Below, in pieces: positions 1 to 64,000 of a stretch of DNA of 64,000 bases. Numbering within the stretch: position 1 is the first letter of the stretch; the number at the start of each line of letters is the position of its first letter. The notes below the pieces were generated by a model. That model was not told the DNA's origin, ran no database searches, and saw only the letters and a list, made by a program, of their open reading frames with translations. Where the stretch lies: sequence record PV357171.2. One strand, given 5' to 3'. The position numbers and the translations under genes were made by a program. This stretch comes from a phage.

Positions 1-1
1 A

Positions 2-256
2 ACTGGTATTGAAAGCTCAGTATGTAAATCCTGGGGTGGTTGGGAAGGTGAGATCGAGTGGCTTTATTTCTACAATGTAGAACTTCTTCCAGAGATCAAA
101 GCTCAATGTATTGAGGCTGGTATGGCTCCTGATGCTACGGCTGATGTTGAAATCAGCATGAATAAGCTAGAGGGTCGAGTAGTCACTGTTACTGATGAAG
201 GTGAAGAGGTATTCGAACTTCCATTCACTTTGAAAGTCACTCCTTCATTTGATTAA
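2..256 (+). CDS. hypothetical protein, 3' end only (start upstream of window)
   Basis: Frame open from window start to TAA at 254-256, no internal stop. Confidence 0.45.
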   Translation, partial: TGIESSVCKSWGGWEGEIEWLYFYNVELLPEIKAQCIEAGMAPDATADVEISMNKLEGRVVTVTDEGEEVFELPFTLKVTPSFD

Positions 257-312
257 CTGATACAGCACTGAGCAAGTTCTTTAAAATTTGACTTGCTCAG
301 TACCTTAAAACT

Positions 313-321
313 TGGTATAAT
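313..321 (+). promoter_or_regulatory. extended -10 promoter element (TGGTATAAT)
   Basis: TGnTATAAT match read in the intergenic region after the first CDS. Confidence 0.3.
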
Positions 322-379
322 AGTTATCTAATTTGGAAACATATTTAAAAGTATTCAAATACTAGTTTAAACACTTTTA

Positions 380-468
380 AATGTACATCGTTGGCAGAAT
401 GGCTATTGTAGCGGTCTGTAAATCCGTGCCCTTCGGGATTGGTGGTTCGAATCTTACACGGCCCGCCA
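380..468 (+). other. degenerate tRNA-like element
   Basis: GGTTCGAATC T-loop-like motif and 3' GCCA, but T-stem and acceptor stem do not pair. Confidence 0.2.
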
Positions 469-570
469 AATTCTGTGTAGAGTTAAGTAAACCGGTAGCC
501 AACCAGCTATCATTGCTGACATCGAATTCAGCCACAGATACCATTTTCATTAATAACTGAGGAAATAGAT

Positions 571-756
571 ATGACAACTCGTGCAATTGCTCGACTAGAA
601 GCTGATCGTGATAATCTGATTAATAATATTAAGGTTCGTGGTAATATTATTAAGGCTCTGAAAGCTGAACTTCTTGAAGAACTTCAAGGTCAAGTAGAGC
701 GTCGTGAAGCTCTAAAAGAGGTTGAGGAAGCTATCGAAAAACTCAAAGCTGAGTAA
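571..756 (+). CDS. hypothetical small coiled-coil protein
   Basis: 61-aa ORF with GAGGA Shine-Dalgarno upstream of ATG. Confidence 0.5.
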   Translation: MTTRAIARLEADRDNLINNIKVRGNIIKALKAELLEELQGQVERREALKEVEEAIEKLKAE

Positions 757-759
757 ATT

Positions 760-1341
760 ATGCACGGAATATCCTTACCAATTCCAGGGTTTGAGGAGTA
801 CTTAGTAAGTTTGGATGGGTTAGTATTTAGTATCAAATCAAACAAAATACTAACCCCAATAACCAGTAATTACGGATACTTATCTATACGTCTCCATAAA
901 AATGGTCAACAGAGAAATACCGGTGTACATAGGATTTTAGCATGTGCATTTAAGAAATTACCAAGTCTAGACTCTGAACTAGAAGTTGACCATATTAACA
1001 CAGACATTACTTATTGGGGTCTTAATAACTTACAAGTGCTCACAAAAGAGCAGCATCTAGAAAAGACTTTAAAAGATAAAGGATTTAGTAAACTAAACCA
1101 TGATAATTGTTGTAAGGATTGTGGTAAAGCTATTTCTTTAAAAGCTGAAAAATGTCAGGAGTGCTCTTCACATAAACCAAAAGATATCTCTATAACTAAA
1201 GAAATAATCGAGGTTACAGTAAGAGAGCTAGGCTGGTCAGGTGCAGGGAGAAAGTTAAGTTATTCAGATAATGGGTTGCGTAAAAGATACACTTCTTTAG
1301 GAGGCAATCCTAAAGAACTTAAAAAGTTAAAGGTACTATAG
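760..1341 (+). CDS. HNH homing endonuclease
   Basis: 193 aa; ELEVDHIN HNH-type motif and C-terminal CxxC pairs; paralog of 3431..4015. Confidence 0.75.
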   Translation: MHGISLPIPGFEEYLVSLDGLVFSIKSNKILTPITSNYGYLSIRLHKNGQQRNTGVHRILACAFKKLPSLDSELEVDHINTDITYWGLNNLQVLTKEQHLEKTLKDKGFSKLNHDNCCKDCGKAISLKAEKCQECSSHKPKDISITKEIIEVTVRELGWSGAGRKLSYSDNGLRKRYTSLGGNPKELKKLKVL

Positions 1342-1406
1342 TCTAACGGTTAGGATACTCCCCTGTCACGGGAGAGGTAGGGTTTCGATTACCCTTAGTA
1401 CCGCCA
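1332..1406 (+). tRNA. tRNA-Asp (anticodon GTC)
   Basis: Acceptor GGTACTA/TAGTACC, anticodon loop CTGTCAC, T-loop TTTCGATT, 3' GCCA; overlaps the stop of the HNH CDS. Confidence 0.75.
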
Positions 1407-1412
1407 AATTAT

Positions 1413-1489
1413 ACATCCATAGCTCAATTGGTTAGAGCTACCGCCTCTTAAGCGGTAGGTTCTAGGTTCAAGTCCTAGTGGGTGTACCA
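1413..1489 (+). tRNA. tRNA-Lys (anticodon CTT)
   Basis: Acceptor ACATCCA/TGGGTGT with one G-U pair, anticodon stem ACCGC/GCGGT, loop CTCTTAA, T-loop TTCAAGT, 3' ACCA. Confidence 0.65.
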
Positions 1490-1571
1490 AACATCAGAGC
1501 AGCGTGATGTACTGCAAAGACCCAAAGTCCGGGGTGGACTTCTTGATTCAAAGGAGCAGGCACTAATTATC

Positions 1572-1693
1572 ATTCTAGCGTGGTGGAGAGGGGACACCAG
1601 CTTGCCGAGGGTAGAAGCTCGTTCGATTCGAGTGAAAGAATGGTTCTCGTAAATCCGCACAAGTGATAGCAGGTTCAAGTCCTGCCTAGATTG
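1572..1693 (+). other. tRNA-like element(s), non-canonical
   Basis: Two T-arm-like hairpins (GCTCG-TTCGATT-CGAGT and GCAGG-TTCAAGT-CCTGC) with no clean acceptor pairing or CCA. Confidence 0.2.
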
Positions 1694-1702
1694 ACTTATT
1701 AT

Positions 1703-1776
1703 GCGTTCGTAGTTAAAAGGTATAATTTTTGGTTGCCAACCAGAAGTTGAGGGTTCGATTCCCTCCGACCGCACCA
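1703..1776 (+). tRNA. tRNA-Gly (anticodon GCC)
   Basis: Acceptor GCGTTCG/CGACCGC (one mismatch), anticodon loop TTGCCAA, T-arm GAGGG-TTCGATT-CCCTC, 3' ACCA. Confidence 0.65.
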
Positions 1777-2029
1777 AATTTAGGTTTCTGCTTCCTAGAG
1801 AACGGACTCCTAGATAAACAAGGCGATGAGTTTCCGGCCGGTTCTAGTCGCTGAAAATCCTCCCGACCAGGTAGGTGTAAGTAAATGAAAGTTTACTTAT
1901 TGAGTAGGTTCCGATAGACCGGCGGGTCTATTCTGGCATTTAAGAGAGGTCTCGCAAACTTCTTTGTCAGCCGTGGGGTTGGTAGCCTCCAGGTGGCCTA
2001 CACAATAAGTAAATTTATTAAAAATTCAT

Positions 2030-2058
2030 TTGCTATTCTGCTTAATTCTCTGTATAAT
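2030..2058 (+). promoter_or_regulatory. sigma70-type promoter (TTGCTA-N17-TATAAT) with A/T-rich upstream tract
   Basis: -35/-10 hexamers with 17-bp spacer read directly; 32 nt upstream of tRNA-Pro. Confidence 0.6.
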
Positions 2059-2089
2059 ATATTTTATAAAGTGAGTTAACAAAAATTAA

Positions 2090-2165
2090 CAGTGCGTAGC
2101 GCAGTTGGTAGCGTGGGAGCCTTGGGTGCTTCGGGTCGCAGGTTCGAGTCCTGCCGCACTGACCA
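2090..2165 (+). tRNA. tRNA-Pro (anticodon TGG)
   Basis: Acceptor CAGTGCG/CGCACTG, anticodon stem GGAGC/GCTTC, loop CTTGGGT, T-arm GCAGG-TTCGAGT-CCTGC, 3' ACCA. Confidence 0.75.
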
Positions 2166-2171
2166 AACAAT

Positions 2172-2249
2172 TGCGGGTTAGATCTCTGGTAGAGATCGCT
2201 AGTCTCATAAGCTAGAAAGAGGTAGGTTCGATTCCTGCACCCGCTTCCA
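2172..2249 (+). tRNA. tRNA-Met (anticodon CAT); could be elongator, initiator or Ile2
   Basis: D-stem GATC/GATC, anticodon stem CTAGT/GCTAG, loop CTCATAA, T-loop TTCGATT, 3' TCCA; 1:72 positions T/T unpaired. Confidence 0.65.
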
Positions 2250-2269
2250 TTTTAATAGAGGATTTCGAA

Positions 2270-2434
2270 ATGAAAGTATTTCGATTAGTAGTAAGTGACA
2301 AACGGTTAGGTAAGAATACATCAAAATCCTTACTTGCTCATTATGGTAAAAATTGGGATGAAGTAATGGCAGAGTTTAATACTAATCACCCTTACTTGAA
2401 AGTTCACTCTATTAAGGAAGTTTATGCTTATTAA
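2270..2434 (+). CDS. hypothetical small protein (54 aa)
   Basis: ATG preceded by TAGAGGA Shine-Dalgarno; below the 60-aa cutoff of the ORF track. Confidence 0.3.
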   Translation: MKVFRLVVSDKRLGKNTSKSLLAHYGKNWDEVMAEFNTNHPYLKVHSIKEVYAY

Positions 2435-2897
2435 CAGGGTGCTTCAAGCTCTAGATCTTCCAGAGCTCTTTACTATTACCGACCCCTTAATACATCGGTA
2501 TATGGAAAAGTATAATGAAATCTCTGGTAAAAAAGGGAAACTAAAATCCTCAGAATTTAAGTTCTGTTATAGAATGGCAGCATTAAACCTCTTAAAGTAC
2601 AAGAGGGAGCATAAAATCCCTATAACAGAAGGATTTGTCTATGTAATAGGTAGTCCAGCATGGCCTGGACTATATAAGATAGGTATGACAGTAGATGTGA
2701 ATGAAAGACTGTCTAGTTATCAAACATATTCGCCTTATCGTGATTACAAGTTATACCATTTCAGATTCTCCTCGGACAAGAGAAGAACTGAAAAAGCATT
2801 ACATAACCTTCTGAAGGACTACAAAGTATCAGGAGAATGGTTTGAAGTACCTCTGTTAGACGCCTTCAAACTATTAGTAGAAAATTTGGATTGCTAA
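2424..2897 (+). CDS. T5orf172 / GIY-YIG-like domain protein
   Basis: 157 aa; GFVYVIGSPAWPGLYKIGMT...ERL matches the T5orf172 (MUG113) domain pattern. Confidence 0.65.
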   Translation: MLINRVLQALDLPELFTITDPLIHRYMEKYNEISGKKGKLKSSEFKFCYRMAALNLLKYKREHKIPITEGFVYVIGSPAWPGLYKIGMTVDVNERLSSYQTYSPYRDYKLYHFRFSSDKRRTEKALHNLLKDYKVSGEWFEVPLLDAFKLLVENLDC

Positions 2898-2965
2898 CTC
2901 AACTGGATAAGAGTACCGGACCTTTAATCCGTCAGTTCTGGGTTCGAATCCCAGGCAATCCACCA
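2888..2965 (+). tRNA. tRNA, anticodon probably TTT (Lys), isotype uncertain
   Basis: Acceptor GGATTGC/GCAATCC, T-arm CTGGG-TTCGAAT-CCCAG, 3' ACCA; anticodon stem has a top mismatch and C at position 33; 5' end overlaps the upstream CDS. Confidence 0.55.
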
Positions 2966-2983
2966 ATTTCAAGAAAAACTCAG

Positions 2984-3012
2984 TTGCTTGATGCTTAATT
3001 TCTTGTTATAAT
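2984..3012 (+). promoter_or_regulatory. sigma70-type promoter (TTGCTT-N17-TATAAT)
   Basis: Hexamers with 17-bp spacer; followed by palindrome TGATGAGGAGAAATCCTCATCA. Confidence 0.55.
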
Positions 3013-3250
3013 ATTTATATAAATTGATGAGGAGAAATCCTCATCATAGTTCACTAAGGTATTAGCTCGACCTAGGACTGGCTGCCAAAAAGCACGATCC
3101 CTACGATTTGGGAGAAGTTCTAGATTAGTCCACTAGATTCAGCGGCAACTGAATAGTGTATCGGTTTTGCGAGATGACGCGGTTCCTTCCGCTCGAAGCG
3201 AAGGTGCTGTAGTTACGCCGAGCTAATAGCCTTAGTAAACTAAGGAATTT

Positions 3251-3324
3251 GGGGATATAGTTTAATGGTAGAACATCTGCTTTGCACGCAGAAGACGAGG
3301 GTTCAACTCCCTCTTTCTCCACCA
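3251..3324 (+). tRNA. tRNA-Ala (anticodon TGC)
   Basis: Acceptor GGGGATA/TTTCTCC, anticodon stem TCTGC/GCAGA, loop TTTGCAC, T-arm GAGGG-TTCAACT-CCCTC, 3' ACCA. Confidence 0.7.
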
Positions 3325-3329
3325 AATTT

Positions 3330-3414
3330 GGGGCTATGCTGGAACTGGTAGACAATACGGCCTTAGATTCCGTAGCTTAAATGCGTGGGAGTTCGAGTCT
3401 CCCTAGCCCCACCA
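3330..3414 (+). tRNA. tRNA-Leu (anticodon TAG), long variable arm
   Basis: Acceptor GGGGCTA/TAGCCCC, anticodon loop CTTAGAT, 85 nt with extra arm, T-arm GGGAG-TTCGAGT-CTCCC, 3' ACCA. Confidence 0.7.
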
Positions 3415-3430
3415 ACTTATAGGGTAATGT

Positions 3431-4015
3431 ATGCAGTTTGTACCAATAAAAGATGCACCAGGGTATTTAGTAAATGAAACAGGGGATGTGTTATCTACAT
3501 TTACTAATAAAATCTTATCAAGATATATAGTTGATGGGTACCCTGCTGTAAAATTACAGATAAATGGTAAGCAAACTTCGGTACTTATACACCGAATTAT
3601 TTCTCATGTATTTGGGGACTTATATAATCTATTTGACCCTGAATTAGAAGTAGATCACAAGGATAGAGATAGGCTGAATCTATCTAAAGATAATCTTCAA
3701 GTTTTATCAAAAATAGAACATCAGAAGAAAACTAATAAAGATAATGGATGGTCTGATAGTAGAGTACCTTGCCCCTTATGTGGAAATCTAATGCTTCAGA
3801 GATCAGTAACATGTACAAATTGTAAGCCAAAACCTACAGGAAAGTTAATAAAACCAGAATTGTCCTTAGAAGACATAACTGAAAAGGTTTTATTAATGGG
3901 GTGGGTTAAGGCAGCTAAAGATCTAGAAGTATCAGAGTCCACTTTACGTAGACGATATACTAAACTAACCGGATTAAGCCCGAAAGTATTAACAGAACAA
4001 CGGAAAAGCAAATAG
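3431..4015 (+). CDS. HNH homing endonuclease
   Basis: 194 aa; ELEVDHKDRD HNH motif, C-terminal CPLCG...CTNC zinc-finger-like pairs; paralog of 760..1341. Confidence 0.75.
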   Translation: MQFVPIKDAPGYLVNETGDVLSTFTNKILSRYIVDGYPAVKLQINGKQTSVLIHRIISHVFGDLYNLFDPELEVDHKDRDRLNLSKDNLQVLSKIEHQKKTNKDNGWSDSRVPCPLCGNLMLQRSVTCTNCKPKPTGKLIKPELSLEDITEKVLLMGWVKAAKDLEVSESTLRRRYTKLTGLSPKVLTEQRKSK

Positions 4016-4095
4016 ACTGGTGACTAAACCCGATTGGAAATCGGTTGAGTGGTAGCAATACCGCCTTATGGGTTCAACTCCCATCTTTTCCGCCA
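4002..4095 (+). tRNA. tRNA-Ser (anticodon GGA), long variable arm
   Basis: Acceptor GGAAAAG/CTTTTCC, anticodon loop TTGGAAA, 94 nt, T-arm ATGGG-TTCAACT-CCCAT, 3' GCCA; overlaps the 3' end of the HNH CDS. Confidence 0.6.
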
Positions 4096-4107
4096 AACAA
4101 TTTATAT

Positions 4108-4202
4108 GGTAGGTCAATCCAATGGCTGGCGCTGGACTCCGACTTGAAATCGGTTGATCGTAGTGATACGGTGTAAGGGTTCGATCCCCTTACCTACCTC
4201 CA
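4108..4202 (+). tRNA. tRNA-Ser (anticodon TGA), long variable arm
   Basis: Acceptor GGTAGGT/ACCTACC, anticodon loop CTTGAAA, T-arm AAGGG-TTCGATC-CCCTT, 3' TCCA. Confidence 0.6.
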
Positions 4203-4253
4203 AATCTTGAAGTATGCCGGAATCGGTAGACGGGGCTGCCTAAAAGGTTTATA

Positions 4254-4340
4254 GGGAACATCCACTCCCTGCAACATACCTCATAAAGCGGCTGAGATAA
4301 ATGGTCTATCTCGTGAAGGTTCAAGTCCTTCTGCTTCTTG
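4254..4340 (+). other. tRNA-like element, no encoded CCA, poor acceptor pairing
   Basis: Clean T-arm GAAGG-TTCAAGT-CCTTC but the acceptor needs wobbles and a mismatch, and the 3' end is TGAT. Confidence 0.25.
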
Positions 4341-4568
4341 ATACATCTATGGCTCAAAGTGTAACGGTGCTATTTGATGCTCTTGGTAAGACTTCCCCGA
4401 CATGCGTTCGGGAGTAAGCTGCTAAGACTAGAGTAGAAGAGTTTCTGAGAGCCGCCACAATTGAAAATTCGTACTCGTCTTGAGCTGCGTGCAATAGGAG
4501 ATAACTTGATTAGTATTCTAGAACATGCTAATTGAGGATGGTTTCGCTAACCCTGCGAGTTTTCAATT

Positions 4569-4645
4569 GTGGCTATATCATAATTGGTTAATGATCCTGA
4601 TTGTGAATCAGGCCTATGTGGATTCGAATTCCACTAGCCACCCCA
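4569..4645 (+). tRNA. tRNA-His (anticodon GTG)
   Basis: Acceptor GTGGCTA/TAGCCAC, anticodon stem CCTGA/TCAGG, loop TTGTGAA, T-arm GTGGA-TTCGAAT-TCCAC, 3' CCCA. Confidence 0.75.
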
Positions 4646-4670
4646 AATTAACTTAAATAGGAAATAAAAT

Positions 4671-4871
4671 ATGGCTGATTTCTGCAAGCAATGCTCCCTT
4701 GATATGTGGGGCAGAGATACTGGTGACTTATCTGGTCTGATTACAGAAGCCGAAGTCAAAGAAGGTTATAGTGCAGTTGTGATTTGTGAAGGCTGCGGTG
4801 TTATCCGTGTAGACCACACCGGTAAGCGTTTGGAAGAACCAGTTCCAATTGCGCAAGTTCCTGTAGAATAA
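4671..4871 (+). CDS. hypothetical small protein with CxxC...CxxC pairs
   Basis: 66 aa; AGGAAA upstream of ATG; CKQC and CEGC pairs suggest a zinc ribbon. Confidence 0.5.
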   Translation: MADFCKQCSLDMWGRDTGDLSGLITEAEVKEGYSAVVICEGCGVIRVDHTGKRLEEPVPIAQVPVE

Positions 4872-4879
4872 AAAATTAT

Positions 4880-4955
4880 TGGAGTGTAGCTCAACTGGCA
4901 GAGCGACGGTTTCTGACACCGTAGGTTTCTAGTTCGATCCTAGACATTCCAGCCA
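4880..4955 (+). tRNA. tRNA-Gln (anticodon CTG)
   Basis: Acceptor TGGAGTG/CATTCCA (one G-U), anticodon stem ACGGT/ACCGT, loop TTCTGAC, T-arm TCTAG-TTCGATC-CTAGA, 3' GCCA. Confidence 0.65.
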
Positions 4956-4961
4956 AACAAT

Positions 4962-5039
4962 TGGGGATTAGCTTAGCTTGGCCTAAAGCTTCGGCCTTTG
5001 AAGTCGAGATCATTGGTTCAAATCCAATATCCCCTGCCA
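4962..5039 (+). tRNA. tRNA-Gln (anticodon TTG)
   Basis: Anticodon stem TCGGC/GTCGA, loop CTTTGAA, T-arm ATTGG-TTCAAAT-CCAAT, 3' GCCA; 1:72 unpaired. Confidence 0.6.
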
Positions 5040-5047
5040 AACAATAA

Positions 5048-5123
5048 GCGATTAAGCACACGGGTTGTGCCGCAGGCCTTCCAAGCCCCGCTGAGTAGGG
5101 TTCGATTCCCTCTAGCCGCTCCA
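5048..5123 (+). tRNA. tRNA, isotype uncertain (possibly Gly, anticodon TCC)
   Basis: Acceptor GCGATTA/TAGCCGC with one mismatch, T-loop TTCGATT, 3' TCCA; anticodon stem is weak. Confidence 0.5.
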
Positions 5124-5140
5124 ACTTTAAGGAAACATTT

Positions 5141-5362
5141 ATGCACGTTTTTGAGTTTCGTGATAAAAGTAACAATAAACGAGTTATTGTTATTGGAGAA
5201 ACATACCTAGCATACGAACAAACTGATGGCTCTGTTATCTTGAATGATGAGAAAGCAAATTTTAGCTTTTATCCAGAAGAACCTTATGAAGAGTTTCGTA
5301 CTAAGTTTCTTTTACCAGACTGGCTAGCAGTAGCCGAGCAACGAGAATCCGAAGATGGCTGA
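5141..5362 (+). CDS. hypothetical protein
   Basis: 73 aa; AAGGAAA Shine-Dalgarno before ATG. Confidence 0.5.
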   Translation: MHVFEFRDKSNNKRVIVIGETYLAYEQTDGSVILNDEKANFSFYPEEPYEEFRTKFLLPDWLAVAEQRESEDG

Positions 5363-5519
5363 TAACCTAAAATTAAGGGTTGACAAACAAAAGAAATACG
5401 TTGAGGTTGAATTAGGCGAAGAACGCTTAAAGCTAACTTTCGAGTTTCTTCAGCAGTTGGCTATGACAGTCATGACTGATAAGTCTCCTGTTATTGAAAA
5501 AGAAATCCCGTTGAAATAG
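5355..5519 (+). CDS. hypothetical small protein (54 aa)
   Basis: ATG overlapping the upstream stop; below ORF-track cutoff; no strong RBS. Confidence 0.3.
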   Translation: MADNLKLRVDKQKKYVEVELGEERLKLTFEFLQQLAMTVMTDKSPVIEKEIPLK

Positions 5520-5527
5520 GAAGCAAC

Positions 5528-5920
5528 ATGGAGTTTACTTGTTTAAATTGCGGAATCACAAAACCTAAAAGTAGGGGTTCCGCAGGTAAGTATTGTGGTG
5601 CTGCTTGTCAGCAGGAGTACCAGACAAAGCAAAAAGTATTAAAGTGGCTGGCAGGTGAAGAACCTGGTTATACTGGTAAAGCTGCACAATTAAAACCTTT
5701 TGTTAGGAAGTGGCTGTGGGATACTCGTGGTACTGCTTGTGAAGTATGTGGTTGGGATGGGAAACATCCAATTGACGGAGCAGTTTTAACTGAGGTAGAT
5801 CATATAGATGGAGATGCAACTAACTGTTCTCCAGAAAATCTAAAGATTCTCTGCCCTAACTGTCACTCTATGACACCTACGCATAGGGCCAGAAATAGAG
5901 TTTCAACAAGACAACGATAG
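5528..5920 (+). CDS. HNH endonuclease (classical HNH with zinc-binding cysteines)
   Basis: 130 aa; EVDHIDGDATNCSPENLKILCPNCH motif. Confidence 0.75.
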   Translation: MEFTCLNCGITKPKSRGSAGKYCGAACQQEYQTKQKVLKWLAGEEPGYTGKAAQLKPFVRKWLWDTRGTACEVCGWDGKHPIDGAVLTEVDHIDGDATNCSPENLKILCPNCHSMTPTHRARNRVSTRQR

Positions 5921-5994
5921 CTCTTAAAGCATTGCTGGCGATGCAACGGTCTTGTAAACCGTGGAACCGGGTTCGATTCCTGGTGGGAGCACCA
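5920..5994 (+). tRNA. tRNA-Thr (anticodon TGT)
   Basis: Acceptor GCTCTTA/TGGGAGC, D-stem GCAT/ATGC, anticodon stem ACGGT/ACCGT, loop CTTGTAA, T-loop TTCGATT, 3' ACCA. Confidence 0.7.
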
Positions 5995-6010
5995 AAATTA
6001 AAAAATTCAT

Positions 6011-6039
6011 TTGCCTTCTCTCTTATTTCTTGTTATAAT
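6011..6039 (+). promoter_or_regulatory. sigma70-type promoter (TTGCCT-N17-TATAAT) with conserved leader
   Basis: Same module as other early promoters: AAAAATTCATTTGC...TATAAT...ATAAATTAATGAGAGG...ATG. Confidence 0.6.
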
Positions 6040-6069
6040 ATTTATATAAATTAATGAGAGGGAAACCAA

Positions 6070-6363
6070 ATGAAACGTTATCTTTCTGTCGTGTTCCAAA
6101 CTGGTGGTCAACGCTACACTTATGAATTTCCTGAGTCCTGGAAAATTAAAGAAGGTGATCAAGTTGTTGTATTAACACCTCGTGAAGGCTTCAAAGTAGT
6201 AACGGTTAAACAAGTATTTCCAAAAGATCACGAACCATCTAAGGCTATTCAGTACAAGATGATTCATGGTCTGGTACGAAAAGTACCTAGAACAGAAGTC
6301 GAAGTAGATAAAACTGGGGAAGCTAAATACCAGTATACCTCTTACTTAGATGAAATGATGTAA
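6070..6363 (+). CDS. hypothetical protein
   Basis: 97 aa; GAGAGGGAAACC leader before ATG. Confidence 0.55.
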   Translation: MKRYLSVVFQTGGQRYTYEFPESWKIKEGDQVVVLTPREGFKVVTVKQVFPKDHEPSKAIQYKMIHGLVRKVPRTEVEVDKTGEAKYQYTSYLDEMM

Positions 6364-6364
6364 T

Positions 6365-6439
6365 GCTCTGATAGTTCAACAGGTTAGAACAGACGACCGA
6401 TAATCGTCAAATCTTGGTTCGATCCCAAGTCGGAGTACC
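6365..6439 (+). tRNA. tRNA-Ile (anticodon GAT)
   Basis: Acceptor GCTCTGA/TCGGAGT with wobbles, anticodon stem GACGA/TCGTC, loop CCGATAA, T-arm CTTGG-TTCGATC-CCAAG, 3' ACCA. Confidence 0.6.
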
Positions 6440-6446
6440 AAATTAT

Positions 6447-6522
6447 AGTTAGTTGGCAGAGTGGTTATGCACCTCCTTCATACGGAGCGACTACAGTGGT
6501 TCAAATCCACTACTAACTACCA
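6447..6522 (+). tRNA. tRNA with anticodon CAT (Met or lysidine-type Ile2)
   Basis: Acceptor AGTTAGT/ACTAACT, anticodon loop TTCATAC, T-arm AGTGG-TTCAAAT-CCACT, 3' ACCA. Confidence 0.65.
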
Positions 6523-6528
6523 AACAGA

Positions 6529-6563
6529 GGATCTGGTCATTGTACCAGATCTCTGTGTTTATT
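6529..6563 (+). terminator. rho-independent terminator
   Basis: Hairpin GGATCTGGT-cattgt-ACCAGATCT followed by a T-rich tract. Confidence 0.5.
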
Positions 6564-6705
6564 AAACTGAATGGGACTATCAATCCACAAGCCGGACTAC
6601 GAGCGATTATCGGGTATTCACTTAATAAACAGCCTGCCCCCCAGTTTTTATCTTGCTTCTGGGTTAACAAAAAGCTGAGCCAAATTCTAATATCAGGGAG
6701 ATCTA

Positions 6706-7074
6706 ATGAAAGCATATCAAAATCTTAAATCCGGCGTAATTAACCTTGTTCATGAAAATCAGATCATTCAGCTATACTCTAAAGACGGTGAACTTAAACA
6801 GAAAGTTCTAGTTGAAGATCTAGAAGGTATCACACCTCACTTTGACCCTGAAGCCTTTCGCATTGTAGATGTGGAAGTGGTTCCCCAAGTCGAGGGTGGT
6901 CAGCACCTAAATGTCAATGTGTTAAGCCGTGATCAGCTTTTAGATGCACAGAAACATCCTGAAAAATATCCTCAGTTGACCATCCGTGTCTCTGGCTATG
7001 CTGTTCGATTTAACGCATTGACGCGTGAACAACAGAACGACGTTATTAGTCGTACATTTACTCAGGCGATATAA
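6706..7074 (+). CDS. hypothetical protein
   Basis: 122 aa; AGGGAG before ATG. Confidence 0.55.
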
Positions 7075-7155
7075 TGGGGTTTGGATACGATTTCTCCCAG
7101 CTACGCAAGGTAGTCGAGCAAACTCCGTTTATCTCCCAAGTTTTAGGAGAAATGT

Positions 7156-7470
7156 GTGGATCGAGCATTAAGACGCCATCACCGGCAACGTGTGAAGAAC
7201 AACCGCAAGAAGTATTGGACAGTCTTTCCACATGAAGAAAGCCCTAAGCGATTAGGTATTATCACTACTACTCCTTGCATCTGTTCTTGCTGGATGTGTG
7301 GGAACCCTCGCAAATATTATAAGAATAGTAAAGCAGGTATGAAAACCTCGGAGATCAGGAAAATGGGAGCAATGATTATGGGCATCTCAAATGATGAATT
7401 TGATGGCTTTGTAGGATTCGGAGAAGGAACTAGCTCAGGCTGTTTCGAATATGAACTCCCCGATCTGTGA
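7156..7470 (+). CDS. hypothetical basic protein (GTG start)
   Basis: 104 aa; AGGAG 6 nt upstream of GTG; an alternative 51-aa ORF from ATG 7074 overlaps. Confidence 0.45.
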   Translation: MDRALRRHHRQRVKNNRKKYWTVFPHEESPKRLGIITTTPCICSCWMCGNPRKYYKNSKAGMKTSEIRKMGAMIMGISNDEFDGFVGFGEGTSSGCFEYELPDL

Positions 7471-7481
7471 TTAACAACAAA

Positions 7482-7515
7482 CCCCAGCTATGGAATAAGT
7501 AGTCTGGGGTTTTTC
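7482..7515 (+). terminator. rho-independent terminator
   Basis: CCCCAG...CTGGGG hairpin followed by TTTTTC. Confidence 0.5.
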
Positions 7516-7591
7516 TATATACAGGTAAATAATTTATGTATAATAAAATTCACCCACATTAGGTTAATTCAAAAGACTTAATGGAGGTAAT

Positions 7592-7939
7592 ATGAGCCGT
7601 ACTTATCGTAGACAAACTGGTGATCAGTGGTGGAAGTCTAAAGCTAATTACACCCAGGGGTATACTTTCCTCAAAGCAAGTGGCTACTGGATTCGTGTTA
7701 TTTATGCTAAATCCTGGGATGATGTAGAACAGGAAATGAAGGAAGCAACTGTTCGTAATGAGAAAAAGGATGGTTATAACTGGAATTCTATTAGTAAGAA
7801 TGTTAAGTGGCATTCTAATAAAATGGTTCGTCAAGGGAATCGTCAAGAACTCCACCGCGTGATGAAAGATCCAGAAAATTATGATTATAATCGCGATCAT
7901 GACATGCGTAAGCGTGGATTATGGTGGTGCTATGACTAA
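7592..7939 (+). CDS. hypothetical protein
   Basis: 115 aa; GGAGG Shine-Dalgarno. Confidence 0.55.
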   Translation: MSRTYRRQTGDQWWKSKANYTQGYTFLKASGYWIRVIYAKSWDDVEQEMKEATVRNEKKDGYNWNSISKNVKWHSNKMVRQGNRQELHRVMKDPENYDYNRDHDMRKRGLWWCYD

Positions 7940-7956
7940 ATTCTGAAATAATTCAT

Positions 7957-7985
7957 TTGCTAAACCTCTCTTTTCTTGCTATAAT
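7957..7985 (+). promoter_or_regulatory. sigma70-type promoter (TTGCTA-N17-TATAAT)
   Basis: Conserved early promoter-leader module upstream of ORF 8016. Confidence 0.6.
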
Positions 7986-8015
7986 ATATTTATAAATTGA
8001 TGAGAGAGGTTTGAA

Positions 8016-8297
8016 ATGAAAACTCGTCTAGACTGTGCTGTTCATGTTCTTGAACATGATGTTGTGGGAACCTGTATGTCTTACCACGAAGCAGGTCGTT
8101 TAATTAAAGAACGTGTGGCAGATGTGTGCGGATTGAAGATTACTGCTGAGGAAGCTGATGATCTTTTAGGTCAAGCACTAGAGAAAACCGAAATGTTTCT
8201 CTGCGATTCTTGTTCTTGGTGGTGTGAAGCTCACGAACGTTCTTTCAACGATTATGATGTATGTCGTGATTGTAGTGGGGAGGATGAAGATGAATAA
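8016..8297 (+). CDS. hypothetical Cys-rich protein
   Basis: 93 aa; GAGAGAGG leader; ends ...GEDEDE with stop inside GATGAATAA overlap. Confidence 0.55.
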   Translation: MKTRLDCAVHVLEHDVVGTCMSYHEAGRLIKERVADVCGLKITAEEADDLLGQALEKTEMFLCDSCSWWCEAHERSFNDYDVCRDCSGEDEDE

Positions 8298-8589
8298 GTT
8301 TATTATTGCACTGATGATCTCCGCAGTTAGTTTCGGTTCTCTGGCATCTACCAAAGTTTCTATGAAAAATGGTAATGTTAAAGTCCAACAGAACGGCATT
8401 ATTACTGAGTATGGTAAAGTTCGTGATGTTAAGGAACGTAACGGCAGAGTAGAAATATATACTAATAAAAACTTCTCTACTCCGGCTGTTACTGTTAGCA
8501 AACGTGGTGAGATAACTACTCAACGTACTAATAGCTCTAGTTCTTTTACTTGTCGTTATGATTGCGACTTTGAAGGTGAAGATGAATAA
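8290..8589 (+). CDS. putative secreted protein with N-terminal signal peptide
   Basis: Start chosen at ATG inside ATGAATAA overlap; MNKFIIALMISAVSFGSLAST signal-like N-terminus; track ORF begins at 8224. Confidence 0.45.
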   Translation: MNKFIIALMISAVSFGSLASTKVSMKNGNVKVQQNGIITEYGKVRDVKERNGRVEIYTNKNFSTPAVTVSKRGEITTQRTNSSSSFTCRYDCDFEGEDE

Positions 8590-8977
8590 TTTAGATCCTA
8601 GAATTAAATTTGCAATTACAGAAATCCAAGATCAAATTGATGAGGATTTCACTGTTTGGTCAAGGTCTGGTAATGGAGAATATTGCCAGCTTTATAGCAT
8701 GAAAATGGGTATCTCAATTGAGCTTAATATCAACTCTGAAGGTAGAGTAGAAGCCCAACCCATGTTCAGTGTTCCAGGCTTCTCTGGGTTTGTTGCGGGT
8801 ATGAAATTATGCCTACCAAATAACCATCTTCATCGAGTTATTTGTCAGCTAGAGACTATTAAGCATTTCTTGCCAGAAGATAATATTAATGACTACTATC
8901 ATGAAGTTGTAGCAGCTCATATGATGAAAGAATGCAAACGTCGGAGAGAAGAGCGTGAAAAAGCTAAACATCAATAG
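8582..8977 (+). CDS. hypothetical protein
   Basis: Start at the second ATGAATAA overlap; track ORF begins at 8558. Confidence 0.45.
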   Translation: MNNLDPRIKFAITEIQDQIDEDFTVWSRSGNGEYCQLYSMKMGISIELNINSEGRVEAQPMFSVPGFSGFVAGMKLCLPNNHLHRVICQLETIKHFLPEDNINDYYHEVVAAHMMKECKRRREEREKAKHQ

Positions 8978-9251
8978 CACAGTGCAGATTCCAGCAACTA
9001 AGGACATCTTAACATTCCTGCGTAGTGAGAATGCACAATTTTGGCATGATCATGTTACAAAGAATGGTAGCACTCCAGATGTAGTTGCCTTTGCTAAAAA
9101 ACGTATCGAGGAGTATAAAGATCCAGAGATTAAAGATGGCATGATTACTATGCAGTTGTGGGTAGCTATGCAAACTTTTGGCCCCACCATGTGTTTAGGA
9201 AATACTCCATTATTTACAAATATTTTAATTAATGAAAAGGATCTGAAATGA
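8955..9251 (+). CDS. hypothetical protein
   Basis: 98 aa ORF, GTG start overlapping the upstream gene. Confidence 0.4.
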   Translation: MKKLNINSTVQIPATKDILTFLRSENAQFWHDHVTKNGSTPDVVAFAKKRIEEYKDPEIKDGMITMQLWVAMQTFGPTMCLGNTPLFTNILINEKDLK

Positions 9252-9532
9252 TTGTTTCTCCATTTGCTCTTTGGTTCGTCATTGGATCTGTGGTTGCTAT
9301 TTACAGTCTAATAGATGATTTATTCATCTCCAAGAATAAAGATGTAATATTATACGTTATACATAAAACTCGACCGTTAGATCTGCCACCTCTTGATGAC
9401 AAAACATTACTCAGATGTGCTAGATCTGTGATATTTATTGTGGATATTCTTCTAGGCCCAACATCTGTGTTTTTCTTTTATAGAAAAACTCGTAATATGA
9501 AAAAATTTAAAGCTGAAATGCAGAATACTTAA
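9248..9532 (+). CDS. hypothetical membrane protein
   Basis: 94 aa; hydrophobic N-terminus; ATGA overlap with upstream stop. Confidence 0.5.
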   Translation: MIVSPFALWFVIGSVVAIYSLIDDLFISKNKDVILYVIHKTRPLDLPPLDDKTLLRCARSVIFIVDILLGPTSVFFFYRKTRNMKKFKAEMQNT

Positions 9533-9642
9533 AGAACTCGCGTAGGACCGAGTTGCGTCACCTGCAACTGTTACGGATAAGGGAGTCGTGCCCCTTAGTG
9601 CGGTAAGTGGTGAGGTGGCTGCTAGCCCTAACTGGAGATAAT

Positions 9643-9987
9643 ATGACTATATTACTAATTCTTGTTACAACTTGGTTTTTAATCGGTGCTGGATATGCAA
9701 TAGCTATTATTAGACATTTGGATGAACATTCTGCTGAATGGTTTGTTAAATATCTACGCATTGATGATCAAGAACAGAAGTTTAAAGATGAAAAGCAGAA
9801 AAAAGCAGTAAATAATATGACAGCCAAAGAATGCTTGTTCTACATGCGTATTGTAGGGTTCTTTGGACTATTAGTTGCTGGCCCAATTGGTTCTACCATT
9901 GCTCCATATAAAGAAACAGTTGCTGACATCAAGTTGTGGAGAAATGCAGGGGTACTACGCAAAGCTAGAGAAACTAATATTACATAA
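9643..9987 (+). CDS. hypothetical membrane protein
   Basis: Internal ATG after GGAG chosen as start; two hydrophobic segments. Confidence 0.45.
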   Translation: MTILLILVTTWFLIGAGYAIAIIRHLDEHSAEWFVKYLRIDDQEQKFKDEKQKKAVNNMTAKECLFYMRIVGFFGLLVAGPIGSTIAPYKETVADIKLWRNAGVLRKARETNIT

Positions 9988-10032
9988 GATTGACACTAAG
10001 TCAGCTTACTAGCAAAAGCAAATAATGACAAA

Positions 10033-10068
10033 GCCCAGCCTGCACTTTTGCGACTGGGCTATTTTTAT
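10033..10068 (+). terminator. rho-independent terminator
   Basis: GCCCAG...CTGGGC hairpin followed by TATTTTTA. Confidence 0.5.
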
Positions 10069-10081
10069 AATAAAATTTTAG

Positions 10082-10110
10082 TTGCTTAGATGCCCAAACT
10101 TTTGTATAAT
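10082..10110 (+). promoter_or_regulatory. sigma70-type promoter (TTGCTT-N17-TATAAT)
   Basis: Hexamers with 17-bp spacer upstream of ORF 10142. Confidence 0.6.
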
Positions 10111-10141
10111 ATGTTTATAGATTGAGGCAAGAGGATTAAAT

Positions 10142-10840
10142 ATGAGGATTATTTCTAAGTTCGCCGATGTGTATGATTTGCAGAACAGTTTGTTCGACCC
10201 AGATCGTGTGTGGGAACGTAAAACTGAGGAGTTGCTGGTTAAAGTAACCGATGATGCAGAAAAGAATATTGTGCATACTCGCCAGGTATTTCGTGATGGT
10301 TCGCTATCTTTCCGTGGTGATTTCGAATACTTCGTAAACCCCCTATTTGTTGCAGGTGAAGTTTACTGGTTACATGAGCTGTACTGCTGGCATCCAGCAT
10401 TTAGCTTCAAAACGTTCGACCTCGACACTATGTTCGATAAAATGGAAGAGATGGGATTGCATGCTCGCTCTTACTTAATGGATAAGAGTCGTGGAGATGT
10501 TCGTGAAACAATGCGTGATCTGCTCGCTGAAGCAAAACCTAAAGCAGAACGTATCTTATCCGAACTGCGTGTACCGATTGCATATGTGAAAGGTATTAAA
10601 AAGAACGATAACGATGATGTTCGTAACTTCGTAATTCAGACTAACATTCGTTTCCATCAGTCCGGTATTCCGTGGCAGGAAATTGAAAGTAACTTATACC
10701 GTTTACACCAAGTTCTCGAACAGTATATCTTCGGTGTACTAGGAACTGGTGAGCCTGATATGATTAAAGTATCAGATAAAGACAGGTTAGCAGCGCATGG
10801 ATTTGATACAAAAACTTCTTTCAGGAATATGGCACGGTAA
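10142..10840 (+). CDS. hypothetical protein
   Basis: 232 aa; AAGAGGA Shine-Dalgarno. Confidence 0.6.
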   Translation: MRIISKFADVYDLQNSLFDPDRVWERKTEELLVKVTDDAEKNIVHTRQVFRDGSLSFRGDFEYFVNPLFVAGEVYWLHELYCWHPAFSFKTFDLDTMFDKMEEMGLHARSYLMDKSRGDVRETMRDLLAEAKPKAERILSELRVPIAYVKGIKKNDNDDVRNFVIQTNIRFHQSGIPWQEIESNLYRLHQVLEQYIFGVLGTGEPDMIKVSDKDRLAAHGFDTKTSFRNMAR

Positions 10841-11246
10841 GTGGTATATCCTGGGAGCAGGTCTAGCGATAGGCATCGGGTTCGGTGCTTATCACTTAGT
10901 AGATAAAGTGGAGACTTTAGCAGGAGATCTTGCGGTAGCTACTAAAAAGATTTCTTCTCTAGAGACTTCCCTCAATAAGGTGAAAGCTGAAAGCGAACTT
11001 CGTGAGACTAGAATGAATCAGTATTTCACAATGAATAATATTTTGCAAGCAGATCTAGACAAAAAGATTAAGCAGTTAGACAAAGCTCTTAGTCGCCAAG
11101 ATATTATAGCTGCAAAGCCTGGATTGGTAACATTAATTGCTAAAAAGCAGAGTAAAGAGTTCGAGGAAAGATTAGCGTGTTTAACTGGAAACTTGGAATA
11201 CTGCTCGCAGCCGCAATCACAATCACAGGCTGTGCAGAAGAAATAA
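10797..11246 (+). CDS. hypothetical membrane / coiled-coil protein
   Basis: 149 aa; N-terminal hydrophobic segment then coiled-coil-like region; start uncertain. Confidence 0.4.
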   Translation: MDLIQKLLSGIWHGKWYILGAGLAIGIGFGAYHLVDKVETLAGDLAVATKKISSLETSLNKVKAESELRETRMNQYFTMNNILQADLDKKIKQLDKALSRQDIIAAKPGLVTLIAKKQSKEFEERLACLTGNLEYCSQPQSQSQAVQKK

Positions 11247-11530
11247 AACCAGAGCCATCTCATGAGTTAAAGCAAGCTCATGTAGACTGGCCTAAAGGAC
11301 TTCAGCCTTGTAGCTTTGATTTCAAATTCGAAAAGAAATTAGCTACAAATGGCGAAGATGGCGTAGTAGTTGTTGTACCATATAAAGATTGGAATGCAAA
11401 AGCAAAATGTGAGGAAGCAGTTTACTCTTACATTTCACGACTGACTGGTATGGTCTGCTTCTATCGTCAAGATTTACAAGAAAAACGTTGCTTAGTTTAC
11501 TATCCACCCATTACAAATAGGAAAGATTAA
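11177..11530 (+). CDS. putative lipoprotein
   Basis: GTG start; LAAAITITGC lipobox-like signal. Confidence 0.45.
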   Translation: MFNWKLGILLAAAITITGCAEEIKPEPSHELKQAHVDWPKGLQPCSFDFKFEKKLATNGEDGVVVVVPYKDWNAKAKCEEAVYSYISRLTGMVCFYRQDLQEKRCLVYYPPITNRKD

Positions 11531-12282
11531 TGTCAGTATTAGTCGGTTTACATGGTGAAGCTGGTTCGGGAAAAGATACCGTTGCAAAATTAATTATCGA
11601 TTGGTGTAATGACACGTATCCAACGTGTTTACCCCGTCGTTACAGTTTTGCTAAGCCCGTTTATGAACTTGCATCCGTAATCCTCGGTGTAACTCCAGAG
11701 TTTCTAGGAGAGCGCAGGGGAAAAGAGATTGATCAATGGTTTACGGTCACACAATCTCAATTGGAGCGAGCCAGAGATGTGTGGTTTAAGTACGGTATCG
11801 ATAAGTTTGAAGACTTCTCGTACGTTTGGCCTATTTTTGAGGAAAAATATCTTAATCCCCAACAACTTATCTCAGAGAGTAAAGAAGACGGACTTTATAG
11901 TTTATTTATTTCTCCGAGAAAAATGTTACAGCTCGTAGGAACAGAGCTAGGAAGGCAGCTGGTGCATGAACGCATTTGGCTCATAATTCTGGAGCAATCC
12001 ATCGCTAAAGACGACCCAGACGTCGCCGTAATAACAGATGTTAGATTCCCCAATGAAGGAGAGCTACTCAGAGAAACAAACCATTTAGATATGGATTCTT
12101 TGATAGTAAATGTAGTACCCGCTGAGCAGAAGTTCACTATTAAATCAGATCATCCATCTGAAAGTGGTATTCCTGCAAAATATATTACTCACGAATTAGT
12201 TAATAAATTCGATGGTATCAATAACCTTAAACTAGAAGTTTATAACTTCTGTGACTTAGAGCTAGAACCACTAGTTGGATAA
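11530..12282 (+). CDS. P-loop kinase, dNMP kinase-like
   Basis: 250 aa; GEAGSGKDT Walker A near the N-terminus. Confidence 0.55.
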   Translation: MSVLVGLHGEAGSGKDTVAKLIIDWCNDTYPTCLPRRYSFAKPVYELASVILGVTPEFLGERRGKEIDQWFTVTQSQLERARDVWFKYGIDKFEDFSYVWPIFEEKYLNPQQLISESKEDGLYSLFISPRKMLQLVGTELGRQLVHERIWLIILEQSIAKDDPDVAVITDVRFPNEGELLRETNHLDMDSLIVNVVPAEQKFTIKSDHPSESGIPAKYITHELVNKFDGINNLKLEVYNFCDLELEPLVG

Positions 12283-12294
12283 TCAAGGATCGCT

Positions 12295-12894
12295 ATGACT
12301 AATAAAAAAGAAGAAAAGACTAACCTGTTTCACTCCATTCGCCAATCTAACGAGTATACCTTTTTCTTTGATGAAGAGTTAGGCCCGCCGGATGAATACC
12401 GTGATTTATCAATGGTACTTATGCAGGCACATGAGGACGACGAAATTAATCTGATGATTAATGGCCCGGGTGGTTATGTTGATACTGCTGCACAGTTATC
12501 TAACTTAATTGCTAATTGCCGTGGAACAGTTATAGGACACCTGATTGGTCCTAGTGCTTCTGCTTACTGCACAATTTTCCTATCCTGTCATGGATGGGTA
12601 GTACATCCACATGCTACGCTAATGGGACACACGTTCTCTGGCGGATTCTGTGAGAAGGGTCAAGAAATCAAGAAAGCCTATGAATCTTACAACAAGTTCG
12701 TAGAAGATATGATGCTAGATGTCTACTATCCGTTCTTCTCAATAGACGAAATCGACGAGATGGTAAAAGACAACAAAAATATCTATCTAGATAGCAAAGA
12801 AATCCATAAGCGTATTGAAATCTTGGCAAAATATCGATCTGAGCAATATAATAAAGCCCAGTTACCTCAATCAGAGGAGCATAACGAAGAGTAA
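12295..12894 (+). CDS. ClpP-like serine peptidase (S14 family), putative
   Basis: 199 aa; GPSASAY resembles the ClpP active-site serine motif, with downstream His-rich segment. Confidence 0.45.
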   Translation: MTNKKEEKTNLFHSIRQSNEYTFFFDEELGPPDEYRDLSMVLMQAHEDDEINLMINGPGGYVDTAAQLSNLIANCRGTVIGHLIGPSASAYCTIFLSCHGWVVHPHATLMGHTFSGGFCEKGQEIKKAYESYNKFVEDMMLDVYYPFFSIDEIDEMVKDNKNIYLDSKEIHKRIEILAKYRSEQYNKAQLPQSEEHNEE

Positions 12895-12904
12895 GTAATT
12901 TTAA

Positions 12905-12935
12905 GCCAGGGTTTAACGACCCTGGCTTTTCTTTT
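12905..12935 (+). terminator. rho-independent terminator
   Basis: GCCAGGGT-ttaac-GACCCTGGC hairpin followed by TTTTCTTTT. Confidence 0.55.
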
Positions 12936-13050
12936 ATCTAAAATTCTTCTTGACAACGACAAAATTTTATGCTCCAGAAGTGATCTTTAAAAACACATTG
13001 TAATTTTCCTCCAAAATTAGTATAATGGTACTGGTTAGAGGAGGTTACAA

Positions 13051-13707
13051 TTGGAAAAGTTCTTACAATTATTAACGGTACTGCTCCAAGAAGCGAAAGA
13101 TCCAGCATCGCTTCTTAAACGTCTGCTAACTATCTTAGTTGCTGTCATTATTTTCTTATTTGTTAGTAATACTAGCGAGGTGATGTCATTCTTAAAGACT
13201 TTCTCCACGTCTGCGGTTCTACAGGATGTTCAAACTCAAAGGATAGATAACTTTCCTAATGTAGCTAGAGAAAAGAGCATGGTACTTTTTTCTCAAACGG
13301 GTGCGGATGCTGTTTTTGTCGTCAAGTATAAACCAGATGCTATTAATGATTATTCTAACATTATTGCATGGGAAAGCAATGCGCAATTAGATAGGGCTGA
13401 CTTGGCCGATAAAGCGGTAAATAAAACGTCTGAGCTATATAGACGTCACTTGGAGGGCTTTAACTACGCATCGGATTTAAGTGTAAAAGTAAATAAATAC
13501 ATGGGGTTAAATATACCTGCGTTTAAGAACGTTACTTTTAATTACATATACACTTGTCCGTATTTCAATCTAAACAATATCTATGCTGGATATATTGGTA
13601 TTGCTTGGAAAGATAACCCTGTAGATGCAGCCGATTCTGAGAAATTTAAGGAATATTTAACAAAGCTCTGTTCACCACAACAGAGATCTTTAGGTAGATC
13701 AATATGA
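13051..13707 (+). CDS. putative holin (TTG start)
   Basis: 218 aa with one N-terminal transmembrane helix, GAGGAGG before TTG, immediately upstream of and overlapping the endolysin gene. Confidence 0.45.
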   Translation: MEKFLQLLTVLLQEAKDPASLLKRLLTILVAVIIFLFVSNTSEVMSFLKTFSTSAVLQDVQTQRIDNFPNVAREKSMVLFSQTGADAVFVVKYKPDAINDYSNIIAWESNAQLDRADLADKAVNKTSELYRRHLEGFNYASDLSVKVNKYMGLNIPAFKNVTFNYIYTCPYFNLNNIYAGYIGIAWKDNPVDAADSEKFKEYLTKLCSPQQRSLGRSI

Positions 13708-14117
13708 GTTTTAAATTTGGTAAAAATAGCGAAAAACAATTAGCTACCGTTAAGCCAGAGCTACAAAAAGTAGCTCGTAGAGCTTTAGAATTATCTCCAT
13801 ATGATTTCACGATCGTACAAGGTATTCGTACAGTAGCACAAAGTGCCCAGAATATTGCTAATGGTACTTCATTTTTAAAAGATCCTAGTAAAAGTAAGCA
13901 TATTACTGGGGATGCCCTTGATTTTGCTCCATACATTAATGGCAAAATTGATTGGAATGACTTAGAAGCATTTTGGGCAGTTAAAAAGGCTTTTGAACAG
14001 GCCGGTAAAGAACTAGGCGTTAAACTTCGTTTTGGTGCTGATTGGAATGCTTCGGGAGATTATCACGATGAAATAAAACGTGGTACCTATGATGGCGGTC
14101 ATGTCGAACTAGTTTAA
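13704..14117 (+). CDS. endolysin, L-alanyl-D-glutamate peptidase-type
   Basis: 137 aa; size and position match the T5 endolysin as recalled; conserved H/D residues consistent with a zinc peptidase. Confidence 0.65.
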   Translation: MSFKFGKNSEKQLATVKPELQKVARRALELSPYDFTIVQGIRTVAQSAQNIANGTSFLKDPSKSKHITGDALDFAPYINGKIDWNDLEAFWAVKKAFEQAGKELGVKLRFGADWNASGDYHDEIKRGTYDGGHVELV

Positions 14118-14128
14118 TTAATAACTGA

Positions 14129-14151
14129 GGCGGGAATACTCCCGCCTTTTT
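14129..14151 (+). terminator. rho-independent terminator
   Basis: GGCGGGA-atac-TCCCGCC hairpin followed by TTTTT. Confidence 0.6.
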
Positions 14152-14194
14152 AGGCAAAGGGGGCTTTAATAATTTTTAAAGATAGGAGAAAGCC

Positions 14195-14611
14195 ATGTTT
14201 GCAGAACTATTCACTATGATGCTGCTAGGTATCTGGAAAATAAGTCTAGTAGTATTCGTTTTAATGATAGTCTTTACTATCCTTGCATTAACTACCCGAA
14301 ATAGCTTATTAATAAAGGTTATTCACGGACTAGAGTATATAATTATGGGTTCATTCGGCGTTTGTAAATGCAATTGCCATAGAGATACGAAATATTGTTG
14401 GTTATGGATGGAACTAGAGAATCCTATATCCATAGCTTTGGCTGTTTCATTCGGTATGATTCTTATGGCCCTTACTCTAGCATTAATACCTTTGATGTTA
14501 GCTGGGGGAGTTACAGCGTATTTCACCCTTTTCTCCCCGATACTTATGTACTCAATTTACCCAATAACTATGTATCTAGTTAGGAAAAGATTTATACATG
14601 CAGTAGATTAA
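14195..14611 (+). CDS. hypothetical multi-pass membrane protein
   Basis: 138 aa; several hydrophobic helices; AGGAGAAAG before ATG. Confidence 0.5.
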   Translation: MFAELFTMMLLGIWKISLVVFVLMIVFTILALTTRNSLLIKVIHGLEYIIMGSFGVCKCNCHRDTKYCWLWMELENPISIALAVSFGMILMALTLALIPLMLAGGVTAYFTLFSPILMYSIYPITMYLVRKRFIHAVD

Positions 14612-14624
14612 GATAAAAAAGTAG

Positions 14625-14653
14625 TTGACTTTTAGCCCTAGTTATTATATAAT
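14625..14653 (+). promoter_or_regulatory. sigma70-type promoter (TTGACT-N17-TATAAT)
   Basis: Hexamers with 17-bp spacer upstream of ORF 14687. Confidence 0.6.
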
Positions 14654-14686
14654 ATATACATAAATTAGTTAAGAGAGGTATATATT

Positions 14687-15118
14687 ATGTCTGATCGTTT
14701 CTATACTCAAATGGCGGAACATTTTCGTATACCACATTACGAGCTAAACATTGCACTCCGTGATCATGACTCTCCTGAGTACAAAAAGCTCGAAAAGAAA
14801 GCGGAAAAATCTATTGATACAAAGGTAGGTGCATCTATGTCTAAGGGCAAAAAGTTAACTCGTCTTGATCTTAATAAAATTTTAACTGAACTTTTGGGTA
14901 CTGATATTGAAGGTGCTAAATTACCGCTTCTTGTACTAGAGACTATGATTAAAAAGGTCAAAAATAAAGAGTATAAAAAGGTAGAAGTCCCAGAAGGCAG
15001 ATTGAAAGCTCCTTATCAGGAGGCATTAACCGAGTGTTTGGGTGTAAATCTTGATCTAAGCACCGCAACCGTAAAAACTATGAGAAACTTCTTAGAGGCC
15101 ATTAATAACTATGAGTAA
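14687..15118 (+). CDS. hypothetical protein
   Basis: 143 aa; AGAGAGG leader. Confidence 0.55.
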   Translation: MSDRFYTQMAEHFRIPHYELNIALRDHDSPEYKKLEKKAEKSIDTKVGASMSKGKKLTRLDLNKILTELLGTDIEGAKLPLLVLETMIKKVKNKEYKKVEVPEGRLKAPYQEALTECLGVNLDLSTATVKTMRNFLEAINNYE

Positions 15119-15401
15119 ATTAGTATATCTATTAAAAGGTTCCACCTGTAACCCGTGTAAACTTTTCGAGCCAGTATTTGATAAAGTAGTCAATGAATAT
15201 AATTTGGAAGTCCATAAAGAGACTGATAATACAGAATTAATGCAGAAATTTGGCGTACGCCAAGTTCCTGTAGTAGTTCTGGCGGATCGCTTACCTAATG
15301 GTCGAGTAGAAGCTAATCATATTTTGATTGGACGTCAGCTTCGTAAAGAAACTATGCACGAAGCTATTAAAAATTTCCTGGATGATAATCCAGAGGATTA
15401 A
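15111..15401 (+). CDS. thioredoxin/glutaredoxin-fold protein, putative
   Basis: 96 aa; CNPC dithiol motif near the N-terminus. Confidence 0.45.
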   Translation: MSKLVYLLKGSTCNPCKLFEPVFDKVVNEYNLEVHKETDNTELMQKFGVRQVPVVVLADRLPNGRVEANHILIGRQLRKETMHEAIKNFLDDNPED

Positions 15402-15409
15402 TAAACCAA

Positions 15410-15440
15410 GCCTGATCTTAGCGGATCAGGCTTTTATTTT
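15410..15440 (+). terminator. rho-independent terminator
   Basis: GCCTGATC-ttagcg-GATCAGGC hairpin followed by TTTTATTTT. Confidence 0.6.
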
Positions 15441-15442
15441 AC

Positions 15443-15471
15443 TTGCTTTCAGCTAAAAATTTTGGTATAAT
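15443..15471 (+). promoter_or_regulatory. sigma70-type promoter (TTGCTT-N17-TATAAT, extended -10 TGG)
   Basis: Hexamers plus TGn directly upstream of -10. Confidence 0.6.
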
Positions 15472-15498
15472 ACTTATATAAATTGATAGGAGGATTAA

Positions 15499-15744
15499 AT
15501 GTTAGCGGAACAAGCAAAACGTTTAGCTAGGATAAATAGAGCCGCGTCCCTCAAGAGCCGAAAGAAAACGTATAGATGGGTTAAGCGGAGGATAGTATCT
15601 TCTGTCGAGATTGGAGGTTCTTTTGTACAGCTTAATCGTGACGAAATTAGTTATGAAGCTATAAAAGCCCTCAATAAAGAGGGTTATACTCTCAAACTAT
15701 CAAATAATTATGGTACAACTATTTTAAATGTTATTTGGGAATAA
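15499..15744 (+). CDS. hypothetical protein
   Basis: 81 aa; TAGGAGG Shine-Dalgarno. Confidence 0.5.
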   Translation: MLAEQAKRLARINRAASLKSRKKTYRWVKRRIVSSVEIGGSFVQLNRDEISYEAIKALNKEGYTLKLSNNYGTTILNVIWE

Positions 15745-15746
15745 TT

Positions 15747-16610
15747 ATGAAAAAAGAATTTAATGTGCATAAAACACTAGTAGTACCTGATGATGTTAAC
15801 TTATTCTTTGTTGGTGATATTCATGGATGCAACGATTTACTAGAAGATGCACTACAATTAGCTGGCTATAACGGCAAGAAAGATTGCGTTGTATGCGTGG
15901 GAGATTTAATTGATCGAGGCACGCAGAACCTACAAGTTTTAGCCAAATTCCTGTATAATCCACGCTTTATCAGTGTACGTGGTAATCATGACCAATTTAT
16001 GATTGTGGGAGATTGGGCTAACTGGATGTATAACGGTGGTATGTGGGCCATGAATGAACTAGATGCAGATACCATTAAAAATATTGCTGAAGACATGGCT
16101 GAAAAAATGCCAGTATTTCTGACTGTATTGCATCGTGGTAAAAAGTATGGTGTTGTTCATGGTGGTGTACCTTTTACGTACAAAGAATGCGGTAACGAAG
16201 TAGAAACCCCAGTATGGGATAGCCTTATTGCACAAGTAGAAGCAGCTAAGGAAGACCCACATGACCATCCTGGATACCATGTTGAGCCATACTTATGGGA
16301 TCGAGATGTAATCCAAGAAATAGGTTTTCACTTAGCTAAAAATGGTGAAGAACACTCACATTTCCAGCGTTATGCAGGGTTTAAAGAGAAATACATGGTA
16401 GAAGTACCTCCGGTTAATGGAGTAGACTTTGTATTTCATGGGCATACCGGAGTACCTTACCCGATTTTATACCAGAACCGTGTTTACCTAGATACTGGCG
16501 GTGTTTTCAACGGGCAGTTGACGGTTGCGCAGGTTAACGATGAAACTGGCAAAATCACCACATTTACCACAGACAAAAATGATAGCTGCGGTGTACAGAG
16601 GATCCTTTAA
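15747..16610 (+). CDS. Ser/Thr protein phosphatase (calcineurin-like metallophosphoesterase)
   Basis: GDIHGC, GDLIDRG and RGNHD motifs; start set at ATG after the upstream stop (track start 15735). Confidence 0.8.
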   Translation: MKKEFNVHKTLVVPDDVNLFFVGDIHGCNDLLEDALQLAGYNGKKDCVVCVGDLIDRGTQNLQVLAKFLYNPRFISVRGNHDQFMIVGDWANWMYNGGMWAMNELDADTIKNIAEDMAEKMPVFLTVLHRGKKYGVVHGGVPFTYKECGNEVETPVWDSLIAQVEAAKEDPHDHPGYHVEPYLWDRDVIQEIGFHLAKNGEEHSHFQRYAGFKEKYMVEVPPVNGVDFVFHGHTGVPYPILYQNRVYLDTGGVFNGQLTVAQVNDETGKITTFTTDKNDSCGVQRIL

Positions 16611-16897
16611 TGAATGATAGAATGAAAGAAGTACAAGAAGAATTACGAGCAATGCGTATTGATGCCCTTCGTTGGAGGGCATTAGTTAATGCTTTCGTCA
16701 AAGGAGATACCGGAGTAATATATTCTGGAATAGCAGTCAATTTTTGTTTTAATTCTCCTGCTGAAATAGAGATAGAAACAAGGCTTACTACCTACCTTAA
16801 TGAGGTAGACCTTAAGGAAGGAGAGACTCCCGAGGAGTTTAAAACTAGAGTATTAACTACCTGGGTTGATAATTTAATACAAAAAAGGAGTAAGTGA
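16610..16897 (+). CDS. hypothetical protein
   Basis: 95 aa; TAATG overlap with upstream stop. Confidence 0.5.
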   Translation: MNDRMKEVQEELRAMRIDALRWRALVNAFVKGDTGVIYSGIAVNFCFNSPAEIEIETRLTTYLNEVDLKEGETPEEFKTRVLTTWVDNLIQKRSK

Positions 16898-17487
16898 TGA
16901 AGGTTAAATTCTGGTCAGACTTGCACTTAGACCACCCTGGAGCACTACGTTTCCGTCCGTGGTTTAAGAACATGAAAGAGCACGATGAGTATATTCTAGA
17001 TACTTTGTCCAAGCATATTGGTAAACGAACAAAACTTATTTTGCTAGGAGATATTGCAGTAGGTCGTGAAGGTCTGGCCAAATTAAAGTCGGTTATCCAC
17101 AATGTCCCTAATCAACTCATTATGGGTAATCATGATGCGGAGCGTCAAGGACTGAGTATTAGGGACTTAGCGGAAGTTTATGATGATATTCAGGCTCTAG
17201 GTAAACAGACTGGAGGTGGCAAAAAGTTTTGGCTATCTCACTGCCCTTTGCATCCCAATGAACTTCGTGGCAAACTAAATATTCATGGACACGTACATAC
17301 TACTTCTCTACGTGATCCACGTTATATCAATGTTTCATTTGAAATGAGTAAAACTCCAATTCCTCTAGAGGATATTGTGTCTGGTAAGTTTACTAGCTAT
17401 GATAAAGTAGTTAATTGTACTACCGGCGAGGTATTACAAATAGGGGAAGACGTAGCTGCTGTATTACGTGGGGATATAAATGTCTGA
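16897..17487 (+). CDS. metallophosphoesterase
   Basis: LGDIAVGREG, GNHD and GHVH motifs; AAGGAG before ATG. Confidence 0.6.
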   Translation: MKVKFWSDLHLDHPGALRFRPWFKNMKEHDEYILDTLSKHIGKRTKLILLGDIAVGREGLAKLKSVIHNVPNQLIMGNHDAERQGLSIRDLAEVYDDIQALGKQTGGGKKFWLSHCPLHPNELRGKLNIHGHVHTTSLRDPRYINVSFEMSKTPIPLEDIVSGKFTSYDKVVNCTTGEVLQIGEDVAAVLRGDINV

Positions 17488-17602
17488 GTATATAGCTGAG
17501 GCTATTATTAAACGAATCATACAAGCGATAGCAATACTTATAATCATTTGTATTGCTATTGGTACAGGATTAGGCATTTTAATTAAAAGTTTTATTTGCT
17601 AA
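17480..17602 (+). CDS. hypothetical small membrane peptide (40 aa)
   Basis: ATG overlapping the upstream stop; hydrophobic; below track cutoff and overlaps the next promoter. Confidence 0.25.
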   Translation: MSEYIAEAIIKRIIQAIAILIIICIAIGTGLGILIKSFIC

Positions 17603-17624
17603 AATGCTTAAGTTTCTGTATAAT
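17596..17624 (+). promoter_or_regulatory. sigma70-type promoter (TTGCTA-N17-TATAAT)
   Basis: Hexamers with 17-bp spacer upstream of ORF 17655. Confidence 0.6.
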
Positions 17625-17654
17625 TACTTTATAAATTGATGAGAAGGAATCAAA

Positions 17655-18086
17655 ATGAACAAAGTTGATAAAGCTCTAGTTTTCGCAGCAGCAGATAAGT
17701 TTGAACAAGTTAAGGCAACTTTCCGAACCTTGTTCCAGTCTTACGTTCAGGATAAGTCTAATCCTATCTCTGAACGTTTGATGGTCTGGGAATGTCATGC
17801 TTGCAATGCCCTATTAATTGCGGATTATCGTAGCGATATAGATAAAGATCTGTGCGAAATTCTTATCGCTGAGGAGGCAGAACGTTATCAGTTAATCTCT
17901 TTCCAAGATTTGGCGGAGCATATCATTCCTGATGATCTTTGGGATAAATACTACGGTGATCCTGAGGACGAAGGATTGACTCCAGAAGCCTGTATTGAGC
18001 TAATCTGCAAAGATCATCCTGAAATTGCAGAGAAATTTGAAAAAGTTTTTGCTTCTGAGTTCTCCGGCGTTGTTAACGATTGGTAA
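17655..18086 (+). CDS. hypothetical acidic protein
   Basis: 143 aa; GAAGGAA Shine-Dalgarno. Confidence 0.55.
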   Translation: MNKVDKALVFAAADKFEQVKATFRTLFQSYVQDKSNPISERLMVWECHACNALLIADYRSDIDKDLCEILIAEEAERYQLISFQDLAEHIIPDDLWDKYYGDPEDEGLTPEACIELICKDHPEIAEKFEKVFASEFSGVVNDW

Positions 18087-18103
18087 GTAATTAAAAAATT
18101 CAG

Positions 18104-18132
18104 TTGCTTTAAGCCTTAAAATTCTGTATAAT
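18104..18132 (+). promoter_or_regulatory. sigma70-type promoter (TTGCTT-N17-TATAAT)
   Basis: Hexamers with 17-bp spacer; conserved ATAAATTAATGAGAGAGG leader. Confidence 0.6.
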
Positions 18133-18164
18133 AAGTTCATAAATTAATGAGAGAGGAAATTCTA

Positions 18165-18443
18165 ATGGAAAACATGACTAAAGACTTCGACGCCTCTAAC
18201 CTTACCAAGACTGAAATGGCCAATGTATTAGCAATTCTCCTCGACATGCAAGGATTTGAGGGGCAACTGATGAAAATGTCTATTCCGGCGATGAAGAAGA
18301 TGTATGATTCTCTTAACAAGAACGCTATGGCCTTTAACTTAGCAAAACAAGAGGCACGCTTTGCTAAGGAGCATCAAGCAGTGGCAGAACGCCGAGCAGC
18401 TAGCTTTGAGCGTGAAGTCAAGCAATTAAAGAAAAAATGCTAA
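18165..18443 (+). CDS. hypothetical protein
   Basis: Start set at ATG after the GAGAGG leader (track start 18147 lies inside the leader). Confidence 0.5.
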   Translation: MENMTKDFDASNLTKTEMANVLAILLDMQGFEGQLMKMSIPAMKKMYDSLNKNAMAFNLAKQEARFAKEHQAVAERRAASFEREVKQLKKKC

Positions 18444-18967
18444 CACAAGAAAGATTAAAAGAGTTATTTGAATACCGCCCGGAAACGGGCGAGTTTATAA
18501 GGAAAGTCAGTAGAGGACGAGGTAAAGCAGGTAGTATTGCTGGTAGTCCTGATAGGGATGGTTATATATTTATTGGGATAAATAGAAAAAGATATGCAGC
18601 CCATAGGTTAGCCTTTTTGTACATGGAGGGGTATATTCCAAATCTAGTACACCACTTAAATAATATAAGAAAAGATAATAGATGGTGTAATTTAAAAGAT
18701 TGTACGTCCCAAGAAAATAATCGTAGCAAAATCGCTCAATCTAATTCGGGGTACTTAGGAGTTACCTGGAAAAAGATCGACAACAATGGAGAGTCCAGGC
18801 CAGAAGCGCCGAAAGCATTACAGTACACGGAGGCTATTTTAGGTATCTAGATTTAGAGTTGGCAGTTCAAAGAGCTAATGAACTACGTTTAGAACTACAT
18901 GGGCCTAATGCTGTTATAGAAACTTTTGATCATACAAAACCCTTACCTACTTTAGAGGACTTAAATA
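18437..18967 (+). pseudogene. HNH endonuclease with AP2-like domain, apparent -1 frameshift in an A5 run near 18771-18775
   Basis: N-terminal part in the frame of ORF 18437..18850; the expected continuation (…QQWRVQAR…LELHGPNAV) reads in another frame to TGA at about 18965; aligns to the intact paralog 34018..34557. Confidence 0.5.
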
Positions 18968-18968
18968 A

Positions 18969-19250
18969 ATGATTACAGAAATTCTCATTGGATTGCTAGT
19001 TCTTACTACACTAGTAGCGATTGGCGGAGTTATTGGGATTGTGAATGCACGAAAAAGCATGGAAAATATGCTTATTACTAATGATGGACTACACCACCGT
19101 TTGCTAGAGCAAGAGCAGGATATTGAATTAGCACAAAGACGCTCGGATATTCTTAAGGAAAAATTAAATAATATAGAAGCAATAGTTGGGAATAATAAAT
19201 TACCTGCTAAAGTAATGCGTACCCAGATAATCACGGAGATTAAAAAATGA
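18969..19250 (+). CDS. hypothetical membrane protein
   Basis: 93 aa; N-terminal transmembrane helix; AGAGGA Shine-Dalgarno. Confidence 0.5.
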   Translation: MITEILIGLLVLTTLVAIGGVIGIVNARKSMENMLITNDGLHHRLLEQEQDIELAQRRSDILKEKLNNIEAIVGNNKLPAKVMRTQIITEIKK

Positions 19251-19492
19251 TGATGTTTATTCTAGCACTTTACCTAATCGTGGTGGGAGTTCTAGTTACT
19301 AAGTATCACACATGGACACCAAAGAATATAGCTAAGGTAGCATTATTTGTTATTCCAGTACCACTTATTATCTTTTCTATGTTACTGGTGATGTTAATTG
19401 GTAGAGTAACAAAGACCGATGTTAAGCGCATTGCTGACGAATTGCAACAGTCCTGTGATATGATTGAGGATATTATTAAAGATGAAACTTAA
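19247..19492 (+). CDS. hypothetical membrane protein
   Basis: 81 aa; two hydrophobic helices; ATGA overlap. Confidence 0.5.
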   Translation: MMMFILALYLIVVGVLVTKYHTWTPKNIAKVALFVIPVPLIIFSMLLVMLIGRVTKTDVKRIADELQQSCDMIEDIIKDET

Positions 19493-19808
19493 TTTCAATG
19501 AGTTAAATACTTTGCATGAGCTGTTACAGTTTGTAAATAATAATATTAGTATTCCAGATGATACACTAGAAGTTCTCATGTTAATCGAGAAAAAGGTAGG
19601 GGTTGAAATTGAGGATTCTTGGAAACCACTTTCTACATTAACACCTCTTAATATGAAAGTGATTGTTAAAAATATTCATACTGGTGAAGAGTATGAAATG
19701 ACTCGTAAAGAATTAGCTAACAGCTATTCACCAGAGTCTGTAGTGATGCACCATAGTGATACCCCTACGGTTCTACAGACAGCTAATTACGTATGGCGTC
19801 TCCCATGA
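19482..19808 (+). CDS. hypothetical protein
   Basis: Internal ATG chosen (track TTG start at 19464). Confidence 0.4.
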   Translation: MKLNFNELNTLHELLQFVNNNISIPDDTLEVLMLIEKKVGVEIEDSWKPLSTLTPLNMKVIVKNIHTGEEYEMTRKELANSYSPESVVMHHSDTPTVLQTANYVWRLP

Positions 19809-19907
19809 TTGATTTAGTACCAATTACTGCGGGGCTAATAGCACTATTAGTGCTCACAGTTTTCATTATTGTGGAGCAGGCCAAAGTAATAAGGAGACTT
19901 AAAAACA

Positions 19908-20108
19908 ATGATAAAACGTCTTGTTTATCAGGCACCAAAGATTGTAACTGAGTATTTTGTATTACTGCCTCAGATTGTATTTCTAACAGCGTTATTTAAC
20001 ATACTTTTTCGACATCTAGGAATAACGGAAAATATATTCTATACTTCTGGGTTACTTCCTTTTATGTATGAAGGCATTATCATGGCAATTAACGGGGTTC
20101 GTAAATGA
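19908..20108 (+). CDS. hypothetical membrane protein
   Basis: 66 aa; AAGGAG Shine-Dalgarno. Confidence 0.45.
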   Translation: MIKRLVYQAPKIVTEYFVLLPQIVFLTALFNILFRHLGITENIFYTSGLLPFMYEGIIMAINGVRK

Positions 20109-20566
20109 CAGCACTACAACAACTACAGAATTACTGGTTTGATAACCAATTTAACGATCTTTTCATCCAGTTGTTTGTCGAAACGAACGGACGCTTCAAC
20201 TACCGATTCTTTAATAAGTTTCATGAAACAAAATTCTCACATACGGAAATTAACGCAGCGATCCAAGACCTAACTGGTTCTAAAGTAGTTCAATATCGCG
20301 AAGTAGACTTTACTCCAGATTGTTTTGGATTTGAATTGTTTAAGAAAGCATATAAATTTGGTAAGTTTGAAGATGCTCGTCAATGGGTTCACGATTTTTG
20401 GTATAACACCGATATTGTTCCTAGTCGCGTGCTGATTCTTAACTGGATTGCTAAGCAACATCCACCTAAAACGCAATCATCCTTCTTACCGACTGACACA
20501 GGAAACCTCTACCATGACAGAAAAGAAAAATCCATTATTGGAGCAGATGAAGGAGTGGGAGAGTAA
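20105..20566 (+). CDS. hypothetical protein
   Basis: 153 aa; ATGA overlap with upstream stop. Confidence 0.5.
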   Translation: MTALQQLQNYWFDNQFNDLFIQLFVETNGRFNYRFFNKFHETKFSHTEINAAIQDLTGSKVVQYREVDFTPDCFGFELFKKAYKFGKFEDARQWVHDFWYNTDIVPSRVLILNWIAKQHPPKTQSSFLPTDTGNLYHDRKEKSIIGADEGVGE

Positions 20567-20885
20567 TATTGAAACTGGTCTAATAGACGGTGAAGATATT
20601 GTCAACTCCATGCTAGAAGTAACAGTAGATAATATTAATCCTATTTTGGCCGGAGAAACCTCAGATCTTATAGGACTCTCTAGCACATTTGATTCTTTGG
20701 CTAAATTAGCTTTAGACGATGAAGAGATAACCAAAGAAGATCTCGCTACAGCTATGAATATGGCTATTAATGCTTACATCAGTAAACGTACTGATGAACT
20801 TGGTAAACAGATCAATAAGCGTGATGCTACGCTAGGTCTTATGGAAACGGCCACTATGTTAAGAAGTGGTAAACAACTTCATTAA
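20514..20885 (+). CDS. hypothetical protein
   Basis: Internal ATG chosen to limit overlap (track start 20448). Confidence 0.4.
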   Translation: MTEKKNPLLEQMKEWESNIETGLIDGEDIVNSMLEVTVDNINPILAGETSDLIGLSSTFDSLAKLALDDEEITKEDLATAMNMAINAYISKRTDELGKQINKRDATLGLMETATMLRSGKQLH

Positions 20886-20893
20886 TTTTAGGA

Positions 20894-20929
20894 GGCCAGG
20901 ACTTATTTGTTCTGGCCTTTTATGTTTTC
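20894..20929 (+). terminator. rho-independent terminator
   Basis: GGCCAGGA...CTGGCC hairpin followed by TTTTATGTTTT. Confidence 0.55.
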
Positions 20930-20941
20930 AAGGAACTTCAA

Positions 20942-21145
20942 ATGCAAGTATATGTCCTTACCAGAGATATAAATGAGTATAATCAGGATGGTGAGTATTT
21001 TGTAAAAGTATTCGCTGAAAAGCCAAGTAAACAACAGTTATTAGATGCTGGAGTACCGGAAGACCAAGCTAAGTGTTTACTACAAGATAAAGAGTTTACT
21101 GGAGATGCTTACGAATGCTTCTACCTTAACTGTGAGACTATTTAA
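20942..21145 (+). CDS. hypothetical protein
   Basis: 67 aa ORF after terminator. Confidence 0.45.
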   Translation: MQVYVLTRDINEYNQDGEYFVKVFAEKPSKQQLLDAGVPEDQAKCLLQDKEFTGDAYECFYLNCETI

Positions 21146-21146
21146 T

Positions 21147-21593
21147 ATGAGAGAGAAAGTAAATGAATTATTAATCGAGGAAGCTAACAACTTTCCAATA
21201 AATAGGTTCATTAAATCGGATGGTTCTATTAATAGAACTAAGATTAAGCAGCTACATCCCGACTTTCAACAAGAAGCGCTAAACCTTATATTTATCAAGA
21301 AAGCTGTTGCAGCTCATGGGGCTTTCTTCGGGTATGAGCGTGTAAATTATAAGACAATGCAACAGCAAGTCGAGATCTATTGTCCAGACCATGATGGCTA
21401 TTACTGGCAAACTGCTAGATCTCATTTAGAAGGGCATGGTTGTCGACTGTGTGCACACAAGGTTGTGCAGCGTGTCACGGATTATGGAACTTATACCGTA
21501 CCAGCATGTTACCATAAATTTGTAATTGACGATAATCACATAGTTTGGTATAATAAGTTTTCAAAGCTAAGAATGGAGATAAGTAGTGAGTAG
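21147..21593 (+). CDS. hypothetical protein with Cys/His-rich C-terminal half
   Basis: Start set at ATG directly after the upstream stop (track start 21045). Confidence 0.45.
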   Translation: MREKVNELLIEEANNFPINRFIKSDGSINRTKIKQLHPDFQQEALNLIFIKKAVAAHGAFFGYERVNYKTMQQQVEIYCPDHDGYYWQTARSHLEGHGCRLCAHKVVQRVTDYGTYTVPACYHKFVIDDNHIVWYNKFSKLRMEISSE

Positions 21594-21876
21594 CTATATT
21601 ATATGGTCAAATCCATTAGCAGCACTTAGTAACAAACTATTTAAAACAACGTGGGGGTATAATGAAATAGACTTAGGTAGTCGCCCAATACCAAACAAAC
21701 ACCCCTTAGTTCCAGAGCTGTATAGGGTAGTAATAAATGACACAGAGTATTTGGTTGATAAATTTGACAGAAAACGTTTACTAGAGGGTATCTACGATAA
21801 TTCTATATCGATAAATGAATTAGTAGAACATGCCCAAATATACGATAAGAGCTGGATGTTAATATGGAGATCATAG
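21586..21876 (+). CDS. hypothetical protein
   Basis: 96 aa; GTG start overlapping upstream stop. Confidence 0.4.
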   Translation: MSSYIIWSNPLAALSNKLFKTTWGYNEIDLGSRPIPNKHPLVPELYRVVINDTEYLVDKFDRKRLLEGIYDNSISINELVEHAQIYDKSWMLIWRS

Positions 21877-22097
21877 TAATTATTTTAGCAGTTATGTTAT
21901 TTATTGTAACATTAGTATCGTTTGCTATTATGCGCAGAGCTAAAGAACTAGCGGAAGATCTAACAAAATTACGCGGTGAGTTAGCTGCTCTTAAATTACA
22001 GCGTGAGGCTTTAAAGTTGTTTGTGGTTCAGGGTAGCGTAGAACATACAACGGAAGACTTCATCACGTATCTCAAACGTTACATGGGAATTAAATAA
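21864..22097 (+). CDS. hypothetical membrane protein
   Basis: 77 aa; N-terminal transmembrane helix then coiled-coil-like region. Confidence 0.45.
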   Translation: MEIIVIILAVMLFIVTLVSFAIMRRAKELAEDLTKLRGELAALKLQREALKLFVVQGSVEHTTEDFITYLKRYMGIK

Positions 22098-22282
22098 TGG
22101 AAACTCTTTTTCTTTTAATGCTAGTAGGTTCCTTGCTAGTTATATTAGCACTTCTACTGATCTGCAATATTCTTAATAATAAGAATCTAGAGCTAAAGTG
22201 TGAAAACCAAATCCTTAATCGTGAACTTAAACAATATAACATAGCAGCGCACAAGCTACTAGACAAATTGGAGAATAAGTAA
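22097..22282 (+). CDS. hypothetical membrane protein
   Basis: 61 aa; TAATG overlap; hydrophobic N-terminus. Confidence 0.4.
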   Translation: METLFLLMLVGSLLVILALLLICNILNNKNLELKCENQILNRELKQYNIAAHKLLDKLENK

Positions 22283-22887
22283 TGACTTTATATGCACAAC
22301 AACCTGTTCAAGTAGTACCAGACCATGAATTAAATACATGGGATTATGATTTTAAAGACTTAACTGCCACTGTACAGTTCAAATCTATGAAATTAACCTT
22401 TGCGCACACTGATATTAAAGCCTGTAAAGATCTTGAGCATAAATTAAAAGAAGCTCGTAAGATCTTTGGCAAGGCTCGGATTCCAGCTGATAACCTTATT
22501 AACGCATTAATAGATGCTGGTTATAAACTCGTAAAGACTGAGGTGAACCGCCCTAGTACTCCTGTGACTGTTGGAGGTTCCTGGACCAAAAGTGGTATCG
22601 CATTTAATCCTAAAATAACGTCGGATTTGCACAATGTTCCATGTGGTGGCGTTATAGAAAATAATTCCTCATATCGAGTTGGTGAAGATTACGGCCCTTC
22701 TGTACAGTTGCAACATACTCAAGAAGCTTTTGAATCTGATATGCGAAGCGTAGCACCTGTGGATACTGAAGGTTTTAGAAGTCCCAGCTATGTTACTCAC
22801 TTTAATAATCTTAGGCCTGGGAGTATAAATGATACTATCCTTGAGGCGTTGGGAGCTGCTCTTAACGAAGATAAGAGAGGTAGTTAA
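22282..22887 (+). CDS. hypothetical protein
   Basis: 201 aa; TAATG overlap. Confidence 0.55.
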   Translation: MTLYAQQPVQVVPDHELNTWDYDFKDLTATVQFKSMKLTFAHTDIKACKDLEHKLKEARKIFGKARIPADNLINALIDAGYKLVKTEVNRPSTPVTVGGSWTKSGIAFNPKITSDLHNVPCGGVIENNSSYRVGEDYGPSVQLQHTQEAFESDMRSVAPVDTEGFRSPSYVTHFNNLRPGSINDTILEALGAALNEDKRGS

Positions 22888-22964
22888 TCCTCTAATACAT
22901 GAGCCTCTACAGAGGCTCTAAAATAAAAAGAAGGTCGTCCAGACCTTAAAAACGGGAGATAATA

Positions 22965-23849
22965 ATGTATAACTTTAAAGATAAACTAAGACAAAATGCT
23001 GGTAAAACAAAACCTAAAGAGAACAATAATGTTCCTAATGCCAAAGTATTACCATTTCCAGAACTATCCCAAGAAGAAAAAGATAAGTTAGCATTTATGT
23101 TTGATGCACTTATAGGGCTAAATGGACGTTTATATTCCTCTCTCAATATTAATGAGAAACGTTTAGTAGAGATGTTTTGTAAACGTTACCAAGTTACTTC
23201 AAAGGGCAATTCTTATAAAGAAGGTGAGAAAGCATTTACAGTCTTAAAGATTAGCGCATATGCACATCGTTTCTTAGTTTATGGGTTGCAAATGGAATAC
23301 TTTACTATCCCATCATTTAGCTCTTTCCATATCTTTGAAGATGAACGAATGAATATTGATGATCTCTACGGGGATACATACAAATACTCAGGAAGTCCAT
23401 TCCACGATGCATTAAGGAGTTACCCATCTAACTATTTACCCATTAGAGCATCTCAAGGTAAAGCTAGCATCTTTGCTGTATACTCAGGATCTAAAGCATC
23501 GGATCTAGAAACTTATATATTTAAAGAGCGTAAATCTGTGCTTCCAGATGAAGCATTGTATAACAATCCATTGCTTCCAGAAAAAGAACCAGAAAAAATT
23601 GATGTAACCCCACCAATACCGTCTGACTCTCAGTATTTAATTTATGAGAAACAAGTTAAGTTATCCCTAGAAATTGGATTAGTTACACCGCTTGCTGCAG
23701 CATTCATAAATAGATATCTAGAAATTCCTGATGAGTTCCACACACGTTATAATACGAATATTCAGATAACGGATGAACTAATTGCGTTAGCAAAAGATAC
23801 ACCTACAGATACTGAGGCGTATCAAAAAGCATACCAAGAGTTACTATAA
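22965..23849 (+). CDS. hypothetical protein
   Basis: 294 aa; GGGAGA before ATG; last + strand gene before the repeat-rich block. Confidence 0.55.
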   Translation: MYNFKDKLRQNAGKTKPKENNNVPNAKVLPFPELSQEEKDKLAFMFDALIGLNGRLYSSLNINEKRLVEMFCKRYQVTSKGNSYKEGEKAFTVLKISAYAHRFLVYGLQMEYFTIPSFSSFHIFEDERMNIDDLYGDTYKYSGSPFHDALRSYPSNYLPIRASQGKASIFAVYSGSKASDLETYIFKERKSVLPDEALYNNPLLPEKEPEKIDVTPPIPSDSQYLIYEKQVKLSLEIGLVTPLAAAFINRYLEIPDEFHTRYNTNIQITDELIALAKDTPTDTEAYQKAYQELL

Positions 23850-23905
23850 TACTCTGCATGTCTCGGTGCACAATACCTGTACCGAGACTCAAATACAAAC
23901 TCTCG

Positions 23906-23934
23906 TTGACAGATAGCTAAATGTATGTTATCAT
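23906..23934 (+). promoter_or_regulatory. candidate sigma70 promoter (TTGACA-N17-TATCAT)
   Basis: Consensus -35 with 17-bp spacer; no ORF follows, it reads into the repeat region. Confidence 0.3.
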
Positions 23935-24243
23935 AACTCTATGAGTTAATAGAATTAACCATTTAGAGTTGCCACACAGAAGGTGTGGTGGTTCAGTAAT
24001 TTAAAATTACTAACTTGTAGCGGAGGATACGGAGCGACAGGACAAGTTAATAAGTAATTTAATATAAATTACTAGAAACATCACGAGACCTTCTGGCGGG
24101 GGGCAAAGCTCTATATGAGAACCCTGGGGGATCTTATATTTAAAATAAAAGTAAAACTTTTGACCACATAATTTACATTCAAGATGATACACCTGTTGCC
24201 GCTCATCTGCTAGGATGGCACAACACTTTCTTCTAGACTCCTA

Positions 24244-24572
24244 AGTTTCTAGGAAATTGATAAGCACAAATTCTAGAGATCACACAAAAATATTCATCGG
24301 ATTTGCACATATTCTAGGGCAGTTTTCACTGTTCCTAGAAACTCCAGCAATAGGCGGTTAATACAGGGCGGTTATAGGGAGGGCGGTTATTTCTAGGAGA
24401 CATTTTTTGAAAACACATTTCCAGAAATTACTGTCGGATTTGCACATTGTGTTTCTAGAAATTTATGGTCGGATTTGCACAAACGCCTAAGTTTTTAGGA
24501 ACTCTTACTCTCCTGAAAATAGCAGCATTATTTCGGGCCGAAGGCCCATGATTGCCTGAGTTTTTAGAGCCA
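24244..24572 (+). repeat. about six dispersed copies of GTTT(C/T)TAG(A/G)AA motif
   Basis: Copies read near 24244, 24321, 24380, 24450, 24487 and 24559. Confidence 0.5.
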
Positions 24573-25034
24573 CAAGAATTTTCACTTGTCAAGCTATTTT
24601 GCCCCATTTTGCTAATAAAATTTTACTTTTTCTGCACCTATCTCAAATTTCCCCAAATTATCTCAACTCTTCCCCAAAATCCCCGCAAATCAGGTGCTCC
24701 GCACCAATCCTGCGCCTACTTCCTTCTAGTCCCAAAATTTCTCTCACTCTCTCATCCTCTCCTCAAACCTATACAATCACACACCCTCTCATCGAAGTCA
24801 TAAAAATCTTGTCGGATTCGCACATCTCAACACATGTCGGATTTGCACATACTCTAGCTAATCCCACAGGATTCGAACGCAGTTCGTGATTGCTGGAGTT
24901 TTTGGGAAAATTCATTGTCGGATTTGCACACTATAAAAATTTTTCGGGTCGGATTTGCACACTACCAAAAATTGTCGGATTCGCACATACACGCCCACGC
25001 GTAATCCATGGGGGCAAATGTCGGTTTTGCACAA
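24297..25034 (+). repeat. nine direct copies of 15-bp motif GTCGGAT(T/C)TGCACA (iteron-like array)
   Basis: Copies at about 24297, 24433, 24468, 24811, 24836, 24917, 24948, 24974 and 25020, all same orientation. Confidence 0.7.
24595..24795 (+). repeat. about 200-bp polypyrimidine (C/T-rich, G-poor) tract on the + strand
   Basis: Strong strand asymmetry with repeated CCCCAAA(A)T units. Confidence 0.6.
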
Positions 25035-25059
25035 AAGCGCAGGGCAATTGCCCTGCTCG

Positions 25060-25255
25060 CCTGAATGCGAATAAAAATAAGAATCATTCTCATTTAAAAA
25101 GTGGAATGCGAATGAGAATCATTATCATTTAGAAAACGGAATGAGAACTATTCAAGAAGTGAAATGATTCTCATTTAAAAAGTGGAGTGATTATCGATTA
25201 GCTAGTGAAATGCGAATGATAATGATTCGCATTTAAAAACGGAAGTGAGAAACAC
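25060..25255 (+). repeat. four degenerate tandem units sharing (C/T)CATTTA(A/G)AAA(GT/C)GGA(A/G)TG and GAATGCGAATGA cores
   Basis: Units read at about 25089, 25124, 25168 and 25228. Confidence 0.5.
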
Positions 25256-25266
25256 TGCTATTTAAG

Positions 25267-25275
25267 TTATCCACA
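25267..25275 (+). promoter_or_regulatory. DnaA-box consensus 9-mer TTATCCACA
   Basis: Perfect match to the high-affinity DnaA box consensus. Confidence 0.5.
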
Positions 25276-25327
25276 GACTTATTAACAGCACGATTTGACT
25301 TGACAGAATCCTAGCCATTTTGAGGCG

Positions 25328-25336
25328 TTATCCACA
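25328..25336 (+). promoter_or_regulatory. DnaA-box consensus 9-mer TTATCCACA (inside left inverted repeat)
   Basis: Perfect 9-mer. Confidence 0.5.
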
Positions 25337-25491
25337 GACTTATCCCCAGGTTATTCTACTGTATAAATATACAGTATTCCTATGCAGTGAATAATTCTAA
25401 TATAGGCTTAAAACGTCCTGAGTGGTGGTACTAAAACAAAGGGGTATTTATCTGAAGGACTGAAAAACTGGGATCTGCTCCCCGCTTGTTA

Positions 25492-25686
25492 TCAGTCCGG
25501 TAATTGATGCGTGATCTTCTCCTCCTCCCCGTAGGAATCCACCAAATGCTGATAATACCCATCGTTATCATAAATCACTTTATCATAATCGCCACGCTCG
25601 ACCGCTTGCCGATTTTCCAGCGTATCAGGCACAAAGAAAGTATCAACGGTAACAGTAGTTTTAGTTACAACAATTTTATCACTCAT
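25492..25686 (-). CDS. hypothetical protein
   Basis: 64-aa ORF inside the inverted-repeat cassette. Confidence 0.35.
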   Translation of the reverse strand: MSDKIVVTKTTVTVDTFFVPDTLENRQAVERGDYDKVIYDNDGYYQHLVDSYGEEEKITHQLPD

Positions 25687-25812
25687 AACGCCATCGCCCC
25701 TAGAATGAGAATGATTATTATTACCATTACAAGCCCGTTACTAAATCGTAAACGCTGGGAATGTTTACCAGCGGTATTATTAGATTTATGGGATTGCGTT
25801 TTACGCCACCAG

Positions 25813-26013
25813 CTATTCACGGTAGACACGCCAGCCGTCTAGCTTCCATTCTTCCCCCTTGCGAATATTGAAAAACCAATCATTAAAATTGTAACCATCT
25901 TCTGACATGATCACGCCGTTTTCTTTCATGTACAAAAATTCATTGCTAGTAAAATATTGATTACTAACTTTAAAACCTTGTTTCATTTTTTCTAGTGCTT
26001 CATCTTTAGTCAT
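25813..26013 (-). CDS. hypothetical small protein (resembles a small phage-associated family with conserved Trp residues)
   Basis: 66 aa; EALEKMKQGFKV...DGW pattern; family assignment is by recollection only. Confidence 0.4.
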   Translation of the reverse strand: MTKDEALEKMKQGFKVSNQYFTSNEFLYMKENGVIMSEDGYNFNDWFFNIRKGEEWKLDGWRVYRE

Positions 26014-26354
26014 TGCGCCACCTTTCGAAACGCTGTTTCAATACTATCCGCAGTGGATTGAATATACGCGCCTTTCATTATCAGGCGCTCGGTACATACC
26101 TTGCGGAAAATATTAATAAAATCATCTTCGTTTTCTGCAATTAATGCTTCACCCATAACCTGAACGTCACAAGATGCAAAGGTCAAAAATTGAAACGCTA
26201 GTTCACGGGCAACGACCGCATTAATTTTATAGTGCGCCTTGCCCTCATAAATATTAATAACGCCCTTATATTCAGGGGAAAGCTGATTTAAATAGTTTGC
26301 TAATAATGCCGGACGGCAATTAGCAACAAAACGATTGCCCTCATAAATTACCAT
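26010..26354 (-). CDS. hypothetical protein
   Basis: Start set at an internal ATG next to the upstream stop (track extends to 26393). Confidence 0.4.
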   Translation of the reverse strand: MVIYEGNRFVANCRPALLANYLNQLSPEYKGVINIYEGKAHYKINAVVARELAFQFLTFASCDVQVMGEALIAENEDDFINIFRKVCTERLIMKGAYIQSTADSIETAFRKVAQ

Positions 26355-26355
26355 T

Positions 26356-26568
26356 TTATAACACTCCACGAAAGGCCGCGTAAAAGGTGGCAAAATGTTT
26401 AACCGTCTCAGCGATCACGTTGCCCCGTTTATCGAATTTCTTTTCTGTAACACGAAAGGCGTTTTTGTTGCGTGCTACATATTCGATTTTACAATCTGGA
26501 CGCTCGAACGTGTTAACGTCCACCAGCTTAAAGCCTTTCGAACGTGTAAGGGAAACGTTACGGATCAT
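26356..26568 (-). CDS. hypothetical basic protein
   Basis: 70-aa ORF in a back-to-back array. Confidence 0.4.
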   Translation of the reverse strand: MIRNVSLTRSKGFKLVDVNTFERPDCKIEYVARNKNAFRVTEKKFDKRGNVIAETVKHFATFYAAFRGVL

Positions 26569-26570
26569 TT

Positions 26571-26759
26571 TTATTCTCCTTTACTAGTCATGCAGCCCAG
26601 CAGATAAGAAAAAACGGCGATACCCGCGCCAATAATAACCATTGGTTTTGTATTTACTAAACCACAATAGGAATCCTGAATACCATAAGCGGTGGCGAAA
26701 AGAGTCAGAATAGCGCCCAAGATACCTGCTAGAATAGCTCGAAAAATAACCATTTTCAT
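26571..26759 (-). CDS. hypothetical membrane protein (two transmembrane helices)
   Basis: Internal start MKMVIFRAILAG... chosen (track extends to 26840). Confidence 0.4.
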   Translation of the reverse strand: MKMVIFRAILAGILGAILTLFATAYGIQDSYCGLVNTKPMVIIGAGIAVFSYLLGCMTSKGE

Positions 26760-26800
26760 TCTCCTAGAAATTAGAGGCGAAAGTAACGCCCAGTTATTGG

Positions 26801-27028
26801 TTACATTAAAACGATTTTGGCGGCTTGTTTTTTGGTGCAATGTTCCGCTTTCAATTCATCCAGCAAAAATCCAGCTGTTTGCTGATCAATCTTGTCATTA
26901 TTGTAAAGCTCCTGAATGGTAACATAAGTTTTAGCAATCCCAAATTCAGAAACCATAACGCTTACAATAGCGGGAACGGATACCCATTCCATACCATTAA
27001 AAATTGCAGAAGATGATGAATGTACCAT
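26801..27028 (-). CDS. hypothetical protein
   Basis: 75-aa ORF, first gene of the - strand array. Confidence 0.35.
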   Translation of the reverse strand: MVHSSSSAIFNGMEWVSVPAIVSVMVSEFGIAKTYVTIQELYNNDKIDQQTAGFLLDELKAEHCTKKQAAKIVLM

Positions 27029-27357
27029 TTTAACGCCTCCTAGAAATCAGGGAAAATTTTCAATCCACCGTTTTGGTGTAAAGGCATTATAACAAAAAAG
27101 GCCACCATAAAAGGCGACCTTTACAAAACTTTACATTAGGTTAATTATTACTCGCTTTCGGTGCTAACGGTAAAAGTAGAAATATCAATACCTTTCACCA
27201 TTTCCAGCATTGCCGCCACCTGGCCGCCGCGTTGGGTCTTTACTTTAATATTACCCCACAGCGTTTAGCTCGTTAGAAAGCGATTTAGGCCGCTTATTTT
27301 GGGCATCATTATAGTATGCTTCCCATTTACCCTGTATATTTATACAGTGGAATAACC

Positions 27358-27366
27358 TGTGGATAA
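27358..27366 (-). promoter_or_regulatory. DnaA-box consensus 9-mer (TGTGGATAA on + strand; inside right inverted repeat)
   Basis: Perfect reverse-complement 9-mer. Confidence 0.5.
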
Positions 27367-27430
27367 GTCTGTGTAAAAGTGCTGTAAAGCCTTCCTATTG
27401 TGTCAATCAAATTTACAAAATGTATAAACC

Positions 27431-27439
27431 TGTGGATAA
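27431..27439 (-). promoter_or_regulatory. DnaA-box consensus 9-mer (TGTGGATAA on + strand)
   Basis: Perfect reverse-complement 9-mer. Confidence 0.5.
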
Positions 27440-27581
27440 CTTAAATGATAGTGGTTCTCACTAACTAATTTATACAGTTATTATATAACAAAATATAGTT
27501 AGTTGGCTAATAGGATTTTAAAGTGATTATGAGTCTGCTAAGTAAACCTGAAAAACTCATTAGGTAGTCTGCTAATGATTT

Positions 27582-27590
27582 TGATATAAT
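27582..27590 (+). promoter_or_regulatory. extended -10 promoter element (TGATATAAT)
   Basis: TGnTATAAT followed by AAACTAATA...AAGGAAACA leader before the HNH gene. Confidence 0.4.
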
Positions 27591-27630
27591 ATAATAGAGA
27601 TTAAACTAATAACATAAGGAAACAATAACA

Positions 27631-28149
27631 ATGGGTCTATTTAAAGATATAGATTATTCGCTTGCTAATGATAACTTTTATTATGATGAAACATCCCCAT
27701 CATTTCTAAGATGGAAAGTACAGAAAGGTAATAGTAAGGTGGGGGATATTGCAGGGCATTATAGTAACACAGGTTACTATCGAGTAAAGTTAGCAGGCGA
27801 ACAATACGCAGTGCATAGAATAATATGGGTATTATTTAATGGTGAGATTGATAGCAATCTAACAATCGATCATAATGATCGTAACCGTGCTAATAATAAC
27901 ATTAATAATCTTCGCTTAGTAGATCATAAGCAGAATACGAATAACAAGAAAGATTATAAGCGTGCTAATAAGTTGCCTAAGCATATCTATTATAATGGTT
28001 CTAGAGTTGATAATAACGGAAGAAACTATTTGCGCGCTATAGTTAAAGATCCTACTAGTAACAAAAGTGTTAGTAAATCAGGTTATGATTTACAAGAGTT
28101 ATTATTATGGGTAGAAACTAAAAAAGCTGAATTTGGGATTGTCAATTAA
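27631..28149 (+). CDS. HNH homing endonuclease
   Basis: 172 aa; YYDETSPSFLRWKV N-terminal motif and DHNDRNRANNNINNLRLV HNH-like core. Confidence 0.7.
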   Translation: MGLFKDIDYSLANDNFYYDETSPSFLRWKVQKGNSKVGDIAGHYSNTGYYRVKLAGEQYAVHRIIWVLFNGEIDSNLTIDHNDRNRANNNINNLRLVDHKQNTNNKKDYKRANKLPKHIYYNGSRVDNNGRNYLRAIVKDPTSNKSVSKSGYDLQELLLWVETKKAEFGIVN

Positions 28150-28494
28150 TTTATTTTATAAATTAACGCAATGCCACTTGATTTTAAAAAGTCAATACCT
28201 TTTCCAACTATTTTTCAATTTTGCTTTTGTTAAATATTTGTTAAATCGAAAATGGGCCGCCTAAAACGCCCTAGAAAGCGGTAAAATTTTCAGGTATGCC
28301 ATTGCATTGCCTACCCTCGTTTATCGCTACCACGAGCTTTCTAGATTTTGTCAATATCCCCAAAGCAAATATAAATGAAAAAATTACTTGCCTATCTGCT
28401 TGGTTTTATGGTATTCACGCGCCCGTTCCTTTTAATTTAGGTGAGCGCCGCACGCCGTCCGGTGAAACTGTATTAGCCATATTGCTAATAATTT

Positions 28495-28503
28495 TGGTAT
28501 AAT
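28495..28503 (+). promoter_or_regulatory. extended -10 promoter element (TGGTATAAT)
   Basis: Near-duplicate of the 27582 promoter-leader. Confidence 0.4.
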
Positions 28504-28537
28504 ATAATAACCAAATGAAACTAATAGGAGAATATTA

Positions 28538-28879
28538 ATGATTGAGCTAACAAAAGATATTGATTTAGAAACTGTGCTAGATAATCTTTACTATGATGAA
28601 ACTAGTCCCAGTTGCCTACGGTGGAAAGTATCCCGCCCCGGTTGCGCCCTTCATGGGGTAGCAGGTACTAAAAGAAAGGATGGTTACTGGTCTGTACAGC
28701 TCAATAAAGAGCGTTACCTAGCGCATCGTATCGTGTGGTTATTATTTAATTATAAAATAGATAGCAAACTAGTAATTGATCATATTGATCGTAACCCTAG
28801 TAATAATTTTATTGATAACTTACGGTTAGTAACTCAAGCCGAAAACAACCAAAATAAGGGAGGCTATAGAAAGGCGTAA
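28538..28879 (+). CDS. HNH homing endonuclease paralog, C-terminally shorter (possibly degenerate)
   Basis: 113 aa; same N-terminal and HNH motifs as 27631..28149 but ends about 60 aa earlier. Confidence 0.5.
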   Translation: MIELTKDIDLETVLDNLYYDETSPSCLRWKVSRPGCALHGVAGTKRKDGYWSVQLNKERYLAHRIVWLLFNYKIDSKLVIDHIDRNPSNNFIDNLRLVTQAENNQNKGGYRKA

Positions 28880-28966
28880 AACTTACGTTTCTTTACAAAA
28901 ATAAGGTTGCGCCCTTTTCGGGAATCTCCTATTATTTATCACGTAGGGCGGCAATGACGAACTACA

Positions 28967-28995
28967 CGGCGGGAAGTTTACCGCCGCGCTCTTTA
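28967..28995 (+). terminator. candidate terminator hairpin
   Basis: CGGCGGG-aagttta-CCGCCG followed by a moderately T/A-rich tract. Confidence 0.35.
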
Positions 28996-29308
28996 AAAAT
29001 TGGGTACATCTTAAAGCCTATCGGCGGTAAACTTATTCATTATAAGGAATCGACGATATGAAACAAACTTTATTGATCACTGGCAAGCCTAGCAAGGCAC
29101 TAGATAGCAAAACAAAAAATTTGTTGACAGTAGCGCAAAATTCTGTAAAATGGCGATTCAAGCAATATTTGCAAGGTCGCCAGCAAGGTTTAGAAATGAT
29201 CTGGCGAAACATTATGATTGACCTGAAGGAAAATCATAAAAAATCTCAAAAAATTGTTTGACAGCCTAGCCGATAGGTTTTAAGATGTACCCAGTTCGAA
29301 AAGAGCGA
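28987..29308. other. small ORF flanked by about 39-bp imperfect inverted repeats (28987-29025 and 29270-29308)
   Basis: Left CGCTCTTTAAAAATTGGGTACATCTTAAAGCCTATCGGC versus reverse complement of right CGCTCTTTTCGAACTGGGTACATCTTAAAACCTATCGGC. Confidence 0.5.
29058..29261 (+). CDS. hypothetical basic protein
   Basis: 67-aa ORF between the inverted repeats; internal TTGACA-N16-TAAAAT promoter-like site. Confidence 0.4.
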   Translation: MKQTLLITGKPSKALDSKTKNLLTVAQNSVKWRFKQYLQGRQQGLEMIWRNIMIDLKENHKKSQKIV

Positions 29309-29490
29309 TAACTTGATAAAATTTGACGGTCGGCACTTACCATAATGTGCCCCGCCCCCTAACGGGATATAGCGGCCTACGTGGAGTTCTTTAAATTGAT
29401 TATATTGGCGAGCGGATTGTTACTTATTACCTGCTGTTACTTTCTAGCAGGTAATGCGGAACAATCCCCAAATAACTAGGAGTTTATATT

Positions 29491-29742
29491 ATGAAAAACG
29501 TTATTACCGCGCCTAAAATTGGTCAATCCGTTTTCATCCCTTTCGTTACTAAAACGGATGAATTAACCGGAAAAGCCGAGCGCATCAAAGGCGCAGCGCT
29601 TATGCCATTTGATACAATCGACGCGGTATACGCTGAAACGGAACGAAGTAACAACGGAAAAACTATTTACAGCGTTCGGGTTAAATCCGGCGACGTTGTA
29701 AAGGTTGTTCAACGCAACGAAAAATGGGAAGCTGTATTGTAA
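29491..29742 (+). CDS. hypothetical protein
   Basis: 83 aa; TAGGAG Shine-Dalgarno. Confidence 0.5.
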   Translation: MKNVITAPKIGQSVFIPFVTKTDELTGKAERIKGAALMPFDTIDAVYAETERSNNGKTIYSVRVKSGDVVKVVQRNEKWEAVL

Positions 29743-29840
29743 TTTAGTGTTAACTTTATATCCCCCAGTAGTTCGGGGGATATAACGATTAACATTATGT
29801 TAATCTAATCCCTTAAATTAAACTAATAGGAGTTTTTACC

Positions 29841-30248
29841 ATGACTAACGCAAAAACCGCAAAATTCGCATGGAATGAAGAAAACACTCAGAAAGCTGTT
29901 ACCATGTACCAGCAGTTAATCAACGAAAACGGTTTAGATTTTGCAAATAGCGACGGCCTGAAAGAGATTGCAAAAGCAGTAGGCGCGGCTTCTCCTGTGT
30001 CTGTTCGCTCAAAATTGACCAGTGCAAAAGCCTATCAAAAAAGCGATAAGCCGCGTAAAGTTGGCGGCGGTAGTTCAATCCGTAAAGCGCATTATGTGCG
30101 AGTAATTGCAAAACACGCTATCGATTCCGGCATTATCAAAGACGCCGATGATCTGGCAAGCCTTGAAAGTGCTAAACTGGAAACGCTGGACGCAGTAGCG
30201 CAACTGTTAGGCGTTGCCGATGAAGTAAAACAGGCCGCAGGTGAATAA
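29841..30248 (+). CDS. hypothetical pre-early-type protein (possibly A2-like)
   Basis: 135 aa; TAGGAG Shine-Dalgarno; sits upstream of the A1-like gene; A2 identity is a guess from size and position. Confidence 0.45.
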   Translation: MTNAKTAKFAWNEENTQKAVTMYQQLINENGLDFANSDGLKEIAKAVGAASPVSVRSKLTSAKAYQKSDKPRKVGGGSSIRKAHYVRVIAKHAIDSGIIKDADDLASLESAKLETLDAVAQLLGVADEVKQAAGE

Positions 30249-30303
30249 TTATATACCTTGCCCCCTTTAGTGAGGGGGCAATAATATAACTGTTTAGCGA
30301 TAG

Positions 30304-30534
30304 TTGTTATCTTCCCTTAAATCAGGAGTTTTAAAAATGATTTTCTTTCCTACTGAGTCATTAATTTTAGGCTTGTTTATTATGGCGGCCTCGTTATTGT
30401 TCGCTTATTTTCAAAATGATTTAGATTCATATTATTTTAAACGTAAATCTAAATTAGCAAAACGTTTAGGTCTGCTTTGTTTTATCGCTGCCGTTGCTTG
30501 TGGTGTTAGTTCTAGCCTAGTGCCTTTAAATTAA
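30304..30534 (+). CDS. hypothetical membrane protein
   Basis: 76 aa with two hydrophobic helices. Confidence 0.45.
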   Translation: MLSSLKSGVLKMIFFPTESLILGLFIMAASLLFAYFQNDLDSYYFKRKSKLAKRLGLLCFIAAVACGVSSSLVPLN

Positions 30535-30624
30535 TGTTGCAAATTATAACGCCTATTGTTCGAGGCGTTATATTTGGCAATATTGCCGTTATTAACCTAA
30601 TCCCTTTAATGGAGCTTTATTACT

Positions 30625-32295
30625 ATGATTATTTCCGCAGAAAAACAAACCGTTATCCTGAAAATGGCCGCTGACTTTAATTTCTATGGTAAACGTCTGC
30701 GCGCTACTAAACTGGAGGTCTGCGACGATATATCAAAAGCAGTCTACGATACAACGAAACATTCCACCGCCATTTGTGATTGGCTGGAAGCAAACAAACC
30801 AGCGAAACCAAAAGCGGCAAAAGTAGCAAAAGCCATTAAAAACGATGAGCGCCCCGAAGCGGCGGGGATTGTTTCTAGCACGGTTGAACAGTGGGAAGTA
30901 AAACAGGGTAAACGCTTTATTATTACGTCGATTCAGAATAATACTTTCCCGCATAAAAACTTTTTAGCCTCGCTTGAACAATTTGCTAAATATATCGGCG
31001 CTGATTTGCTTGTTTCTAAGTATATTTATAATAAAAACGGTTTTCAAAATGGCGAGGGCGCGGATGGAATAAAGTATGATTCCGCGTTCGATAAATATAT
31101 TTGCAGCAAAAACGTGTTTTTACATAACCGCCGTTTTGCTTTCATGGCTGAAATTAATGTTTTGCCAACCGCAGATTATCCGCTTTCTGGATTCGCAGAA
31201 ACTGCTACCGCGCTCAATATTGAAGGGCTGGCAATTGGTCACGCTAAAATTACCGCCGAAAGCGTGCCAGCTTTAAAAGGTGAAGTAGTGCGCCGTATGT
31301 ATTCAACCGGAACGGCAACGCTCAAAAACTACATTCAGCAGAAAGCAGGACAAAAGGCCGAGGCGCTGCATAACTTCGGTGCGCTTATTGTTGAGTTCGA
31401 TGATGATGGGGAATTTTTTGTTCGCCAGCTTGAAACAATGGACGAAAGCGGGGTGTTTTATGATCTGAATGTTTGCGCTACTCCTGCCGGATGCTATGAA
31501 ACATCGGGGCATGTTTTAGGCTTGCAGTATGGCGATATTCACGCCGAAAAATTAGATGAGGAGTGCGCCGCCGCATCTTGGGGGCATGGTGATACCTATG
31601 GGCTAGTAGATATTCTTAAACCAAAATATCAGTTTGTGCATGACGTGCATGATTTTACATCGCGCAATCATCATAACCGCGCATCCGGTGTATTCCTAGC
31701 GAAACAGTATGCCGCCGGACGTGATAAAGTTCTGGATGATCTTATCGATACCGGTCGCGTGCTGGAATCAATGGAACGTGATTTTAGTCAAACAATCATT
31801 GTTGAATCGAATCACGATTTGGCGCTATCCCGTTGGCTTGATGATCGTAATGCTAACATTAAGGACGATCCCGCCAACGCCGAACTATATCACCGCCTGA
31901 ATGCTGCGATTTACGGAGCTATTGCAGAAAAAGACGACACCTTCAACGTGCTAGATTATGCGCTGCGCAAGGTTGCAGGTTGTGAATTTAACGCCATTTT
32001 CCTAACGACTGACCAATCTTTCAAGATTGCAGGTATTGAATGCGGCGTACACGGTCACAATGGCATTAACGGGAGCCGTGGCAATCCGAAACAATTTAAG
32101 AAATTGGGCAAATTAAACACCGGACACACTCATACCGCCAGCATTTACGGCGGCGTTTATACCGCTGGCGTGGCTGGTAGTCTGGATATGGGTTACAACG
32201 TTGGCGCGTCAAGCTGGACACAAACGCATTTAATTACCTATGCAAACGGTCAACGCACTTTGATTGACTTTAAAAACGGTAAATTCTTTGCGTAA
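30625..32295 (+). CDS. A1: A1-like pre-early protein, calcineurin-like metallophosphoesterase fold
   Basis: 556 aa; GDIH, NHD, GHNG and GHTH metallophosphoesterase motifs in order; length matches T5 A1 as recalled. Confidence 0.65.
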   Translation: MIISAEKQTVILKMAADFNFYGKRLRATKLEVCDDISKAVYDTTKHSTAICDWLEANKPAKPKAAKVAKAIKNDERPEAAGIVSSTVEQWEVKQGKRFIITSIQNNTFPHKNFLASLEQFAKYIGADLLVSKYIYNKNGFQNGEGADGIKYDSAFDKYICSKNVFLHNRRFAFMAEINVLPTADYPLSGFAETATALNIEGLAIGHAKITAESVPALKGEVVRRMYSTGTATLKNYIQQKAGQKAEALHNFGALIVEFDDDGEFFVRQLETMDESGVFYDLNVCATPAGCYETSGHVLGLQYGDIHAEKLDEECAAASWGHGDTYGLVDILKPKYQFVHDVHDFTSRNHHNRASGVFLAKQYAAGRDKVLDDLIDTGRVLESMERDFSQTIIVESNHDLALSRWLDDRNANIKDDPANAELYHRLNAAIYGAIAEKDDTFNVLDYALRKVAGCEFNAIFLTTDQSFKIAGIECGVHGHNGINGSRGNPKQFKKLGKLNTGHTHTASIYGGVYTAGVAGSLDMGYNVGASSWTQTHLITYANGQRTLIDFKNGKFFA

Positions 32296-32351
32296 TTAAA
32301 TTATTCCCCTAGCGGCTTGAAATATAGCCGCTATTATAGGAGCTAAATTAA

Positions 32352-32609
32352 ATGAAAGTTACATTACCCAAAACATTGGACGAAAAAGTATTTATTTCAC
32401 CGGATGAAATGGAATCTGATAAAGTTTACAGCTTCGGGCCTATCCTAGCCGCCAAAACTAATACGGATGGTATTATTTCCGTCGATTCCCGTGATAACGA
32501 TATTGTTCCTTTTGATGATGATGGCGCTTTTTATGAGTGGCTAAGCGATAATAATTTACCCGTAAACGGTGAATTAACGCCATACCAGATGCAGATTATT
32601 ATCAAATAA
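32352..32609 (+). CDS. hypothetical acidic protein
   Basis: 85 aa; TAGGAG Shine-Dalgarno. Confidence 0.5.
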   Translation: MKVTLPKTLDEKVFISPDEMESDKVYSFGPILAAKTNTDGIISVDSRDNDIVPFDDDGAFYEWLSDNNLPVNGELTPYQMQIIIK

Positions 32610-32647
32610 ATTAAATCCATTATTAAACTAATTGGAGTTTTATAAAT

Positions 32648-33040
32648 ATGAAAAAGCAAAATATTCCCTTCGATCGCGCTCAGTCCTCAATTGTTCTGGT
32701 TTATTCCAACGGCGAACGTTACCACGTCGAGGCTGGACACGTTATTGATGACCTATTAGATTTCAATGACGCTTTGCAGGTTACTACCTTTGCATATACG
32801 CAGGGCAAACTAACCAGCCATATTAAAGCAAAAGGCGTTTATGTTGACACGGTGAAACAAGAAACGATTATCATCGACGCCGTAAAATCCGGCCTAGCCT
32901 TTGCAGTTGTCGCGCCTTGCCTCGCTTGCCTTGATGATCAATTGATTAGTGCAAAGGTCTACACATGTGCGGGGATTCGTTCTAGCGTATCCGGTGAGGA
33001 TGTTAGTTTTATCGCTGATGCGTTGGCTTATGGTCTTTAA
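32648..33040 (+). CDS. hypothetical protein
   Basis: 130 aa; GGAG Shine-Dalgarno. Confidence 0.5.
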   Translation: MKKQNIPFDRAQSSIVLVYSNGERYHVEAGHVIDDLLDFNDALQVTTFAYTQGKLTSHIKAKGVYVDTVKQETIIIDAVKSGLAFAVVAPCLACLDDQLISAKVYTCAGIRSSVSGEDVSFIADALAYGL

Positions 33041-33120
33041 TAGTTGATTTATTATTGCCCGCTTATAAATAGCGGGTAATGCTGAATTAATCTAATCCCT
33101 TAAATGGAGAACGTAACAAA

Positions 33121-33855
33121 ATGAATCAAGTTAAAACGAATATTACCCGTAATTTCCCGCATATTTCCCGCGTCATGATTTGGGATCTTGATGGCACTAT
33201 CGTTAATTCATTCCATCGTGTCGCGCCTTGCTTTGATAGCGACGGGAATTTAAATTTAAATAAGTATAAAAATGAGGCTTGCAAACATGATTTAATAATG
33301 CAAGATACTTTATTGCCTTTGGTGGAATATATGCGCCAATGCATGAATGACGCAAATACTTTAAACATTATTTGCACCGCTCGACTGATGAGCAAATCAG
33401 ACTATTATTATTTGCGTAAACAAGGATTGCGCGGGCGTGGTGATAGTAATATCCGTGTATTTTCCCGCGATACACTGCATAAATATTTTGAGGCTGATAA
33501 GGTTAGCGAAATATACCACAGCAAAGACGCAGTTTATAAATCGTATTATTTTGAGCTATTCAAACAACTATATCCGAACGCTGATTTTACAATGATTGAT
33601 GATCATAAAGGTGTATTATCAGCGGCAGCGTCATACGGATTTAAAACGCTGGACGCGCAAGCCGTTAATGATATTCTATCAATCGGCGTGGCATTGATAG
33701 GCGGAACCTTTATTGATGAATCTCTCGATGATGATAATGATTATCAGTTCCTAGCGGACCGATTGAAATTATGTTGGGAAAGTATGACCGAGGAAGAACG
33801 CGCAGAATATAGTTGCAGCCCGCAACAATATATTGAGAAATTAAAAGTTGCGTAA
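33121..33855 (+). CDS. dmp: HAD-superfamily phosphatase, 5'-deoxyribonucleotidase (dmp-like)
   Basis: 244 aa; DLDGT HAD motif I near the N-terminus; location in the pre-early block. Confidence 0.6.
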   Translation: MNQVKTNITRNFPHISRVMIWDLDGTIVNSFHRVAPCFDSDGNLNLNKYKNEACKHDLIMQDTLLPLVEYMRQCMNDANTLNIICTARLMSKSDYYYLRKQGLRGRGDSNIRVFSRDTLHKYFEADKVSEIYHSKDAVYKSYYFELFKQLYPNADFTMIDDHKGVLSAAASYGFKTLDAQAVNDILSIGVALIGGTFIDESLDDDNDYQFLADRLKLCWESMTEEERAEYSCSPQQYIEKLKVA

Positions 33856-34017
33856 TAATTAAAGTTGAAATAGTCACGGTGTGTAATGATAACATGCCGT
33901 GACTATTAGCTTGCTAAGTACCGGGCGGTAATGAGACTCATTCTCATCTGGGGGGCCACTGCACCCACCCACGCGTACGTAATCCAAAGAATTTGGCAAA
34001 AGTCATTTTAGTGCTAA

Positions 34018-34557
34018 TTAACTGTTTAATTGGGCAACGTCTGGTATACTTCCTTTGAACATCTCCTGTATTGCAAAGTCACCATGAAATGTCCTTCTTA
34101 GTAAATTTGCATAATTTACGGCATCTTCTAATCCGCTATAGGGAAAGTACTTAGTAGTACCCCTTATCAGCCCCTGTTTATCATGTAATCTTACCATCCA
34201 CTTCTGAAGTTCTTTATGCCATGTAACATTTAGATAGCCTGATGATGCTCTTGAGATTCTGCCATTATGATTATTCTCTGTAATTGAAGCCTCTCTTAAA
34301 TTTGACCATCTATTATTTAGTTTATTCCTATCTATGTGGTCTACACATTCCTCTGGCCATCTATTCTCCATAATAACAAAAGCTACTTGATGTGCATAAG
34401 CTTTAAACCCTCGATACTTAAGCTGCCTATATCCCCTATTTAAAGTACCTGCTTCTTTACCCTTACGATTGCCTCTTTTCCAGGTAAAAACTCCGGTTTC
34501 GGGATCATAAGCAAATACTTCTTGTATTTCCTGTATGTTTAAATTATTCTTCATCAC
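34018..34557 (-). CDS. HNH endonuclease with AP2-like DNA-binding domain
   Basis: 179 aa; CVDHIDRNKLNNRWSNL HNH core; intact paralog of the frameshifted 18437 gene. Confidence 0.7.
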   Translation of the reverse strand: MMKNNLNIQEIQEVFAYDPETGVFTWKRGNRKGKEAGTLNRGYRQLKYRGFKAYAHQVAFVIMENRWPEECVDHIDRNKLNNRWSNLREASITENNHNGRISRASSGYLNVTWHKELQKWMVRLHDKQGLIRGTTKYFPYSGLEDAVNYANLLRRTFHGDFAIQEMFKGSIPDVAQLNS

Positions 34558-34789
34558 TCACCTTTGCCCGAAATCTCTTCCGCGACGCCCGAGATCCATC
34601 CGACCACTCCCGCTCAAACTCCGCACGTTTCTCGTCAAACTTCCGCTCCCTTTCCGCAATCTTCCGCTCCCTTTCCGCAATCTCCCGCGATACTTCCGCA
34701 GTATACTTACGATGCTTGTTAATAGCCGCAGTCATTCCGAAAACTCCCGCAAGTACCCCGATAATAAAAGCAATTATAATACTAAACAT
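34544..34789 (-). CDS. hypothetical membrane protein with charged repeat tail
   Basis: 81 aa; N-terminal transmembrane helix; REIAERERKIAERERK repeat. Confidence 0.45.
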   Translation of the reverse strand: MFSIIIAFIIGVLAGVFGMTAAINKHRKYTAEVSREIAERERKIAERERKFDEKRAEFEREWSDGSRASRKRFRAKVSDEE

Positions 34790-34976
34790 CTAATTCCCTC
34801 TCAATTTGCAGAATACGGGTACTATCACAACGTTGGAGTTCTACTAATTTTTCTAGAGCAAATTGTTGTTGTTTTACCTGAGCTTCTAGAGTTTTTAGGC
34901 GAACATACGCGTTATAAGAAACAATGAAAGTTGCCCAGACTAGTATTACTATTAGTGTAGCTACTACTTCCATCAT
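34782..34976 (-). CDS. small membrane / coiled-coil protein
   Basis: 64 aa; N-terminal transmembrane helix; ATGA-coupled to neighbours. Confidence 0.4.
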   Translation of the reverse strand: MMEVVATLIVILVWATFIVSYNAYVRLKTLEAQVKQQQFALEKLVELQRCDSTRILQIERELDV

Positions 34977-35080
34977 TTACGTTTCTCCGTTAGTAAAGTT
35001 TCAATTCTAGCTAAGTGATTATCTAAAATACATTGCCCAATAATCATAATTCCCAGTAATGAAATAATTACCCATTCCAT
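34975..35080 (-). CDS. small membrane protein (35 aa), paralog of 35080..35235
   Basis: Begins MEWVII and ends RIETLLTEKRK; GAGGAG Shine-Dalgarno; below track cutoff. Confidence 0.3.
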
Positions 35081-35235
35081 TATTTACGCTCCTCTAATAA
35101 AGTTTCAATTCTAGATAACCTATTACTCAACTGCATTAATTTAACCTCTACTTGGGTTACAGAGGTATCTATTACACGTAAGCCTACAAAGAGAAGTATC
35201 AGTAGGATGAATATGCCAATAATTACCCATTCCAT
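35080..35235 (-). CDS. small membrane protein (51 aa)
   Basis: Begins MEWVII and ends RIETLLEERK; GGTGGA Shine-Dalgarno; track ORF extends to 35265. Confidence 0.35.
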   Translation of the reverse strand: MEWVIIGIFILLILLFVGLRVIDTSVTQVEVKLMQLSNRLSRIETLLEERK

Positions 35236-35363
35236 TAAATCCACCCCGCCATAGCTGCTAACCAAAAACCTACGAAGATTAGGAATAATACAAAACCAAA
35301 TCCGTAAATATTAATCCACGCTTCGTACACTTCTCCGCGTCTGTTCTTTCTTTTGTTTGACAT
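35235..35363 (-). CDS. small membrane protein (42 aa)
   Basis: Internal ATG after AGGAG chosen (track extends to 35426). Confidence 0.3.
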   Translation of the reverse strand: MSNKRKNRRGEVYEAWINIYGFGFVLFLIFVGFWLAAMAGWI

Positions 35364-35539
35364 ATCTTTCCTGCTCCTATAAATATAGTATTTGGAATAT
35401 TTTATAATTTGCGCATAGCCAACCATGCTCGTGATTTCCTAGAAGGGCTTTTCACTTTCTTGCATAGTGTTTTCTGCTAGTACACCATCCAAGAAATAAA
35501 AAATTTAGTTTACTTGGATGTCTTTTTGCTTTATACTAA

Positions 35540-35806
35540 TTACAAGTAATTAGATTGCTCTAGTTTAAATTTACAATCACCATATTTAAGGTCAAACTGA
35601 CTGAGATCCCACCATCCAAACTTAGTACGGAGCTGTACTACTGGAAAGCGATCTCCCTTAATACGAACTTTTTGAACCTTGAGACCGTAATGTTCTTCTC
35701 CCTCACCACCAAAAGATTTTACAAATCCAGTACAAAATGGTTTGGGAGCAGGTGCACAACCAGATAACATAACTGCGGCAACTAGTGTAATCACAAACTT
35801 TTTCAT
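35540..35806 (-). CDS. llp: lipoprotein, Llp-like (candidate receptor-blocking superinfection-exclusion protein)
   Basis: 88 aa; signal peptide with LSGC lipobox; divergently placed next to the receptor-binding protein gene as in T5. Confidence 0.6.
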   Translation of the reverse strand: MKKFVITLVAAVMLSGCAPAPKPFCTGFVKSFGGEGEEHYGLKVQKVRIKGDRFPVVQLRTKFGWWDLSQFDLKYGDCKFKLEQSNYL

Positions 35807-35891
35807 ATTTATCTCTCCATTTCTAATTTATGAATATATTATAGCAAAATAGAGAGATGAAAGCAAATACATTTTTATAATAGGAGATTAT

Positions 35892-37649
35892 ATGGGTTTT
35901 TTCGCTGGAAAATATAGCGATGGTAAGACCGTACTATCTTTAAATACTGAATCTGGTGGTGACATTAATCGTCACTATAGTCCAAATACCAATAGTATTT
36001 TTCATAGTGATATGCCATTTGTCCTAGTTGATGGTACTTATGAGTCTGGGTTAGGTGATGCCGGTAATGGGTTTTTTGTATGTCAGATGCCCTCTGACAT
36101 AATAAATATTAAATCCAATGACCCCGGTAGAGTTATATTAACTGCTATTGAGATTAATGGTACTCACAGAGCTTTTCTTAATGGTACTCAGAGTAAGGTG
36201 GGTCAAACTATAGTTGCCACTCAAGCAGATCCTTTTAGATCTTTTGCTAGTGTTTCCCAGACTAGTGGATTTGCATTTGGTAATAGCCTGGCATCTGGTA
36301 CATATAACTATAATCCATCTATAGGGCATGAAGAATCTATTTCTAGGAATGGTACAGGGGGTACTACCTTACATAGTACGTATCATGGTATAGTTAGGCC
36401 GGGTGCAGGAGCTCCAGTAGGTATTACTGTTGCAGAAGCTTTTGCACAGTTAGGATTCCCTACTAATAGTAGTACAGTACCTATAGATGGTAATAACCAA
36501 TATTACTGGGACCCAGGATGGATGTCTCCTTTAGGATCAGCACACAGAGGGCACGATTGGTTTTATGTTTGTAACTCTAACATACGTGGGTATGGTGGGG
36601 TAAGACAAGGTCTTCCTGGTAATGTAAATACTATGTATCATGATGGAGGTAACAGATTTGTTTGTAGGGGGTCTACAACTAATTTAGCTAACCAATCTGG
36701 TAACGCTACAATATTACAGGATTGGTATAACATAACCCCTACTAAAGTTATTTGGTATGTTCTGAATTTAAGATACTCAAATGGTGGTATGAGTATCTCT
36801 GGTAATCCTTTTACTGGTTCAGATATTCTTATATCTCCTTCTAATTTCATAATTAAAGGGGTTAGTCTTCCCAATACTGGATACAAGTTTATTAACCAGA
36901 ACGCTTTTGGTAACTTAGGTTATAGACCAGATATGGAGTATATAGGAAATAACGCAGCGTATACCGGGGTTTTTGGGGATACCACGGCAAGGTGTGAACT
37001 TGTAGGATCTAGTAATGGGGGTTTGTGGTCTCCTGTAGATTATGGAGGGGCTAAATCTCAAATTAGTATTTATAAATTCGGAGCTGGTAAGCAATGGTAT
37101 GTAAACTCTAGGGATAATACTATCGGTAATGAACACGGGGTTGTTTGGGGACCATCAGCAGTTCCATTACGACTTTTTGGTGGAAATGTAGGTAGCTCTT
37201 ACATGGGGGATGATATTACTCCCAGCTACCCGGGAACAGGGGATAGATACGTTGGTTTATCAACTATTGGGCTAGGTATACCGGGTGGCAATGCTACAGT
37301 AATTCTTACCACTGAAGTTATATCAGGTAACCTTAACTGTGCAGGTGTTCCTGCTAATACATGGAATAACGGTGTGTTTCAAGTGCAAGGAAGAAGAGCA
37401 TATAGCTATAGTAATGGAGATGCAATATTCCACCAGATTTTAACATTACCAGTAGGGTATTTAGTACCTTTTCATACTACATCTGCTTTTAGATACACAC
37501 CTAACAATGCCCTAAGTAGAAATAGTTTTATATACACTGCTAAAAATCTGGGGAATGGAAATGTAGAGTTAGGGGTAGTTATGCACGTAAGTTTAGGTAG
37601 TGCAGTTTTCCTACCGAGATTAAGAGTAACAGTTCAACGCCTTACCTAA
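35892..37649 (+). CDS. receptor-binding tail protein (pb5-like)
   Basis: 585 aa; N-terminus MGFFAGKY...SGGD...IFHSDM and C-terminal ...QRLT resemble T5 pb5 as recalled; paired with llp. Confidence 0.6.
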
Positions 37650-37659
37650 AGGAGGAAAT

Positions 37660-38142
37660 ATGGCAAATGATGTATTAGTACCAGATCTTATGTCCCCTGA
37701 AGGGATGGATGTAATTGAAGCATATTTACAGTGTGGGAGTGATGTGCCTTCTGCCGCACGTAGTCTTGGAATGTCCGAAATTGCTTTTAGAGATATTATG
37801 AATCGTAGTGAAGTTAAGAACTACTTAAATGATATTTTTATGGAGAGTGGTTTCCGTAACAGAGATCGTTTATTTGGTGTTCTGGATGAAGTTATCAAGC
37901 GTAAACTAGAGGAACTAGAAGAAACTGGCATGGGTTCTGACCAAGATATTATGGATATTCTCTGGAAAGCACATAAAATGAAAATGGAAGAAATGAAAAT
38001 GATGGTAGAACTGGAGAAAGTTAAGGCAGCAGCCCGTACTCCAGCTAACCAGACCAACATCCAGAATAATATTATTGCTGGAGCTGGGGATCAAAACTAC
38101 ATGGACTTAATTACTTCCCTAGCTACTGGAGGTAAGAAGTAA
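37660..38142 (+). CDS. putative terminase small subunit
   Basis: 160 aa immediately upstream of and overlapping the large terminase gene; call is by position only. Confidence 0.4.
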
Positions 38143-39458
38143 TGGAAGTATCAAGACCTTACGTTAATACAGTAGATGTTATTGATTTCGGAATAGATAA
38201 ACGTTTCTTTCGTCTACCTGTTTCGGGAATACTAGCACAAGAAGGTATTACACCTAATGGTCCTCAAATAGCGATTATTAATGCTCTAGAGGATCCTAGA
38301 CATCGTTTTGTAACGGCGTGTGTATCACGCCGTGTAGGTAAATCCTTCATCGCATATACTCTTGGGTTCCTAAAATTGCTGGAACCTAATGTGAAGGTGT
38401 TAGTAGTTGCTCCTAACTATTCACTGGCCAACATCGGATGGTCTCAGATTCGTGGTCTTATTAAAAAATATGGCCTACAAACTGAACGTGAGAACGCTAA
38501 AGATAAGGAAATTGAGTTAGCTAATGGTTCTCTGTTTAAACTAGCTTCCGCTGCTCAGGCTGACTCCGCAGTTGGACGTTCATATGATTTTATCATCTTT
38601 GACGAGGCGGCAATTTCCGATGTGGGTGGTGATGCCTTCAGGGTTCAGCTGCGTCCTACCCTAGATAAACCTAATTCTAAGGCTCTATTTATTTCCACCC
38701 CTCGTGGAGGTAACTGGTTTAAAGAGTTTTACGCCTACGGATTTGATGATACGTTGCCTAACTGGGTATCTATTCATGGTACATATCGTGATAACCCTCG
38801 TGCTGACCTGAATGATATAGAAGAAGCACGTCGTACGGTTAGTAAAAACTACTTCCGCCAGGAATATGAAGCTGACTTCTCTGTATTTGAAGGTCAGATT
38901 TTTGATACTTTCAATGCTATTGACCATGTTAAAGACCTTAAGGGTATGCGTCATTTCTTTAAAGATGATGAAGCATTCGAAACGTTGCTTGGTATCGACG
39001 TTGGTTATCGTGATCCTACAGCAGTTCTTACTATTAAGTATCATTACGATACGGATACTTACTATGTATTAGAAGAGTACCAGCAGGCGGAGAAAACTAC
39101 AGCTCAGCATGCTGCTTACATTCAGCACTGTATAGATCGTTATAAAGTTGATCGTATTTTTGTTGACTCCGCGGCAGCTCAGTTCCGTCAAGACTTAGCT
39201 TATGAGCATGAAATTGCATCAGCTCCAGCTAAAAAATCTGTCCTAGATGGCCTAGCATGCCTGCAAGCACTGTTCCAACAGGGTAAGATTATTGTAGATG
39301 CCTCATGCTCCTCCTTAATTCATGCACTGCAGAACTATAAGTGGGATTTCCAAGAAGGTGAAGAAAAATTATCCCGTGAAAAACCACGTCATGATGCTAA
39401 CTCTCACCTTTGTGATGCGCTGCGCTACGGAATTTACTCTATTTCCCGTGGTAAATAA
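38142..39458 (+). CDS. terminase large subunit
   Basis: 438 aa; Walker A SRRVGKS and Walker B DFIIFDEAA, C-terminal nuclease-like region. Confidence 0.8.
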   Translation: MEVSRPYVNTVDVIDFGIDKRFFRLPVSGILAQEGITPNGPQIAIINALEDPRHRFVTACVSRRVGKSFIAYTLGFLKLLEPNVKVLVVAPNYSLANIGWSQIRGLIKKYGLQTERENAKDKEIELANGSLFKLASAAQADSAVGRSYDFIIFDEAAISDVGGDAFRVQLRPTLDKPNSKALFISTPRGGNWFKEFYAYGFDDTLPNWVSIHGTYRDNPRADLNDIEEARRTVSKNYFRQEYEADFSVFEGQIFDTFNAIDHVKDLKGMRHFFKDDEAFETLLGIDVGYRDPTAVLTIKYHYDTDTYYVLEEYQQAEKTTAQHAAYIQHCIDRYKVDRIFVDSAAAQFRQDLAYEHEIASAPAKKSVLDGLACLQALFQQGKIIVDASCSSLIHALQNYKWDFQEGEEKLSREKPRHDANSHLCDALRYGIYSISRGK

Positions 39459-39467
39459 ATAAGTATA

Positions 39468-39501
39468 GGATGGGATACTACTCAGTTGGTATCCCATTCC
39501 T
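39468..39501 (+). terminator. candidate terminator hairpin
   Basis: GGATGGGATAC...GTATCCCATTCC inverted repeat followed by A/T-rich sequence. Confidence 0.35.
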
Positions 39502-39629
39502 GCATTTTAAAATCCCCTTTACAAATTCGATATGATTATGTATACTATATTCATTGATCGGGAGAACTTCTCCCATAATAGAACGTAAACAAGAAAAATT
39601 AATGCTCTACATGAGGTGTAGGAGATTCT

Positions 39630-40268
39630 ATGGGTCGACAAAAGCTAACAATAAAAGATATAAATACTAGATTAGCTGATCGTGGAATCCAAATTGTCGG
39701 TGAATATGTAAACCAGCGTACAAAAACAGTATTTAGATGCCAGAGAGCACACGTTTGGGAAGCAACACCACATTCTGTACTTCATATGAGGAGAGGTTGT
39801 CCACACTGCTCCAATAATACAATATCGTTAGATGAAGTTAGTAACAGAATATCTAATATAGGGTATACTCTGTTAAGCAGCTATACTAATGCTAAAACAA
39901 AACTACATCTACGTTGCAATAATGGGCATGACTGTTTCATTACCCTAGATGGATTGACTCAAGGTAAAAGATGTCCTTATTGTTCTCTTAAATGGGAAAA
40001 TGGCGGATTCCTCTATATCATGTCCTCCTGCAGAGGTACTAAAGTAGGCATAAGCTTATACCCTGAGAAGCGGCTGAACGAGGTTAAAAGAGAATCTGGA
40101 TTTTCTGACATATACTTGTTCACCGTGTATTATCTGCCGGATAGAGAGACTGCTTTAGATTTAGAGAAGGAAGTTCACAGAAAATATTATAATAAAAACT
40201 GTGGGTTTTCTAATTTTACAGGAAGTACGGAATTTTTTAATGTTGCTCCTGAAGATGCTTTCAAATAG
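39630..40268 (+). CDS. putative homing endonuclease with zinc-ribbon N-terminus and T5orf172/GIY-YIG-like C-terminus
   Basis: 212 aa; CPHCS and CPYCS pairs, then GGFLYIMSS...GTKVGIS...EKRL resembling the T5orf172 pattern. Confidence 0.45.
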   Translation: MGRQKLTIKDINTRLADRGIQIVGEYVNQRTKTVFRCQRAHVWEATPHSVLHMRRGCPHCSNNTISLDEVSNRISNIGYTLLSSYTNAKTKLHLRCNNGHDCFITLDGLTQGKRCPYCSLKWENGGFLYIMSSCRGTKVGISLYPEKRLNEVKRESGFSDIYLFTVYYLPDRETALDLEKEVHRKYYNKNCGFSNFTGSTEFFNVAPEDAFK

Positions 40269-40494
40269 GGAAGCATTCTACAAGAAATATGAGCATGAGT
40301 TAGTTAGGGACGTGGTAACATTGTGCCAGCACCATCACCAATTATTACATAAGGTTTACACAAAAGAACCTCCTTTATTTTCTGCTAATAAGCAAAAAGT
40401 GTGGGTTCAAAAGCAGAAAGACAAATTACAGAATCCTCAAGAAAAGACACAAGTCAAGACTGAAACAAAATCAGGATTCGCAAGGTTCTTATAA
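40201..40494 (+). CDS. hypothetical protein (uncertain; overlaps neighbours)
   Basis: 97-aa track ORF overlapping the 3' end of 39630..40268 and abutting the portal start. Confidence 0.25.
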   Translation: MGFLILQEVRNFLMLLLKMLSNREAFYKKYEHELVRDVVTLCQHHHQLLHKVYTKEPPLFSANKQKVWVQKQKDKLQNPQEKTQVKTETKSGFARFL

Positions 40495-41594
40495 TGGGTT
40501 TTAAAAGCTGGATTACTGAAAAGCTAAATCCGGGTCAACGTATTATAAGAGACATGGAACCAGTTAGTCATCGCACTAACCGTAAGCCTTTTACCACTGG
40601 ACAAGCCTACAGTAAAATTGAGATTCTCAATAGAACTGCTAATATGGTTATAGATAGTGCGGCGGAGTGTTCTTATACTACTCTCTTAAATGTACGACCT
40701 AATCCATTCATGGATATAAGCACATTCCGTAGACTTGTAGTCACTGACCTACTTTTTGAAGGTTGTGCATACATCTATTGGGATGGCACATCGCTTTACC
40801 ATGTCCCTGCTGCACTGATGCAAGTAGAGGCAGATGCCAATAAGTTTATCAAAAAATTTATATTTAATAACCAGATAGACTATCGCGTAGATGAGATTAT
40901 CTTTATAAAAGATAACAGTTACGTGTGTGGCACAAATTCTCAAATTTCTGGACAATCTCGCGTTGCTACTGTTATTGACTCTCTTGAGAAGCGTTCTAAG
41001 ATGCTTAACTTTAAAGAGAAATTCCTCGATAACGGAACTGTGATTGGTCTTATTCTTGAGACGGATGAAATCCTGAACAAGAAATTGCGTGAGCGTAAAC
41101 AAGAAGAATTACAACTAGATTATAATCCTAGTACTGGTCAGTCCTCTGTCCTGATAGACTTTAAGGAAGACATCGAAGGATTTAATAAATCCATCTGTCT
41201 AGCCTTTGGTGTTCCGCAAGTGCTACTTGATGGCGGTAATAATGCGAACATTCGACCAAACATCGAATTGTTCTACTATATGACTATCATTCCTATGCTG
41301 AACAAGCTGACTAGTTCTCTTACTTTCTTTTTTGGTTATAAGATTACTCCTAATACTAAGGAAGTAGCTGCATTAACACCAGATAAAGAAGCTGAGGCTA
41401 AACATTTAACCTCATTGGTTAATAATGGTATTATGACTGGTAACGAGGCTCGTTTAGAGCTGAACCTTGAACCTTTAGATGATGAGCAGATGAATAAGAT
41501 TCGTATTCCTGCTAACGTTGCTGGTTCTGCAACAGGTGTATCTGGTCAAGAAGGTGGTAGACCTCAAGGTTCCACCGAGGGAGATAAAGAATGA
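40494..41594 (+). CDS. portal protein
   Basis: 366 aa between terminase and protease/capsid genes; true start may lie upstream. Confidence 0.6.
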   Translation: MGFKSWITEKLNPGQRIIRDMEPVSHRTNRKPFTTGQAYSKIEILNRTANMVIDSAAECSYTTLLNVRPNPFMDISTFRRLVVTDLLFEGCAYIYWDGTSLYHVPAALMQVEADANKFIKKFIFNNQIDYRVDEIIFIKDNSYVCGTNSQISGQSRVATVIDSLEKRSKMLNFKEKFLDNGTVIGLILETDEILNKKLRERKQEELQLDYNPSTGQSSVLIDFKEDIEGFNKSICLAFGVPQVLLDGGNNANIRPNIELFYYMTIIPMLNKLTSSLTFFFGYKITPNTKEVAALTPDKEAEAKHLTSLVNNGIMTGNEARLELNLEPLDDEQMNKIRIPANVAGSATGVSGQEGGRPQGSTEGDKE

Positions 41595-42085
41595 TTGATT
41601 ATAATGGTCTAAAGACCATTTTTGGTGAAAAACTGCCAGAATCTCATATCTTCTTTGCTACGGTTGCTGCGCATAAATATGTTCCTAGCTATGCTTTTCT
41701 GCGTAGAGAACTAGGGCTTTCATCTGCGCATACTAACCGTAAAGTATGGAAGAAATTTGTAGAGGCTTATGGTGAAGCAGTTCCTCCGGCCCCACCGGCC
41801 CCACCATTAACTCTTTCTAAAGATTTAACTGCTAGCATGTCAGTTGAAGAGGGAGCAGCATTAACACTTTCTGTTACTGCAACTGGTGGTACTGGTCCAT
41901 ATACTTATGCATGGACTAAAGATGGTTCTCCTATTCCGGATGCTTCAGGAGCTACCTATACTAAACCTACAGCAGCAGCTGAGGATGCCGGCTCTTATAA
42001 AGTAACTGTAACAGATAGTAAGCAAGTAAGTAAGGATTCTACTGCATGTGCTGTGACAGTTAATCCTACTGTTCCTGGAGGCTAA
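41591..42085 (+). CDS. head decoration protein with Ig-like domain (pb10-like)
   Basis: 164 aa; Pro-rich linker then Ig-like C-terminal domain; position as for T5 pb10. Confidence 0.5.
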   Translation: MIDYNGLKTIFGEKLPESHIFFATVAAHKYVPSYAFLRRELGLSSAHTNRKVWKKFVEAYGEAVPPAPPAPPLTLSKDLTASMSVEEGAALTLSVTATGGTGPYTYAWTKDGSPIPDASGATYTKPTAAAEDAGSYKVTVTDSKQVSKDSTACAVTVNPTVPGG

Positions 42086-42088
42086 TAA

Positions 42089-42721
42089 ATGACACAAGCT
42101 GCTATTGACTATAACAAGTTAAAATCAGCACCCGTTCATTTAGATGCTTATATTAAATCTATTGATAGCGAATCCAAAGAGGGCGTTGTAAAAATCCGTG
42201 GATTCGCTAATACAATTAGTAAAGATCGCGCTGGTGATGTAATTCCTGCTTCTGCGTGGAAAACATCTAATGCACTTGCTAACTATATGAAAAACCCGAT
42301 TATTCTTTTCGGACACGATCATCGTCGTCCAATCGGCAAGTGTATTGATCTTAACCCTACTGAAATGGGTCTCGAAATCGAATGCGAGATCTATGAAAGT
42401 TCTGACCCGGCTATCTTTTCTCTAATTAAAAACGGTGTACTGAAAACTTTTAGTATCGGATTCCGCTGCCTAGATGCAGAGTGGGATGAAGCTACTGATA
42501 TATTTATTATTAAAGATTTAGAACTATACGAAGTTTCGGTAGTTTCTGTACCTTGTAATCAGGACTCAACGTTCAATCTCGCTAAGAGTATGAATGGTCA
42601 TGATTATACTGAATGGCGTAAATCTTTTACTGCAATAAGTTCTAAAGCTGTCCCAGCTCAAGAACGTAATCTTTCTGAACTAGAAAAACTTGCGATAGCT
42701 TTAGGCTACGTTAAAGAATAA
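42089..42721 (+). CDS. prohead maturation protease (HK97 family)
   Basis: 210 aa directly upstream of the capsid gene; conserved His/Ser-containing segments. Confidence 0.65.
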   Translation: MTQAAIDYNKLKSAPVHLDAYIKSIDSESKEGVVKIRGFANTISKDRAGDVIPASAWKTSNALANYMKNPIILFGHDHRRPIGKCIDLNPTEMGLEIECEIYESSDPAIFSLIKNGVLKTFSIGFRCLDAEWDEATDIFIIKDLELYEVSVVSVPCNQDSTFNLAKSMNGHDYTEWRKSFTAISSKAVPAQERNLSELEKLAIALGYVKE

Positions 42722-42738
42722 CGGAGAATTATTTAAAA

Positions 42739-43296
42739 ATGACTATTGATATTAATAAGCTGAAAGAAGAACTTGGTCTGGGTGATCTGGCTAAATCTCT
42801 GGAAGGTCTGACCGCTGCTCAGAAAGCTCAGGAAGCTGAACGTATGCGTAAAGAGCAGGAAGAAAAAGAACTGGCTCGTATGAATGACTTGGTTTCTAAA
42901 GCAGTTGGCGAAGATCGTCAGAAACTGGAACAAGCTCTGGAACTGGTTAAGTCCCTGGATGAAAAATCTAAGAAGAGCGCAGAACTGTTTGCACAGACTG
43001 TAGAAAAGCAGCAGGAAACTATTGTTGGTCTCCAGGACGAAATCAAATCTCTGCTGGCAGCTCGTGAAGGGCGTTCCTTCGTCGGTGATAGTGTGGCTAA
43101 AGCACTGTACGGTACTCAAGAAAACTTTGAAGACGAAGTGGAGAAACTGGTTCTTCTGTCCTACGTGATGGAAAAAGGTGTATTTGATACCGAACATGGT
43201 CAGAGACACTTGAAAGCTGTAAACCAGTCTTCTTCTGTAGAAGTTTCTAGTGAAAGCTATGAAACTATTTTCTCCCAGCGTATCATCCGTGACTGA
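42739..43296 (+). CDS. major capsid protein precursor, N-terminal part (scaffolding delta domain and start of N-arm)
   Basis: 185 aa coiled-coil-rich segment ending ...FSQRIIRD then stop; the frame continues in 43250..43972. Confidence 0.6.
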   Translation: MTIDINKLKEELGLGDLAKSLEGLTAAQKAQEAERMRKEQEEKELARMNDLVSKAVGEDRQKLEQALELVKSLDEKSKKSAELFAQTVEKQQETIVGLQDEIKSLLAAREGRSFVGDSVAKALYGTQENFEDEVEKLVLLSYVMEKGVFDTEHGQRHLKAVNQSSSVEVSSESYETIFSQRIIRD

Positions 43297-43972
43297 GGTT
43301 AAAGGTGCTCTGACTGAAATCCACTTCAGTACTTACAAACTGGCTGCTAAGTCCTTCATTACTGATGAAACTGAAGAAGATGCAATCTTCTCCCTGCTGC
43401 CGCTGCTGCGTAAACGTCTGATTGAAGCACACGCTGTTTCTATCGAAGAAGCGTTTATGACTGGTGATGGTACTGGTAAACCTAAAGGTCTATTGACTCT
43501 TGCTAGCGAAGATGGTGCTAAAGTTACTACTGAAGCTAAAGCTGATGGTTCTGTTCTGGTAACTGCTAAGACTATCTCTAAACTGCGTCGTAAACTGGGC
43601 CGTCATGGTTTGAAACTGTCCAAACTGGTACTGATTGTATCTATGGATGCTTACTACGATCTGCTGGAAGATGAAGAATGGCAGGATGTTGCTCAAGTTG
43701 GTAATGATGCTGTTAAACTGCAGGGTCAGGTTGGTCGTATTTATGGTCTGCCGGTTGTAGTTTCTGAATACTTCCCAGCTAAAGCGGTTGATAAAGAGTT
43801 CGCAGTTATTGTTTATAAAGATAACTTCGTAATGCCACGTCAGCGTGCTGTTACTGTTGAACGTGAGCGTCAAGCTGGTAAACAGCGTGATGCATACTAC
43901 GTTACTCAGCGTGTTAACCTGCAACGTTACTTTAGTAATGGCGTTGTATCTGGTGCTTACGCTGCATCTTAA
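43250..43972 (+). CDS. major capsid protein, HK97-fold C-terminal part (other frame)
   Basis: 240 aa; ...EEDAIFSLL...IEEAFMTGDG... pattern typical of HK97-fold capsid proteins. Confidence 0.65.
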   Translation: MKAMKLFSPSVSSVTEVKGALTEIHFSTYKLAAKSFITDETEEDAIFSLLPLLRKRLIEAHAVSIEEAFMTGDGTGKPKGLLTLASEDGAKVTTEAKADGSVLVTAKTISKLRRKLGRHGLKLSKLVLIVSMDAYYDLLEDEEWQDVAQVGNDAVKLQGQVGRIYGLPVVVSEYFPAKAVDKEFAVIVYKDNFVMPRQRAVTVERERQAGKQRDAYYVTQRVNLQRYFSNGVVSGAYAAS

Positions 43973-43993
43973 TACAGGCTTTTCAGCCGATAA

Positions 43994-44017
43994 GGAGAGC
44001 TTCGGCTCTCCTTTTTT
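43994..44017 (+). terminator. rho-independent terminator
   Basis: GGAGAGC-ttcg-GCTCTCC hairpin followed by TTTTTT. Confidence 0.6.
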
Positions 44018-44031
44018 ATTGGGAAAAATAA
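44017..44031 (+). promoter_or_regulatory. conserved late-gene leader motif TATTGGGAAAAATAAA
   Basis: Same motif recurs at 49025-49042 and a variant at 52737-52751, each between a terminator hairpin and a start codon. Confidence 0.4.
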
Positions 44032-44544
44032 ATGCAAATAATCACAGCTGAAGACTATAGATTATATGGCGGGTTAAAACGACCTGAACTAGAATCTGGA
44101 GTAGAGATGATGATTACTGCTGCCAATGCGCTGATTACTAGCCTTTTAGGTATGGATGATGCTGATGCGGTAGACCAGTTAATCAATACAAAACCTACTC
44201 GTAAAAAATACTTTTTAAGTTCTCCCTCGGCTACTTCAGTAACCAAAATGACTATTAACGACAAGGAGATAGATCCTGAACAGTATAAGTTGTATTCTGA
44301 TGGGGTTATACTTCTTAAATTTAACCCTCCAGAAGGTTATATGGACGTAGAATATACACAAGGTGGATTTAATCCAATTCCTGAAGATCTCAAACTTGCA
44401 GCATGTATGTTAGTAGATCATTGGCACAAACAGGATTATCGCCAAGCTAAAACAATTGGCGGAGAAACAGTTACTTTTAATAATACTAAGTCTGGTATTC
44501 CAGAGCATATTCGTACTATTATTGAAGTTTACAGGAGAGTATAA
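44032..44544 (+). CDS. head completion / head-tail connector protein, putative
   Basis: 170 aa; first gene after capsid; call by position. Confidence 0.4.
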   Translation: MQIITAEDYRLYGGLKRPELESGVEMMITAANALITSLLGMDDADAVDQLINTKPTRKKYFLSSPSATSVTKMTINDKEIDPEQYKLYSDGVILLKFNPPEGYMDVEYTQGGFNPIPEDLKLAACMLVDHWHKQDYRQAKTIGGETVTFNNTKSGIPEHIRTIIEVYRRV

Positions 44545-45311
44545 TGTCTCTTTCTGATTTAGCTACACAAATTATTAAGGAGCAGCTAGATAATGTTGGG
44601 CGTTCCGAGAACAATAAGAATACTGTTGTATATTCTGTTGAAACAGGACTGAAAGATCCTACTAGAGATGGTACTGTTGCTCAGGTATCTTTTAAATTCT
44701 CAAAACCTGTATCCCAAGACCTCCTTAATGTTAGGACCGCTTCTATTCTAAAAGCAGTTTCTTCTAGCTTAGATCTAACAGGAGACTTAGGTGCTTTAGA
44801 AAGTCTTATTCAAGCAACCGCCGGTAAAAAATCCTCTGTAGGTAAAAAACGTTCTACTGGTAGAGTTCAAGTAAACTTTGGGGATCCTAGAGATGTAGAA
44901 GATGGATATTCTGGTGCAGTAACAGGTGCTTCTGGTCGTTTTGTATCTAATAGCAATATGAAGGTTATTCTGGAGTTGGTTGCTAAAGAATACTTAATAA
45001 AGGATATGAAAAAAGCAGGAGCTCCACTTAAATTTAGAACAGGTCGTTTTGCAAATTCTCTGAAAATTAAGGATGTTATGCTTAGAGATGCAGAGACTAG
45101 TAAAGGTGCTCCTGAACTAAACGTGACATATAAGTATATGGTACGTCCATATTCTGTATTTAATCCAGCAGTATCTACATATCGAAGATTATCTCTACGA
45201 CCTTACCCAGGCGCTAGAAACCCCCAAAAACTTATTGGTGAGGCTATAGCAAAAGCTGCAAGAGACCTGATTCACTCTAGATATAAAATCAAGGTTAATC
45301 AAGGAACCTAA
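44544..45311 (+). CDS. tail completion / neck protein, putative
   Basis: 255 aa; TAATG coupling; call by position. Confidence 0.4.
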   Translation: MSLSDLATQIIKEQLDNVGRSENNKNTVVYSVETGLKDPTRDGTVAQVSFKFSKPVSQDLLNVRTASILKAVSSSLDLTGDLGALESLIQATAGKKSSVGKKRSTGRVQVNFGDPRDVEDGYSGAVTGASGRFVSNSNMKVILELVAKEYLIKDMKKAGAPLKFRTGRFANSLKIKDVMLRDAETSKGAPELNVTYKYMVRPYSVFNPAVSTYRRLSLRPYPGARNPQKLIGEAIAKAARDLIHSRYKIKVNQGT

Positions 45312-45314
45312 TAA

Positions 45315-45800
45315 ATGGATCATAGAACAAGTATTGCACAAGCTCTGGTTGACCGTATATCTAAACAGTTGGACGGTTCTCAACCCGACGAATATTTTAA
45401 TAACCTATATGGAAACGTTTCTCGTCAAACTTATAAATTTGAGGAAATACGAGAGTTTCCTTATGTGGCAGTTCATATCGGAACTGAAACTGGGCAGTAT
45501 CTTCCTTCGGGCCAACAGTGGATGTTTTTAGAACTTCCAATCCTGGTGTACGATAAAGAGAAAACAGACATTCAAGAGCAACTTGAAAAACTCGTAGCGG
45601 ATATAAAAACCGTTATTGACACAGGTGGAAATTTAGAATATACTGTTAGTAAACCTAATGGATCGACCTTCCCATGTGAGGCAACTGATATGATCATTAC
45701 ATCAGTTAGTACAGATGAGGGTCTACTGGCCCCATATGGTTTAGCAGAAATAAATGTAACAGTGAGGTATCAGCCTCCACGTAGGTCACTTCGCAGATAA
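45315..45800 (+). CDS. tail terminator protein, putative
   Basis: 161 aa directly upstream of the tail tube gene. Confidence 0.45.
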   Translation: MDHRTSIAQALVDRISKQLDGSQPDEYFNNLYGNVSRQTYKFEEIREFPYVAVHIGTETGQYLPSGQQWMFLELPILVYDKEKTDIQEQLEKLVADIKTVIDTGGNLEYTVSKPNGSTFPCEATDMIITSVSTDEGLLAPYGLAEINVTVRYQPPRRSLRR

Positions 45801-45826
45801 GTTACAGATTAGGAGAAAATAATTAA

Positions 45827-47224
45827 ATGTCTTTACAACTATTACGTAATACTCGAATCTTCGTGTCTACGGTTAAGACTGGTCATAATAAGACCAACAC
45901 GCAAGAGATTCTAGTTCAGGATGATATTTCTTGGGGTCAGGACAGTAACTCAACAGATATTACTGTTAATGAAGCTGGTCCGCGTCCAACTCGTGGTTCT
46001 AAACGTTTTAACGACTCTTTAAACGCGGCTGAGTGGAGTTTCTCTACTTATATCCTGCCATATAAAGATAAAACTACTAACAAACAGATTGTCCCTGACT
46101 ATATGTTATGGCATGCTCTTTCTAGTGGTAAAGCTCTTAACCTAGAAGGTGCTACAGGAGCACATAATAACGAAACCAATTTTATGGTTAACTTTAAAGA
46201 TAACGCGTACCACGAACTGGCAATGCTGCATATCTACATCCTGACTGACAAAGCATGGAGTTACATCGACTCTTGCCAGATCAACCAGGCAGAAGTTAAC
46301 GTTGATATTGAGGATATTGGTCGTGTAACTTGGTCAGGTAATGGTAACCAGCTTATTCCTTTGGATGAGCAACCATTTGACCCTGATACTGTAGGTATTG
46401 ATGATGAAACTTATATGACTATTCAGAGTTCTTATATCAAGAACAAGTTGACTATCCTGAAAATTAAGGATATGGATTCTGATAAGGCATATGATATCCC
46501 TATTACTGGGGGTACTTTCACCATTAATAACAATATTACGTACCTAACCCCGAATATTATGTCTCGTGTTAATATTCCAATTGGTTCTTTTACTGGTGCT
46601 TTTGAATTAACGGGTTCATTAACTGCTTATCTGAATGATAAATCTCTTGGTTCTATGGAGCTGTACAAAGATCTTATCAAGACTCTGAAGGTAGTTAACC
46701 GCTTCGAAATTGCTCTAGTACTTGGTGGTGAATACGATGAAGAACGTCCTGCTGCTATTCTGGTAGCTAAACAAGCACACGTTAATATTCCTACTATTGA
46801 AACTGATGATGTACTTGGTACTTCAGTAGAGTTTAAAGCTATTCCATCTGATCTGGATGCTGGTGATGAAGGTTACTTAGGCTTCTCTAGTAAATATACC
46901 AAAACAACTATTAATAACTTGATTGTTAATGGTGATGGTGCTACTAATGCTGTAACCGCAATTACTGTTAAATCTGCTGGTGATGCTACTACAGTAAACA
47001 ACTCGGCTACTCTTCAAATGAGTGTTGAAGTTACTCCTCCTTCCGCAAAGAATAAGGAAGTTACTTGGGCTATCACCGCCGGTGATGCAGCCACAATTGA
47101 TCCAGAATCTGGCCTATTAACTGCGGACACCACTAAAACTGGTGAAGTAACTGTAGAAGCTACTGCTAAAGATGGTTCTGGAGTTAAAGGTACTAAACAG
47201 ATTACTGTAGCAGCAGGTGGCTAA
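45827..47224 (+). CDS. major tail tube protein (pb6-like) with C-terminal Ig-like domain
   Basis: 465 aa; Thr/Gly-rich Ig-like C-terminus; size matches T5 pb6 as recalled. Confidence 0.65.
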   Translation: MSLQLLRNTRIFVSTVKTGHNKTNTQEILVQDDISWGQDSNSTDITVNEAGPRPTRGSKRFNDSLNAAEWSFSTYILPYKDKTTNKQIVPDYMLWHALSSGKALNLEGATGAHNNETNFMVNFKDNAYHELAMLHIYILTDKAWSYIDSCQINQAEVNVDIEDIGRVTWSGNGNQLIPLDEQPFDPDTVGIDDETYMTIQSSYIKNKLTILKIKDMDSDKAYDIPITGGTFTINNNITYLTPNIMSRVNIPIGSFTGAFELTGSLTAYLNDKSLGSMELYKDLIKTLKVVNRFEIALVLGGEYDEERPAAILVAKQAHVNIPTIETDDVLGTSVEFKAIPSDLDAGDEGYLGFSSKYTKTTINNLIVNGDGATNAVTAITVKSAGDATTVNNSATLQMSVEVTPPSAKNKEVTWAITAGDAATIDPESGLLTADTTKTGEVTVEATAKDGSGVKGTKQITVAAGG

Positions 47225-47228
47225 TTAA

Positions 47229-48128
47229 ATGTACTACTCTCTAATGAGAGAGTCAAAAGTTATAGTTGAGTATGATGGTAGGGCATTTCATTTTGATGCC
47301 CTATCAAACTATGATATACAGACTTCCTACGAGGAATTCAAGACTCTTCGTAGGACTGTTCATCGTAGAACTAACTATGCAGACTCTATTATAAATGCTC
47401 AAACCCCCTCTTCTATCTCTCTAGCAGTAAATTTCAGTAATACTCTTACTGAGGCTAACTTCTTTGAATGGTTAGGTTTTGATAGAAAAGGTAATACTTT
47501 CTTACTCCCGCTATATAGTAGTAATATTGAACCTATTATGTTCAATATCTATATAGTAAATAAAGATAATAACTGTGTATATTTTGAAAACTGTTATGTA
47601 TCTACAGTAGATTTTTCTTTAGATAAGAACATACCAATTCTTAATGTTGGTATTGAGTCTGGGAAATTCTCAGAAGTATCTACGTATAGAGAAGCAGCTT
47701 CTATTATACAGGGTGAAGTAATGTCTTACAGCCCAGTAATAGCTTCTACTAATGGCAGCATCTTACCCGGTCTTATTTCTGCCTCTTTATCTTTCCAGCA
47801 GCAGTGCTCCTGGAGAGAGGATAAGAGTGTTTTTGATATAAATAAAATTTATAATAATAAAAGAGCCTATGTAACTGAAATGAATGCTTCGGCAACCATT
47901 TCTCTGTACTACTTAAAACGTTTTGCAGGAGATATGGTTTATAATATAGAACCGGAGACAGATGTACCTTTAATGATAAGAAATAATAATATTTCTATAG
48001 ATTTTCCTTCAGCACGTATTACAAAACGCCTAGAGTTCTCAGATGTGTATAGAGTTGAGTGGGATATTATACCTATTGCTTCTTCAGACCCAGTGAGAAT
48101 AGATTTCTTTGGAGAAATTAAAAAATGA
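47229..48128 (+). CDS. tail protein (p140-like baseplate tube protein), putative
   Basis: 299 aa between tail tube and chaperone genes. Confidence 0.4.
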   Translation: MYYSLMRESKVIVEYDGRAFHFDALSNYDIQTSYEEFKTLRRTVHRRTNYADSIINAQTPSSISLAVNFSNTLTEANFFEWLGFDRKGNTFLLPLYSSNIEPIMFNIYIVNKDNNCVYFENCYVSTVDFSLDKNIPILNVGIESGKFSEVSTYREAASIIQGEVMSYSPVIASTNGSILPGLISASLSFQQQCSWREDKSVFDINKIYNNKRAYVTEMNASATISLYYLKRFAGDMVYNIEPETDVPLMIRNNNISIDFPSARITKRLEFSDVYRVEWDIIPIASSDPVRIDFFGEIKK

Positions 48129-48529
48129 TTAATTTAAAAGATATTACTCTTGATACTCGTACTATTACTCTTTCCTACCCAGGTATGCCGAACTTTAAAC
48201 TAGAACTTAACTATATGTCTCGTGCTACCTCTAAACGTGTTATTTCTTCTGCTAAACGCGATGAATGGGTTAATGGTACTTTGGTTCAGGTACAGGATGA
48301 TGATAAGTTCATTGAAGCCTTTGTTGACGCAGCTATTAAAGGTTGGACTGGTTTGACTGTAGGTGACGTTGAAAAACTGATGCTGATTGAAACAGACGCT
48401 GATCCTGCTACTGAAGTTCCATTTAGTCGTGATAATGCTGTAATGCTTATGCAGAACTCTGCTGCGTTTGATTCTTGGATCAACCAGACAGTGTTCCATT
48501 TAGACACTTTTCGTAGCTCAAAAGCGTAA
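48125..48529 (+). CDS. tail assembly chaperone, putative
   Basis: 134 aa immediately upstream of the tape measure region. Confidence 0.4.
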   Translation: MINLKDITLDTRTITLSYPGMPNFKLELNYMSRATSKRVISSAKRDEWVNGTLVQVQDDDKFIEAFVDAAIKGWTGLTVGDVEKLMLIETDADPATEVPFSRDNAVMLMQNSAAFDSWINQTVFHLDTFRSSKA

Positions 48530-48590
48530 AGAATTACTAGATGCTGTTGCTGACTTTGCTGATAAATGTATTAAAAGCTCAGCATCTAAA

Positions 48591-48959
48591 ATGACTAAAC
48601 AACAATATTTAATACTTTGTGAATCAATGGGTATAGAACCTGATCCTAAGGCTATGCCTGTTGAACTTGAAGACTTTCCACCTATTGTAGCTATTAGTAT
48701 GAATATTTATAATAGTCTAGTTGACTGTTTCATACCTGGCGACTTTCCTATATTTATAGGTAAAGACAAGGCTGCTTTAGGTGTTTTATTCGATATTTAT
48801 GGGATTACTGATCCCATAGAAAAAGAATTTGTTCTACACATTATCAATATATTTGATTCTAAAGCTGTAGACGCTGCACGTAAACGTGCTGAGAAGCATA
48901 AGCCGCAAAACGGTAGAATACCTAACGTTAAGCCACATGCTAAATCTCGAGCACGGTAA
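48591..48959 (+). CDS. tail assembly chaperone, putative
   Basis: 122 aa, basic C-terminus. Confidence 0.4.
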   Translation: MTKQQYLILCESMGIEPDPKAMPVELEDFPPIVAISMNIYNSLVDCFIPGDFPIFIGKDKAALGVLFDIYGITDPIEKEFVLHIINIFDSKAVDAARKRAEKHKPQNGRIPNVKPHAKSRAR

Positions 48960-48994
48960 AAGTTTCCTCCAATGGGCGTTCCACGATGAGGCTT

Positions 48995-49028
48995 GGCTCT
49001 GGGTGATTTGCCCAGAGCCTTTTTTATT
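48995..49028 (+). terminator. terminator-like hairpin
   Basis: GGCTCTGGG-tgatttg-CCCAGAGCC followed by TTTTTTATT. Confidence 0.55.
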
Positions 49029-49042
49029 GGGAAAAATAAAAT

Positions 49043-52000
49043 ATGACTGATAAGCTAATACGAGAATTACTAATAGACGTTAAACAGAAGGGGGCAACCC
49101 GTACTGCAAAGTCTATTGAAAACGTATCTGATGCATTAGAGAACGCTGCTGCTGCTTCTGAACTAACAAATGAACAGTTAGGTAAAATGCCCAAAACTCT
49201 ATACTCCATTGAGAGGGCAGCAGATAGAGCAGCGAAAAGTCTTACTAAAATGCAAGCTAGCAGAGGTATGCTTAGTATTACTAAATCTATTAATGATATA
49301 GGAGCTAAGTTAGATGATCTCGCTATTACAATGATTGAAGTAGCAGATAAATTAGAAATCGGATTTGATGGAGTTTCTAGATCTGTTAAAACAATGGGCA
49401 ATGATGTTGCAGCTGCAACAGAGAAAGTTCAAGATAGGCTGTATGATACTAATAGAGCCTTAGGTGGTACAGCTAGAGGTTTTAATGATACTACTGGTGC
49501 CGCTGGTAGAGCTTCTAGAGCTATCGGTAATACCTCTGGCTCAGCACGCGGTGCAACTCGTGATTTCGCGGCAATGGCTAAGATAGGGGGTGGTTTACCT
49601 ATCCTGTATGCTGCAATTGCATCTAATATATTTGTTCTTCAGTCCGCTTTTGAGGGCCTAAAAGTAGGTGATCAATTAAACAGACTGGAACATTTTGGCA
49701 CTATCGTTGGGACTATAACGGGTACACCAGTACAGACGTTAGCTCTGGCACTACAAAACGCTACTAACGGTGCTGTATCCTTTGAAGAAGCTATGAGACA
49801 AGCGTCTTCTGCTTCAGCTTATGGATTTGATAGTAAACAATTAGAACAGTTCGGACTAGTAGCCCGTCGTGCTGCTGCTGTTCTTGGTGTTGACATGACC
49901 GACGCACTTAACCGTGTAATTAAAGGCGTATCTAAGCAAGAAATAGAACTTCTAGACGAACTTGGTGTTACTATTCGCCTTAACGATGCGTATGCAAATT
50001 ATGTTAAACAGCTAAATGCTACCAGTACAGGCATTAAATATACTGTAGATAGCCTGACTACCTACCAGAGACAACAAGCATATGCAAATGAAGTTATAGC
50101 AGAATCTACTAGACGTTTCGGATACCTAGATGATGCTCTTAAGTCAACTTCTTGGGAGCTATTTGCTGCTAATGCTAACTCTGCCCTAAGAAGCCTACAA
50201 CAAAGCGCAGCAACATACTTAACCCCTGTTGTAGACACCATCAATGCTTTCTTATATCAAACTAAATCTTCTCAGATGAGGATTTCCGCAATGGCACGCA
50301 GTGCCTCTGCTAAAACCACTCCTACTGAAAATGTTACGGCTCTCATAGAAAACGCTGTAGGTGCACAAGAAGATCTAGATACTTACCTTAAAGAAAGTGA
50401 TGCTCGTGTTAAGAAAGCTCAAGAGATTAAACAGCAGTTAGATGATCTCAAGGCAAAACAAGCTGTTACTGCTCCAGTAGCTAACGCACTTACTGCTGTG
50501 GGCATTGGAGGCGATGAAAGTAATAAATTAGTAGTACAACTTACTAATGAACTGGCTCGTCAAAACCAAGAAATAGCAGAACGCGCTAAAACCGAAAAAG
50601 TTCTCAAACAAGCAGTGGAAGATACTGGGCAAGCCTTACTGCGTAATAGTAATCTAGCTAAGCAATTAGGAGCCAATATGCAGTATGCTGCCACTGCTAT
50701 TCCTGGAGAGACCGGGGTATTTAAGATTGATCCTAATAATCTTAAAGCGGCTGCAGAGGTACAGAAGAACTATGACCAGCTAAAGAAAAGCTCTAGTGAT
50801 ACTGCAAATAATATAAAAATGGCAGCTACTAACATTACCACTGCCAAAAAAGCATCAGGTGACTTAGTTAGCATTATAAAAGCAGTAGGAGATACTGCTA
50901 AGGTAACAGGGCAAAATACAGATACTCTAGTTAAAAATCTGAATCTAGGCTTTGAAAATCTAGATCAAATGAAGGCTGCGCAGAAAGGTCTATCAGAATA
51001 TGTAACTGCTATGGATAAGAATGAGCAGAATGCACTGGAAGTAGCTAAACGTAAAGACGAGGTTTATAACCAGACTAAAGACAAAGCTAAAGCGGAGGCA
51101 GCAGCTAGAGAGGTGCTACTACGTCAGCAACAGGAACAGCTCACAGCAGCAAAAGCACTACTGGCTGTTAATCCAAACGATCCAGAGGCTCTAAAGCAGG
51201 TAGCTAAGATAGAAACAGAGATTCTTAATACTAAAGCTCAGGGATTTGAGAACGCTAAGAAAACTAAAGATCTGACAGATAAAATTCTTGGTGTAGATCG
51301 TGAGATAGCTCTCCTGAATGACCGCACTATGACGAGTACTCAGTATCGTCTAGCACAATTAAGGCTAGAGCTACAATTAGAGCAGGAAAAAACGGAATTA
51401 TATTCTAAACAAGCGGATGGCCAAGCTAAAGCAGAACAGTCTAGACGTGCCCAAGCACAAATAAGTAGAGAACTGTGGGAAGCAGAGAAACAAGCTACTG
51501 CCTCGCATGTGTCAGCTCTCATGGATGCCTTAGAAGTTAACCAAACTCAGAGAAATGTCACTGGTCAATCCCAGATTCTTACTGAAAGGTTATCCATTCT
51601 GCAACAACAGCTGGAGTTGTCTAAAGGTAATACTGAAGAAGAAATTAAATATCGTAATGAGATTTATAAAACTTCAGCAGCCTTAGAACAGCTTAAAAAG
51701 CAAAGAGAGAGTCAGATGCAGCAACAGGTAGGATCTTCATTAGGTGCTGTGTACACTCCTACAACTGGTCTATCTGGGGCAGATAAAGATTTTGCTGATA
51801 TGCAGAATAAGATGGCTTCTTATGACCAGGCTATTTCTAAGCTGTCTGAGTTAAATTCCGAAGCAACAGCTGTAGGTCAAAGCCTTGGTAATTTAACTAA
51901 TGCTATGATTCATTTCTCACGGGGATCTCTAGATACTACGTCTATGATTGCGGCAGGTATGCAAGCTGTATCTTCCGTAATTCAGTATAGTACTAGCCAG

Positions 52001-52702
52001 CAGGTAAGTGCTATTGATGCAGCTATTGCAGCAGAGCAAAAACGTGATGGTAAATCCGAGGAGTCTAAAGCTAAACTCAAGAAACTGGAAGCGGAAAAGG
52101 TTAAGATCCAGCAGGATGCAGCTAAGAAGCAAATCATTATTCAGACGGCAGTAGCAGTAATGCAAGCGGCAACAGCTGTACCATACCCGTTCTCTATTCC
52201 TTTGATGGTGGCGGCAGGTTTGGCAGGTGCGTTGTCTCTTGCTCAAGCATCTTCTGCATCGAGTATGTCAAGTATTGCTGATTCTGGAGCGGATACAACA
52301 AGTTATTTAACCTTAGGAGAGCGTCAAAAGAATATAGATGTGTCCATGTCTGCTAATGCAGGTGAACTATCTTATATCCGAGGCGATAAAGGAATAGGCG
52401 GTGCTAACTCTTTCGTTCCTCGTGCTGAGGGTGGTAATATGTACCCAGGGGTTAGTTACCAAATGGGTGAACATGGTACAGAAGTAGTTACCCCTATGGT
52501 TCCTATGAAAGCTACACCTAATGATGAGCTAAAAACCTCATCTAACTCAACTTCAGGAAGACCTATCATCTTGAATATTAGTGCTATGGATGCTGCAAGT
52601 TTCAGAGAGTTTGCTTCTAGTAATAGTAGTGCTCTAAGAGACGCAGTAGAATTAGCTCTGAATGAGAACGGTGCTAGTCTGAAAACATTAGGAAATTCTT
52701 AA
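49043..52702 (+). CDS. tail tape measure protein (pb2-like)
   Basis: 1219 aa, long coiled-coil Ala/Gln-rich protein; length equals T5 pb2 as recalled. Confidence 0.85.
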   Translation: MTDKLIRELLIDVKQKGATRTAKSIENVSDALENAAAASELTNEQLGKMPKTLYSIERAADRAAKSLTKMQASRGMLSITKSINDIGAKLDDLAITMIEVADKLEIGFDGVSRSVKTMGNDVAAATEKVQDRLYDTNRALGGTARGFNDTTGAAGRASRAIGNTSGSARGATRDFAAMAKIGGGLPILYAAIASNIFVLQSAFEGLKVGDQLNRLEHFGTIVGTITGTPVQTLALALQNATNGAVSFEEAMRQASSASAYGFDSKQLEQFGLVARRAAAVLGVDMTDALNRVIKGVSKQEIELLDELGVTIRLNDAYANYVKQLNATSTGIKYTVDSLTTYQRQQAYANEVIAESTRRFGYLDDALKSTSWELFAANANSALRSLQQSAATYLTPVVDTINAFLYQTKSSQMRISAMARSASAKTTPTENVTALIENAVGAQEDLDTYLKESDARVKKAQEIKQQLDDLKAKQAVTAPVANALTAVGIGGDESNKLVVQLTNELARQNQEIAERAKTEKVLKQAVEDTGQALLRNSNLAKQLGANMQYAATAIPGETGVFKIDPNNLKAAAEVQKNYDQLKKSSSDTANNIKMAATNITTAKKASGDLVSIIKAVGDTAKVTGQNTDTLVKNLNLGFENLDQMKAAQKGLSEYVTAMDKNEQNALEVAKRKDEVYNQTKDKAKAEAAAREVLLRQQQEQLTAAKALLAVNPNDPEALKQVAKIETEILNTKAQGFENAKKTKDLTDKILGVDREIALLNDRTMTSTQYRLAQLRLELQLEQEKTELYSKQADGQAKAEQSRRAQAQISRELWEAEKQATASHVSALMDALEVNQTQRNVTGQSQILTERLSILQQQLELSKGNTEEEIKYRNEIYKTSAALEQLKKQRESQMQQQVGSSLGAVYTPTTGLSGADKDFADMQNKMASYDQAISKLSELNSEATAVGQSLGNLTNAMIHFSRGSLDTTSMIAAGMQAVSSVIQYSTSQQVSAIDAAIAAEQKRDGKSEESKAKLKKLEAEKVKIQQDAAKKQIIIQTAVAVMQAATAVPYPFSIPLMVAAGLAGALSLAQASSASSMSSIADSGADTTSYLTLGERQKNIDVSMSANAGELSYIRGDKGIGGANSFVPRAEGGNMYPGVSYQMGEHGTEVVTPMVPMKATPNDELKTSSNSTSGRPIILNISAMDAASFREFASSNSSALRDAVELALNENGASLKTLGNS

Positions 52703-52707
52703 AACTG

Positions 52708-52735
52708 GAGGAGGACTTTGAGTCCTCCTTTTCTT
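52708..52735 (+). terminator. terminator-like hairpin
   Basis: GGAGGACT-ttg-AGTCCTCC followed by TTTTCTTTAT. Confidence 0.5.
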
Positions 52736-52755
52736 TATGGAAAAATAAAAATTTC

Positions 52756-52784
52756 TTGATAAAATTTTCTAATACTATTATAAT
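52756..52784 (+). promoter_or_regulatory. sigma70-type promoter (TTGATA-N17-TATAAT)
   Basis: Hexamers with 17-bp spacer; followed by ATTAAAGAGGAGAAATTAACTATG leader. Confidence 0.5.
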
Positions 52785-52811
52785 ATTGTTATTAAAGAGG
52801 AGAAATTAACT

Positions 52812-53426
52812 ATGAGATTACCAGACCCATACACGAATCCAGAACTTTCAGGCTTAGGATTCGAAAGTGTTAACCTGATTGATAATGACCCAGTAATTCG
52901 TGATGAGTTACCAAATGGTAAAGTTAACGAAGTTAAGGTATCTGCTCAATACTGGGGTATAAATATTTCTTATCCAGAATTATTTCCAGATGAATATAGT
53001 GTTCTAGATGCTTTTATTCTAGAATACAAAAGGACTGGTGGTTATATAGATGTTATATTACCCCAATACGAAGCTTTTAGAGTTAGAGGTAATACTAGTC
53101 TAGTAAATATACCTGCTGGACAGAAGGGTTCTAATATAACTATGGATACAAAAGGGCTTCTTACAGGTACTCCAAAACCGGGGGATCTATTTAAGCTGTC
53201 TAGCCACCCAAAAGTATATAAAATAACATCATTTAACAAATCAGGTAATACATGGTCTATAAACTTATACCCTGATTTATTTATAACTACTACTGGAGCG
53301 GAGAAGCCAGTATTCAATGGAATACTATTTAGAACAAAACTCATGAATGGTGATGCTTTTGGATCTACACTAAATAATAACGGAACATACTCCAACATCT
53401 CATTAAATTTACGGGAAAGTCTATGA
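52812..53426 (+). CDS. distal tail protein (pb9-like)
   Basis: 204 aa directly after the tape measure gene; strong AAAGAGGAG Shine-Dalgarno. Confidence 0.6.
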   Translation: MRLPDPYTNPELSGLGFESVNLIDNDPVIRDELPNGKVNEVKVSAQYWGINISYPELFPDEYSVLDAFILEYKRTGGYIDVILPQYEAFRVRGNTSLVNIPAGQKGSNITMDTKGLLTGTPKPGDLFKLSSHPKVYKITSFNKSGNTWSINLYPDLFITTTGAEKPVFNGILFRTKLMNGDAFGSTLNNNGTYSNISLNLRESL

Positions 53427-56272
53427 AAAAAATATTAGATAGTGCTAGAAACTACTTAAAAAATAATAGCAGAATAAAAACTGCTAGTCTAATTTCTCTA
53501 GAATTACCCGGCTCTACTGGTACTAGTACTGCTTTTATTTACTTAACTGACTATTTTAGAGATGTACTATATAATGGTATTTTGTACCAGGCCGGTAAAG
53601 TTAAGTCTATTAGCACACATAAACAAAATAGAGATTTATCTATTGGCAGCCTATCTTTTACTATTACAGGTACAGCGCAGGATGAAGTACTGAAATTAGT
53701 GCAGAATGGTGTGTCTTTTTTAGATAGATTAGTATCAATTCACCAAGCAATTATTACAGAAGATGGTTCTATTTTACCTGTAGACCCAGACACAAATGGG
53801 CCTTTATTATACTTTAGAGGTAGAATTACTGGTGGAGGTATTAAGGATAATATTAGCACTTCGGGAGTTGGAACCTCCACAATTACTTGGAATTGTTCTA
53901 ACCAATTCTATGATTTTGATAGGGTTAATGGTAGATTTACTGATGATGCTTCTCATAGAGGGCTTGAAGTTGTAGCAGGGCAATTAGTTCCATCTAACGG
54001 GGCTAAAAGACTTGAGTATCAAGAAGATTATGGGTTCTTTCATGCCAATAAAAGTATCTCTATTCTAGCAAAATATCAGGTACAGGAAGAAAGATACAAG
54101 CTAAAGTCTAAGAAAAAGCTATTTGGCCTATCTAGAAGTTATAGTCTTAAAAAGTATTATGAGACTGTTACTAAAGAAGTAGATATAGATTTTAACCTTG
54201 CTGCTAAGTATCTACCAGTAGTTTATGGTGTACAGAAAATACCGGGAATACCTATTTTTGCGGATACGGAATTACACAATCCTAATATAGTTTACGTAGT
54301 ATATGCTTTTGCTGAAGGAGAGATAGACGGTTTTCTTGACTTTTCCTTTGGGGATAACCCTATGATTTGTATGGACTCTAATGATAGCTCTGCTAGAACC
54401 TGTTTCGGTGTTAAAAAAGTAGCCGGAGACACCATGCAAAGAATAGCATCAGGAACACCTTCTAGTAGTCCTTCCGTGCATGGGCAGGAGTATAAGTATA
54501 ATGATGGGAATGGTGACATAAGAATTTGGACGTATCATGGAAAACCTGACCAAACGGCTTCTGAAGTACTAGTAGATATAGCTAAAGAACGTGGGTTCTA
54601 CCTTCAGAATATGAATGGCAATGGACCGGAGTACTGGGATGCTAGGTATAAACTACTAGATACTGCATACGCAGTGGTGCGCTTCACTATTAATGAAAAT
54701 AGGACTGAGATTCCTGAAGTTAGTGCTGAAATTCAAGGTAAAAAAGTAAAAGTCTATCATTCTGATGGTAGAGTAACTGCTAATAGTACTAGTTTAAATG
54801 GTATTTGGCAAACACTTGATTACTTAACCTCTGATAGATATGGCGCTAATATTACCATTGATCAGTTCCCCCTTCAGCAATTAATACAGGAAGCAGATAT
54901 TTTAGATATTATAGATGAATCCTATCAGGTATCTTGGCAGCCATATTGGAGATACGTTGGGTGGACTGATCCACTAGCAGAAAATAGACAAATAGTACAA
55001 ATGAATACTATTCTGGATACATCTGAATCAGTATTTAAAAATGTGCAAGGTTTGTTAGAGTCCTATGGTGGGGCTATTAACAATTTATCTGGCCAGTATA
55101 GGGTTACTGTAGAAAAATACTCTAATACTCCATTAGAGATTAATTTTCTAGACACTTACGGTGATTTGGAGCTATCTGATACTACCGGTAGAAATAAATT
55201 CAACTCAGTTCAAGCATCTATTGTGGATCCCGCCCTTAGCTGGAAAACTAATTCCATTACCTTCTATAATTCCAAGTATAAGGAACAGGACAAAAACCTG
55301 GATAAAAAACTACAATTATCTTTTGCAAATATAACTAACTACTATACTGCTAGAAGTTTTGCAGACAGAGAACTTAAGAAATCTAGGTATTCTAGAACCC
55401 TCTCATTCTCTTTACCATATCAATTCATTGGTATTGAGCCTAACGATGCTATTGCATTTACATACGACCGTTACGGATGGGATAAGAAGTACTTTTTAGT
55501 AGATGAAGTAGAAAACTCTAGAGAAGGAAAGATAAATGTTACTCTACAGGAATATGGTGAAGATGTATTTATCAACTCTGATCAAGTAGATAATAGTGGT
55601 AATGATATACCAGATATTAGTAACAACGTTCTTCCTCCTAGGGATTTTAAATATACTCCTACACCCGGTGGTTTAGTTGGTTCTATAGGAAAAAATGGTG
55701 AGTTATCTTGGCTTCCAAGCTTAACTAATAACGTAGTTTATTATTCTATCGTACATTCCGGTCATGCTGAGCCTTATACTGTGCAGCAACTAGAAACAAA
55801 TCCCAATGAACGCATGATCCAAGAGATAATTGGAGAGCCTGCAGGCTTAGCGATATTTGAAATAAGAGCTGTGGATATAAACGGTAGAAGAAGTTCTCCA
55901 GTAACATTATCTATAGAACTTAACTCTGCTAAAAACCTAAGTGTAGTATCTAATTTTAGGGTAACTAATACGGCTTCCGGGGATGTAACTGAATTTGTAG
56001 GCCCAGATGTAAAACTAGCTTGGGATAGGATACCGGAAGAAGATATAATAGAAAGTATATTCTATACTCTGGAAATCTATGATTCCCAGAATAGAATGCT
56101 AAGAAGTGTACGTATTGAAAATCAGTATACTTATGACTATTTATTAATGTATAATAAGGCAGATTTTGCTCTTCATAACAGTGATGCTCTAGGAATCAAT
56201 AGAAAACTATATTTTCGTATTAGAGCAGAAGGAGATGATGGGGAACAGTCTGTGGAGTGGGCATCCATTTAA
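53423..56272 (+). CDS. baseplate hub / tail tip protein (pb3-like)
   Basis: 949 aa; size and position match T5 pb3 as recalled. Confidence 0.65.
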   Translation: MKKILDSARNYLKNNSRIKTASLISLELPGSTGTSTAFIYLTDYFRDVLYNGILYQAGKVKSISTHKQNRDLSIGSLSFTITGTAQDEVLKLVQNGVSFLDRLVSIHQAIITEDGSILPVDPDTNGPLLYFRGRITGGGIKDNISTSGVGTSTITWNCSNQFYDFDRVNGRFTDDASHRGLEVVAGQLVPSNGAKRLEYQEDYGFFHANKSISILAKYQVQEERYKLKSKKKLFGLSRSYSLKKYYETVTKEVDIDFNLAAKYLPVVYGVQKIPGIPIFADTELHNPNIVYVVYAFAEGEIDGFLDFSFGDNPMICMDSNDSSARTCFGVKKVAGDTMQRIASGTPSSSPSVHGQEYKYNDGNGDIRIWTYHGKPDQTASEVLVDIAKERGFYLQNMNGNGPEYWDARYKLLDTAYAVVRFTINENRTEIPEVSAEIQGKKVKVYHSDGRVTANSTSLNGIWQTLDYLTSDRYGANITIDQFPLQQLIQEADILDIIDESYQVSWQPYWRYVGWTDPLAENRQIVQMNTILDTSESVFKNVQGLLESYGGAINNLSGQYRVTVEKYSNTPLEINFLDTYGDLELSDTTGRNKFNSVQASIVDPALSWKTNSITFYNSKYKEQDKNLDKKLQLSFANITNYYTARSFADRELKKSRYSRTLSFSLPYQFIGIEPNDAIAFTYDRYGWDKKYFLVDEVENSREGKINVTLQEYGEDVFINSDQVDNSGNDIPDISNNVLPPRDFKYTPTPGGLVGSIGKNGELSWLPSLTNNVVYYSIVHSGHAEPYTVQQLETNPNERMIQEIIGEPAGLAIFEIRAVDINGRRSSPVTLSIELNSAKNLSVVSNFRVTNTASGDVTEFVGPDVKLAWDRIPEEDIIESIFYTLEIYDSQNRMLRSVRIENQYTYDYLLMYNKADFALHNSDALGINRKLYFRIRAEGDDGEQSVEWASI

Positions 56273-58329
56273 TGATTTCGAATAATGCACCAGCCAAAAT
56301 GGTCTTAAATAGTATAATGACTGGATATACAATGGCATATGTCCAGCACTCTATATATACTGACTATGACGTTATTGGTAGATCTTTTTGGTTAAAAACA
56401 GGGGAAAGTATAGATAGACGTGATTATACTGGTATAGATACTTTCTTCGTAATGATTAATAACCTGACCCCTTCAACCTCTTACGAGATTCAAGGGGCTT
56501 TTTATGATTCTATTATAGACTCTGAGCTATTAGAGGCTAAGATCGGTATAAATTTATCTAATAAAACTACCTTTAGTACTAAGAGAAAACCTACTATTAC
56601 TGCTGCTCGATCAGAAGCAGATCCAGTAGATGTGGGTGTTGGTGCTCCAATAGTAGTTATAGAAACTACGGGAGAAGCTAGTTATTGTACTATTGAGCTA
56701 AAGAGTACTCAACCTTCAAATAGCCCGTGGGTAAAGCATTATATAGGTCCACTATCCCCCACTATTAGATTTGGTGGTGTTCCTGTTGGGGATTACAAAG
56801 TACGCATATCAGGGCAAGTTACTATGCCTGATGGTGTAACGGTAGACTCCTCTGGGTACTTTGAATTTTCCAAAGTTCTTACTGTAGAATATAACTTTGT
56901 ACCTCCTACTGCTCCTAATAACATTACCTTCAAAGCTGCAAGAATAGCGGATGGTAAAGAGAGATATGACCTTCGTGTACAGTGGGAGTGGAATAGGGGA
57001 TCTGGAGCCAATGTTCGAGAATTTGTCGTTTCTTATATAGATTCCACAGAATTTGCAAGAACTGGATGGACTAAAGCTCAAAAAATTAACGTAGGTGCTG
57101 CACAAGCGGCAACTATTATATCGTTCCCGTGGAAAATTGAGCATAAATTTAAAGTCTCCTCTATAGCGTGGGGGCCAGATGCTCAAGATGTAACAGATTC
57201 TGTAGTACAGACTTTTATACTAAATGAGGATACCCCTCTTGATAATAGTTTTGTTAATGAAACTGGTATAGAAGTAAACTATGCGTATATTAAAGGTAAG
57301 ATTAAAGATGGCTCCACGTGGAAGCAAACATTTTTAATCGATGCTACTACTGGTGCTATTAATATAGGTCTTCTAGATGCTGAAGGAAAAGCACCAATAT
57401 CTTTTGATCCGATTAAAAAGATAGTTAACGTTGATGGTAGTGTTATAACTAAAACTATCAATGCTGCTAACTTTGTAATGACCAATCTAACTGGCCAAGA
57501 TAACCCTGCAATCTATACTCAAGGTAAAACTTGGGGGGATACAAAATCTGGTATCTGGATGGGAATGGATAACACTTCTGCTAAGCCAAAGCTAGATATA
57601 GGTAATGCTACTCAGTGGATACGCTATGATGGCGATGTGCTACGTATTTCTAGTGGAGTTGTTATTGGAACTCCTAATGGTGATGTAGATATTGGTACTG
57701 GGATGCAGGGTAAGCAAACAGTATTTGTTTATAAGTTAGCAACATCTCTACCCGCTAAACCACTAGAACAAGATTATCCGCCTCCTGGTTGGTCAAAAAC
57801 TCCACCTAATCGTACAGATATGACACAAAATATCTATGCGACTACTGGTACACTTGATCCAGTTACTAACAAACTTCTTGAAGGTACTAGCTGGTCTGAT
57901 GTAGTTCAATGGAGCGGTACTGAAGGTACTATTGGTGCAGATGGTCAAAGGGGTCCTGGCATGTATTCCTTAGGTATTCCAGGTCTTGGTGGTTGGGATG
58001 ATGGGCAAGCTAATACCTTCTTCCAGAATAACTTTGGTAGTCCACCCGTTAGATATGATGTATTGACTGAGTTTAATAGTAATGCTCCGCAATCTGCATT
58101 TACTCGTCAATGGAATGGTTCCGGTTGGGTTAATCCAGCAATGGTACTGCATGGCGATATGATAGTTAACGGTACGGTAACCGCCAGTAAGATTGTAGCA
58201 AATAATGCCTTCTTATCTCAGATCGGTGTTAACGTTATTTATGATAGAAACGCTGCATTATCTGATAATCCGGAAGCCTATTACAGAATGAAGATAGACC
58301 TGCAAAACGGGTACATCCATATAAGGTAA
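56272..58329 (+). CDS. tail tip / central fiber protein (pb4-like)
   Basis: Start set at ATG overlapping the pb3 stop (track start 56257). Confidence 0.55.
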   Translation: MISNNAPAKMVLNSIMTGYTMAYVQHSIYTDYDVIGRSFWLKTGESIDRRDYTGIDTFFVMINNLTPSTSYEIQGAFYDSIIDSELLEAKIGINLSNKTTFSTKRKPTITAARSEADPVDVGVGAPIVVIETTGEASYCTIELKSTQPSNSPWVKHYIGPLSPTIRFGGVPVGDYKVRISGQVTMPDGVTVDSSGYFEFSKVLTVEYNFVPPTAPNNITFKAARIADGKERYDLRVQWEWNRGSGANVREFVVSYIDSTEFARTGWTKAQKINVGAAQAATIISFPWKIEHKFKVSSIAWGPDAQDVTDSVVQTFILNEDTPLDNSFVNETGIEVNYAYIKGKIKDGSTWKQTFLIDATTGAINIGLLDAEGKAPISFDPIKKIVNVDGSVITKTINAANFVMTNLTGQDNPAIYTQGKTWGDTKSGIWMGMDNTSAKPKLDIGNATQWIRYDGDVLRISSGVVIGTPNGDVDIGTGMQGKQTVFVYKLATSLPAKPLEQDYPPPGWSKTPPNRTDMTQNIYATTGTLDPVTNKLLEGTSWSDVVQWSGTEGTIGADGQRGPGMYSLGIPGLGGWDDGQANTFFQNNFGSPPVRYDVLTEFNSNAPQSAFTRQWNGSGWVNPAMVLHGDMIVNGTVTASKIVANNAFLSQIGVNVIYDRNAALSDNPEAYYRMKIDLQNGYIHIR

Positions 58330-58332
58330 ATA

Positions 58333-58755
58333 ATGAGTACTGAAAATAGAGTTATAGACTTAGTAATAGATGAGAAAGTACCATATGGTTTAATGATGCA
58401 GTTCTTAGATGTTGATGATAGTACTTATCCACCTACAAGTACCCCTGTTAACTTAACTGGGTATTCTCTAAGGGGTACTATAAAAAATAGCCTAGATGAG
58501 AATGCGGAGATATTGGCATCCTTTACTACTAATATTATTGATGCTGCTCAAGGGGCTGTAGCTATAAGTTTACCAGTAGAATCTGTGGAGAATATAGGAG
58601 CTAAAGCATCTAAAGATAGAGATAAATATAATCCTCGTCAGCGATTCGCAGGATACTATGATATAATTATGACTAGAGATGTTATAGGATCTGCAATTAG
58701 CTCCTTTCGTATAATGGAGGGTAAAGTATTTATCAGTGATGGGGTAACTAAATAA
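58333..58755 (+). CDS. collar protein (p132-like)
   Basis: 140 aa immediately upstream of the fiber gene. Confidence 0.5.
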
Positions 58756-61103
58756 TGGCAGTAACTACTAAGATTATTGTACAACAGATACTAAATATTG
58801 ATGATACTAAAGCTACTGCTAGTAAATTTCCTAGATATACAGTAACTCTTGGTAACTCTATTAGCTCTATTACTGCAAGTGAGTTAGTATCATCTATTGA
58901 GGCCGCAGCTAAGTCTGCTGCAGCTGCAAAAGACTCTGAAATAGCTGCTAAGACTTCAGAGCTTAATGCTAAGAACTCTGAACAGGAAGCTGCTATTTCT
59001 GCTGGAGCTTCTGAAGCCTCTGCCACTCAGTCCGCTACATCTGCTACTCAATCTGCAGAATCAGCGGATAGATCTGCAGAATCAGCCGCAGCAGCTAAAG
59101 TATCAGAGACTAATGCGAAAGCTAGTGAAACTAAAGCTAAAACATCCGAGACTAATGCAAAAGCCTCAGAAACTAATGCAAAGTCTAGTGAAACCAAAGC
59201 TAAAACCTCGGAAACTAATGCTAAAACTAGTGAAACCAACGCTGCTGCTTCCGCTGCTGCTGCAAAAATTAGTGAGACTAATGCTAAGACTAGTGAGACT
59301 AATGCTGCTGAGTCTGCTGCGTCTGCTGCCGATTCTAAAGGTTTTAGGGATGAAGCAGAAACATTTGCTGCACAAGCGGCTGCCTCTGCTGCGGCTGCTA
59401 AAGTATCCGAGACTAAGGCAAAAACATCAGAAACTAATGCAAAGTCTAGCGAAACTAAAGCTAAGGCTAGTGAAACAAATGCTGCTAGTTCTGCAACTTC
59501 AGCTAGTCAATCAGTAACCACTATTCAAGGTCTAAAATCTGACGTTGAGGAATTAAAATCTGATACTCAAACCATAAAGAATAGTGCTGTAACTGAGACA
59601 ACAGCTTTAAAAAATCAAGCGGCTACTTCTGCAACTAATGCTGCTGCATCTGCTACTGAAGCGGGAAAACAAGCTACTAATGCTGCTAATAGTGCTAATA
59701 GTGCTAAAACTGAGGCTGACCGTTCAAAAACTGAAGCTGATCGTGCTAAAGCTGAGGCAGATAGATCTGAAGCCGCTATTAATGATACTCCTGAGCTGCA
59801 GCCGTTACCTGATGTATGGATACCTTTTAATGACTCCTTAGATATGATTACCGGCTTCTCACCTAGCTATAAAAAGATTATAATTGGTGACGATGAAATT
59901 ACAATGCCTGGTGACAAGATTGTTAAGTTTAAACGTGCATCAACTGCGACATATATTAATAAATCCGGCGTTTTCACTGTTGCGGGAATTGATGAACCAC
60001 GTTTTGAACGTGATGGTCTGCTTATTGAGGGGCAAAGAACAAACTATATTCTTAACTCCCTTACTGTTTCTAAATGGGGTGCATCTTCGTGGTTGACAAT
60101 CTCATCAAGCGGAGTTGATAGCTTTGGTTTTACATATGGCCGATTTGATGTTCAGTCTAGTAATGTTGGAAGCACAACATCCGGTAATATTGCTGTGGCT
60201 CCTTCACCAAGAGCTTTTGACGTTACTGGTGATGAGAAGTATTGCACTATATCTTGCCGATGCAAATGTGAATCAGACATAGATATTCGATGCAGACTCC
60301 GATTTGAGAACTACGACGGGACTGCCACATCCTTCATTGGCGATGCGTACATGAATATGCAGACTTTAGATATAACAACTACAGGTGGAGCAGCAGGTAG
60401 AATTACAGCTAAAGCGGTCAAGGATAATGCTACAGGATGGATATTTTTTGAAGCGACAATAAAAGCACTAGATACCGAAAATATGATTGGTGGCCAAGTT
60501 CAGATAGCACCATCTCAAAGAGTTGGATCTTTTGCAGATGGCGATCATATTATTGTTGCAACGCCGCAATTTGAAGGTGGGGCGACTGCATCGTCATTCA
60601 TCATATCTGATACAGTTGCAGCGACAAGGGCTAGCGATATGGTGACAGTGCCAATTAAAAACAATCTTTATAGCTTACCTTTTACGGTTCTTTGTGAGGT
60701 ACATAAGAATTGGTACAAAACACCGAATGCAGCACCGCGAGTTTTTGATACTGCAGGTCATCAAACTGGAGCAGCAATCATTCTTGGATTTGGTTCTTCA
60801 ACAAATTACGATGGGTTTCCATATTGCGATATTGGTGGGTCTAACCGACGTGTTAACGAAAACGCATCGCTTGAAAAAATGGTTATGGGGATGCGTGTGA
60901 AAGAAGATCAGATGACATGTGCGATAAGTAATGGGCGTATATCTAGTGAGACAAAGACAACTTGGACTTATATTCAAAGCTCTGCAACCATTCGTATAGG
61001 TGGTCAGACAACAACAGGGCAGCGTCATTTATTCGGGCATGTCAGAAATTTTCGAGTATGGCATAAAGCATTGACTGACCGTGAATTGAAGGAGTCGGTA
61101 TGA
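58755..61103 (+). CDS. L-shaped tail fiber protein (LtfA-like) with Ala/Ser/Thr-rich repeat stalk
   Basis: 782 aa; N-terminus [14 protein letters not shown]...SISSITAS; tandem SETNAK-type repeats. Confidence 0.6.
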   Translation: MAVTTKIIVQQILNIDDTKATASKFPRYTVTLGNSISSITASELVSSIEAAAKSAAAAKDSEIAAKTSELNAKNSEQEAAISAGASEASATQSATSATQSAESADRSAESAAAAKVSETNAKASETKAKTSETNAKASETNAKSSETKAKTSETNAKTSETNAAASAAAAKISETNAKTSETNAAESAASAADSKGFRDEAETFAAQAAASAAAAKVSETKAKTSETNAKSSETKAKASETNAASSATSASQSVTTIQGLKSDVEELKSDTQTIKNSAVTETTALKNQAATSATNAAASATEAGKQATNAANSANSAKTEADRSKTEADRAKAEADRSEAAINDTPELQPLPDVWIPFNDSLDMITGFSPSYKKIIIGDDEITMPGDKIVKFKRASTATYINKSGVFTVAGIDEPRFERDGLLIEGQRTNYILNSLTVSKWGASSWLTISSSGVDSFGFTYGRFDVQSSNVGSTTSGNIAVAPSPRAFDVTGDEKYCTISCRCKCESDIDIRCRLRFENYDGTATSFIGDAYMNMQTLDITTTGGAAGRITAKAVKDNATGWIFFEATIKALDTENMIGGQVQIAPSQRVGSFADGDHIIVATPQFEGGATASSFIISDTVAATRASDMVTVPIKNNLYSLPFTVLCEVHKNWYKTPNAAPRVFDTAGHQTGAAIILGFGSSTNYDGFPYCDIGGSNRRVNENASLEKMVMGMRVKEDQMTCAISNGRISSETKTTWTYIQSSATIRIGGQTTTGQRHLFGHVRNFRVWHKALTDRELKESV
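59097..59505 (+). repeat. tandem about 18-nt repeats inside the fiber gene (encode ~6-aa SETNAK/SETKAK units)
   Basis: Repeated AGTGAAACTAA(A/T)GC(T/A)AAA-type units read in the sequence. Confidence 0.5.
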
Positions 61104-61375
61104 AAGACTTAACTATGAAATTTAAGGACAAGAAAGCATTTGAGGATTTTCTTGTGGTTATTGATTGGGAAGGTAATGAAACTTTGCAAAATCAAATAAT
61201 ACTTGATGTTATCGGATATACTTATACACAAACTGGTGGCTCAGAGGAAGAGCCCATATATACCCAGAATGGGGGATATTATGTGAACGTAAGGGTTATT
61301 GATGATTCAATTGACTTCACTCAATACAGTGATCATAGTGTTATTCTTGAACAGTCTCTTAGAGAGTGGGCATAA
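61100..61375 (+). CDS. hypothetical protein
   Basis: 91 aa; ATGA overlap with the fiber gene stop. Confidence 0.45.
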   Translation: MKDLTMKFKDKKAFEDFLVVIDWEGNETLQNQIILDVIGYTYTQTGGSEEEPIYTQNGGYYVNVRVIDDSIDFTQYSDHSVILEQSLREWA

Positions 61376-61384
61376 GGTTTTATA

Positions 61385-63128
61385 ATGGTAACTAAAACAG
61401 TAATTCCTACGGATATTACAAAACTTAAAAATGAGTCACTTAATAAAAATAATAACCTGAGTGACTTAGCAGACCGTGCAGCAGCCTGGCTAAATGTGCG
61501 TCCTATTGGGTCCACCCCTCTTGCGGGGGATCCTGTTGGGGGACTATGATGCCGCAACTAAACGTTGGGTAGAGAATAAGATTAACACTGGTACAGTTGG
61601 ACCCACTATGAATGGTGTTATGAACTACGGTGTTGGTGATTTCCACCTTCGAGATAGCCGTGCATACATTCAACCATACGAGGTGGTTTCTGATGGGCAG
61701 CTCCTTAATAGGGCTGACTGGCCGGAGCTTTGGTCTTACGCTCAAATGGTGGGGGCAATTAGTGATGCAAAATGGTTAGCAGATCCACATGAGAGAGGCA
61801 AATACTCAGTTGGTGATGGTCGAACAACCTTCCGTGTTCCTGATCGAAATGGTGTTCAATCTGGCTCCTTTAAAGGTCTTTTTGGACGTGGTGATAGTGG
61901 GGTAACTTCTAACCTCGGTAGAACGAATGAGTCTTCTGCTCCTAACTTAACTGCCTACTTCAGAACCGTAACTGATACGTCAATTATTGAAAATGATGCT
62001 GCAAGTGGTGCTGGATACCCATCCGAGGCATACCAAAAATATGCTCGGCTAAGCGCTATTAAAGAAGAGGCTGCACTAGAAATATACCCACGTAGATGGA
62101 ACTTTGATGCTTCTCGCCAATCTAGTGTATATGGGCGTTATGGTAATACAGATGAGATTACACCTAATAACTTCACCGGTGTATGGGTAATCCGGGCGTC
62201 TGGTGGTTTCGTTGCAGCAAATACATCTTGGAGTGTTATTAACGGCGATGCGACCAGACCAACAGACAGCACAAGAGTTGAATCAGGGAAAGTAAGCGTA
62301 GAATATAAGATTGGAACGGCTATTGAGGCGCAGGGTAAAGTCTATACTGCTGCAACAATGGGCGGGACATATTCTACCCAGCTCTCTGTTAAAAATGCCA
62401 CTACGGGTAAAGAGAAAGATATCAGCGTCACAGAAGATGGTGATCTGTGGTCTGACCGCTTTAAGGGTAGATTTGGCACCCGTATGGCTTGGAGTCAGAC
62501 CGGCTGGGTCTATGGCACATTTTCCCAAGCCAACCAAGCCATCGGTAACGACTACAGTTTCTACAGTATTCTTAGCGGCTCCCAAAGTTCAAGCTCGGGC
62601 TATAAAACTCATACCCATATTGGTCAAATCCATAATGACAATGGTTCATTTGCTGATAGCTGCTGGCATGTTGCAGGTGATGATGATAATAAATATGGTG
62701 TACGTTTAAAAATTCAGCCTAATAATAATAGTATTTATTTCTATTCTTGGTGGCCTAATGGTGCAGCAACCTATACTTTGCAATTAAATGCTATATCTGA
62801 TTCTCGCTTAAAGCATGATATTAAGGCTATAGATGCAACTAAATCCATCGAAATATTAAAAGGATTGGAATTCCAATCCTTTGTATATAATAACGATGAA
62901 AAATCTCGTATCCGACGTGGGGTTATTGCTCAGCAAGTAGAGACTATAGAACCACTTTATGTAAAAACTAGAAGATTTTATAATAATGATGGGGTAGAGC
63001 AAGAACAGAAGGAATTAGATACGACTCCAATGCTTCTTGACACTATGCATGTCGTGCAAGAACTTATAAAACGGATTGAATCTTTGGAAGAAGAACTCAA
63101 GCAATTAAGAGCAAACCTAGTGCAATAA
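61385..63128 (+). CDS. tail fiber protein (LtfB-like) with C-terminal intramolecular-chaperone (peptidase S74-like) domain; apparent frameshift in a G-run near 61520-61545
   Basis: Fiber-like N-terminal 54 codons from ATG 61385 end at TGA 61547-61549; body 61494..63128 is in another frame; C-terminus has SDSRLKHDI...coiled-coil typical of self-cleaving chaperone domains. Confidence 0.5.
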
Positions 63129-63136
63129 TGTAAGAA

Positions 63137-63177
63137 AACCCCAGTGGATTTTGTCCACTGGGGTTTATTATTTATTT
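63137..63177. terminator. bidirectional rho-independent terminator between convergent genes
   Basis: AACCCCAGTGGA-ttttg-TCCACTGGGGTTT hairpin flanked by T-rich tracts on both strands. Confidence 0.6.
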
Positions 63178-63187
63178 GATATGTAGA

Positions 63188-63634
63188 TTATTTATTTCCC
63201 GAACTTCCAAACCCGCCTTCACCACGATCAGTTTCCCCTAGTTCATCAACAATTTCAAAATTATGTGTTGAGTAGTGTGGTACTACTACCAACTGACAAA
63301 GTCTTTCAAAATTCTCCAGAGTTTGCATTTCAGAACCGTAATTATAGAGGTTCATCTTAATAGTACCACGATAGTCTGAGTCGATCACCCCTGCGGTGTT
63401 TGCGATCATCAGATGACGCTTACCTAAAGAGCTGCGAGGAACTACCAAACCGAACCAACCTCGCGGAATTTCTACCGCGACACCGGTGTCAATCATTAAG
63501 GATTTGCCTGGTGCAATAGCACGTAAATCTGCAGCAGGGTTAGTACCAAAGAATGCTCGCAGATCCATACCTGCGGCATCTTCGGAACCAATCTTAGGCA
63601 TACAATCTGGATGAGTTAATTTAATTTTAATCAT
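63188..63634 (-). CDS. dut: dUTP diphosphatase (dUTPase)
   Basis: 148 aa; AGMDLRA, GVIDSDYRG and RGEGGFGSSG dUTPase motifs. Confidence 0.9.
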   Translation of the reverse strand: MIKIKLTHPDCMPKIGSEDAAGMDLRAFFGTNPAADLRAIAPGKSLMIDTGVAVEIPRGWFGLVVPRSSLGKRHLMIANTAGVIDSDYRGTIKMNLYNYGSEMQTLENFERLCQLVVVPHYSTHNFEIVDELGETDRGEGGFGSSGNK

Positions 63635-64000
63635 TGTTCTGCAATCTCCAAAATATCTTTTGTAAACTTATCTAATACATCTTGACCTACAGCAGCAATA
63701 GCGTCCACACAGTAGGTAGGTAAATCAACTAAAATTAGGTTTCGATAAAGCAATTCTTCCGAAGCATTTAAATTCTGTATATATTTCTGTTTTCCAGGTA
63801 GTGGAAGCTGATCAATAATATCCAGAACGTTACCAAATTCACGAATAATATTATATCCGCGTTTTGCCCCAATACCTTCAACACCTCGGATATTATCCCC
63901 TAAATCACCCATAATTGCTTTCAGAGAGATAAACTGCTCTACATCGTCAACATTATGATGCTCGTACATATCACGAAGATGATATTCACGATGTGTTGTG
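63631..64000 (-). CDS. 5'-3' flap exonuclease (D15-like), C-terminal part; start beyond window end
   Basis: H3TH motif GDLGDNIRGVEGIGAKRG; reading frame continues past position 64000. Confidence 0.8.
   Translation of the reverse strand, partial: TTHREYHLRDMYEHHNVDDVEQFISLKAIMGDLGDNIRGVEGIGAKRGYNIIREFGNVLDIIDQLPLPGKQKYIQNLNASEELLYRNLILVDLPTYCVDAIAAVGQDVLDKFTKDILEIAEQ

Follow-up and report, generated by a model that had tools for sequence, protein, structure and literature searches.

The window analysed here, a 64,000-nucleotide stretch of phage DNA (sequence record PV357171.2), belongs to a T5-like phage (Tequintavirus). In the window comparison, which returned 564 related records, identity to Tequintavirus genomes is approximately 94%, a value also found for AKFV33, and T5 is collinear with the window but in reverse orientation. 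Throughout the early region a promoter-like unit, named here after the first position of its -35 hexamer, recurs ahead of protein-coding and RNA genes (table 1). A first-pass annotation had proposed at least nine copies. All nine are present where it placed them and align without gaps, with the exception of 2030, where one additional base follows the -10 hexamer ahead of ATAAA. Scanning with a matrix built from these nine sites brought up two more: 35866 (minus strand, score 47.5), beyond the range of that annotation, and 293 (plus strand, score 26.1), the top score across 20 shuffled windows being 4.0. The family in the window thus numbers eleven. The small ORF T5.066, found after T5 P13a, is missing here, and so the 2030 promoter runs directly into tRNA-Pro and tRNA-Met. 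The 6011 promoter serves the T5.058 ortholog and, after it, tRNA-Ile and tRNA-Met; the structured RNA downstream of 2984 is followed by tRNA-Ala (3251) and tRNA-Leu (3330); and 35866 lies ahead of llp, an early-expressed lipoprotein gene.

Table 1. Early promoter modules and associated features in the window, with predicted transcription starts and T5 counterparts.
Feature	Position	Strand	-35	-10	Predicted +1	ATG	Counterpart in T5
Weaker family member	273-352	+	293		328		P14a
Early promoter module	2010-2090	+	2030-2035	2053-2058	2066		P13a
Early promoter module	2964-3046	+	2984	3007-3012	3019		P13b
Structured non-coding RNA, putatively driven by the 2984 promoter	3047-3250	+					misc_RNA "RNA2H" (stable RNA)
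Early promoter module	5991-6069	+	6011		6046	6070	P11
Early promoter module	7937-8015	+	7957		7992	8016	Unnamed promoter 26722-26796
Early promoter module	10062-10141	+	10082		10117	10142	Promoter 24443-24517
Early promoter module	14605-14686	+	14625 (TTGACT)		14660	14687	Promoter 19368-19442
Intrinsic-terminator-like hairpin	15408-15433	+					Terminator annotated at the orthologous place
Early promoter module	15423-15498	+	15443		15478	15499	Promoter 18550-18624
Early promoter module	17576-17654	+	17596		17631	17655	P-F30
Early promoter module	18084-18164	+	18104		18139	18165 (likely)	Promoter 16245-16319
Eleventh member	35806-35886	-	35866 (start)		35831		Promoter 110349-110423

TATAAT with 17-bp spacing is found in all nine original sites, and the -35 hexamer is TTGCYW in eight of them (TTGCCT at 6011), site 14625 being the exception. 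An A-rich block occupies approximately -46 to -41 in eight sites, with leave-one-out ranks of 4e-5 to 5e-3, whereas a T tract takes its place at 15443. Downstream of the -10 come an AT-rich discriminator of the ATATT type and, over +1 to +10, a segment homologous to (C)ATAAATT(T)GA, with variants at 2030 (a one-base shift, ATAAAGTGA) and 10082 (ATAGATTGA; transcribed segment ATAGATTGAGG); the corresponding segment of 293 is divergent (CTAATTTGG). The +1 positions were assigned by alignment to N25, as numbered from -12 to +2 in PMC7472727. With this numbering, the "leader" ATAAATTGATGAGAGAGG, matched exactly by the 7957 module, resolves into the initially transcribed sequence (+1 to about +10) and a Shine-Dalgarno sequence (about +11 to +18; near +13 in the 6011 module). 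Since the start codon lies at +22 to +28 across the mRNA leaders, the conserved "leader" represents the entire, very short 5' UTR.

Could such a resemblance be the chance likeness of AT-rich sigma-70-like sites? A generic sigma-70 scan would agree with this, given that hexamer pairs show no excess in the window (54 versus 58.9 in shuffles). However, TTGCTA-N17-TATAAT with at most one mismatch yields 11 matches against 1.28 expected, a count reached in 0 of 100 shuffles. The 18-nt leader, allowing three mismatches or fewer, has four matches in the 64-kb window (0.13 expected), all immediately 3' of hexamer pairs of this type, and no occurrence of the motif away from a promoter was found in the 64 kb. 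In leave-one-out scoring four segments proved informative, namely the 20 nt upstream, spacer, discriminator and +1 to +10; with any one of them, the majority of held-out sites rank within about the top 1e-2 to 1e-5 of window positions. The paralogs have in common a mean of 31.7 of 63 non-hexamer positions, compared with 16.6 +/- 3.7 in random 75-mers. The likeness therefore reaches past the -35 and -10 into the A block, spacer, discriminator and initially transcribed sequence. Pattern counts, matrix scan, leave-one-out results and paralog identity are all far past chance, and the sites are kept at orthologous positions in four genomes; together they refute chance similarity, to which we assign practically no probability.

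The relationship to T5 is equally clear. All eleven sites coincide with promoters annotated as 75-bp features in the T5 RefSeq entry (P14a, P13a, P13b, P11, P-F30, five unnamed promoters and the llp promoter), while AKFV33 RefSeq marks all nine original sites as "T5 promoter consensus TTGCTT (N17-18) TATAATA". This one-to-one correspondence bears out the earlier assignment of the repeats as promoters; the observation that a conserved transcribed segment is common to promoters preceding unrelated genes is also supported. The PN25 sequence (...TTGCTTTCAGGAAAATTTTTCTGTATAATAGATTCATAAATTTGAGAGAGGAGTT) belongs to the same family; PN25 itself is absent from the window, its T5 position (63043-63117) falling beyond the part of the genome covered. 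Similarities with the T5 early promoters comprise the A block at -43, TTGCTT/A, the 17-bp spacer, TATAAT(A), the AT-rich discriminator, (C)ATAAATT(T)GA with a Shine-Dalgarno sequence of the GAGAGG type after it, and positional orthology. Differences from T5 are limited to minor substitutions, the 75-nt stretch from -55 to +20 of 18104 being identical, although the flanking cassettes differ. The consensus published for 32 AKFV33 promoters (TTGCTw, TATAATA, AAAAATT at -43 and TAAATT at +1; PMC3326045) is the very motif of the first-pass annotation; in contrast to this phage, AKFV33 has an additional ORF after its 15443 ortholog, with divergence there from about +8. Across the four genomes the -10 hexamer is invariant and the -35 hexamer differs in 6% of cells, with higher values for +1 to +10 (12%), the A block (16%), +11 to +19 (30%) and the far-upstream region (32%).

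When applied to T5, the nine-site matrix detects 31 sites, 30 of which are annotated or known promoters: 29 within the early region (16.2-75.5 kb) plus the llp promoter. None was found with this matrix in the pre-early and late regions of T5. The 31st site is the reverse-strand echo of P11, and a minus-strand match at 6069 in the window (score 24) has the same nature: the core of the 6011 promoter is AT-palindromic, and the match is that core read on the opposite strand, not a separate promoter. This echo reappears in T5, AKFV33 and Sepoy.

The repeats are thus very probably sigma-70-dependent early promoters of a T5-like phage, members of the classic T5 PN25 family that offer a composite signal to host RNA polymerase. 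For the T5 orthologs, the literature documents that host sigma-70 RNA polymerase initiates transcription and that it does so with early kinetics (PMC7472727, PMC12464699); promoter activity in this particular phage we infer from the sequence comparison. The observation of a repeated unit is correct but not new, because the unit is the well-known strong T5-type early promoter that stands ahead of successive early operons. The T5 early promoters reportedly include PN25, PN26, PK28a, PH207, P11, P13a/b, P15a and P-F30 (Gentz & Bujard 1985; annotation of Wang et al. 2005). Descriptions of the family, of its extended consensus and of what the transcribed part does go back to the mid-1980s, with promoters annotated in reference genomes, and PN25-type promoters are in use in expression vectors. 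For the annotation of T5-like phages the repeats are helpful, as they mark the starts of early-region transcription units.

How might the composite signal operate? The A-rich block at about -46 to -41 resembles a proximal UP-element subsite and might be contacted by the alpha C-terminal domain. The proximal subsite of the E. coli rrnB P1 UP element is said to be an A tract likewise situated directly 5' of the -35 (Estrem et al. 1999); the T5 block is shorter, with a T tract substituting at 15443. Next comes the core, formed by a TTGCT(T/A) -35, a 17-bp spacer often with GCTTAA...TCTG and a perfect TATAAT -10, and then a discriminator of 6-7 nt consisting wholly of A and T (ATATTT and variants). 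Transcription would begin at an A and proceed through the conserved initially transcribed sequence ATAAATTGA, the leader remainder (GAGAGAGG or AGGAG) being the Shine-Dalgarno sequence. The high information content probably enables T5-type early promoters to out-compete host promoters, with escape adjusted by the transcribed part. The repeated units head successive short early operons that would yield mRNAs, tRNAs and stable RNAs. Not all members conform to this scheme, which is otherwise the best explanation: 15443 is without the A block, and the transcribed segments of 293 and 2030 are divergent.

The first-pass annotation also described a palindrome standing in place of a gene after the 2984 promoter. 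The palindrome is real, with stems at 3025-3033 and 3038-3046, forming in the transcript (+7 to +28) a 9-bp hairpin made up in part of the conserved motif. It does not replace a gene, however, and instead heads the transcript of an RNA gene. The RNA at 3047-3250 has a fold z-score of -6.3, and its helices are conserved, some showing two-sided changes.

Why the first transcribed bases should be conserved is a separate question. The equivalent segment of N25, covering the same +1 to +18 as the leader here, is the "downstream sequence region" (Kammerer et al. 1986; Hsu laboratory); the majority of window promoters read TTGATGAG where N25 has TTTGAGAG. According to PMC12464699, citing Kammerer 1986, full-length RNA drops about 10-fold in vitro when N25 +3 to +20 is replaced, and escape then takes about 45 min instead of about 3; the effect arises with purified RNA polymerase alone. 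Alternatively, the shared leader could work as RNA, as the first-pass annotation suspected in suggesting a leader-binding regulator or a processing site: a translational regulator or enhancer site (e.g., S1 on the AU-rich 5' end) or an RNase site. Each of the nine predicted leaders does have an AU-rich, unpaired 5' end, and the leaders are uniform in length. Nevertheless, apart from the 2984 hairpin the leaders are unstructured, the mRNA leaders (21-27 nt) having fold z-scores near zero (-1.3 to +1.4), and no shared RNA structure was found; an Rfam search of positions 1-20000 at E <= 0.1 gave tRNA-type matches only and none to the leaders; and the motif is never promoter-free within the 64 kb. 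Moreover, the promoters of RNA genes retain ATAAATTGA or ATAAAGTGA in the absence of any ORF, and this persistence ahead of untranslated tRNA and stable-RNA genes points to a role at the level of transcription and not translation. The function published for the PN25 segment, promoter escape with purified RNA polymerase, also speaks against a leader-binding regulator. We therefore consider an RNA-level role very improbable.

Escape from the promoter may not fully explain the conservation either. The window promoters have a conserved T-G step at +7/+8, and steps of this kind made escape slower in a high-throughput study (PMC5961368), which sits uneasily with a segment optimised for escape. Furthermore, the module including CATAAATTGA is also present in Vibrio phage Ceto, as would not be predicted by a purely E. 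coli-specific optimum. The (C)ATAAATTGA motif and its discriminator are in fact conserved across Demerecviridae, from phages of E. coli and Salmonella to Ceto. In this context, we put forward as an unlikely scenario that the discriminator and +1 to +10 are above all a tag of the early class, through which a phage factor or a polymerase modified by one (e.g., gpT5.026, D5) brings about shut-off of early promoters at the onset of late transcription. In this scenario the elements are still promoters, and the difference concerns the purpose of the extra conservation. Confinement of the motif to early-class T5 promoters, with absence from the pre-early and late ones, agrees with such a tag, as does its retention in the Vibrio-infecting relative. 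ATATT is common to the discriminators of known T5 early promoters (PMC7472727), gpT5.026 weakens polymerase contacts with N25 from -12 to +2, and the early discriminator has been proposed as the basis of its differential effect (Klimuk et al., PMC7472727). An ortholog of gp026, 99% identical, is encoded at 20105-20566, and the mechanism of the T5 class switch has been described as unexplained (PMC7472727). On the other hand, the effect reported for gp026 is a weak one, at most two-fold in transcription assays, and concerns -5 to +2 instead of +3 to +10 (PMC7472727), the N25 transcribed-sequence effect appears with pure polymerase and no phage factor, and neither binding-site symmetry nor a protein partner was identified in this analysis. 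A class-specific regulator might act via the discriminator or the initially transcribed sequence; we hold it unlikely that (C)ATAAATTGA and the AT-only discriminator constitute a family-wide early-class tag in addition to tuning escape, perhaps a switch-off or pause element for such a factor or modified polymerase. Conservation of the motif reaches well past the phages of E. coli, making it a reasonable handle on the unexplained early-to-late switch of T5-like phages.

The origin of the repeats was likewise considered. The suggestion of modular promoter duplication was not supported, as paralog similarity is essentially star-like and near the column-shuffle null: among the 11 paralogs the best pair (42 of 63 positions) falls at the 95th percentile of that null, and pairwise identity is only marginally structured. 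Solely the identity spread (4.44 versus a 95th percentile of 4.19) and a 28-nt exact run common to 2984 and 6011 exceed it. A shared selected consensus thus accounts for these results just as well as recent duplication.

In a related scenario, the units would be duplication or recombination copies that supply portable homology for the shuffling of gene cassettes. The T4-type promoter/stem-loop cassettes are reportedly an arrangement of this kind, and T4 early promoters are said to recur ahead of many small early operons with a consensus that is likewise extended and takes in an A-rich block upstream (Wilkens & Rueger 1994; Arbiol, Comeau & Krisch 2010). Besides the exact run, homology with T5, AKFV33 and Sepoy breaks inside or beside modules 293, 2030, 2984 and 15443, and the T5 promoters 18550 and 55708 have a terminator tail and spacer in common. 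Yet only 13 of 74 breakpoints, mapped against these three genomes and non-independent, lie within 25 nt of a module, the same four modules being seen repeatedly; with 10 modules spread over about 75 gene boundaries, position alone would roughly predict some 13%, and a role of the modules as recombination junctions was accordingly not supported. Most breaks adjoin homing-endonuclease ORFs and tRNAs, and the common consensus almost fully accounts for paralog similarity. We consider recombinational cassettes improbable. T4 modules differ in sequence and phage family from the T5-type ones, for which a recombination role is not supported. The two are alike in being extended-consensus repeats, some of them placed after terminator hairpins: here, the T tract of the hairpin at 15408-15433 overlaps the upstream part of the 15443 promoter, where the block is T-rich and not A-rich, forming a terminator-promoter cassette.

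The nine sites that the first-pass annotation had described as a single promoter-leader unit reused across the early region are all present, and they share a common layout once extracted in one register. The upstream half of every site comprises an A-rich block, TTGCTW, a 17-bp spacer and TATAAT, with deviant -35 hexamers at 6011 (TTGCCT) and 14625 (TTGACT). Downstream of TATAAT, all nine contain 6-7 AT-only bases followed by ATAAATTGA or a near variant, and in the seven sites preceding an ORF a purine-rich GAGAGG or AGGAG stretch then leads to the ATG. Allowing one mismatch, the hexamer pattern is found at 11 places versus 1.28 expected; with up to three mismatches, the 18-nt leader is found at four versus 0.13 expected, each directly 3' of such a hexamer pair. 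Leave-one-out scoring, in which a held-out site was judged sub-region by sub-region against a matrix of the remaining eight, gave separate signals for four segments: the upstream 20 nt, the spacer, the discriminator and +1 to +10. Mean paralog identity is 31.7 of 63 non-hexamer positions, compared with 16.6 +/- 3.7 in random 75-mers. The nine-site matrix, with which shuffled sequence never scores above 4, adds two window members, one at 35866 (minus strand) and a weaker one at 293. These tests therefore confirm the repeat observation as accurate and statistically solid, and the family in the window has eleven members.

The repeats are the long-known T5 early promoter family, at annotated and orthologous positions. 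For window positions 2000-18200, matches were found in 564 phage records, led by Tequintavirus genomes at approximately 94% identity, and T5 is collinear with the window in reverse orientation, starting at T5 35.9 kb and descending across the collapsed terminal repeat into the late region. The 75-bp "promoter" features in the T5 RefSeq record coincide with all 11 window sites (see table), and in the AKFV33 RefSeq record the nine originally noted places bear promoter annotations, "similar to T5 promoter consensus TTGCTT (N17-18) TATAATA". The classic strong early promoter PN25 of T5 (T5 63043-63117), AAGAATCATAAAAAATTTATTTGCTTTCAGGAAAATTTTTCTGTATAATAGATTCATAAATTTGAGAGAGGAGTT, plainly belongs to the same family as the window modules. 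In AKFV33, 32 such promoters have been reported, with TTGCTw, TATAATA, AAAAATT at -43 and TAAATT at +1, in a paper which also counts T5 promoters among the strongest that E. coli RNA polymerase is known to use (PMC3326045).

Promoter modules of the window, named by the start of the -35 hexamer, with T5 counterparts and ends of homology to relatives
Module	Inferred +1	T5 promoter	Homology ends (window)
293 (+)		P14a	344
2030	2066	P13a	2074
2984	3019	P13b	2965
6011	6046	P11	
7957	7992	26722-26796	
10082	10117	24443-24517	
14625	14660	19368-19442	
15443	15478	18550-18624	15484-15497
17596	17631	P-F30	
18104	18139	16245-16319	
35866 (-)		110349-110423, before llp	

Positions -12 to +2 of N25 are TATAATAGATTCAT (Klimuk et al., PMC7472727), and +1 is therefore the A of CATAAATT. 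By alignment, the so-called leader, ATAAATTGATGAGAGAGG, spans +1 to +18, with a Shine-Dalgarno sequence whose first base falls at about +11 to +16 and start codons at +22 to +28. The "conserved leader" is therefore the entire short 5' UTR, namely the initially transcribed sequence (+1 to ~+10) plus the ribosome-binding site. The position of the A block, about -46 to -41, is that of the proximal UP-element subsite. An ATG occurs at +9 within the conserved leader (TTAATGAGAG). In the 18104 module this codon shares its reading frame with the downstream gene, which mechanical ORF calling therefore begins inside the leader (18147); the start at 18165, 3' of the Shine-Dalgarno sequence, is more plausible. 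A perfect 12-nt AT-only palindrome, ATTTATATAAAT (3014-3025 and 6041-6052, plus strand), covers about -5 to +7 in both the 2984 and the 6011 promoter, and accounts for an "echo" match of the matrix at 6069(-), seen also in T5, AKFV33 and Sepoy.

The module is specific to one promoter class. A search of the whole T5 genome with the matrix from the nine window sites alone returned 31 sites, 29 of which are annotated promoters at 16.2-75.5 kb (the early region), the other two being the llp promoter and a reverse-strand echo of P11; none of the 31 falls in the pre-early terminal repeat or among late genes. The ATAAATTGA segment is missing from late and pre-early promoters, such as PH22, the PG25 ortholog (window 52756) and the holin promoter (12998). 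The ortholog of the late promoter PG25 (52736-52810, plus strand) reads TTGATA-N17-TATAAT, and its leader, ATTAAAGAGGAGAAATTAA, is unlike the early leader and resembles the synthetic RBSII of pQE/pDS vectors. Among orthologs from the window, AKFV33, T5 and Sepoy, the share of ortholog-group-by-position cells that vary is 0% in the -10 hexamer, 6% in the -35 hexamer, 12% at +1 to +10, 16% in the A block, 30% at +11 to +19 and 32% far upstream. As a BLAST query, one 75-bp module found 1744 places in 594 phage records, with phages of Klebsiella, Vibrio, Providencia and Aeromonas among them. Vibrio phage Ceto belongs to a different Demerecviridae subfamily (Ermolyevavirinae), and over 40 kb of its genome (60147-100217) 12 of 17 sites picked solely by TTGNNN-N16-18-TATAAT have CATAAA(T/G)T(T)GA 6-9 bases 3' of the -10 hexamer plus an upstream TTAAAAA; examples with CATAAATTGA after the -10 lie at 7893, 13223, 20017 and 36645 of the fetched segment. 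The module thus characterises the phage family as a whole, a statement that we did not find in the accessible literature.

The best explanation is that each short early operon would be headed by a composite, high-information sigma-70 promoter plus ribosome-binding site. Replacing +3 to +20 of N25 ("antiDSR", Kammerer et al. 1986) lowered full-length RNA about 10-fold and, with purified polymerase, lengthened the escape half-life from ~3 to ~45 min (PMC12464699). The same paper regards the native transcribed sequence, rich in AT and purines, as having evolved for faster escape from a very stable open complex. Promoters of untranslated genes (2984, stable RNA; 2030, tRNA-Pro) retain the +1 to +10 motif, as do those of Ceto before tRNA-Thr and tRNA-Cys, which fits a transcription-level role for +1 to +10, with any translational role confined to the GAGAGG part. 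According to Klimuk et al. (PMC7472727), how T5 switches between promoter classes is not known, ATATT in the discriminator is common to T5 early promoters, and gpT5.026, a polymerase-binding protein, weakens polymerase contacts with N25 at -12 to +2. This protein has been reported to shift the early/late transcript balance. A T-G step at +7/+8 is conserved in the modules, and steps of this type slowed escape in a high-throughput study (PMC5961368). Together with the survival of the motif in Vibrio phages, these data leave room for class-specific control as well as escape behind the extra conservation, which is a lead, not a result. A gpT5.026 ortholog, 99% identical and without a Pfam family, is encoded at 20105-20566 (plus strand).

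The proposal that the leader acts in RNA as a regulator-binding or processing site is not borne out: the mRNA leaders are unstructured, the motif occurs nowhere in the 64-kb window away from a promoter, and an Rfam search of positions 1-20000 (E <= 0.1) matched tRNAs alone, with no match to the leader. Nor does the 2984 promoter precede a palindrome instead of a gene. Its transcript begins at 3019, and the UGAUGAGGA of the conserved motif forms part of a 5' hairpin of 9 bp (3025-3033 with 3038-3046). A structured RNA of ~190 nt (fold z-score -6.3) comes next and then tRNA-Ala and tRNA-Leu, so the promoter does have a gene cluster behind it, a non-coding one. The whole RNA (3019-3250, plus strand; ~230 nt) consists of the 5' hairpin, a long closing helix and internal hairpins. 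It matches no Rfam family and is the ortholog of the T5 stable RNA "RNA2H", annotated in T5 as of unknown function; its helices are kept in T5, AKFV33 and Sepoy, with some two-sided changes (versus Sepoy). Directly after tRNA-Ser(GGA), a tRNA-like sequence without an ARAGORN call (4108-4198, plus strand) matches the tRNA-Sec model at 37.6 bits, below the gathering score, and is probably the ortholog of T5 tRNA-Ser(UGA).

Modular promoter duplication had also been suggested. The eleven paralogs are nearly star-like in similarity, the best pair falling at the 95th percentile of a column-shuffle null, and what exceeds that null is limited to the spread of identities and a single exact run of 28 nt (2984/6011). 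Homology to T5, AKFV33 or Sepoy ends within or at the edge of four modules (see table); at the P13a ortholog (2030) the small ORF T5.066 is absent from the window phage, and AKFV33 carries an additional ORF at 15443. Of the 74 breakpoints, only 13 lie near modules, all repeats of the same four, against a simple gene-boundary expectation of ~13%, and enrichment in modules is not convincing. Given the star-like similarity and this breakpoint count, neither recent duplication nor shuffling of cassettes is demonstrated. Homing-endonuclease-type ORFs lie between tRNA genes and promoters at 760-1341 (NUMOD4), 2424-2897 (T5orf172/MUG113), 3431-4015 (HNH_3) and 18437-18850 (HNH_3), all on the plus strand, and account for several presence/absence differences relative to T5, AKFV33 and Sepoy.

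Follow-up and report, generated by a model that had tools for sequence, protein, structure and literature searches.

The tRNA island of a T5-like phage can include stretches between the tRNA genes in which no canonical tRNA is found. Is such a stretch decayed tRNA DNA and spacer, or does it encode RNAs that the phage maintains? We addressed this question for one interval in phage record PV357171.2, using the whole 64,000-nt stretch of that record, hereafter the window; this DNA is a tRNA island from a phage of the T5 type. The interval in question (4204-4568) runs from the second tRNA-Ser gene to the tRNA-His gene and measures about 365 nt, in agreement with the roughly 360 bp reported by a first-pass annotation of the same DNA. 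That annotation described degenerate tRNA-like elements and a long-range inverted repeat, and offered tRNA pseudogenes, small stable RNAs or processing signals as explanations. HNH endonuclease genes are also present in the island.

The interval holds orthologues of three T5 small RNAs

We took a covariance-model score of at least 29 bits (RF00005) or a default ARAGORN call as the mark of a canonical tRNA. None was found in 4204-4568 by default ARAGORN or by Rfam, either at the gathering score or at E<=10, in agreement with the first-pass annotation. Instead, the interval consists of orthologues of three misc_RNA genes of phage T5 (AY692264), named RNA1, RNAI and RNAIII. The identities below are over full lengths.

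4108-4201, plus strand: second tRNA-Ser(UGA), orthologue of T5 tRNAS1 (from the T5 annotation), left neighbour of the interval
4206-4350, plus strand: RNA1 orthologue, 85.5% identity to T5 RNA1, derived from tRNA-Leu(UAA)
4351-4457, plus strand: RNAI orthologue, 107 nt, 91.6% identity to T5 RNAI
4462-4567, plus strand: RNAIII orthologue ('cassette A'), 106 nt, 100% identity to T5 RNAIII
4569-4645, plus strand: tRNA-His(GUG), right neighbour of the interval (ARAGORN, Rfam and T5 annotation)

The tRNA-Ser on the left is itself non-canonical, being missed by default ARAGORN and matching the Rfam tRNA-Sec model at 37.6 bits, under the gathering score. The order tRNA-Ser, RNA1, RNAI, RNAIII, tRNA-His is the same in the window and in T5. 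Genes, order and lengths are alike and nothing essential differs, apart from an extra tRNA-Gly and about 125 nt between rna2 and RNAIV in the window. The T5 record gives names to these RNAs but no function, and our literature search found no paper on T5 RNA1, RNAI or RNAIII, on their processing or on a T5 small-RNA transcriptome. In Rfam 15, searched with the window and five related loci including other cassettes, tRNA-clan matches fell on known tRNAs only, and no family covers RNA1, RNAI, RNAIII or the other small RNAs of the island (rna2, RNAIV and RNA2H).

RNA1, RNAI and RNAIII are real and maintained RNA genes, whose existence was already known from the T5 annotation. Of the explanations first offered, that of small stable RNAs is supported by this orthology, and the other stretches flagged at the same time hold rna2, RNAIV and RNA2H. 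We think it probable that the three are stable RNAs co-transcribed within a polycistronic tRNA transcript and released from it by means of a stalk. This reading builds on observations given in the sections below: orthology, RNA structure, covarying pairs, the exchange of cassettes and the way annotated ends sit on the stalks.

A conserved 20-bp stalk surrounds RNAIII and reaches into RNAI and tRNA-His

RNAI folds into a rod-like hairpin (GGCUC...GAGCC) followed by a discriminator G and an encoded CCA. The consensus fold is likewise rod-like, with two variants of the interior on the same base, and few compensatory changes are seen. A homologue in Klebsiella phage Sealy has a compensatory terminal stem (GGCCC/GGGCC-A-CCA) and lies in a tRNA-type slot, 3' of tRNA-Ser after the usual AACAAT spacer. 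Given the tRNA-like G-CCA end, RNase P should cleave at the RNAI 5' end.

RNAIII is a three-hairpin domain closed by a stalk (fold z-score for 4336-4572, -3.3). Its copies share 96-100% identity, too high for covariation in the interior to be informative. At least four unrelated cassettes, exchanged between close relatives, occupy the position between RNAI and tRNA-His, and the stalk is kept around each. RNAIII is one of these interchangeable cassettes, each within a stalk of about 20 bp.

4454-4473, plus strand: left arm of the stalk, with the RNAI discriminator and CCA (4454-4457) and a CAATTG spacer
4554-4573, plus strand: right arm of the stalk, with a second CAATTG and nucleotides 1-5 of tRNA-His (4569-4573)

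This stalk extends the inverted repeat noted in the first-pass annotation, whose existence is confirmed although the arms as typed there are 13 nt long (4455-4467/4560-4572) rather than 14. Its 14-nt perfect core was matched by none of 300 shuffles (shuffle maximum 11), and only eight perfect repeats of at least 12 nt with arms no more than 160 nt apart occur in all 64 kb. The right arm does overlap tRNA-His, as had been claimed. The repeat can be extended to 18 nt with 94% complementarity (4454-4471/4556-4573) and, with G.U pairs, to the full 20 bp (4454-4473/4554-4573). Across four cassette types the stalk is 97% paired (vs. 31-43% in slid controls), with changes on both sides in 8 of its 20 pairs.

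Could the repeat be a mere scar of cassette insertion or recombination at GCCA-CAATT-GTGGC, with a duplicated CAATTG and no role as RNA? CAATTG flanks every cassette on both sides, like the usual inter-tRNA spacer, cassettes have clearly been swapped among close relatives, and HNH endonuclease genes in the island are in keeping with such exchange. The outermost 11 bp of the stalk belong to the constant flanks, and may have arisen simply through insertion into this palindrome. However, the two ends of each cassette are themselves complementary and lengthen the helix to 19-20 bp in types A, B, C and D. In one relative (L026) both arms have changed together (CAATTA/TAATTG), and in Sealy a stalk of 19 bp has a different outer sequence, yet still pairs the CCA into tRNA-His. 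The annotated ends of RNAIII, moreover, lie inside the helix with a 2-nt stagger. Insertion and an RNA stalk are mutually compatible explanations; we consider a scar with no RNA role improbable.

Two further small RNAs of the island bear on how the stalk might be used.

1902-2004, plus strand: RNAIV orthologue, 97% identity to T5 RNAIV
3060-3231, plus strand: RNA2H orthologue, 98% identity to T5 RNA2H, just upstream of tRNA-Ala

Both domains are closed by similar stalks, of about 21 bp for RNAIV (about 1889-1910/1995-2016) and about 22 bp for RNA2H (3047-3069/3219-3242; fold z-score -4.2). On T5's own sequence, the annotated ends leave 3' overhangs of exactly 2 nt on both RNAIII and RNA2H, and of 1 nt on RNAIV. 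The argument from these overhangs needs the AY692264 ends to be mapped and fails if they are predictions. The 2-nt overhangs of RNAIII and RNA2H are of the type that marks RNase III cleavage. The suggestion that the region contains processing signals is therefore plausible for the inverted repeat, as a conserved stalk of about 20 bp with staggered T5-annotated ends, and the stalk probably directs excision of the small RNAs. Host RNase III would be the enzyme most likely to cut it, with a 2-nt stagger, releasing RNAIII and freeing both the 3' end of RNAI and the 5' end of tRNA-His. These nucleases, and any order of their cuts, are our inference. In T5, tRNA-His is annotated from the equivalent of 4568, i.e. 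with a U at position -1, and no G(-1) is encoded.

RNA1 is a former tRNA-Leu(UAA) with a hairpin in place of its anticodon loop

All elements of RNA1 listed below are on the plus strand.

4208-4339, plus strand: cloverleaf core, called by ARAGORN with introns allowed
4209-4214/4332-4337, plus strand: acceptor stem, 6 bp plus U.U at 1:72
4217-4219/4231-4233, plus strand: D stem, 100% paired in the alignment
4235-4239/4288-4292, plus strand: anticodon stem, with 48 nt between its strands
4240-4287, plus strand: insert in place of the 7-nt anticodon loop, a hairpin of about 40 nt
4245-4248/4278-4281 and 4253-4257/4266-4270, plus strand: helices of the insert, with cap loop 4258-4265
4294-4299/4307-4312, plus strand: variable arm
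4315-4319/4327-4331, plus strand: T arm, GAAGG-TTCAAGT-CCTTC (4315-4331), invariant

The T arm and the lack of a CCA had both been recognized correctly in the first-pass annotation. The statement that there is no proper acceptor stem, on the other hand, does not stand: the stem has six base pairs, five of which covary. RNA1 has homologues in three genera, and the one in Klebsiella Sugarlandvirus is about 80% identical. Over its 34 pairs, 98.2% of the alignment cells are paired (vs. 42-52% in slid controls), 12 pairs show changes on both sides, every helix covaries and the covariation score was reached by none of 500 shuffles. When the insert is deleted from T5 RNA1, ARAGORN calls a clean tRNA-Leu(UAA). 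In a search for a host origin, insert-deleted RNA1 had no blastn match in 5,426 E. coli genomes. At its 3' end RNA1 has UUGAUACAUCUAU instead of CCA, and a U as discriminator; CCA is encoded in the neighbouring tRNA genes. RNA1 is a former tRNA-Leu(UAA) and not a decoding tRNA; selection maintains its acceptor, D, variable and T arms.

The loop that caps the insert, ACAUCCAC (4258-4265), is near-invariant across Tequintavirus, Epseptimavirus and Klebsiella phages, with ACAUCCGC in one T5 record as the exception. Beneath this fixed loop the stem covaries (AGGGA/UCCCU, UAGGA/UCCUA, GGGGA/UCCUC and GCAGA/UCUGC). The remnant of the anticodon loop 3' of the insert varies by lineage (CUUAAAA, CUCAUAAA or CCGAAAAC), being CUUAAAA in T5 and an 8-nt loop, CUCAUAAA, in the window. 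Two pattern scans of viral contigs returned T5-like genomes only, plus two chance matches in coding sequence (L035 and L037). The first scan required the loop sequence and the second did not, because that requirement is circular. A by-eye search for complementarity yielded neither a target nor a partner for the ACAUCCAC loop; the sole candidate, GUGGAU in tRNA-His, was dropped, a hexamer being too short. We propose that RNA1 is a natural tRNA scaffold, in which the tRNA body would provide RNase P recognition and stability and the hairpin payload with its ACAUCCAC loop would carry a putative activity.

Two other stretches of the island had been described as similar tRNA-like remnants.

389-468, plus strand: hybrid pseudo-tRNA, scoring only 17.9 bits with the Rfam tRNA model
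1571-1695, plus strand: rna2 orthologue, tRNA-like, 89.6% identity to T5 rna2

The description fits the first, flagged as 380-468, which is the sole true tRNA remnant among the flagged intervals. Its 5' part carries a GUA anticodon and continues, from the T loop on, as the 3' end of the tRNA-Asn gene of other T5-like phages, and there is no matching acceptor 5' strand; around it, only 435/444-565 matches other phages, where this sequence is the end of tRNA-Asn. The second, flagged as 1572-1693, is the maintained rna2, which has an insert of about 55 nt in its anticodon arm, compensatory changes in its D and T stems and, like RNA1, no CCA.

It might be argued that the whole interval is made of decaying tRNA pseudogenes and spacer DNA with an incidental inverted repeat and no function at the RNA level. 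RNA1 lacks a CCA, has a U1.U72 mismatch and, in the window copy, an aberrant 8-nt 'anticodon loop', it has no Rfam tRNA match, and the neighbouring 389-468 is truly a remnant. In addition, T5 can do without its tRNA-rich region in the laboratory, as deletion mutants show (PMC11464382), from which it follows that any function of the small RNAs is conditional. The pseudogene reading is nevertheless not supported for 4204-4342 and 1572-1693, and is valid for 380-468 only, because compensatory changes keep the helices, all of those of RNA1 in three genera as well as those of rna2. It also sits badly with a near-invariant loop above a changing stem, with a stalk kept around four unrelated cassettes and in Sealy, and with the annotation of the products as RNAs in the T5 record. 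We therefore judge it quite unlikely.

Even less credible is that RNA1 is a decoding tRNA, either Leu(UAA) or Phe(AAA), from which an intron is removed after transcription. The record of phage JLBYU40 does annotate a 134-nt tRNA-Leu(taa) at this position, ARAGORN with introns allowed (-i) calls Phe(AAA) at 4208-4339 with a 41-nt intron, and the T5 copy retains an intact CUUAAAA loop after the insert. However, the would-be anticodon varies by lineage, while the loop of the supposed intron is the most conserved part of the molecule. The insert, of about 40 nt, has no Rfam intron match at E<=10, including no group I core, and the missing CCA, the U.U at 1:72 and the U discriminator also speak against a decoding tRNA. 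E. coli is not known to have a splicing endonuclease for such inserts.

A terminator and small protein-coding genes are both unlikely explanations

An intrinsic terminator or attenuator at 4543-4568, controlling read-through into tRNA-His, is very improbable. A scan flags 4543-4559 followed by TTTTCAATTG as terminator-like, but the stem has only 5 bp with three G-C pairs, and the scan returned 12 sites of this kind where 5.0 would be expected. Moreover, the U-run makes up the right arm of the 20-bp stalk, the minimum-energy fold shows it paired, and other cassettes keep the stalk without having the hairpin.

The least likely explanation is that the conservation reflects small protein-coding genes, since the ORFs of 34-67 aa that start at ATGGCTCAAAG or ATGGTCTATC in most relatives, annotated in several GenBank records as 'hypothetical protein' CDSs, are inconsistent between relatives: their length and product follow the cassette present (38, 34, 52, 59 or 67 aa), some relatives have none, the N-terminus they share comes from the conserved 5' end of RNAI, and substitutions are patterned as in paired RNA.

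Comparison with known systems

RNase III stalks are known from rRNA operons and from processing sites in phage T7 early transcripts. The stalk described here, a putative RNase III site, resembles them in that sequences on either side of the RNA to be released pair into a helix of about 20 bp; the annotated T5 ends, if they are mapped ends, would share the 2-nt stagger with 3' overhangs. It differs in that its outer pairs are made by the CCA end of one RNA, RNAI, and the acceptor 5' strand of another, tRNA-His.

Phage T4 encodes two small stable RNAs, species 1 and species 2 (rnaC and rnaD), that are co-transcribed and co-processed with the T4 tRNAs. They are like the T5 small RNAs in being stable RNAs among phage tRNAs; T5-type RNA1 and rna2, unlike the T4 species, have a tRNA body with an insert, and kinship in sequence is not expected. 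A homing endonuclease gene lies within the T4 tRNA cluster (PMC2330249).

The engineered tRNA scaffold used for recombinant RNA expression in E. coli keeps the acceptor, D and T arms and has an insert instead of the anticodon stem-loop; host factors recognize such chimeras, which are precisely processed, stable and shielded from nucleases (PMC3753655). RNA1 and rna2 share the tRNA arms and the hairpin insert at the anticodon stem-loop, but they are natural and lack a CCA, whereas the scaffold was designed in the laboratory and encodes a CCA. YrlA, a bacterial Y-RNA-like RNA, and tmRNA with its tRNA-like domain likewise combine a tRNA-shaped module with one of another kind. RNA1 joins two such modules in the same manner, but it matches no Rfam family even at E<=10, both its 5' and 3' ends lie in the acceptor stem and its extra module is a short capped hairpin.

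Implications for T5-like phages

The tRNA-rich region of T5 is an anti-defence locus, with tRNA-Lys acting against PARIS and tRNA-Tyr against Retron-Eco7 (PMC11464382, PMC11555353). Our comparison of relatives shows that, as judged from their sequences, the non-tRNA RNAs of this region are under selection for structure. We propose that RNAI, RNAIII and tRNA-His are physically linked in their maturation through the conserved stalk. In the relatives' records that we examined, the small RNAs either carry no annotation or lie beneath spurious 'hypothetical protein' CDSs, which gives annotators a reason to cease calling CDSs at small-RNA loci.

The non-tRNA RNAs of the region are concrete candidates for new functions of phage RNA, and cheap to test. 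What the released RNAs do, if anything, we can only infer. One speculative scheme, to which we give a small chance, is that these RNAs form a modular, scaffolded set whose payloads act in an arms race as decoys or inhibitors of host tRNA-directed or RNA-sensing defences. In the same scheme, the stalk's extension into tRNA-His could allow RNase III, in place of RNase P, to set the U(-1) 5' end of this tRNA. If this were true, RNA1 and rna2 would be natural scaffolds presenting a payload hairpin, and RNase III would release whichever interchangeable cassette lies between RNAI and tRNA-His. That near-identical phages differ in their cassettes would be a sign of the arms race, in parallel with the anti-PARIS and anti-Retron-Eco7 tRNAs of the island.

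A T5-like tRNA island with three RNA genes ahead of tRNA-His

The window can be assigned to the tRNA-rich region of a T5-like phage (Demerecviridae) on the basis of a megablast search, in which positions 3990-4700 matched 435 phage records, nearly all of them T5-like Salmonella or Escherichia phages at 90-99% identity. ARAGORN found 15 tRNA genes in its first 6.5 kb, 14 of which were confirmed by Rfam, with HNH-type and small ORFs interspersed among them. Promoter-like sites lie at 2030-2058 and 6011-6039, with weak matches only between RNA2H and tRNA-His. Standard tools undercount the island's tRNAs: tRNA-Ser UGA (4108-4198/4201) and tRNA-Gly UCC (5047-5120), annotated as tRNAs at the orthologous T5 positions, were missed by default ARAGORN and matched the tRNA-Sec model only, at sub-threshold scores (37.6 and 23.3 bits).

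There is no canonical tRNA between the second tRNA-Ser (4108-4201) and tRNA-His (4569-4645); ARAGORN and Rfam detected neither a tRNA nor an Rfam family there, even at E<=10. Sensitive blastn and alignment of T5 record AY692264 to the window showed that three misc_RNA genes underlie the interval 4204-4568, and that three others correspond to further intervals flagged in the first pass.

Genes of T5 record AY692264 placed on the window
4206-4350, RNA1 (144 nt in T5; 85.5% identity to T5)
4351-4457, RNAI (107 nt in T5; 91.6% identity to T5)
4462-4567, RNAIII (106 nt in T5; 100% identity to T5)
from 4568, U at -1 included, tRNA-His (78 nt in T5)
1571-1695, orthologue of rna2, a T5 misc_RNA (another flagged interval)
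1902-2004, orthologue of RNAIV, a T5 misc_RNA (another flagged interval)
3060-3231, orthologue of RNA2H, a T5 misc_RNA (another flagged interval)

The existence of these stable RNA genes is therefore already on record and they are not novel as entities; a literature search found no paper on the function or processing of the T5 misc_RNAs. Positions 4435-4650, which begin in the 3' part of RNAI and take in tRNA-His, are 100% identical to T5, compared with only 85.5% for RNA1. This sharp mosaic boundary with 4206-4434 would fit an exchange within the island by recombination or driven by homing. Another non-coding stretch of about 125 nt (1777-1900), between tRNA-Gly(GCC) and RNAIV, is absent from T5 st0 and folds into two or three hairpins; 155 phage records cover at least 80% of a 210-nt query that includes the tRNA-Gly (1696-1905), mostly at >95% identity, and among the listed records the sole annotation there is tRNA-Gly.

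A conserved stalk around exchangeable cassettes

The inverted repeat reported in the first pass is real, but as typed it measures 13 nt (4455-4467 / 4560-4572) and not 14. A repeat search extended it to 18 nt with 94% complementarity and, with G.U pairs allowed, it forms a continuous 20-bp helix (4454-4473 / 4554-4573), the stalk. Its 14-nt perfect core was reached in none of 300 shuffles (maximum 11), and the whole 64 kb holds only eight perfect repeats of at least 12 nt with arms within 160 nt. At 25111-25228, a span of about 120 nt contains two perfect inverted repeats of 13-14 nt that overlap, AATGAGAATCATT and GAATCATTATCATT; they rank among the longest of the window.

Between the RNAI CCA and tRNA-His, at least four unrelated inserts occur among different T5-like phages (33, 68, 111 and 138 nt), RNAIII being the 111-nt one. 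Whatever the insert, its flanks pair over 19-20 bp, from the RNAI discriminator or CCA to nucleotides 1-5 of tRNA-His. Of this helix, the outer 11 bp are constant (GCCA-CAATTG-A / U-CAATTG-UGGC), while the inner 9 bp come from cassette-specific complementary ends. Across cassette types, 97% of cells are paired (vs. 31-43% with slid partners) and both-sided changes occur in 8 of 20 pairs. In one related phage locus, L026, both arms are altered together (CAATTA / TAATTG), and in Klebsiella phage Sealy a stalk of other sequence (CCAAAUUUGAGUAUCAUCG / CGAUGGUGCUCAAAUUUGG, 19 bp) runs from the RNAI CCA into U-1, G1 and G2 of tRNA-His. An insertion scar would account for the duplicated CAATTG, but leaves unexplained why each cassette extends the helix with ends of its own, as well as the double change in L026 and the Sealy stalk. 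Kept around all cassettes and in Sealy, the helix is thus a fixed element of the architecture and does not reflect chance in a single sequence.

Small proteins were rejected as an explanation of the interval, the ORFs varying with the cassette, as was a terminator at 4543-4568, which has a weak 5-bp stem and a U-run paired within the stalk. In three related loci, L006 (1167-1328), L010 (944-1123) and L012 (917-1021 and 1129-1260), 'hypothetical protein' CDSs annotated over RNAI, RNAIII or tRNA-His are almost certainly mis-annotated RNA genes.

RNA1 and rna2 as probable natural tRNA scaffolds

RNA1 adopts a cloverleaf fold in which the variable arm is long. With introns allowed, ARAGORN read 4208-4339 as a tRNA with a 41-nt 'intron'; in silico deletion of the insert from the T5 copy left a clean 91-nt tRNA-Leu(UAA) with U1.U72 and without CCA, and phage JLBYU40 has a tRNA-Leu(taa) annotated at this position. 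We aligned 23 distinct homologues from Tequintavirus, Epseptimavirus and Klebsiella Sugarlandvirus phages, and tested a specified structure (acceptor, D and anticodon stems, two insert helices, variable arm and T arm). In this structure 98.2% of cells were paired (vs. 42-52% with slid partners), both-sided changes were seen in 12 of 34 pairs, and the covariation score was reached by none of 500 shuffles. The first-pass annotation was right about the T arm (GAAGG-UUCAAGU-CCUUC, 4315-4331) and the missing CCA, but wrong that there is no proper acceptor stem, five of whose six pairs covary.

The stem of the insert hairpin varies (AGGGA/UCCCU, UAGGA/UCCUA, GGGGA/UCCUC, GCAGA/UCUGC) around a constant loop, ACAUCCAC. 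The first homologue scan demanded this loop; a second scan, with no loop in its pattern, recovered that set again and added one T5 record with ACAUCCGC. The anticodon-loop remnant varies: CUUAAAA in T5, CUCAUAAA in the window and CCGAAAAC in Epseptimavirus and Klebsiella phages. With its covarying helices, fixed insert loop and variable anticodon remnant, RNA1 is therefore an RNA of tRNA shape that has been maintained but has lost its decoding role; both the tRNA body and the inserted hairpin are under selection.

The same design recurs on a different tRNA body in rna2, with an insert of about 55 nt and compensatory changes in the D and T stems. Both RNAs match the architecture of the engineered tRNA scaffold, retaining the acceptor, D and T arms and carrying an insert in place of the anticodon stem-loop; such engineered chimeras are recognised by E. 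coli factors, precisely processed and protected from nucleases (PMC3753655). A hairpin in the rna2 insert (1617-1633) resembles a second T arm, GCUCG-UUCGAUU-CGAGU, suggesting a tRNA fragment nested within a tRNA body.

The feature at 4204-4568 is real and under selection. Neutral pseudogenes, a reading offered in the first pass, are contradicted by the covariation, save for the element at 389-468. Here, the 3' part is the end of a tRNA-Asn gene present in most other T5-like phages; at the T loop it meets a different 5' part, whose anticodon is GUA (Tyr-type). The tRNA model gives the element 17.9 bits, and only six records (e.g. Gostya9) have it as a whole. It resembles a scar left by deletion or recombination between tRNA genes. 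A spliced tRNA is contradicted by the unconserved anticodon, the conserved 'intron' loop, the lack of CCA on RNA1 and the failure of any intron model to match the insert.

Salmonella phage LVR16A (L009, 949-1070) has, between RNA1 and RNAI, an extra 120 nt or so that the window and T5 lack, which may be another interchangeable RNA cassette. In the Klebsiella phage loci L003, L004 and L013 (1285-1900), about 600 nt without credible genes surround the RNA1 homologue; several strong hairpins, e.g. GUGGGGCUAAUCAAUCCCCAC directly 3' of RNA1, and a promoter-like end are present, and further unannotated RNAs are therefore likely.

RNAI ends and a processing model

RNAI forms a rod-like hairpin (GGCUC...GAGCC) with G-CCA after it. 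Its first 20 and last 22 nt are common to Tequintavirus and Epseptimavirus; the interiors are unrelated and both fold as rods, for a total of 107 or 100 nt. In Sealy, the homologue has a compensatory terminal stem (GGCCC/GGGCC) and an A-CCA end, and sits 3' of tRNA-Ser after an AACAAT spacer; its slot is thus of the tRNA type. The classical minimal substrate of RNase P consists of a stem and a following NCCA. An RNase P cut at RNAI would yield the 5' end of RNAI together with the 3' end of RNA1; these ends abut in the T5 annotation.

RNA2H and RNAIV are likewise closed by stalks, of 21-22 bp. On the T5 sequence itself, with the ends annotated there, the RNAIII 5' nucleotide pairs two positions inside the 3' end; RNA2H has the same 2-nt overhang and RNAIV one of 1 nt. 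RNase III characteristically cuts a helix of some two turns to leave a 2-nt 3' stagger, and this stagger and the length of the RNA2H and RNAIV stalks suggest that RNase III is probably the stalk-cutting enzyme.

The most economical model, in which we infer the enzymes and the order of cuts, has four steps. Long precursor transcripts would be made from the island; RNase P and 3' trimming would release the tRNAs, RNA1 and RNAI; RNase III would cut the stalks, freeing RNAIII, RNAIV and RNA2H; and the cut at the RNAIII stalk would also liberate two parts that the 20-bp helix would sequester until then, the CCA end of RNAI and the acceptor-stem 5' strand of tRNA-His.

The tRNA-His (window 4568-4645; 229-306 in L013) encodes no G at position -1. 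T5-like copies have U(-1) with C73 and the acceptor stem GUGGCUA/UAGCCAC, the T5 record starting the tRNA at U(-1), and Sealy has U(-1) with U73. G(-1) is a major identity element for E. coli HisRS, which bears on how the 5' end is formed and the tRNA charged.

Significance of the RNAs

To the T5 annotation we add structures supported by covariation, the view that RNA1 and rna2 are natural tRNA scaffolds, a slot for cassettes, and a conserved RNase III-type stalk linking RNAI, RNAIII and tRNA-His. The T5 tRNA-rich region is dispensable in the laboratory; its tRNA-Lys counters PARIS (PMC11464382) and its tRNA-Tyr counteracts Retron-Eco7 (PMC11555353). A search for a target of the released RNAs found none. 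A conditional, possibly anti-defence role is speculative, and is proposed because the loop of the hairpin inserted in RNA1 is conserved, cassettes turn over between near-identical phages, and the RNAs are encoded in a locus that counters tRNA-cleaving defences. We consider the finding of moderate interest; it would be of high interest if the RNAs were indeed anti-defence effectors.

Follow-up and report, generated by a model that had tools for sequence, protein, structure and literature searches.

Two reading frames follow one another at positions 18437 to 18972 of the window, by which we mean the whole 64,000-nt stretch of phage DNA analyzed here (record PV357171.2). Do they encode two proteins, or a single homing endonuclease whose gene lacks one base? 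And if a base is lacking, was it lost by the phage, lost in sequencing, or is its absence made good during gene expression? The original prediction, made from the letters alone, had left a homopolymer sequencing error, a pseudogenized homing endonuclease and translational slippage side by side as explanations. We found slippage to be disfavored as a designed mechanism; the pseudogenizing mutation and the homopolymer error remain, and we prefer the mutation.

Setting and layout of the locus

The window comes from a T5-like phage (Demerecviridae, Tequintavirus); over 20 kb it shares about 92% identity with both T5 and S131, and no record in the phage collection was identical to it. It runs collinear to the T5 left arm, in reverse orientation, and then continues from dmp into the late region; the terminal repeat is thus collapsed in the assembly. 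The features of the locus, together with an intact paralog located elsewhere in the window, are the following.

18147..18443, + strand: upstream flanking gene, 98 aa, T5.032 homolog, phrog_3880/DUF7179
18437..18850, + strand: frame-0 ORF of the putative broken homing endonuclease gene, 137 codons plus TAG
18593..18724, + strand: HNH_3 (His-Me finger) nuclease domain, residues 53-96, Pfam PF13392
18746..18915, + strand: predicted AP2-like DNA-binding domain, residues ~104-160 of the intact protein
18770..18774, + strand: A5 homopolymer; A6 in intact orthologs (TGG AAA AAA GAT = W K K D)
18775..18972, + strand: -1 frame continuation, 65 codons (D114-K178 of the intact protein) plus TGA
18969..19250, + strand: downstream flanking gene, 93 aa, T5.030 homolog, phrog_4984
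34018..34557, - strand: intact paralog, 179 aa, HNH_3 plus AP2-like C-terminus

The frame-0 ORF extends on the + strand from the ATG at 18437 to the TAG at 18848-18850 (137 aa), as first described, and the stop of the upstream gene overlaps its start (ATGCTAA). A second frame, at -1 relative to the first, is open from 18745 to the TGA at 18970-18972, which overlaps the ATG of the downstream gene (ATGA); from 18775 it reads DRQQWRVQARSAESITVHGGYFRYLDLELAVQRANELRLELHGPNAVIETFDHTKPLPTLEDLNK. The original prediction had correctly placed the continuation in another frame, and the end that it gave, at about 18967, marks where the last sense codon begins. The two frames join at TGGAAAAAG (TGG AAA AAG, 18767-18775), and TGGAAGAAG is the non-slippery, one-base-short counterpart of the native TGGAAAAAG. 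The site of the one-base deficit is the A5 run at 18770-18774; the break had thus been assigned to the right run, at coordinates 1-2 nt too high. Residues 1-113 of the frame-0 product are native and comprise the N-terminal region, the HNH_3 domain and the first AP2-like strand, and residues 114-137 form an out-of-frame tail, IDNNGESRPEAPKALQYTEAILGI.

Insertion of one A yields a 178-aa protein. As had been proposed, this repair restores an end-to-end alignment to the minus-strand paralog (34018-34557; 37% identity, E = 6e-30), and the repaired protein is 96-98% identical to intact orthologs. When the six-frame translation of the window was searched with a family HMM built from 61 homologs, two segments of the + strand were matched: 18416-18847 (profile positions 1-118) and 18745-18969 (positions 112-164). 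Because the HMM matches the two frames as complementary halves of one family, both reflect homology, not a chance open frame.

At the same site T5 has a 54-aa gene, T5.031, and no endonuclease gene, with clean breakpoints at window positions 18425 and 18978. Among the 358 phage records that match the 1.2-kb region, about 60 carry the endonuclease gene, a carrier being a record that covers at least 80% of the region. Such patchy presence between conserved flanks is as would be expected of a free-standing homing endonuclease gene.

The paralog shows a comparable distribution. It lies between dmp and the T5.162 homolog, in a stretch (33875-34568) for which the counterpart spot in T5 is the terminal repeat boundary; a 1-kb region containing it was covered to at least 80% in 25 of 357 matching phage records, making it another patchy insertion. 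Elsewhere in the window, about 430 bp at 28455-28882 have no T5 counterpart and fall between T5 positions 5093 and 5105. This stretch contains a 122-codon open segment on the + strand (28511-28876) that matches the HNH part of the family profile only (positions 18-99, E = 2e-18) and adjoins the homolog of hegG (P-TflVII) at 27613-28146, and it looks like another inserted HNH endonuclease gene, one lacking an AP2 domain. At 16615-17476 the sequence of the window differs from that of T5 over about 860 bp, and T5.034, which encodes the second putative Ser/Thr phosphatase of T5 (T5 16916-17437), has no alignable counterpart.

Domain architecture and relation to known endonucleases

The nuclease half of the protein was readily recognized. 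Residues 53-96 of the 137-aa ORF match HNH_3 (PF13392) with 43.0 bits against a cut-off of 24.8, and the residues that are invariant in the alignment of 61 homologs (H56, P68, H73, N81 and N94) are all present, the near-invariant D72 being replaced by H. The N-terminal half of the family profile also matches the HNH module of I-HmuI (1u3e, E = 2.4e-6). The DNA-binding modules of I-HmuI differ and are not of the AP2 type.

For the C-terminal part, the "AP2-type" label that had been given to the gene is supported at the level of the family and the fold; the Pfam AP2 model gave a full-length match to the C-terminal part alone that was sub-threshold (14.7 bits versus a cut-off of 33.3, E = 0.038). 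Among the 61 full-length homologs, 19 match AP2 at E <= 1e-3, with a best value of 6e-12, and the family profile finds AP2 domains in WRI1 (E = 3.2e-7), in TEM1 (1.7e-3) and in a Plasmodium ApiAP2 protein. A single-sequence search of the PDB found nothing, and both AP2 and I-HmuI were reached by the family profile only. An AF2 model of an intact ortholog that is 98% identical (P0001) predicts, at residues 109-158, three strands followed by a long helix, with a pLDDT of 93, and its best Foldseek matches in the PDB are the AP2/ERF domains 7wq5, 1gcc (TM 0.75 on target) and 7et5. Together, the profile matches and the predicted fold support an AP2-like C-terminal domain. The frame change cuts this domain behind its first beta-strand, following residue 113 (W111-K112-K113), and the -1 frame continuation encodes AP2-like strands 2-3, the helix and the C-terminal tail. 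In the window the HNH and AP2-like halves therefore lie in different frames, and in the A6 orthologs they are found in one polypeptide. The comparisons thus support the assignment of the locus to a putative free-standing HNH-AP2 homing endonuclease gene that is split in the window by a one-base deficit.

HNH-AP2 proteins have been described as a class of homing endonucleases in phages, cyanobacteria and protists (Magnani et al. 2004, as cited in PMC10448857). Like this class, and like the "IPA-HNH" homing endonuclease genes of phage ICP1, the gene described here combines an N-terminal HNH with a C-terminal AP2-type domain in about 160-180 aa, and it shares with the class a free-standing position between phage genes and a patchy distribution. 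The closest parallel to the lesion itself is ICP1 gp115-gp116, in which a frameshift likewise splits an HNH/AP2 endonuclease gene into an HNH ORF and an AP2 ORF, and which its authors read as an inactivated homing endonuclease gene (PMC10448857). The two cases differ in that the HNH domain of the window is a canonical Pfam HNH_3 domain, whereas the ICP1 proteins are too divergent for the HNH_3 profile. In contrast to AP2 domains recognized by Pfam, the AP2 part in the window scores below threshold, and in the T5 group the gene is known from sequence alone. The T5 heg genes (hegA-hegJ; F-TflI/II/IV/V/VI and the putative P-TflVII and P-TflX) are similar in being of the HNH family and scattered in the early region, although T5 itself has T5.031, not an endonuclease gene, at this site. 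Depositors have named the orthologs after T5 P-TflX.

Alleles and lesions in related phages

Comparison of the alleles showed that an uninterrupted gene is the usual state. About 20 different related phages, and three metagenomic contigs as well, have A6 and an intact 178-aa ORF; of the 23 distinct phages matched by tblastn at 92% identity or more, 20 gave the protein in one uninterrupted in-frame piece. These comparisons agree with the proposed one-base deficit in the A run; a genuine stop followed by unrelated downstream sequence, which had been named as the observation that would count against the proposal, was not seen in the orthologs. The alleles are listed below.

A6, intact 178-aa ORF: ESCO40, MET_P1_179_112, NR01, S130/S131, VEc33 and SP01 (DNA alignment and pattern scans)
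A6, intact 178-aa ORF: one IMG/VR viral contig and two metagenome contigs
A6, ORF broken by a separate nonsense change, TCG>TAG: slur09 (L002)
A7, frameshift: BB1
A5, frameshift: ECOP18 and the window only
G4>G5 lesion: PMBT31 (L020)
C3>C2 lesion: allele P0023, in read-set assemblies SRR23581751, SRR23581752 and DRR771933 (Logan, L016-L018)
Internal deletion: P0074

Run length aside, the repaired allele of the window is 3 nt from the intact NR01 allele, and this small distance suggests that the lesion is recent; in the C-terminal part the two differ by one synonymous and one non-synonymous codon, the latter being NR01's own. Similarly, the ECOP18 allele is near-identical to a metagenomic allele, SKEH01003409, that has A6. 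Since each of the two A5 alleles has its own near-identical A6 allele, the A5 states of the window and ECOP18 are independent and recent. The alleles with G4>G5, with C3>C2 and with the internal deletion are more remote, though still of this locus. The C3>C2 change was seen in three separate read-set assemblies and is for this reason a real mutation. Judged from these alleles, the gene has been broken independently at least seven times in T5-like phages, five of them at short homopolymers.

The A6 tract itself is not conserved, because the Epseptimavirus-type (bobsandoy-type) orthologs encode the same two lysines as AAG AAA, with no run. The idea that the tract is selected as a mutable element was rejected on this ground, AAA being simply the usual codon in this AT-rich genome. 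Among intact alleles, synonymous and non-synonymous codon differences number 379:132 in the N-terminal part and 146:156 in the C-terminal part, from which we deduce purifying selection on the intact gene that is weaker at its DNA-binding end. The many independent lesions in the gene family fit relaxed selection on a selfish gene once it has become fixed at a site.

The annotation of these alleles varies among records. In the ECOP18 record (L006, MT080103, 838-1373), the A5-split gene is annotated in GenBank as two "homing endonuclease" CDSs, and the BB1 and slur09 records annotate the truncated 5' ORF only; all three should be annotated as pseudogenes. In the window, likewise, a single disrupted HNH-AP2 homing endonuclease (pseudo)gene, and not two proteins, is the proper annotation for the ORFs 18437-18850 and 18859-18972. 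Beyond annotation the lesion matters little: an identical one has been deposited for ECOP18, and unless it is a sequencing slip, it represents a commonplace and repeated mode of breakage that belongs to the known life cycle of homing endonuclease genes. The T5-like locus is nevertheless a convenient natural example of the cycle of invasion and decay of such genes.

Mutation, sequencing error or recoding

We consider it probable that a recent, genuine A6>A5 deletion has inactivated a free-standing HNH-AP2 homing endonuclease gene. In the proposed course of events, A6, the longest homopolymer of the gene in intact alleles, would have contracted to A5, most likely via replication slippage. Translation from the ATG at 18437 would then leave the native frame after W111-K112-K113, add 24 unrelated residues and stop at the TAG at 18848. 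The 137-aa product would keep the HNH catalytic module and lose two of the three AP2-like strands together with the helix, and would presumably be inactive, with no recognition of a homing site. Unassisted slippage on A_AAG would give at most a trace of full-length protein.

We infer that the deletion lies in the phage DNA and not in the reads. A homopolymer error in sequencing or assembly is a possible explanation and the main rival, which we hold with less confidence; on this reading the phage itself carries A6 and encodes an intact 178-aa endonuclease, one A having been lost in base-calling or in the consensus. Several observations speak for such an error and against a real deletion: the lesion sits at the longest homopolymer of the gene, which is also the likeliest place for a sequencing error; the repaired allele, so close to that of NR01, bears no sign of decay, and its C-terminal part in particular shows none beyond the break; the sporadic +1 and -1 variants of the run in BB1 and ECOP18 are scattered over unrelated lineages, as technical noise would also give, and the ECOP18-like metagenomic allele has A6. 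In addition, the exact truncated product had no match in any other assembly, and an exact 39-mer with the window-specific K40R codon was not found in IMG/VR. Other observations speak against an error. The window contains 61 homopolymer runs of at least 6 and 241 runs of 5, and none of the others breaks a conserved CDS relative to T5: no further uncompensated frame-breaking indel was found in conserved CDSs over about 55 kb, in a comparison made with T5 only, at about 90% identity, which is blind to errors in non-conserved ORFs. When seven phages were aligned over 2.2 kb, this A run was the only place with indels of a length not divisible by three, and other A6 runs near the locus were invariant, including the neighboring A6 at 19241-19246. 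Furthermore, real lesions do occur in the family, among them a stop substitution and a frameshift present in three independent read sets.

Recoding, in which the A5 allele still gives full-length enzyme by -1 ribosomal slippage on A_AAG (the Lys-tRNA slipping off AAG onto AAA) or by stuttering of the RNA polymerase, either as a programmed device or as a "savior indel" that throttles a toxic nuclease, is very unlikely in our judgment. A -1 shift exactly at the run would restore the native protein, and TGG AAA AAG does contain A_AA.G, the most shift-prone tetramer in E. coli (PMC4066793). As in the A_AAA_AAG -1 cassettes of E. coli dnaX, IS911/IS3 and the phage tail chaperone G/GT, A's precede a Lys AAG codon and a -1 shift opens the downstream frame; unlike in these cassettes, the heptamer is incomplete, neither a hairpin nor a pseudoknot follows, orthologs do not share the split, and an in-frame A6 is the norm. 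The zero frame reads G_AAA_AAG (18769-18775), so that only the tetramer A_AAG is available, with no canonical X_XXZ_ZZN heptamer, and the P-site AAA would need to re-pair with GAA. It has been reported that E. coli tetramers lacking a stimulator give about 0.15% frameshifting over a background of 0.11%, and that for A_AAG a strong pseudoknot was required to reach a few percent (PMC4066793). In the window the 80 nt downstream of the site fold no better than shuffled sequences (-12.3 kcal/mol, z = 0.28), and folding of a wider 161 nt was unremarkable (z = -1.2). An AGGAG motif at 18757-18761, 10 nt before the tetramer and 7 nt before the would-be heptamer, could serve as a stimulator; it belongs to the codons that specify the conserved AP2 residues L-G-V, and the A6 alleles have it just as well. 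Transcriptional slippage usually needs a run of about 8-9 nt, and A5 is far below this; the run is 5 nt in the window and 6-7 nt in relatives, not a long on/off tract of about 8-9 nt or more. Moreover, the two-frame layout is not conserved, with A6 in frame in about 20 phages and AAG AAA in the bobsandoy-type orthologs. Taken together, these results do not support programmed frameshifting.

A weaker form of recoding has a precedent in the "savior" indels of the G7 run of herpes simplex thymidine kinase (Atkins et al., PMC5009743), where, as may be the case here, a one-base homopolymer indel nearly abolishes the product and low-level compensatory frameshifting, or trace slippage, may restore a little of it. 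In contrast to that run, the one in the window is only 5 nt long and its full-length product is hypothetical. A speculative extension, to which we give little credence, is that the A5/A6/A7 tract acts as a heritable throttle on a costly selfish nuclease (a "savior indel" or contingency switch), the off-length alleles being selected for near-silencing and slippage on A_AAG, aided by AGGAG, yielding perhaps 0.1-1% of full-length enzyme. If A5 were real and trace expression did occur, the locus would offer a small case study in compensatory frameshifting.

Least likely of all, in our view, is that selection favors the truncated HNH-only protein itself, for instance as a non-specific or partner-dependent nuclease or as a dominant-negative regulator of paralogous endonucleases. 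Its HNH_3 domain and all of the family-invariant residues are intact, HNH-only ORFs are found in the same genome (e.g., 28511-28876), and ECOP18 has the same A5 truncation. However, neither A5 allele is the closest relative of the other, and the near-twin of the ECOP18 allele is intact, which argues that the A5 state is neither inherited nor maintained. The 24-residue out-of-frame tail differs between the window and ECOP18, and the other lesions of the family truncate the protein at different points, as expected of decay but not of a form under selection.

One further difference from T5 was considered as a second frameshift of the window and hence as a sign of poor assembly. This sole candidate, a 1-nt difference from T5 at 39614 in T5.154, was rejected: the stretch around it is intergenic and variable, and the window's own SD and ATG (39620-39632) come only after it. 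In the window (39460-39632) the reading frame is closed over the 140 nt that encode the N-terminus of T5.154 in the T5 annotation; the best-matching phages have about 237 bp more in this stretch, and their gene is called a nicking endonuclease or T5orf172 protein. In the window the T5.154 homolog starts at the ATG at 39630 behind AGGAG, and the start of T5.154 is probably over-extended in the T5 annotation.

Follow-up and report, generated by a model that had tools for sequence, protein, structure and literature searches.

A merged copy of the T5-type direct terminal repeat as the probable origin of an internal pre-early block in a Tequintavirus sequence

The window analyzed here, a stretch of 64,000 nucleotides of phage DNA (PV357171.2), carries a pre-early block of the terminal-repeat type between its early and late modules, which raises the questions of why this block is internal and where the physical ends of the virion DNA would lie. 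The first-pass annotation had attributed the arrangement to two repeat copies merged in assembly, had placed a physical end near 35.4 kb, and had named comparison with a complete T5-like genome as a check. Every element that it listed was found in place (A1, dmp, the repeat-rich region, llp, and pb5), as was A2 (Table 1), and the comparison with T5 confirmed the collapsed-repeat arrangement. The window very probably represents a Tequintavirus (T5-like) genome in which two identical long direct terminal repeats (DTRs) have been merged into one copy, 24567-33965, and its sequence is in all likelihood a circular permutation of the unique genome plus one repeat.

The window was colinear, as reverse complement, with T5 from position 35,872 down to 105, after which the match jumped to T5 111,444 and continued to 80,599. 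In the blastn comparison, window 1-25495 matched T5 35872-9264, running straight across the inner edge of the LTR, whereas 26010-33874 matched T5 8644-105 and 34569-64000 matched T5 111444-80599. The early side (1-24566, colinear with T5 35872-10220) contains 15 tRNA genes, and the late side beyond pb5 contains terminase, portal, capsid, and tail genes. No second repeat copy was found in the 64-kb window, in which matches to the T5 repeat were confined to 24567-33874. The single copy has the inner flank of the LTR on one side and the outer flank of the RTR on the other, and this T5 synteny of both flanks upheld the earlier identification of the block as one merged copy of a T5-type DTR. Because the left neighbor is the DNA that follows the left repeat of T5 and the right neighbor is the DNA that precedes the right repeat, the block can have arisen only through fusion of the terminal copies or, equivalently, at a concatemer junction. 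With these two flanks, the copy could not belong to a correctly resolved linear genome, even if the parent sequence contained another copy outside the window.

T5 replicates through concatemers, and a T5 concatemer junction would have exactly this sequence. It is conceivable, though improbable, that the window reflects a genuine intracellular form, either a concatemer junction or a circular replicative intermediate, with one repeat copy between successive unique genomes. The identical arrangement of metagenome contigs and the circle formation proposed in Davison's model are compatible with such a form; however, it is indistinguishable from a collapsed repeat by sequence alone and is superfluous, since virion-derived libraries assemble alike. 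A single merged copy is the usual output of assemblers. The collapsed arrangement is already well known for T5-like phages, and most GenBank records and metagenome contigs are alike in this respect. The inner junction was present in 445 phage records at only 510 places, of the 30 best-matching records, those of at least 18 distinct phages contained a single internal block as in the window, and unsupervised Logan and ENA contigs of ~106 kb also had a single internal copy.

Table 1. Features of the merged repeat and its surroundings in the window
Feature	Position	Strand	Basis or remark
Nine DRD-type direct repeats GTCGGATTTGCACA	24296..25033	+	≤1 mismatch
Single (probably collapsed) direct terminal repeat, first-step-transfer/pre-early region	24567..33965		~9,399 bp; blastn synteny with T5 LTR and RTR
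Injection-stop-signal (iss) region	24637..25500		homologous to T5 9140-10149, 89% identity (pairwise alignment)
Two DRE-type 76-nt direct repeats	25072..25251	+	palindromes of type AATGAGAATCATTnTCATT, Fur-box-like
IRD'-spacer-IRC' inverted-repeat unit	25244..25374		paired DnaA/DnaA* boxes
Small pre-early ORFs, T5.017 and T5.015-T5.012 homologues	25492..27028	-	homology to T5
T5.014-like abasic-site nicking endonuclease	26356-26568	-	homology to T5
IRC-spacer-IRD, inverted partner of 25244-25374	27332..27462		131-bp pair; DnaA boxes 27358, 27370, 27431 (- strand)
HNH homing endonuclease, hegG/T5.010 homologue	27631..28149	+	Pfam HNH_3, E 3.3e-15
A2, DNA-binding protein required in second-step transfer	29841..30248	+	PHROG 1725, E 1e-51; 99.3% aa identity to T5 A2
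A1, DNA transfer protein, 556 aa	30625..32295	+	PHROG 1745, E 2.6e-244; 96.9% aa identity to T5 A1
dmp, deoxynucleoside-5'-monophosphatase, outermost repeat gene	33121..33855	+	95.9% aa identity to T5 and BF23 dmp
HNH homing endonuclease	34018..34557	-	Pfam HNH_3, E 7.6e-12; PHROG 99; 52 bp beyond the outer edge of the repeat
Small membrane-protein ORFs, T5.162-T5.159 homologues	34544..35426	-	unique DNA between right repeat and llp
Non-coding gap, llp/T5.159-like intergenic region	35427..35539		equivalent to T5 110663-110825, BF23 103919-104031
llp	35540-35806	-	BF23-type: 97.7% aa identity to BF23, 23% to T5
Receptor-binding protein pb5	35892-37649	+	PHROGs/comparison with T5, BF23
Terminase small and large subunits	37660..39458	+	Pfam Terminase_6N, Terminase_6C; both 100% aa identical to T5's

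The closest GenBank genomes showed ~87-94% nucleotide identity over 76-87% of the query, and none was near-identical; with best matches at this level only, no deposited record directly fixes the ends of the window phage. Both repeat junctions nevertheless align with the DTR edges of T5, BF23, NBSal005, and SP01. The inner edge, 24566|24567, coincides exactly with the DTR edges of these four phages, and the junction ...GCCTGAGTTTTTA|GAGCCACA... aligns with them free of gaps over ±130 nt. The outer edge, 33965|33966, lies 110 nt beyond dmp, compared with a distance of 109-123 nt from the dmp stop codon in T5, BF23, SP01, and NBSal005; it falls within ±2 nt of the homologous point in these phages and retains the T5-type junction core. 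The records of SP15, JLBYU43, and GEC_vB_N3 stop at the homologous outer point, and the repeat annotation of Elw begins there. The outer end is fixed less firmly than the inner end, because the outermost ~100 bp inside the repeat form an allele unlike that of T5, BF23, and SP01 (common to NBSal005, chee24, Kenya-K16, and Elw) and because the depositors of same-allele genomes disagree, placing the edge at the equivalents of window 33871, 33945, and 33964, in some cases 20-95 nt further in. These mutually inconsistent annotations were dropped for fixing the edge, and weight was given to T5 (whose record annotates both terminal repeats), to BF23 (ends determined with PhageTerm; PMC10644984), and to the exact self-duplication in NBSal005 and SP01.

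The repeat would thus measure ~9.4 kb by homology (24,567-33,965) instead of 10-11 kb, and its true outer edge would lie at ~33,965, not near 35.4 kb. A repeat extending from the repeat-rich region to the gap, with the HNH endonuclease and membrane-protein genes inside it and the physical end at 35.4 kb, would have a length resembling that of the T5 repeat (~10.1-10.2 kb), and a non-coding gap is a plausible cut site. We nevertheless regard this placement as very improbable. The gap (starting at 35427, or at 35364 with a shorter start of the adjoining ORF) has its homologue outside the repeat in the resolved relatives, by ~0.9 kb in T5 and BF23, where it precedes the right repeat, and by 1.5 kb in SP01, and it is at no DTR edge. 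Beyond the exactly duplicated DTRs, unique DNA of SP01 and NBSal005 aligns with window 34569-37700, which is colinear at 95% with SP01 9516-12626, and the outer flank from 34569 matches T5 111444-110777, unique T5 DNA. The terminase is identical to that of T5, the T5-type core is kept at 33965, and length alone is no guide, since indels make the DTRs of resolved relatives vary between 8.9 and 10.8 kb. A scan for promoters and terminators over 23.8-36 kb performed no better than shuffles (43 vs 38 expected and 13 vs 10, respectively) and gave nothing specific at the 35.4-kb gap. The earlier observation that the repeat-rich region lies 10-11 kb from the gap was correct as a distance, but the gap is no terminus; the 35.36-35.54 kb interval is evidently an ordinary intergenic region adjoining llp. 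The segment 33,966-35,430, with the HNH endonuclease and small membrane-protein genes, is by homology unique DNA in all resolved relatives. The HNH gene at 34018-34557 is absent from T5, BF23, and NBSal005; SP01, with two identical DTR copies, has an HNH gene at the same site, outside its 8,948-bp DTR, and the SP15, JLBYU43, and GEC_vB_N3 records stop just short of the position of this gene.

Taken at face value, the contig would describe a phage whose long terminal repeat had been lost and whose DNA is packaged in another way (e.g., headful and circularly permuted), with the block truly internal and single-copy; nothing specific speaks for this, and its probability is close to negligible. TerL and TerS are both 100% identical to those of T5, which leads one to expect cleavage of the same specificity. 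The two junction sequences are conserved, as are the iss region and the nick site, and every close relative with resolved ends carries a DTR. The merged-repeat reading was built on gene content, colinearity, junction homology, and terminase identity, which were observed directly, and from these we infer two copies of the block per virion genome, with ends exactly at the homologous points.

From its outer (left) end, the repeat reads dmp, A1, A2, the T5-type order that Davison stated as a criterion. A search of a local Pfam copy gave no family for A1, A2, dmp, pb5, or TerS, and these proteins were assigned instead from PHROGs and by comparing them directly with their T5 and BF23 counterparts. 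The label of PHROG 415, "polynucleotide kinase," was set aside for dmp in favor of the T5/BF23 annotation and 96% identity. At the nucleotide level (blastn), the dmp end of the block was 90% identical to T5 105-1380, and the locus of the hegG homologue was 93% identical to T5 5105-6345. The repeat is shorter than that of T5 in large part because T5.011 is absent.

The expectation of an injection-stop region at the inner edge of the repeat was borne out by the T5 homology (Table 1). Its anatomy matches the layout of Davison, with nine DRD and two DRE copies, the IRD'/IRC' and IRC/IRD pair, pairs of DnaA boxes, and an overrun of ~270 bp. In Davison's description, there are nine DRD copies, Repeat Region 3 overruns 270 bp into unique DNA, and IRD'-spacer-IRC' carries paired DnaA/DnaA* boxes (10.1101/866236). 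In the window, the DRD copies at 24296, 24433, and 24468 lie outside the repeat, and ~270 bp of the repeat-rich region (24296-24566) fall in unique DNA, as in T5. With ≤2 mismatches, GTCGGATTTGCACA had 11 matches in the whole window vs 0.29 expected, and 0 of 100 shuffles had as many. The major nick site A|GCGC is conserved at 25036|25037 (+ strand), as located by T5 coordinate mapping and the T5 annotation. The DnaA/DnaA* pairs in 25244-25374 are TTATCCACA gac TTATTAACA and TTATCCACA gac TTATCCCCA. The DnaA consensus alone was not enriched across the window (11 vs 7.6 expected), and DnaA boxes are meaningful only as pairs inside the inverted repeats.

Fur-box-like palindromes were strongly and specifically enriched in the repeat. 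The 19-bp palindrome GATAATGATAATCATTATC (Escherichia coli Fur box), with ≤4 mismatches, had six distinct starts in the 9.4-kb repeat vs 0.07 in shuffles (maximum 1) and one match in the other 54.6 kb of the window; of 400 permuted palindromes of equal composition, none reached six sites. In the iss region, two to four of these palindromes fall within the DRE repeats, adjoining the nick site; a single one lies ~60 nt upstream of A2, another within the 3' end of dmp, and another at a distance of 20-40 bp from the left end as predicted here. T5, BF23, NBSal005, and SP01 all retain the sites, and none was found in 56 kb of other T5 DNA. We found no paper that mentions such sites in a T5-like repeat. 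It is rather unlikely that these candidate boxes are genuine sites for the host iron regulator Fur; a phage protein, for instance A2, is just as conceivable as their ligand. If they were Fur sites, the regulator could contribute to retaining the first-step-transfer DNA at the injection stop or could tie pre-early expression to iron status, alongside the DnaA boxes, which have already been put forward as the anchor of the iss. This enrichment in the iss region is the sole point that might merit experiment.

Under the merged-repeat reading, virion DNA would have its left physical end at 33965, reading to lower coordinates, and its right physical end at 24567. From 33965, the order would be dmp, A1, A2, the small pre-early genes, iss, and the early genes, followed by the late genes around the circle and, as the final segment, by 33965 to 24567 once more. 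As in T5, the block would be the first-step-transfer DNA, the first to enter the cell; A1, A2, dmp, and other pre-early products that it encodes would shut the host down and let the remaining DNA enter, and injection would pause at the repeat-rich iss region close to the inner edge. The virion genome would be ~9.4 kb longer than the assembled unit. In practice, this matters for annotation hygiene: the sequence should be re-oriented so that it begins at window 33965 (reverse strand), with the 9.4-kb repeat added at the far end. With an end at 35.4 kb, four or five membrane-protein genes and an HNH endonuclease would wrongly be counted as first-step-transfer (pre-early) genes.

In its biology, the locus has the standard T5 architecture, with nothing new. 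ECOP18, SHSML-45, HildyBeyeler, and LVR16A have the same order of early genes, repeat, and llp/pb5/terminase within ~105-113 kb, with no difference in kind. In T5 (NC_005859/AY587007), the gene order is identical (dmp-T5.002-T5.003-A1-T5.005-A2-T5.007-T5.008/9-hegG ... T5.012-T5.017-iss), with 86-93% nucleotide identity across most of the block, a near-identical inner junction (two differences in 260 aligned nt), a conserved nick site and DnaA-box pairs, and identical terminase proteins. In contrast to T5, the window lacks T5.011 (1 kb), has an extra 0.43-kb insert at 28455-28882, carries divergent alleles in place of T5.003 and T5.016 and a different allele in the final ~100 bp before the outer end, has an HNH gene inserted just beyond the outer edge, and has llp and pb5 that are not T5-type; its repeat is ~9.4 kb vs 10.1-10.2 kb in T5. 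BF23 (OR083247) has a DTR of 9,743 bp (PhageTerm) that starts 122 nt past dmp, with the inner junction and the small ORFs from llp to the right repeat arranged as in the window, but its pb5 is just 67% identical, and it lacks both HNH genes (27631-28149 and 34018-34557). Both DTR copies are in the records of the Salmonella phage SP01 (NC_047859) and of NBSal005 (NC_048857). SP01 showed 95-97% nucleotide identity over window 34569-37700 and has a DTR of 8,948 bp with an HNH gene at the matching site just outside it, but of different sequence. NBSal005 shares the 100-bp allele at the outer end (93%) and has no HNH gene at the outer-edge site, and its DTR, of exactly 10,822 bp, ends at the homologous point.

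A megablast search of 50,697 phage records returned 495 that match window 24100-35450, nearly all of them T5-like phages of Escherichia, Salmonella, and Shigella, with the best at 87-91% identity and with A1, A2, dmp, and homing endonucleases annotated beneath the matches. The entire window was colinear with T5 (NC_005859) in reverse complement, so its plus strand corresponds to the T5 bottom strand. The genes named by the first-pass annotation (A1, dmp, llp, and the receptor-binding protein gene, pb5) were all found. That annotation had interpreted the pre-early block as a collapsed direct terminal repeat with a physical end near 35.4 kb; T5 colinearity bears out the collapse, but the outer (dmp-side) end had been misplaced by about 1.45 kb. 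Judged by its sequence, the window is a T5-type genome with its left and right repeats (LTR and RTR) fused into a single copy. The tRNA cluster contains tRNA-Lys(CTT) and tRNA-Gly(GCC), neither of which is annotated in the T5 13-40 kb segment. Tandem-repeat arrays of 21, 42, and 63 nt lie at 59093-59758 in the L-shaped tail fiber (ltf/pb1) region, where the late module is least similar to T5 (78% over 49022-59056).

Features of the window and their T5 counterparts
Feature	Window	Strand	T5 (NC_005859)	Remarks
Early region with tRNA cluster	1-25495		35872-9264	unbroken across LTR inner edge
15-tRNA-gene cluster	1332-6522 (1.3-6.5 kb)	+		ARAGORN
Two 76-nt direct repeats	25072-25251
Left repeat, equally right repeat	26010-33874		8644-105, equally 120175-111636
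A2	29841-30248			99.3% aa identity to T5
A1	30625-32295			PHROG 1745, E 2.6e-244; 96.9% aa identity to T5
dmp	33121-33855			95.9% aa identity to T5
Fur-box-like palindromes	25073-25236, 25701-25731, 29781-29799, 33727-33751, 33927-33945			consensus GATAATGATAATCATTATC
HNH endonuclease gene	34018-34557	-		Pfam HNH_3, E 7.6e-12; 52 bp outside outer edge
Unique DNA immediately left of right repeat	34569-35412		111444-110777
llp (lipoprotein gene)	35540-35806	-		PHROG 1119; lipoprotein signal; 97.7% identical to BF23 llp
pb5	35892-37649			PHROG 4815, E 2.8e-274
Terminase, portal, capsid, tail, L-shaped fiber	37633-64000		108443-80599

As the first-pass annotation had proposed, the window was compared with complete T5-like genomes, which revealed a single fused repeat copy with predicted edges at 24566|24567 and 33965|33966. 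The repeats are resolved in T5 (copies 1-10219 and 111532-121750), in BF23 (OR083247; 9,743 bp, PhageTerm-determined; PMC10644984), and in NBSal005 (NC_048857) and SP01 (NC_047859), whose records each hold two exactly identical copies (10,822 and 8,948 bp, respectively). For the inner (early-gene-side) edge, 130 nt on either side in the four references were aligned with window 24437-24696. The alignment was nearly invariant and without gaps, and all four reference edges fell at one column, which reads ...GCCTGAGTTTTTA|GAGCCACA... and therefore sets the inner edge of the window repeat. At the other side, the repeat starts 109-123 nt past the dmp stop codon in the four references, and the equivalent position in the window (...GGGGGGCCACTGCACC|CACCCACGCG...) lies 110 nt beyond dmp. 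This outer edge agrees with two independent lines of record evidence: the SP15, JLBYU43, and GEC_vB_N3 records end exactly at its equivalent, and the repeat annotation of vB_EcoD-Elw begins there.

The last ~100 bp within the repeat (33856-33965, between dmp and the left end) fall into two unrelated alleles across the T5-like phages, a T5/BF23/SP01 type and a window/NBSal005/chee24/Elw type, the window allele being 93% identical to that of NBSal005. Both alleles have a hairpin just after dmp, and what they share is limited to the terminal ~10 nt and the neighboring unique DNA. Because depositors of same-allele phages put the edge further in (Kenya-K16 by 20 nt and chee24 by 95 nt), we place the probable outer edge at 33965 ± 2 with an outside range of 33871-33966. 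By the homologous edges of the four references, the repeat would be about 9.4 kb long, so the earlier figure of ~10 kb was overstated; it is shorter than that of T5 mainly through the absence of T5.011 (1 kb). A 0.43-kb segment at 28455-28882 (ORFs 28296-28502 and 28538-28879) is missing from T5, and its 113-aa ORF appears to be a partial copy of the hegG-like endonuclease, since 28715-28836 directly repeats, at 74% identity, 27805-27926 within the hegG-like HNH gene.

A physical end at 35.4 kb is contradicted by the homology of DNA within 33966-35430 to unique DNA in T5, BF23, and SP01. This interval contains the HNH gene and four or five small membrane-protein ORFs matching T5.162-T5.159; the counterparts of these ORFs and of the llp-adjacent gap in T5 and BF23 are unique DNA lying 0.04-0.9 kb left of the right repeat. 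Furthermore, window 34569-37700 is colinear with SP01 9516-12626 at 95% identity, well past the duplicated 8,948 bp of SP01. The non-coding gap reported at 35.36-35.54 kb is present and reads simply as the llp/T5.159-like intergenic region, in which the BF23 annotation has a predicted promoter. Within the T5.162-like membrane-protein ORF, tandem 21-nt repeats at 34636-34700 (2.5 copies, 93% matches) encode a repeated ...ERKIAERERKF... stretch. At the site of the HNH gene, T5, BF23, and NBSal005 have no such gene, whereas SP01 carries one of different sequence, likewise outside its repeat; the site, beside the terminase cut site, appears to be repeatedly targeted by homing endonucleases. In the mosaic receptor module (35540-37649), llp shares 97.7% identity with its BF23 counterpart, whereas pb5 is only 67% identical to that of BF23 and 31% to that of T5, and the closest DNA matches are SP01, ECOP18, and IME178 (96-97%).

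Both terminase subunits, large and small, share 100% protein sequence identity with their T5 counterparts and would therefore be expected to cut with the same specificity; both junction cores (24566|24567 and 33965|33966) are conserved. Accordingly, virions very probably carry linear DNA with its left end at 33965, followed by dmp, A1, A2, and the injection-stop-signal (iss) region, and its right end at 24567, with the 9.4-kb block at both ends. Beside such a terminase and such junctions, loss of the terminal repeat in this phage is very unlikely. The fused copy could also represent a replicative concatemer junction instead of an assembly collapse; the sequence would be identical, and the two cannot be told apart from sequence alone. 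In the linear virion form, by analogy with established T5 biology, the repeat would be the first-step-transfer DNA, its pre-early genes would act ahead of the entry of the remaining DNA, and entry would pause at the iss region.

Such collapsed repeats are already known, ordinary, and not unusual. According to Davison, dmp, A1, and A2 are displaced in many GenBank T5-like entries because large terminal repeats defeat the assemblers. The inner junction was found at only 510 places in 445 phage records, indicating that most records hold one repeat copy. Of the 30 best-matching records, those of at least 18 distinct phages show, like the window, a single internal block that runs on into llp, and in unsupervised Logan and ENA assemblies contigs of roughly 106 kb are arranged internally in the same way.

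Palindromes within the DRE repeats (DRD, DRE, IRC, and IRD being Davison's repeat names for T5), such as GCGAATGAGAATCATTATC at 25108, closely resemble the Escherichia coli Fur box GATAATGATAATCATTATC. At up to four mismatches, six distinct starts were found in the 9.4-kb repeat, the copies within the DRE repeats not being independent of one another, versus one in the other 54.6 kb. The shuffled repeat gave a mean of 0.07 and a maximum of 1, and of 400 permuted palindromes matched in composition, none reached the observed count. The terminal repeat shows a strong and specific enrichment of Fur-box-like palindromes. Counterparts of these sites are found in the T5, BF23, NBSal005, and SP01 repeats, and 56 kb of other T5 DNA contained none. 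Fur at T5-like repeats is unmentioned in Davison's analysis, and no report of it was found in the searchable literature. The dmp site may be a chance product of the coding sequence, and the ligand could equally be a phage protein; we regard the enrichment as a lead, not a finding.

The repeat-rich region noted in the first pass proved real in DRD motif counts against shuffles, and the DRE and inverted repeats were located. The DRD motif GTCGGATTTGCACA has nine copies with at most one mismatch at 24296-25033; at up to two mismatches, 11 copies were counted window-wide versus 0.29 expected, a number reached by no shuffle. An extra exact copy at 22620-22633, apart from the cluster of nine and ~1.9 kb outside the repeat, sits inside a T5.019-like ORF (22282-22887). 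A 131-bp unit at 25244-25374 is an inverted repeat of 27332-27462 and has TTATCCACA boxes paired with variant boxes at 3-bp spacing. The T5 major nick at 9748|9749 corresponds to 25036|25037 in the window, and the A|GCGC consensus is retained there. In T5, Davison described "Repeat Region 3" as IRD'-spacer-IRC', two DRE, nine DRD, and DnaA-box pairs (10.1101/866236), and the repeat-rich region of the window agrees with it element for element.
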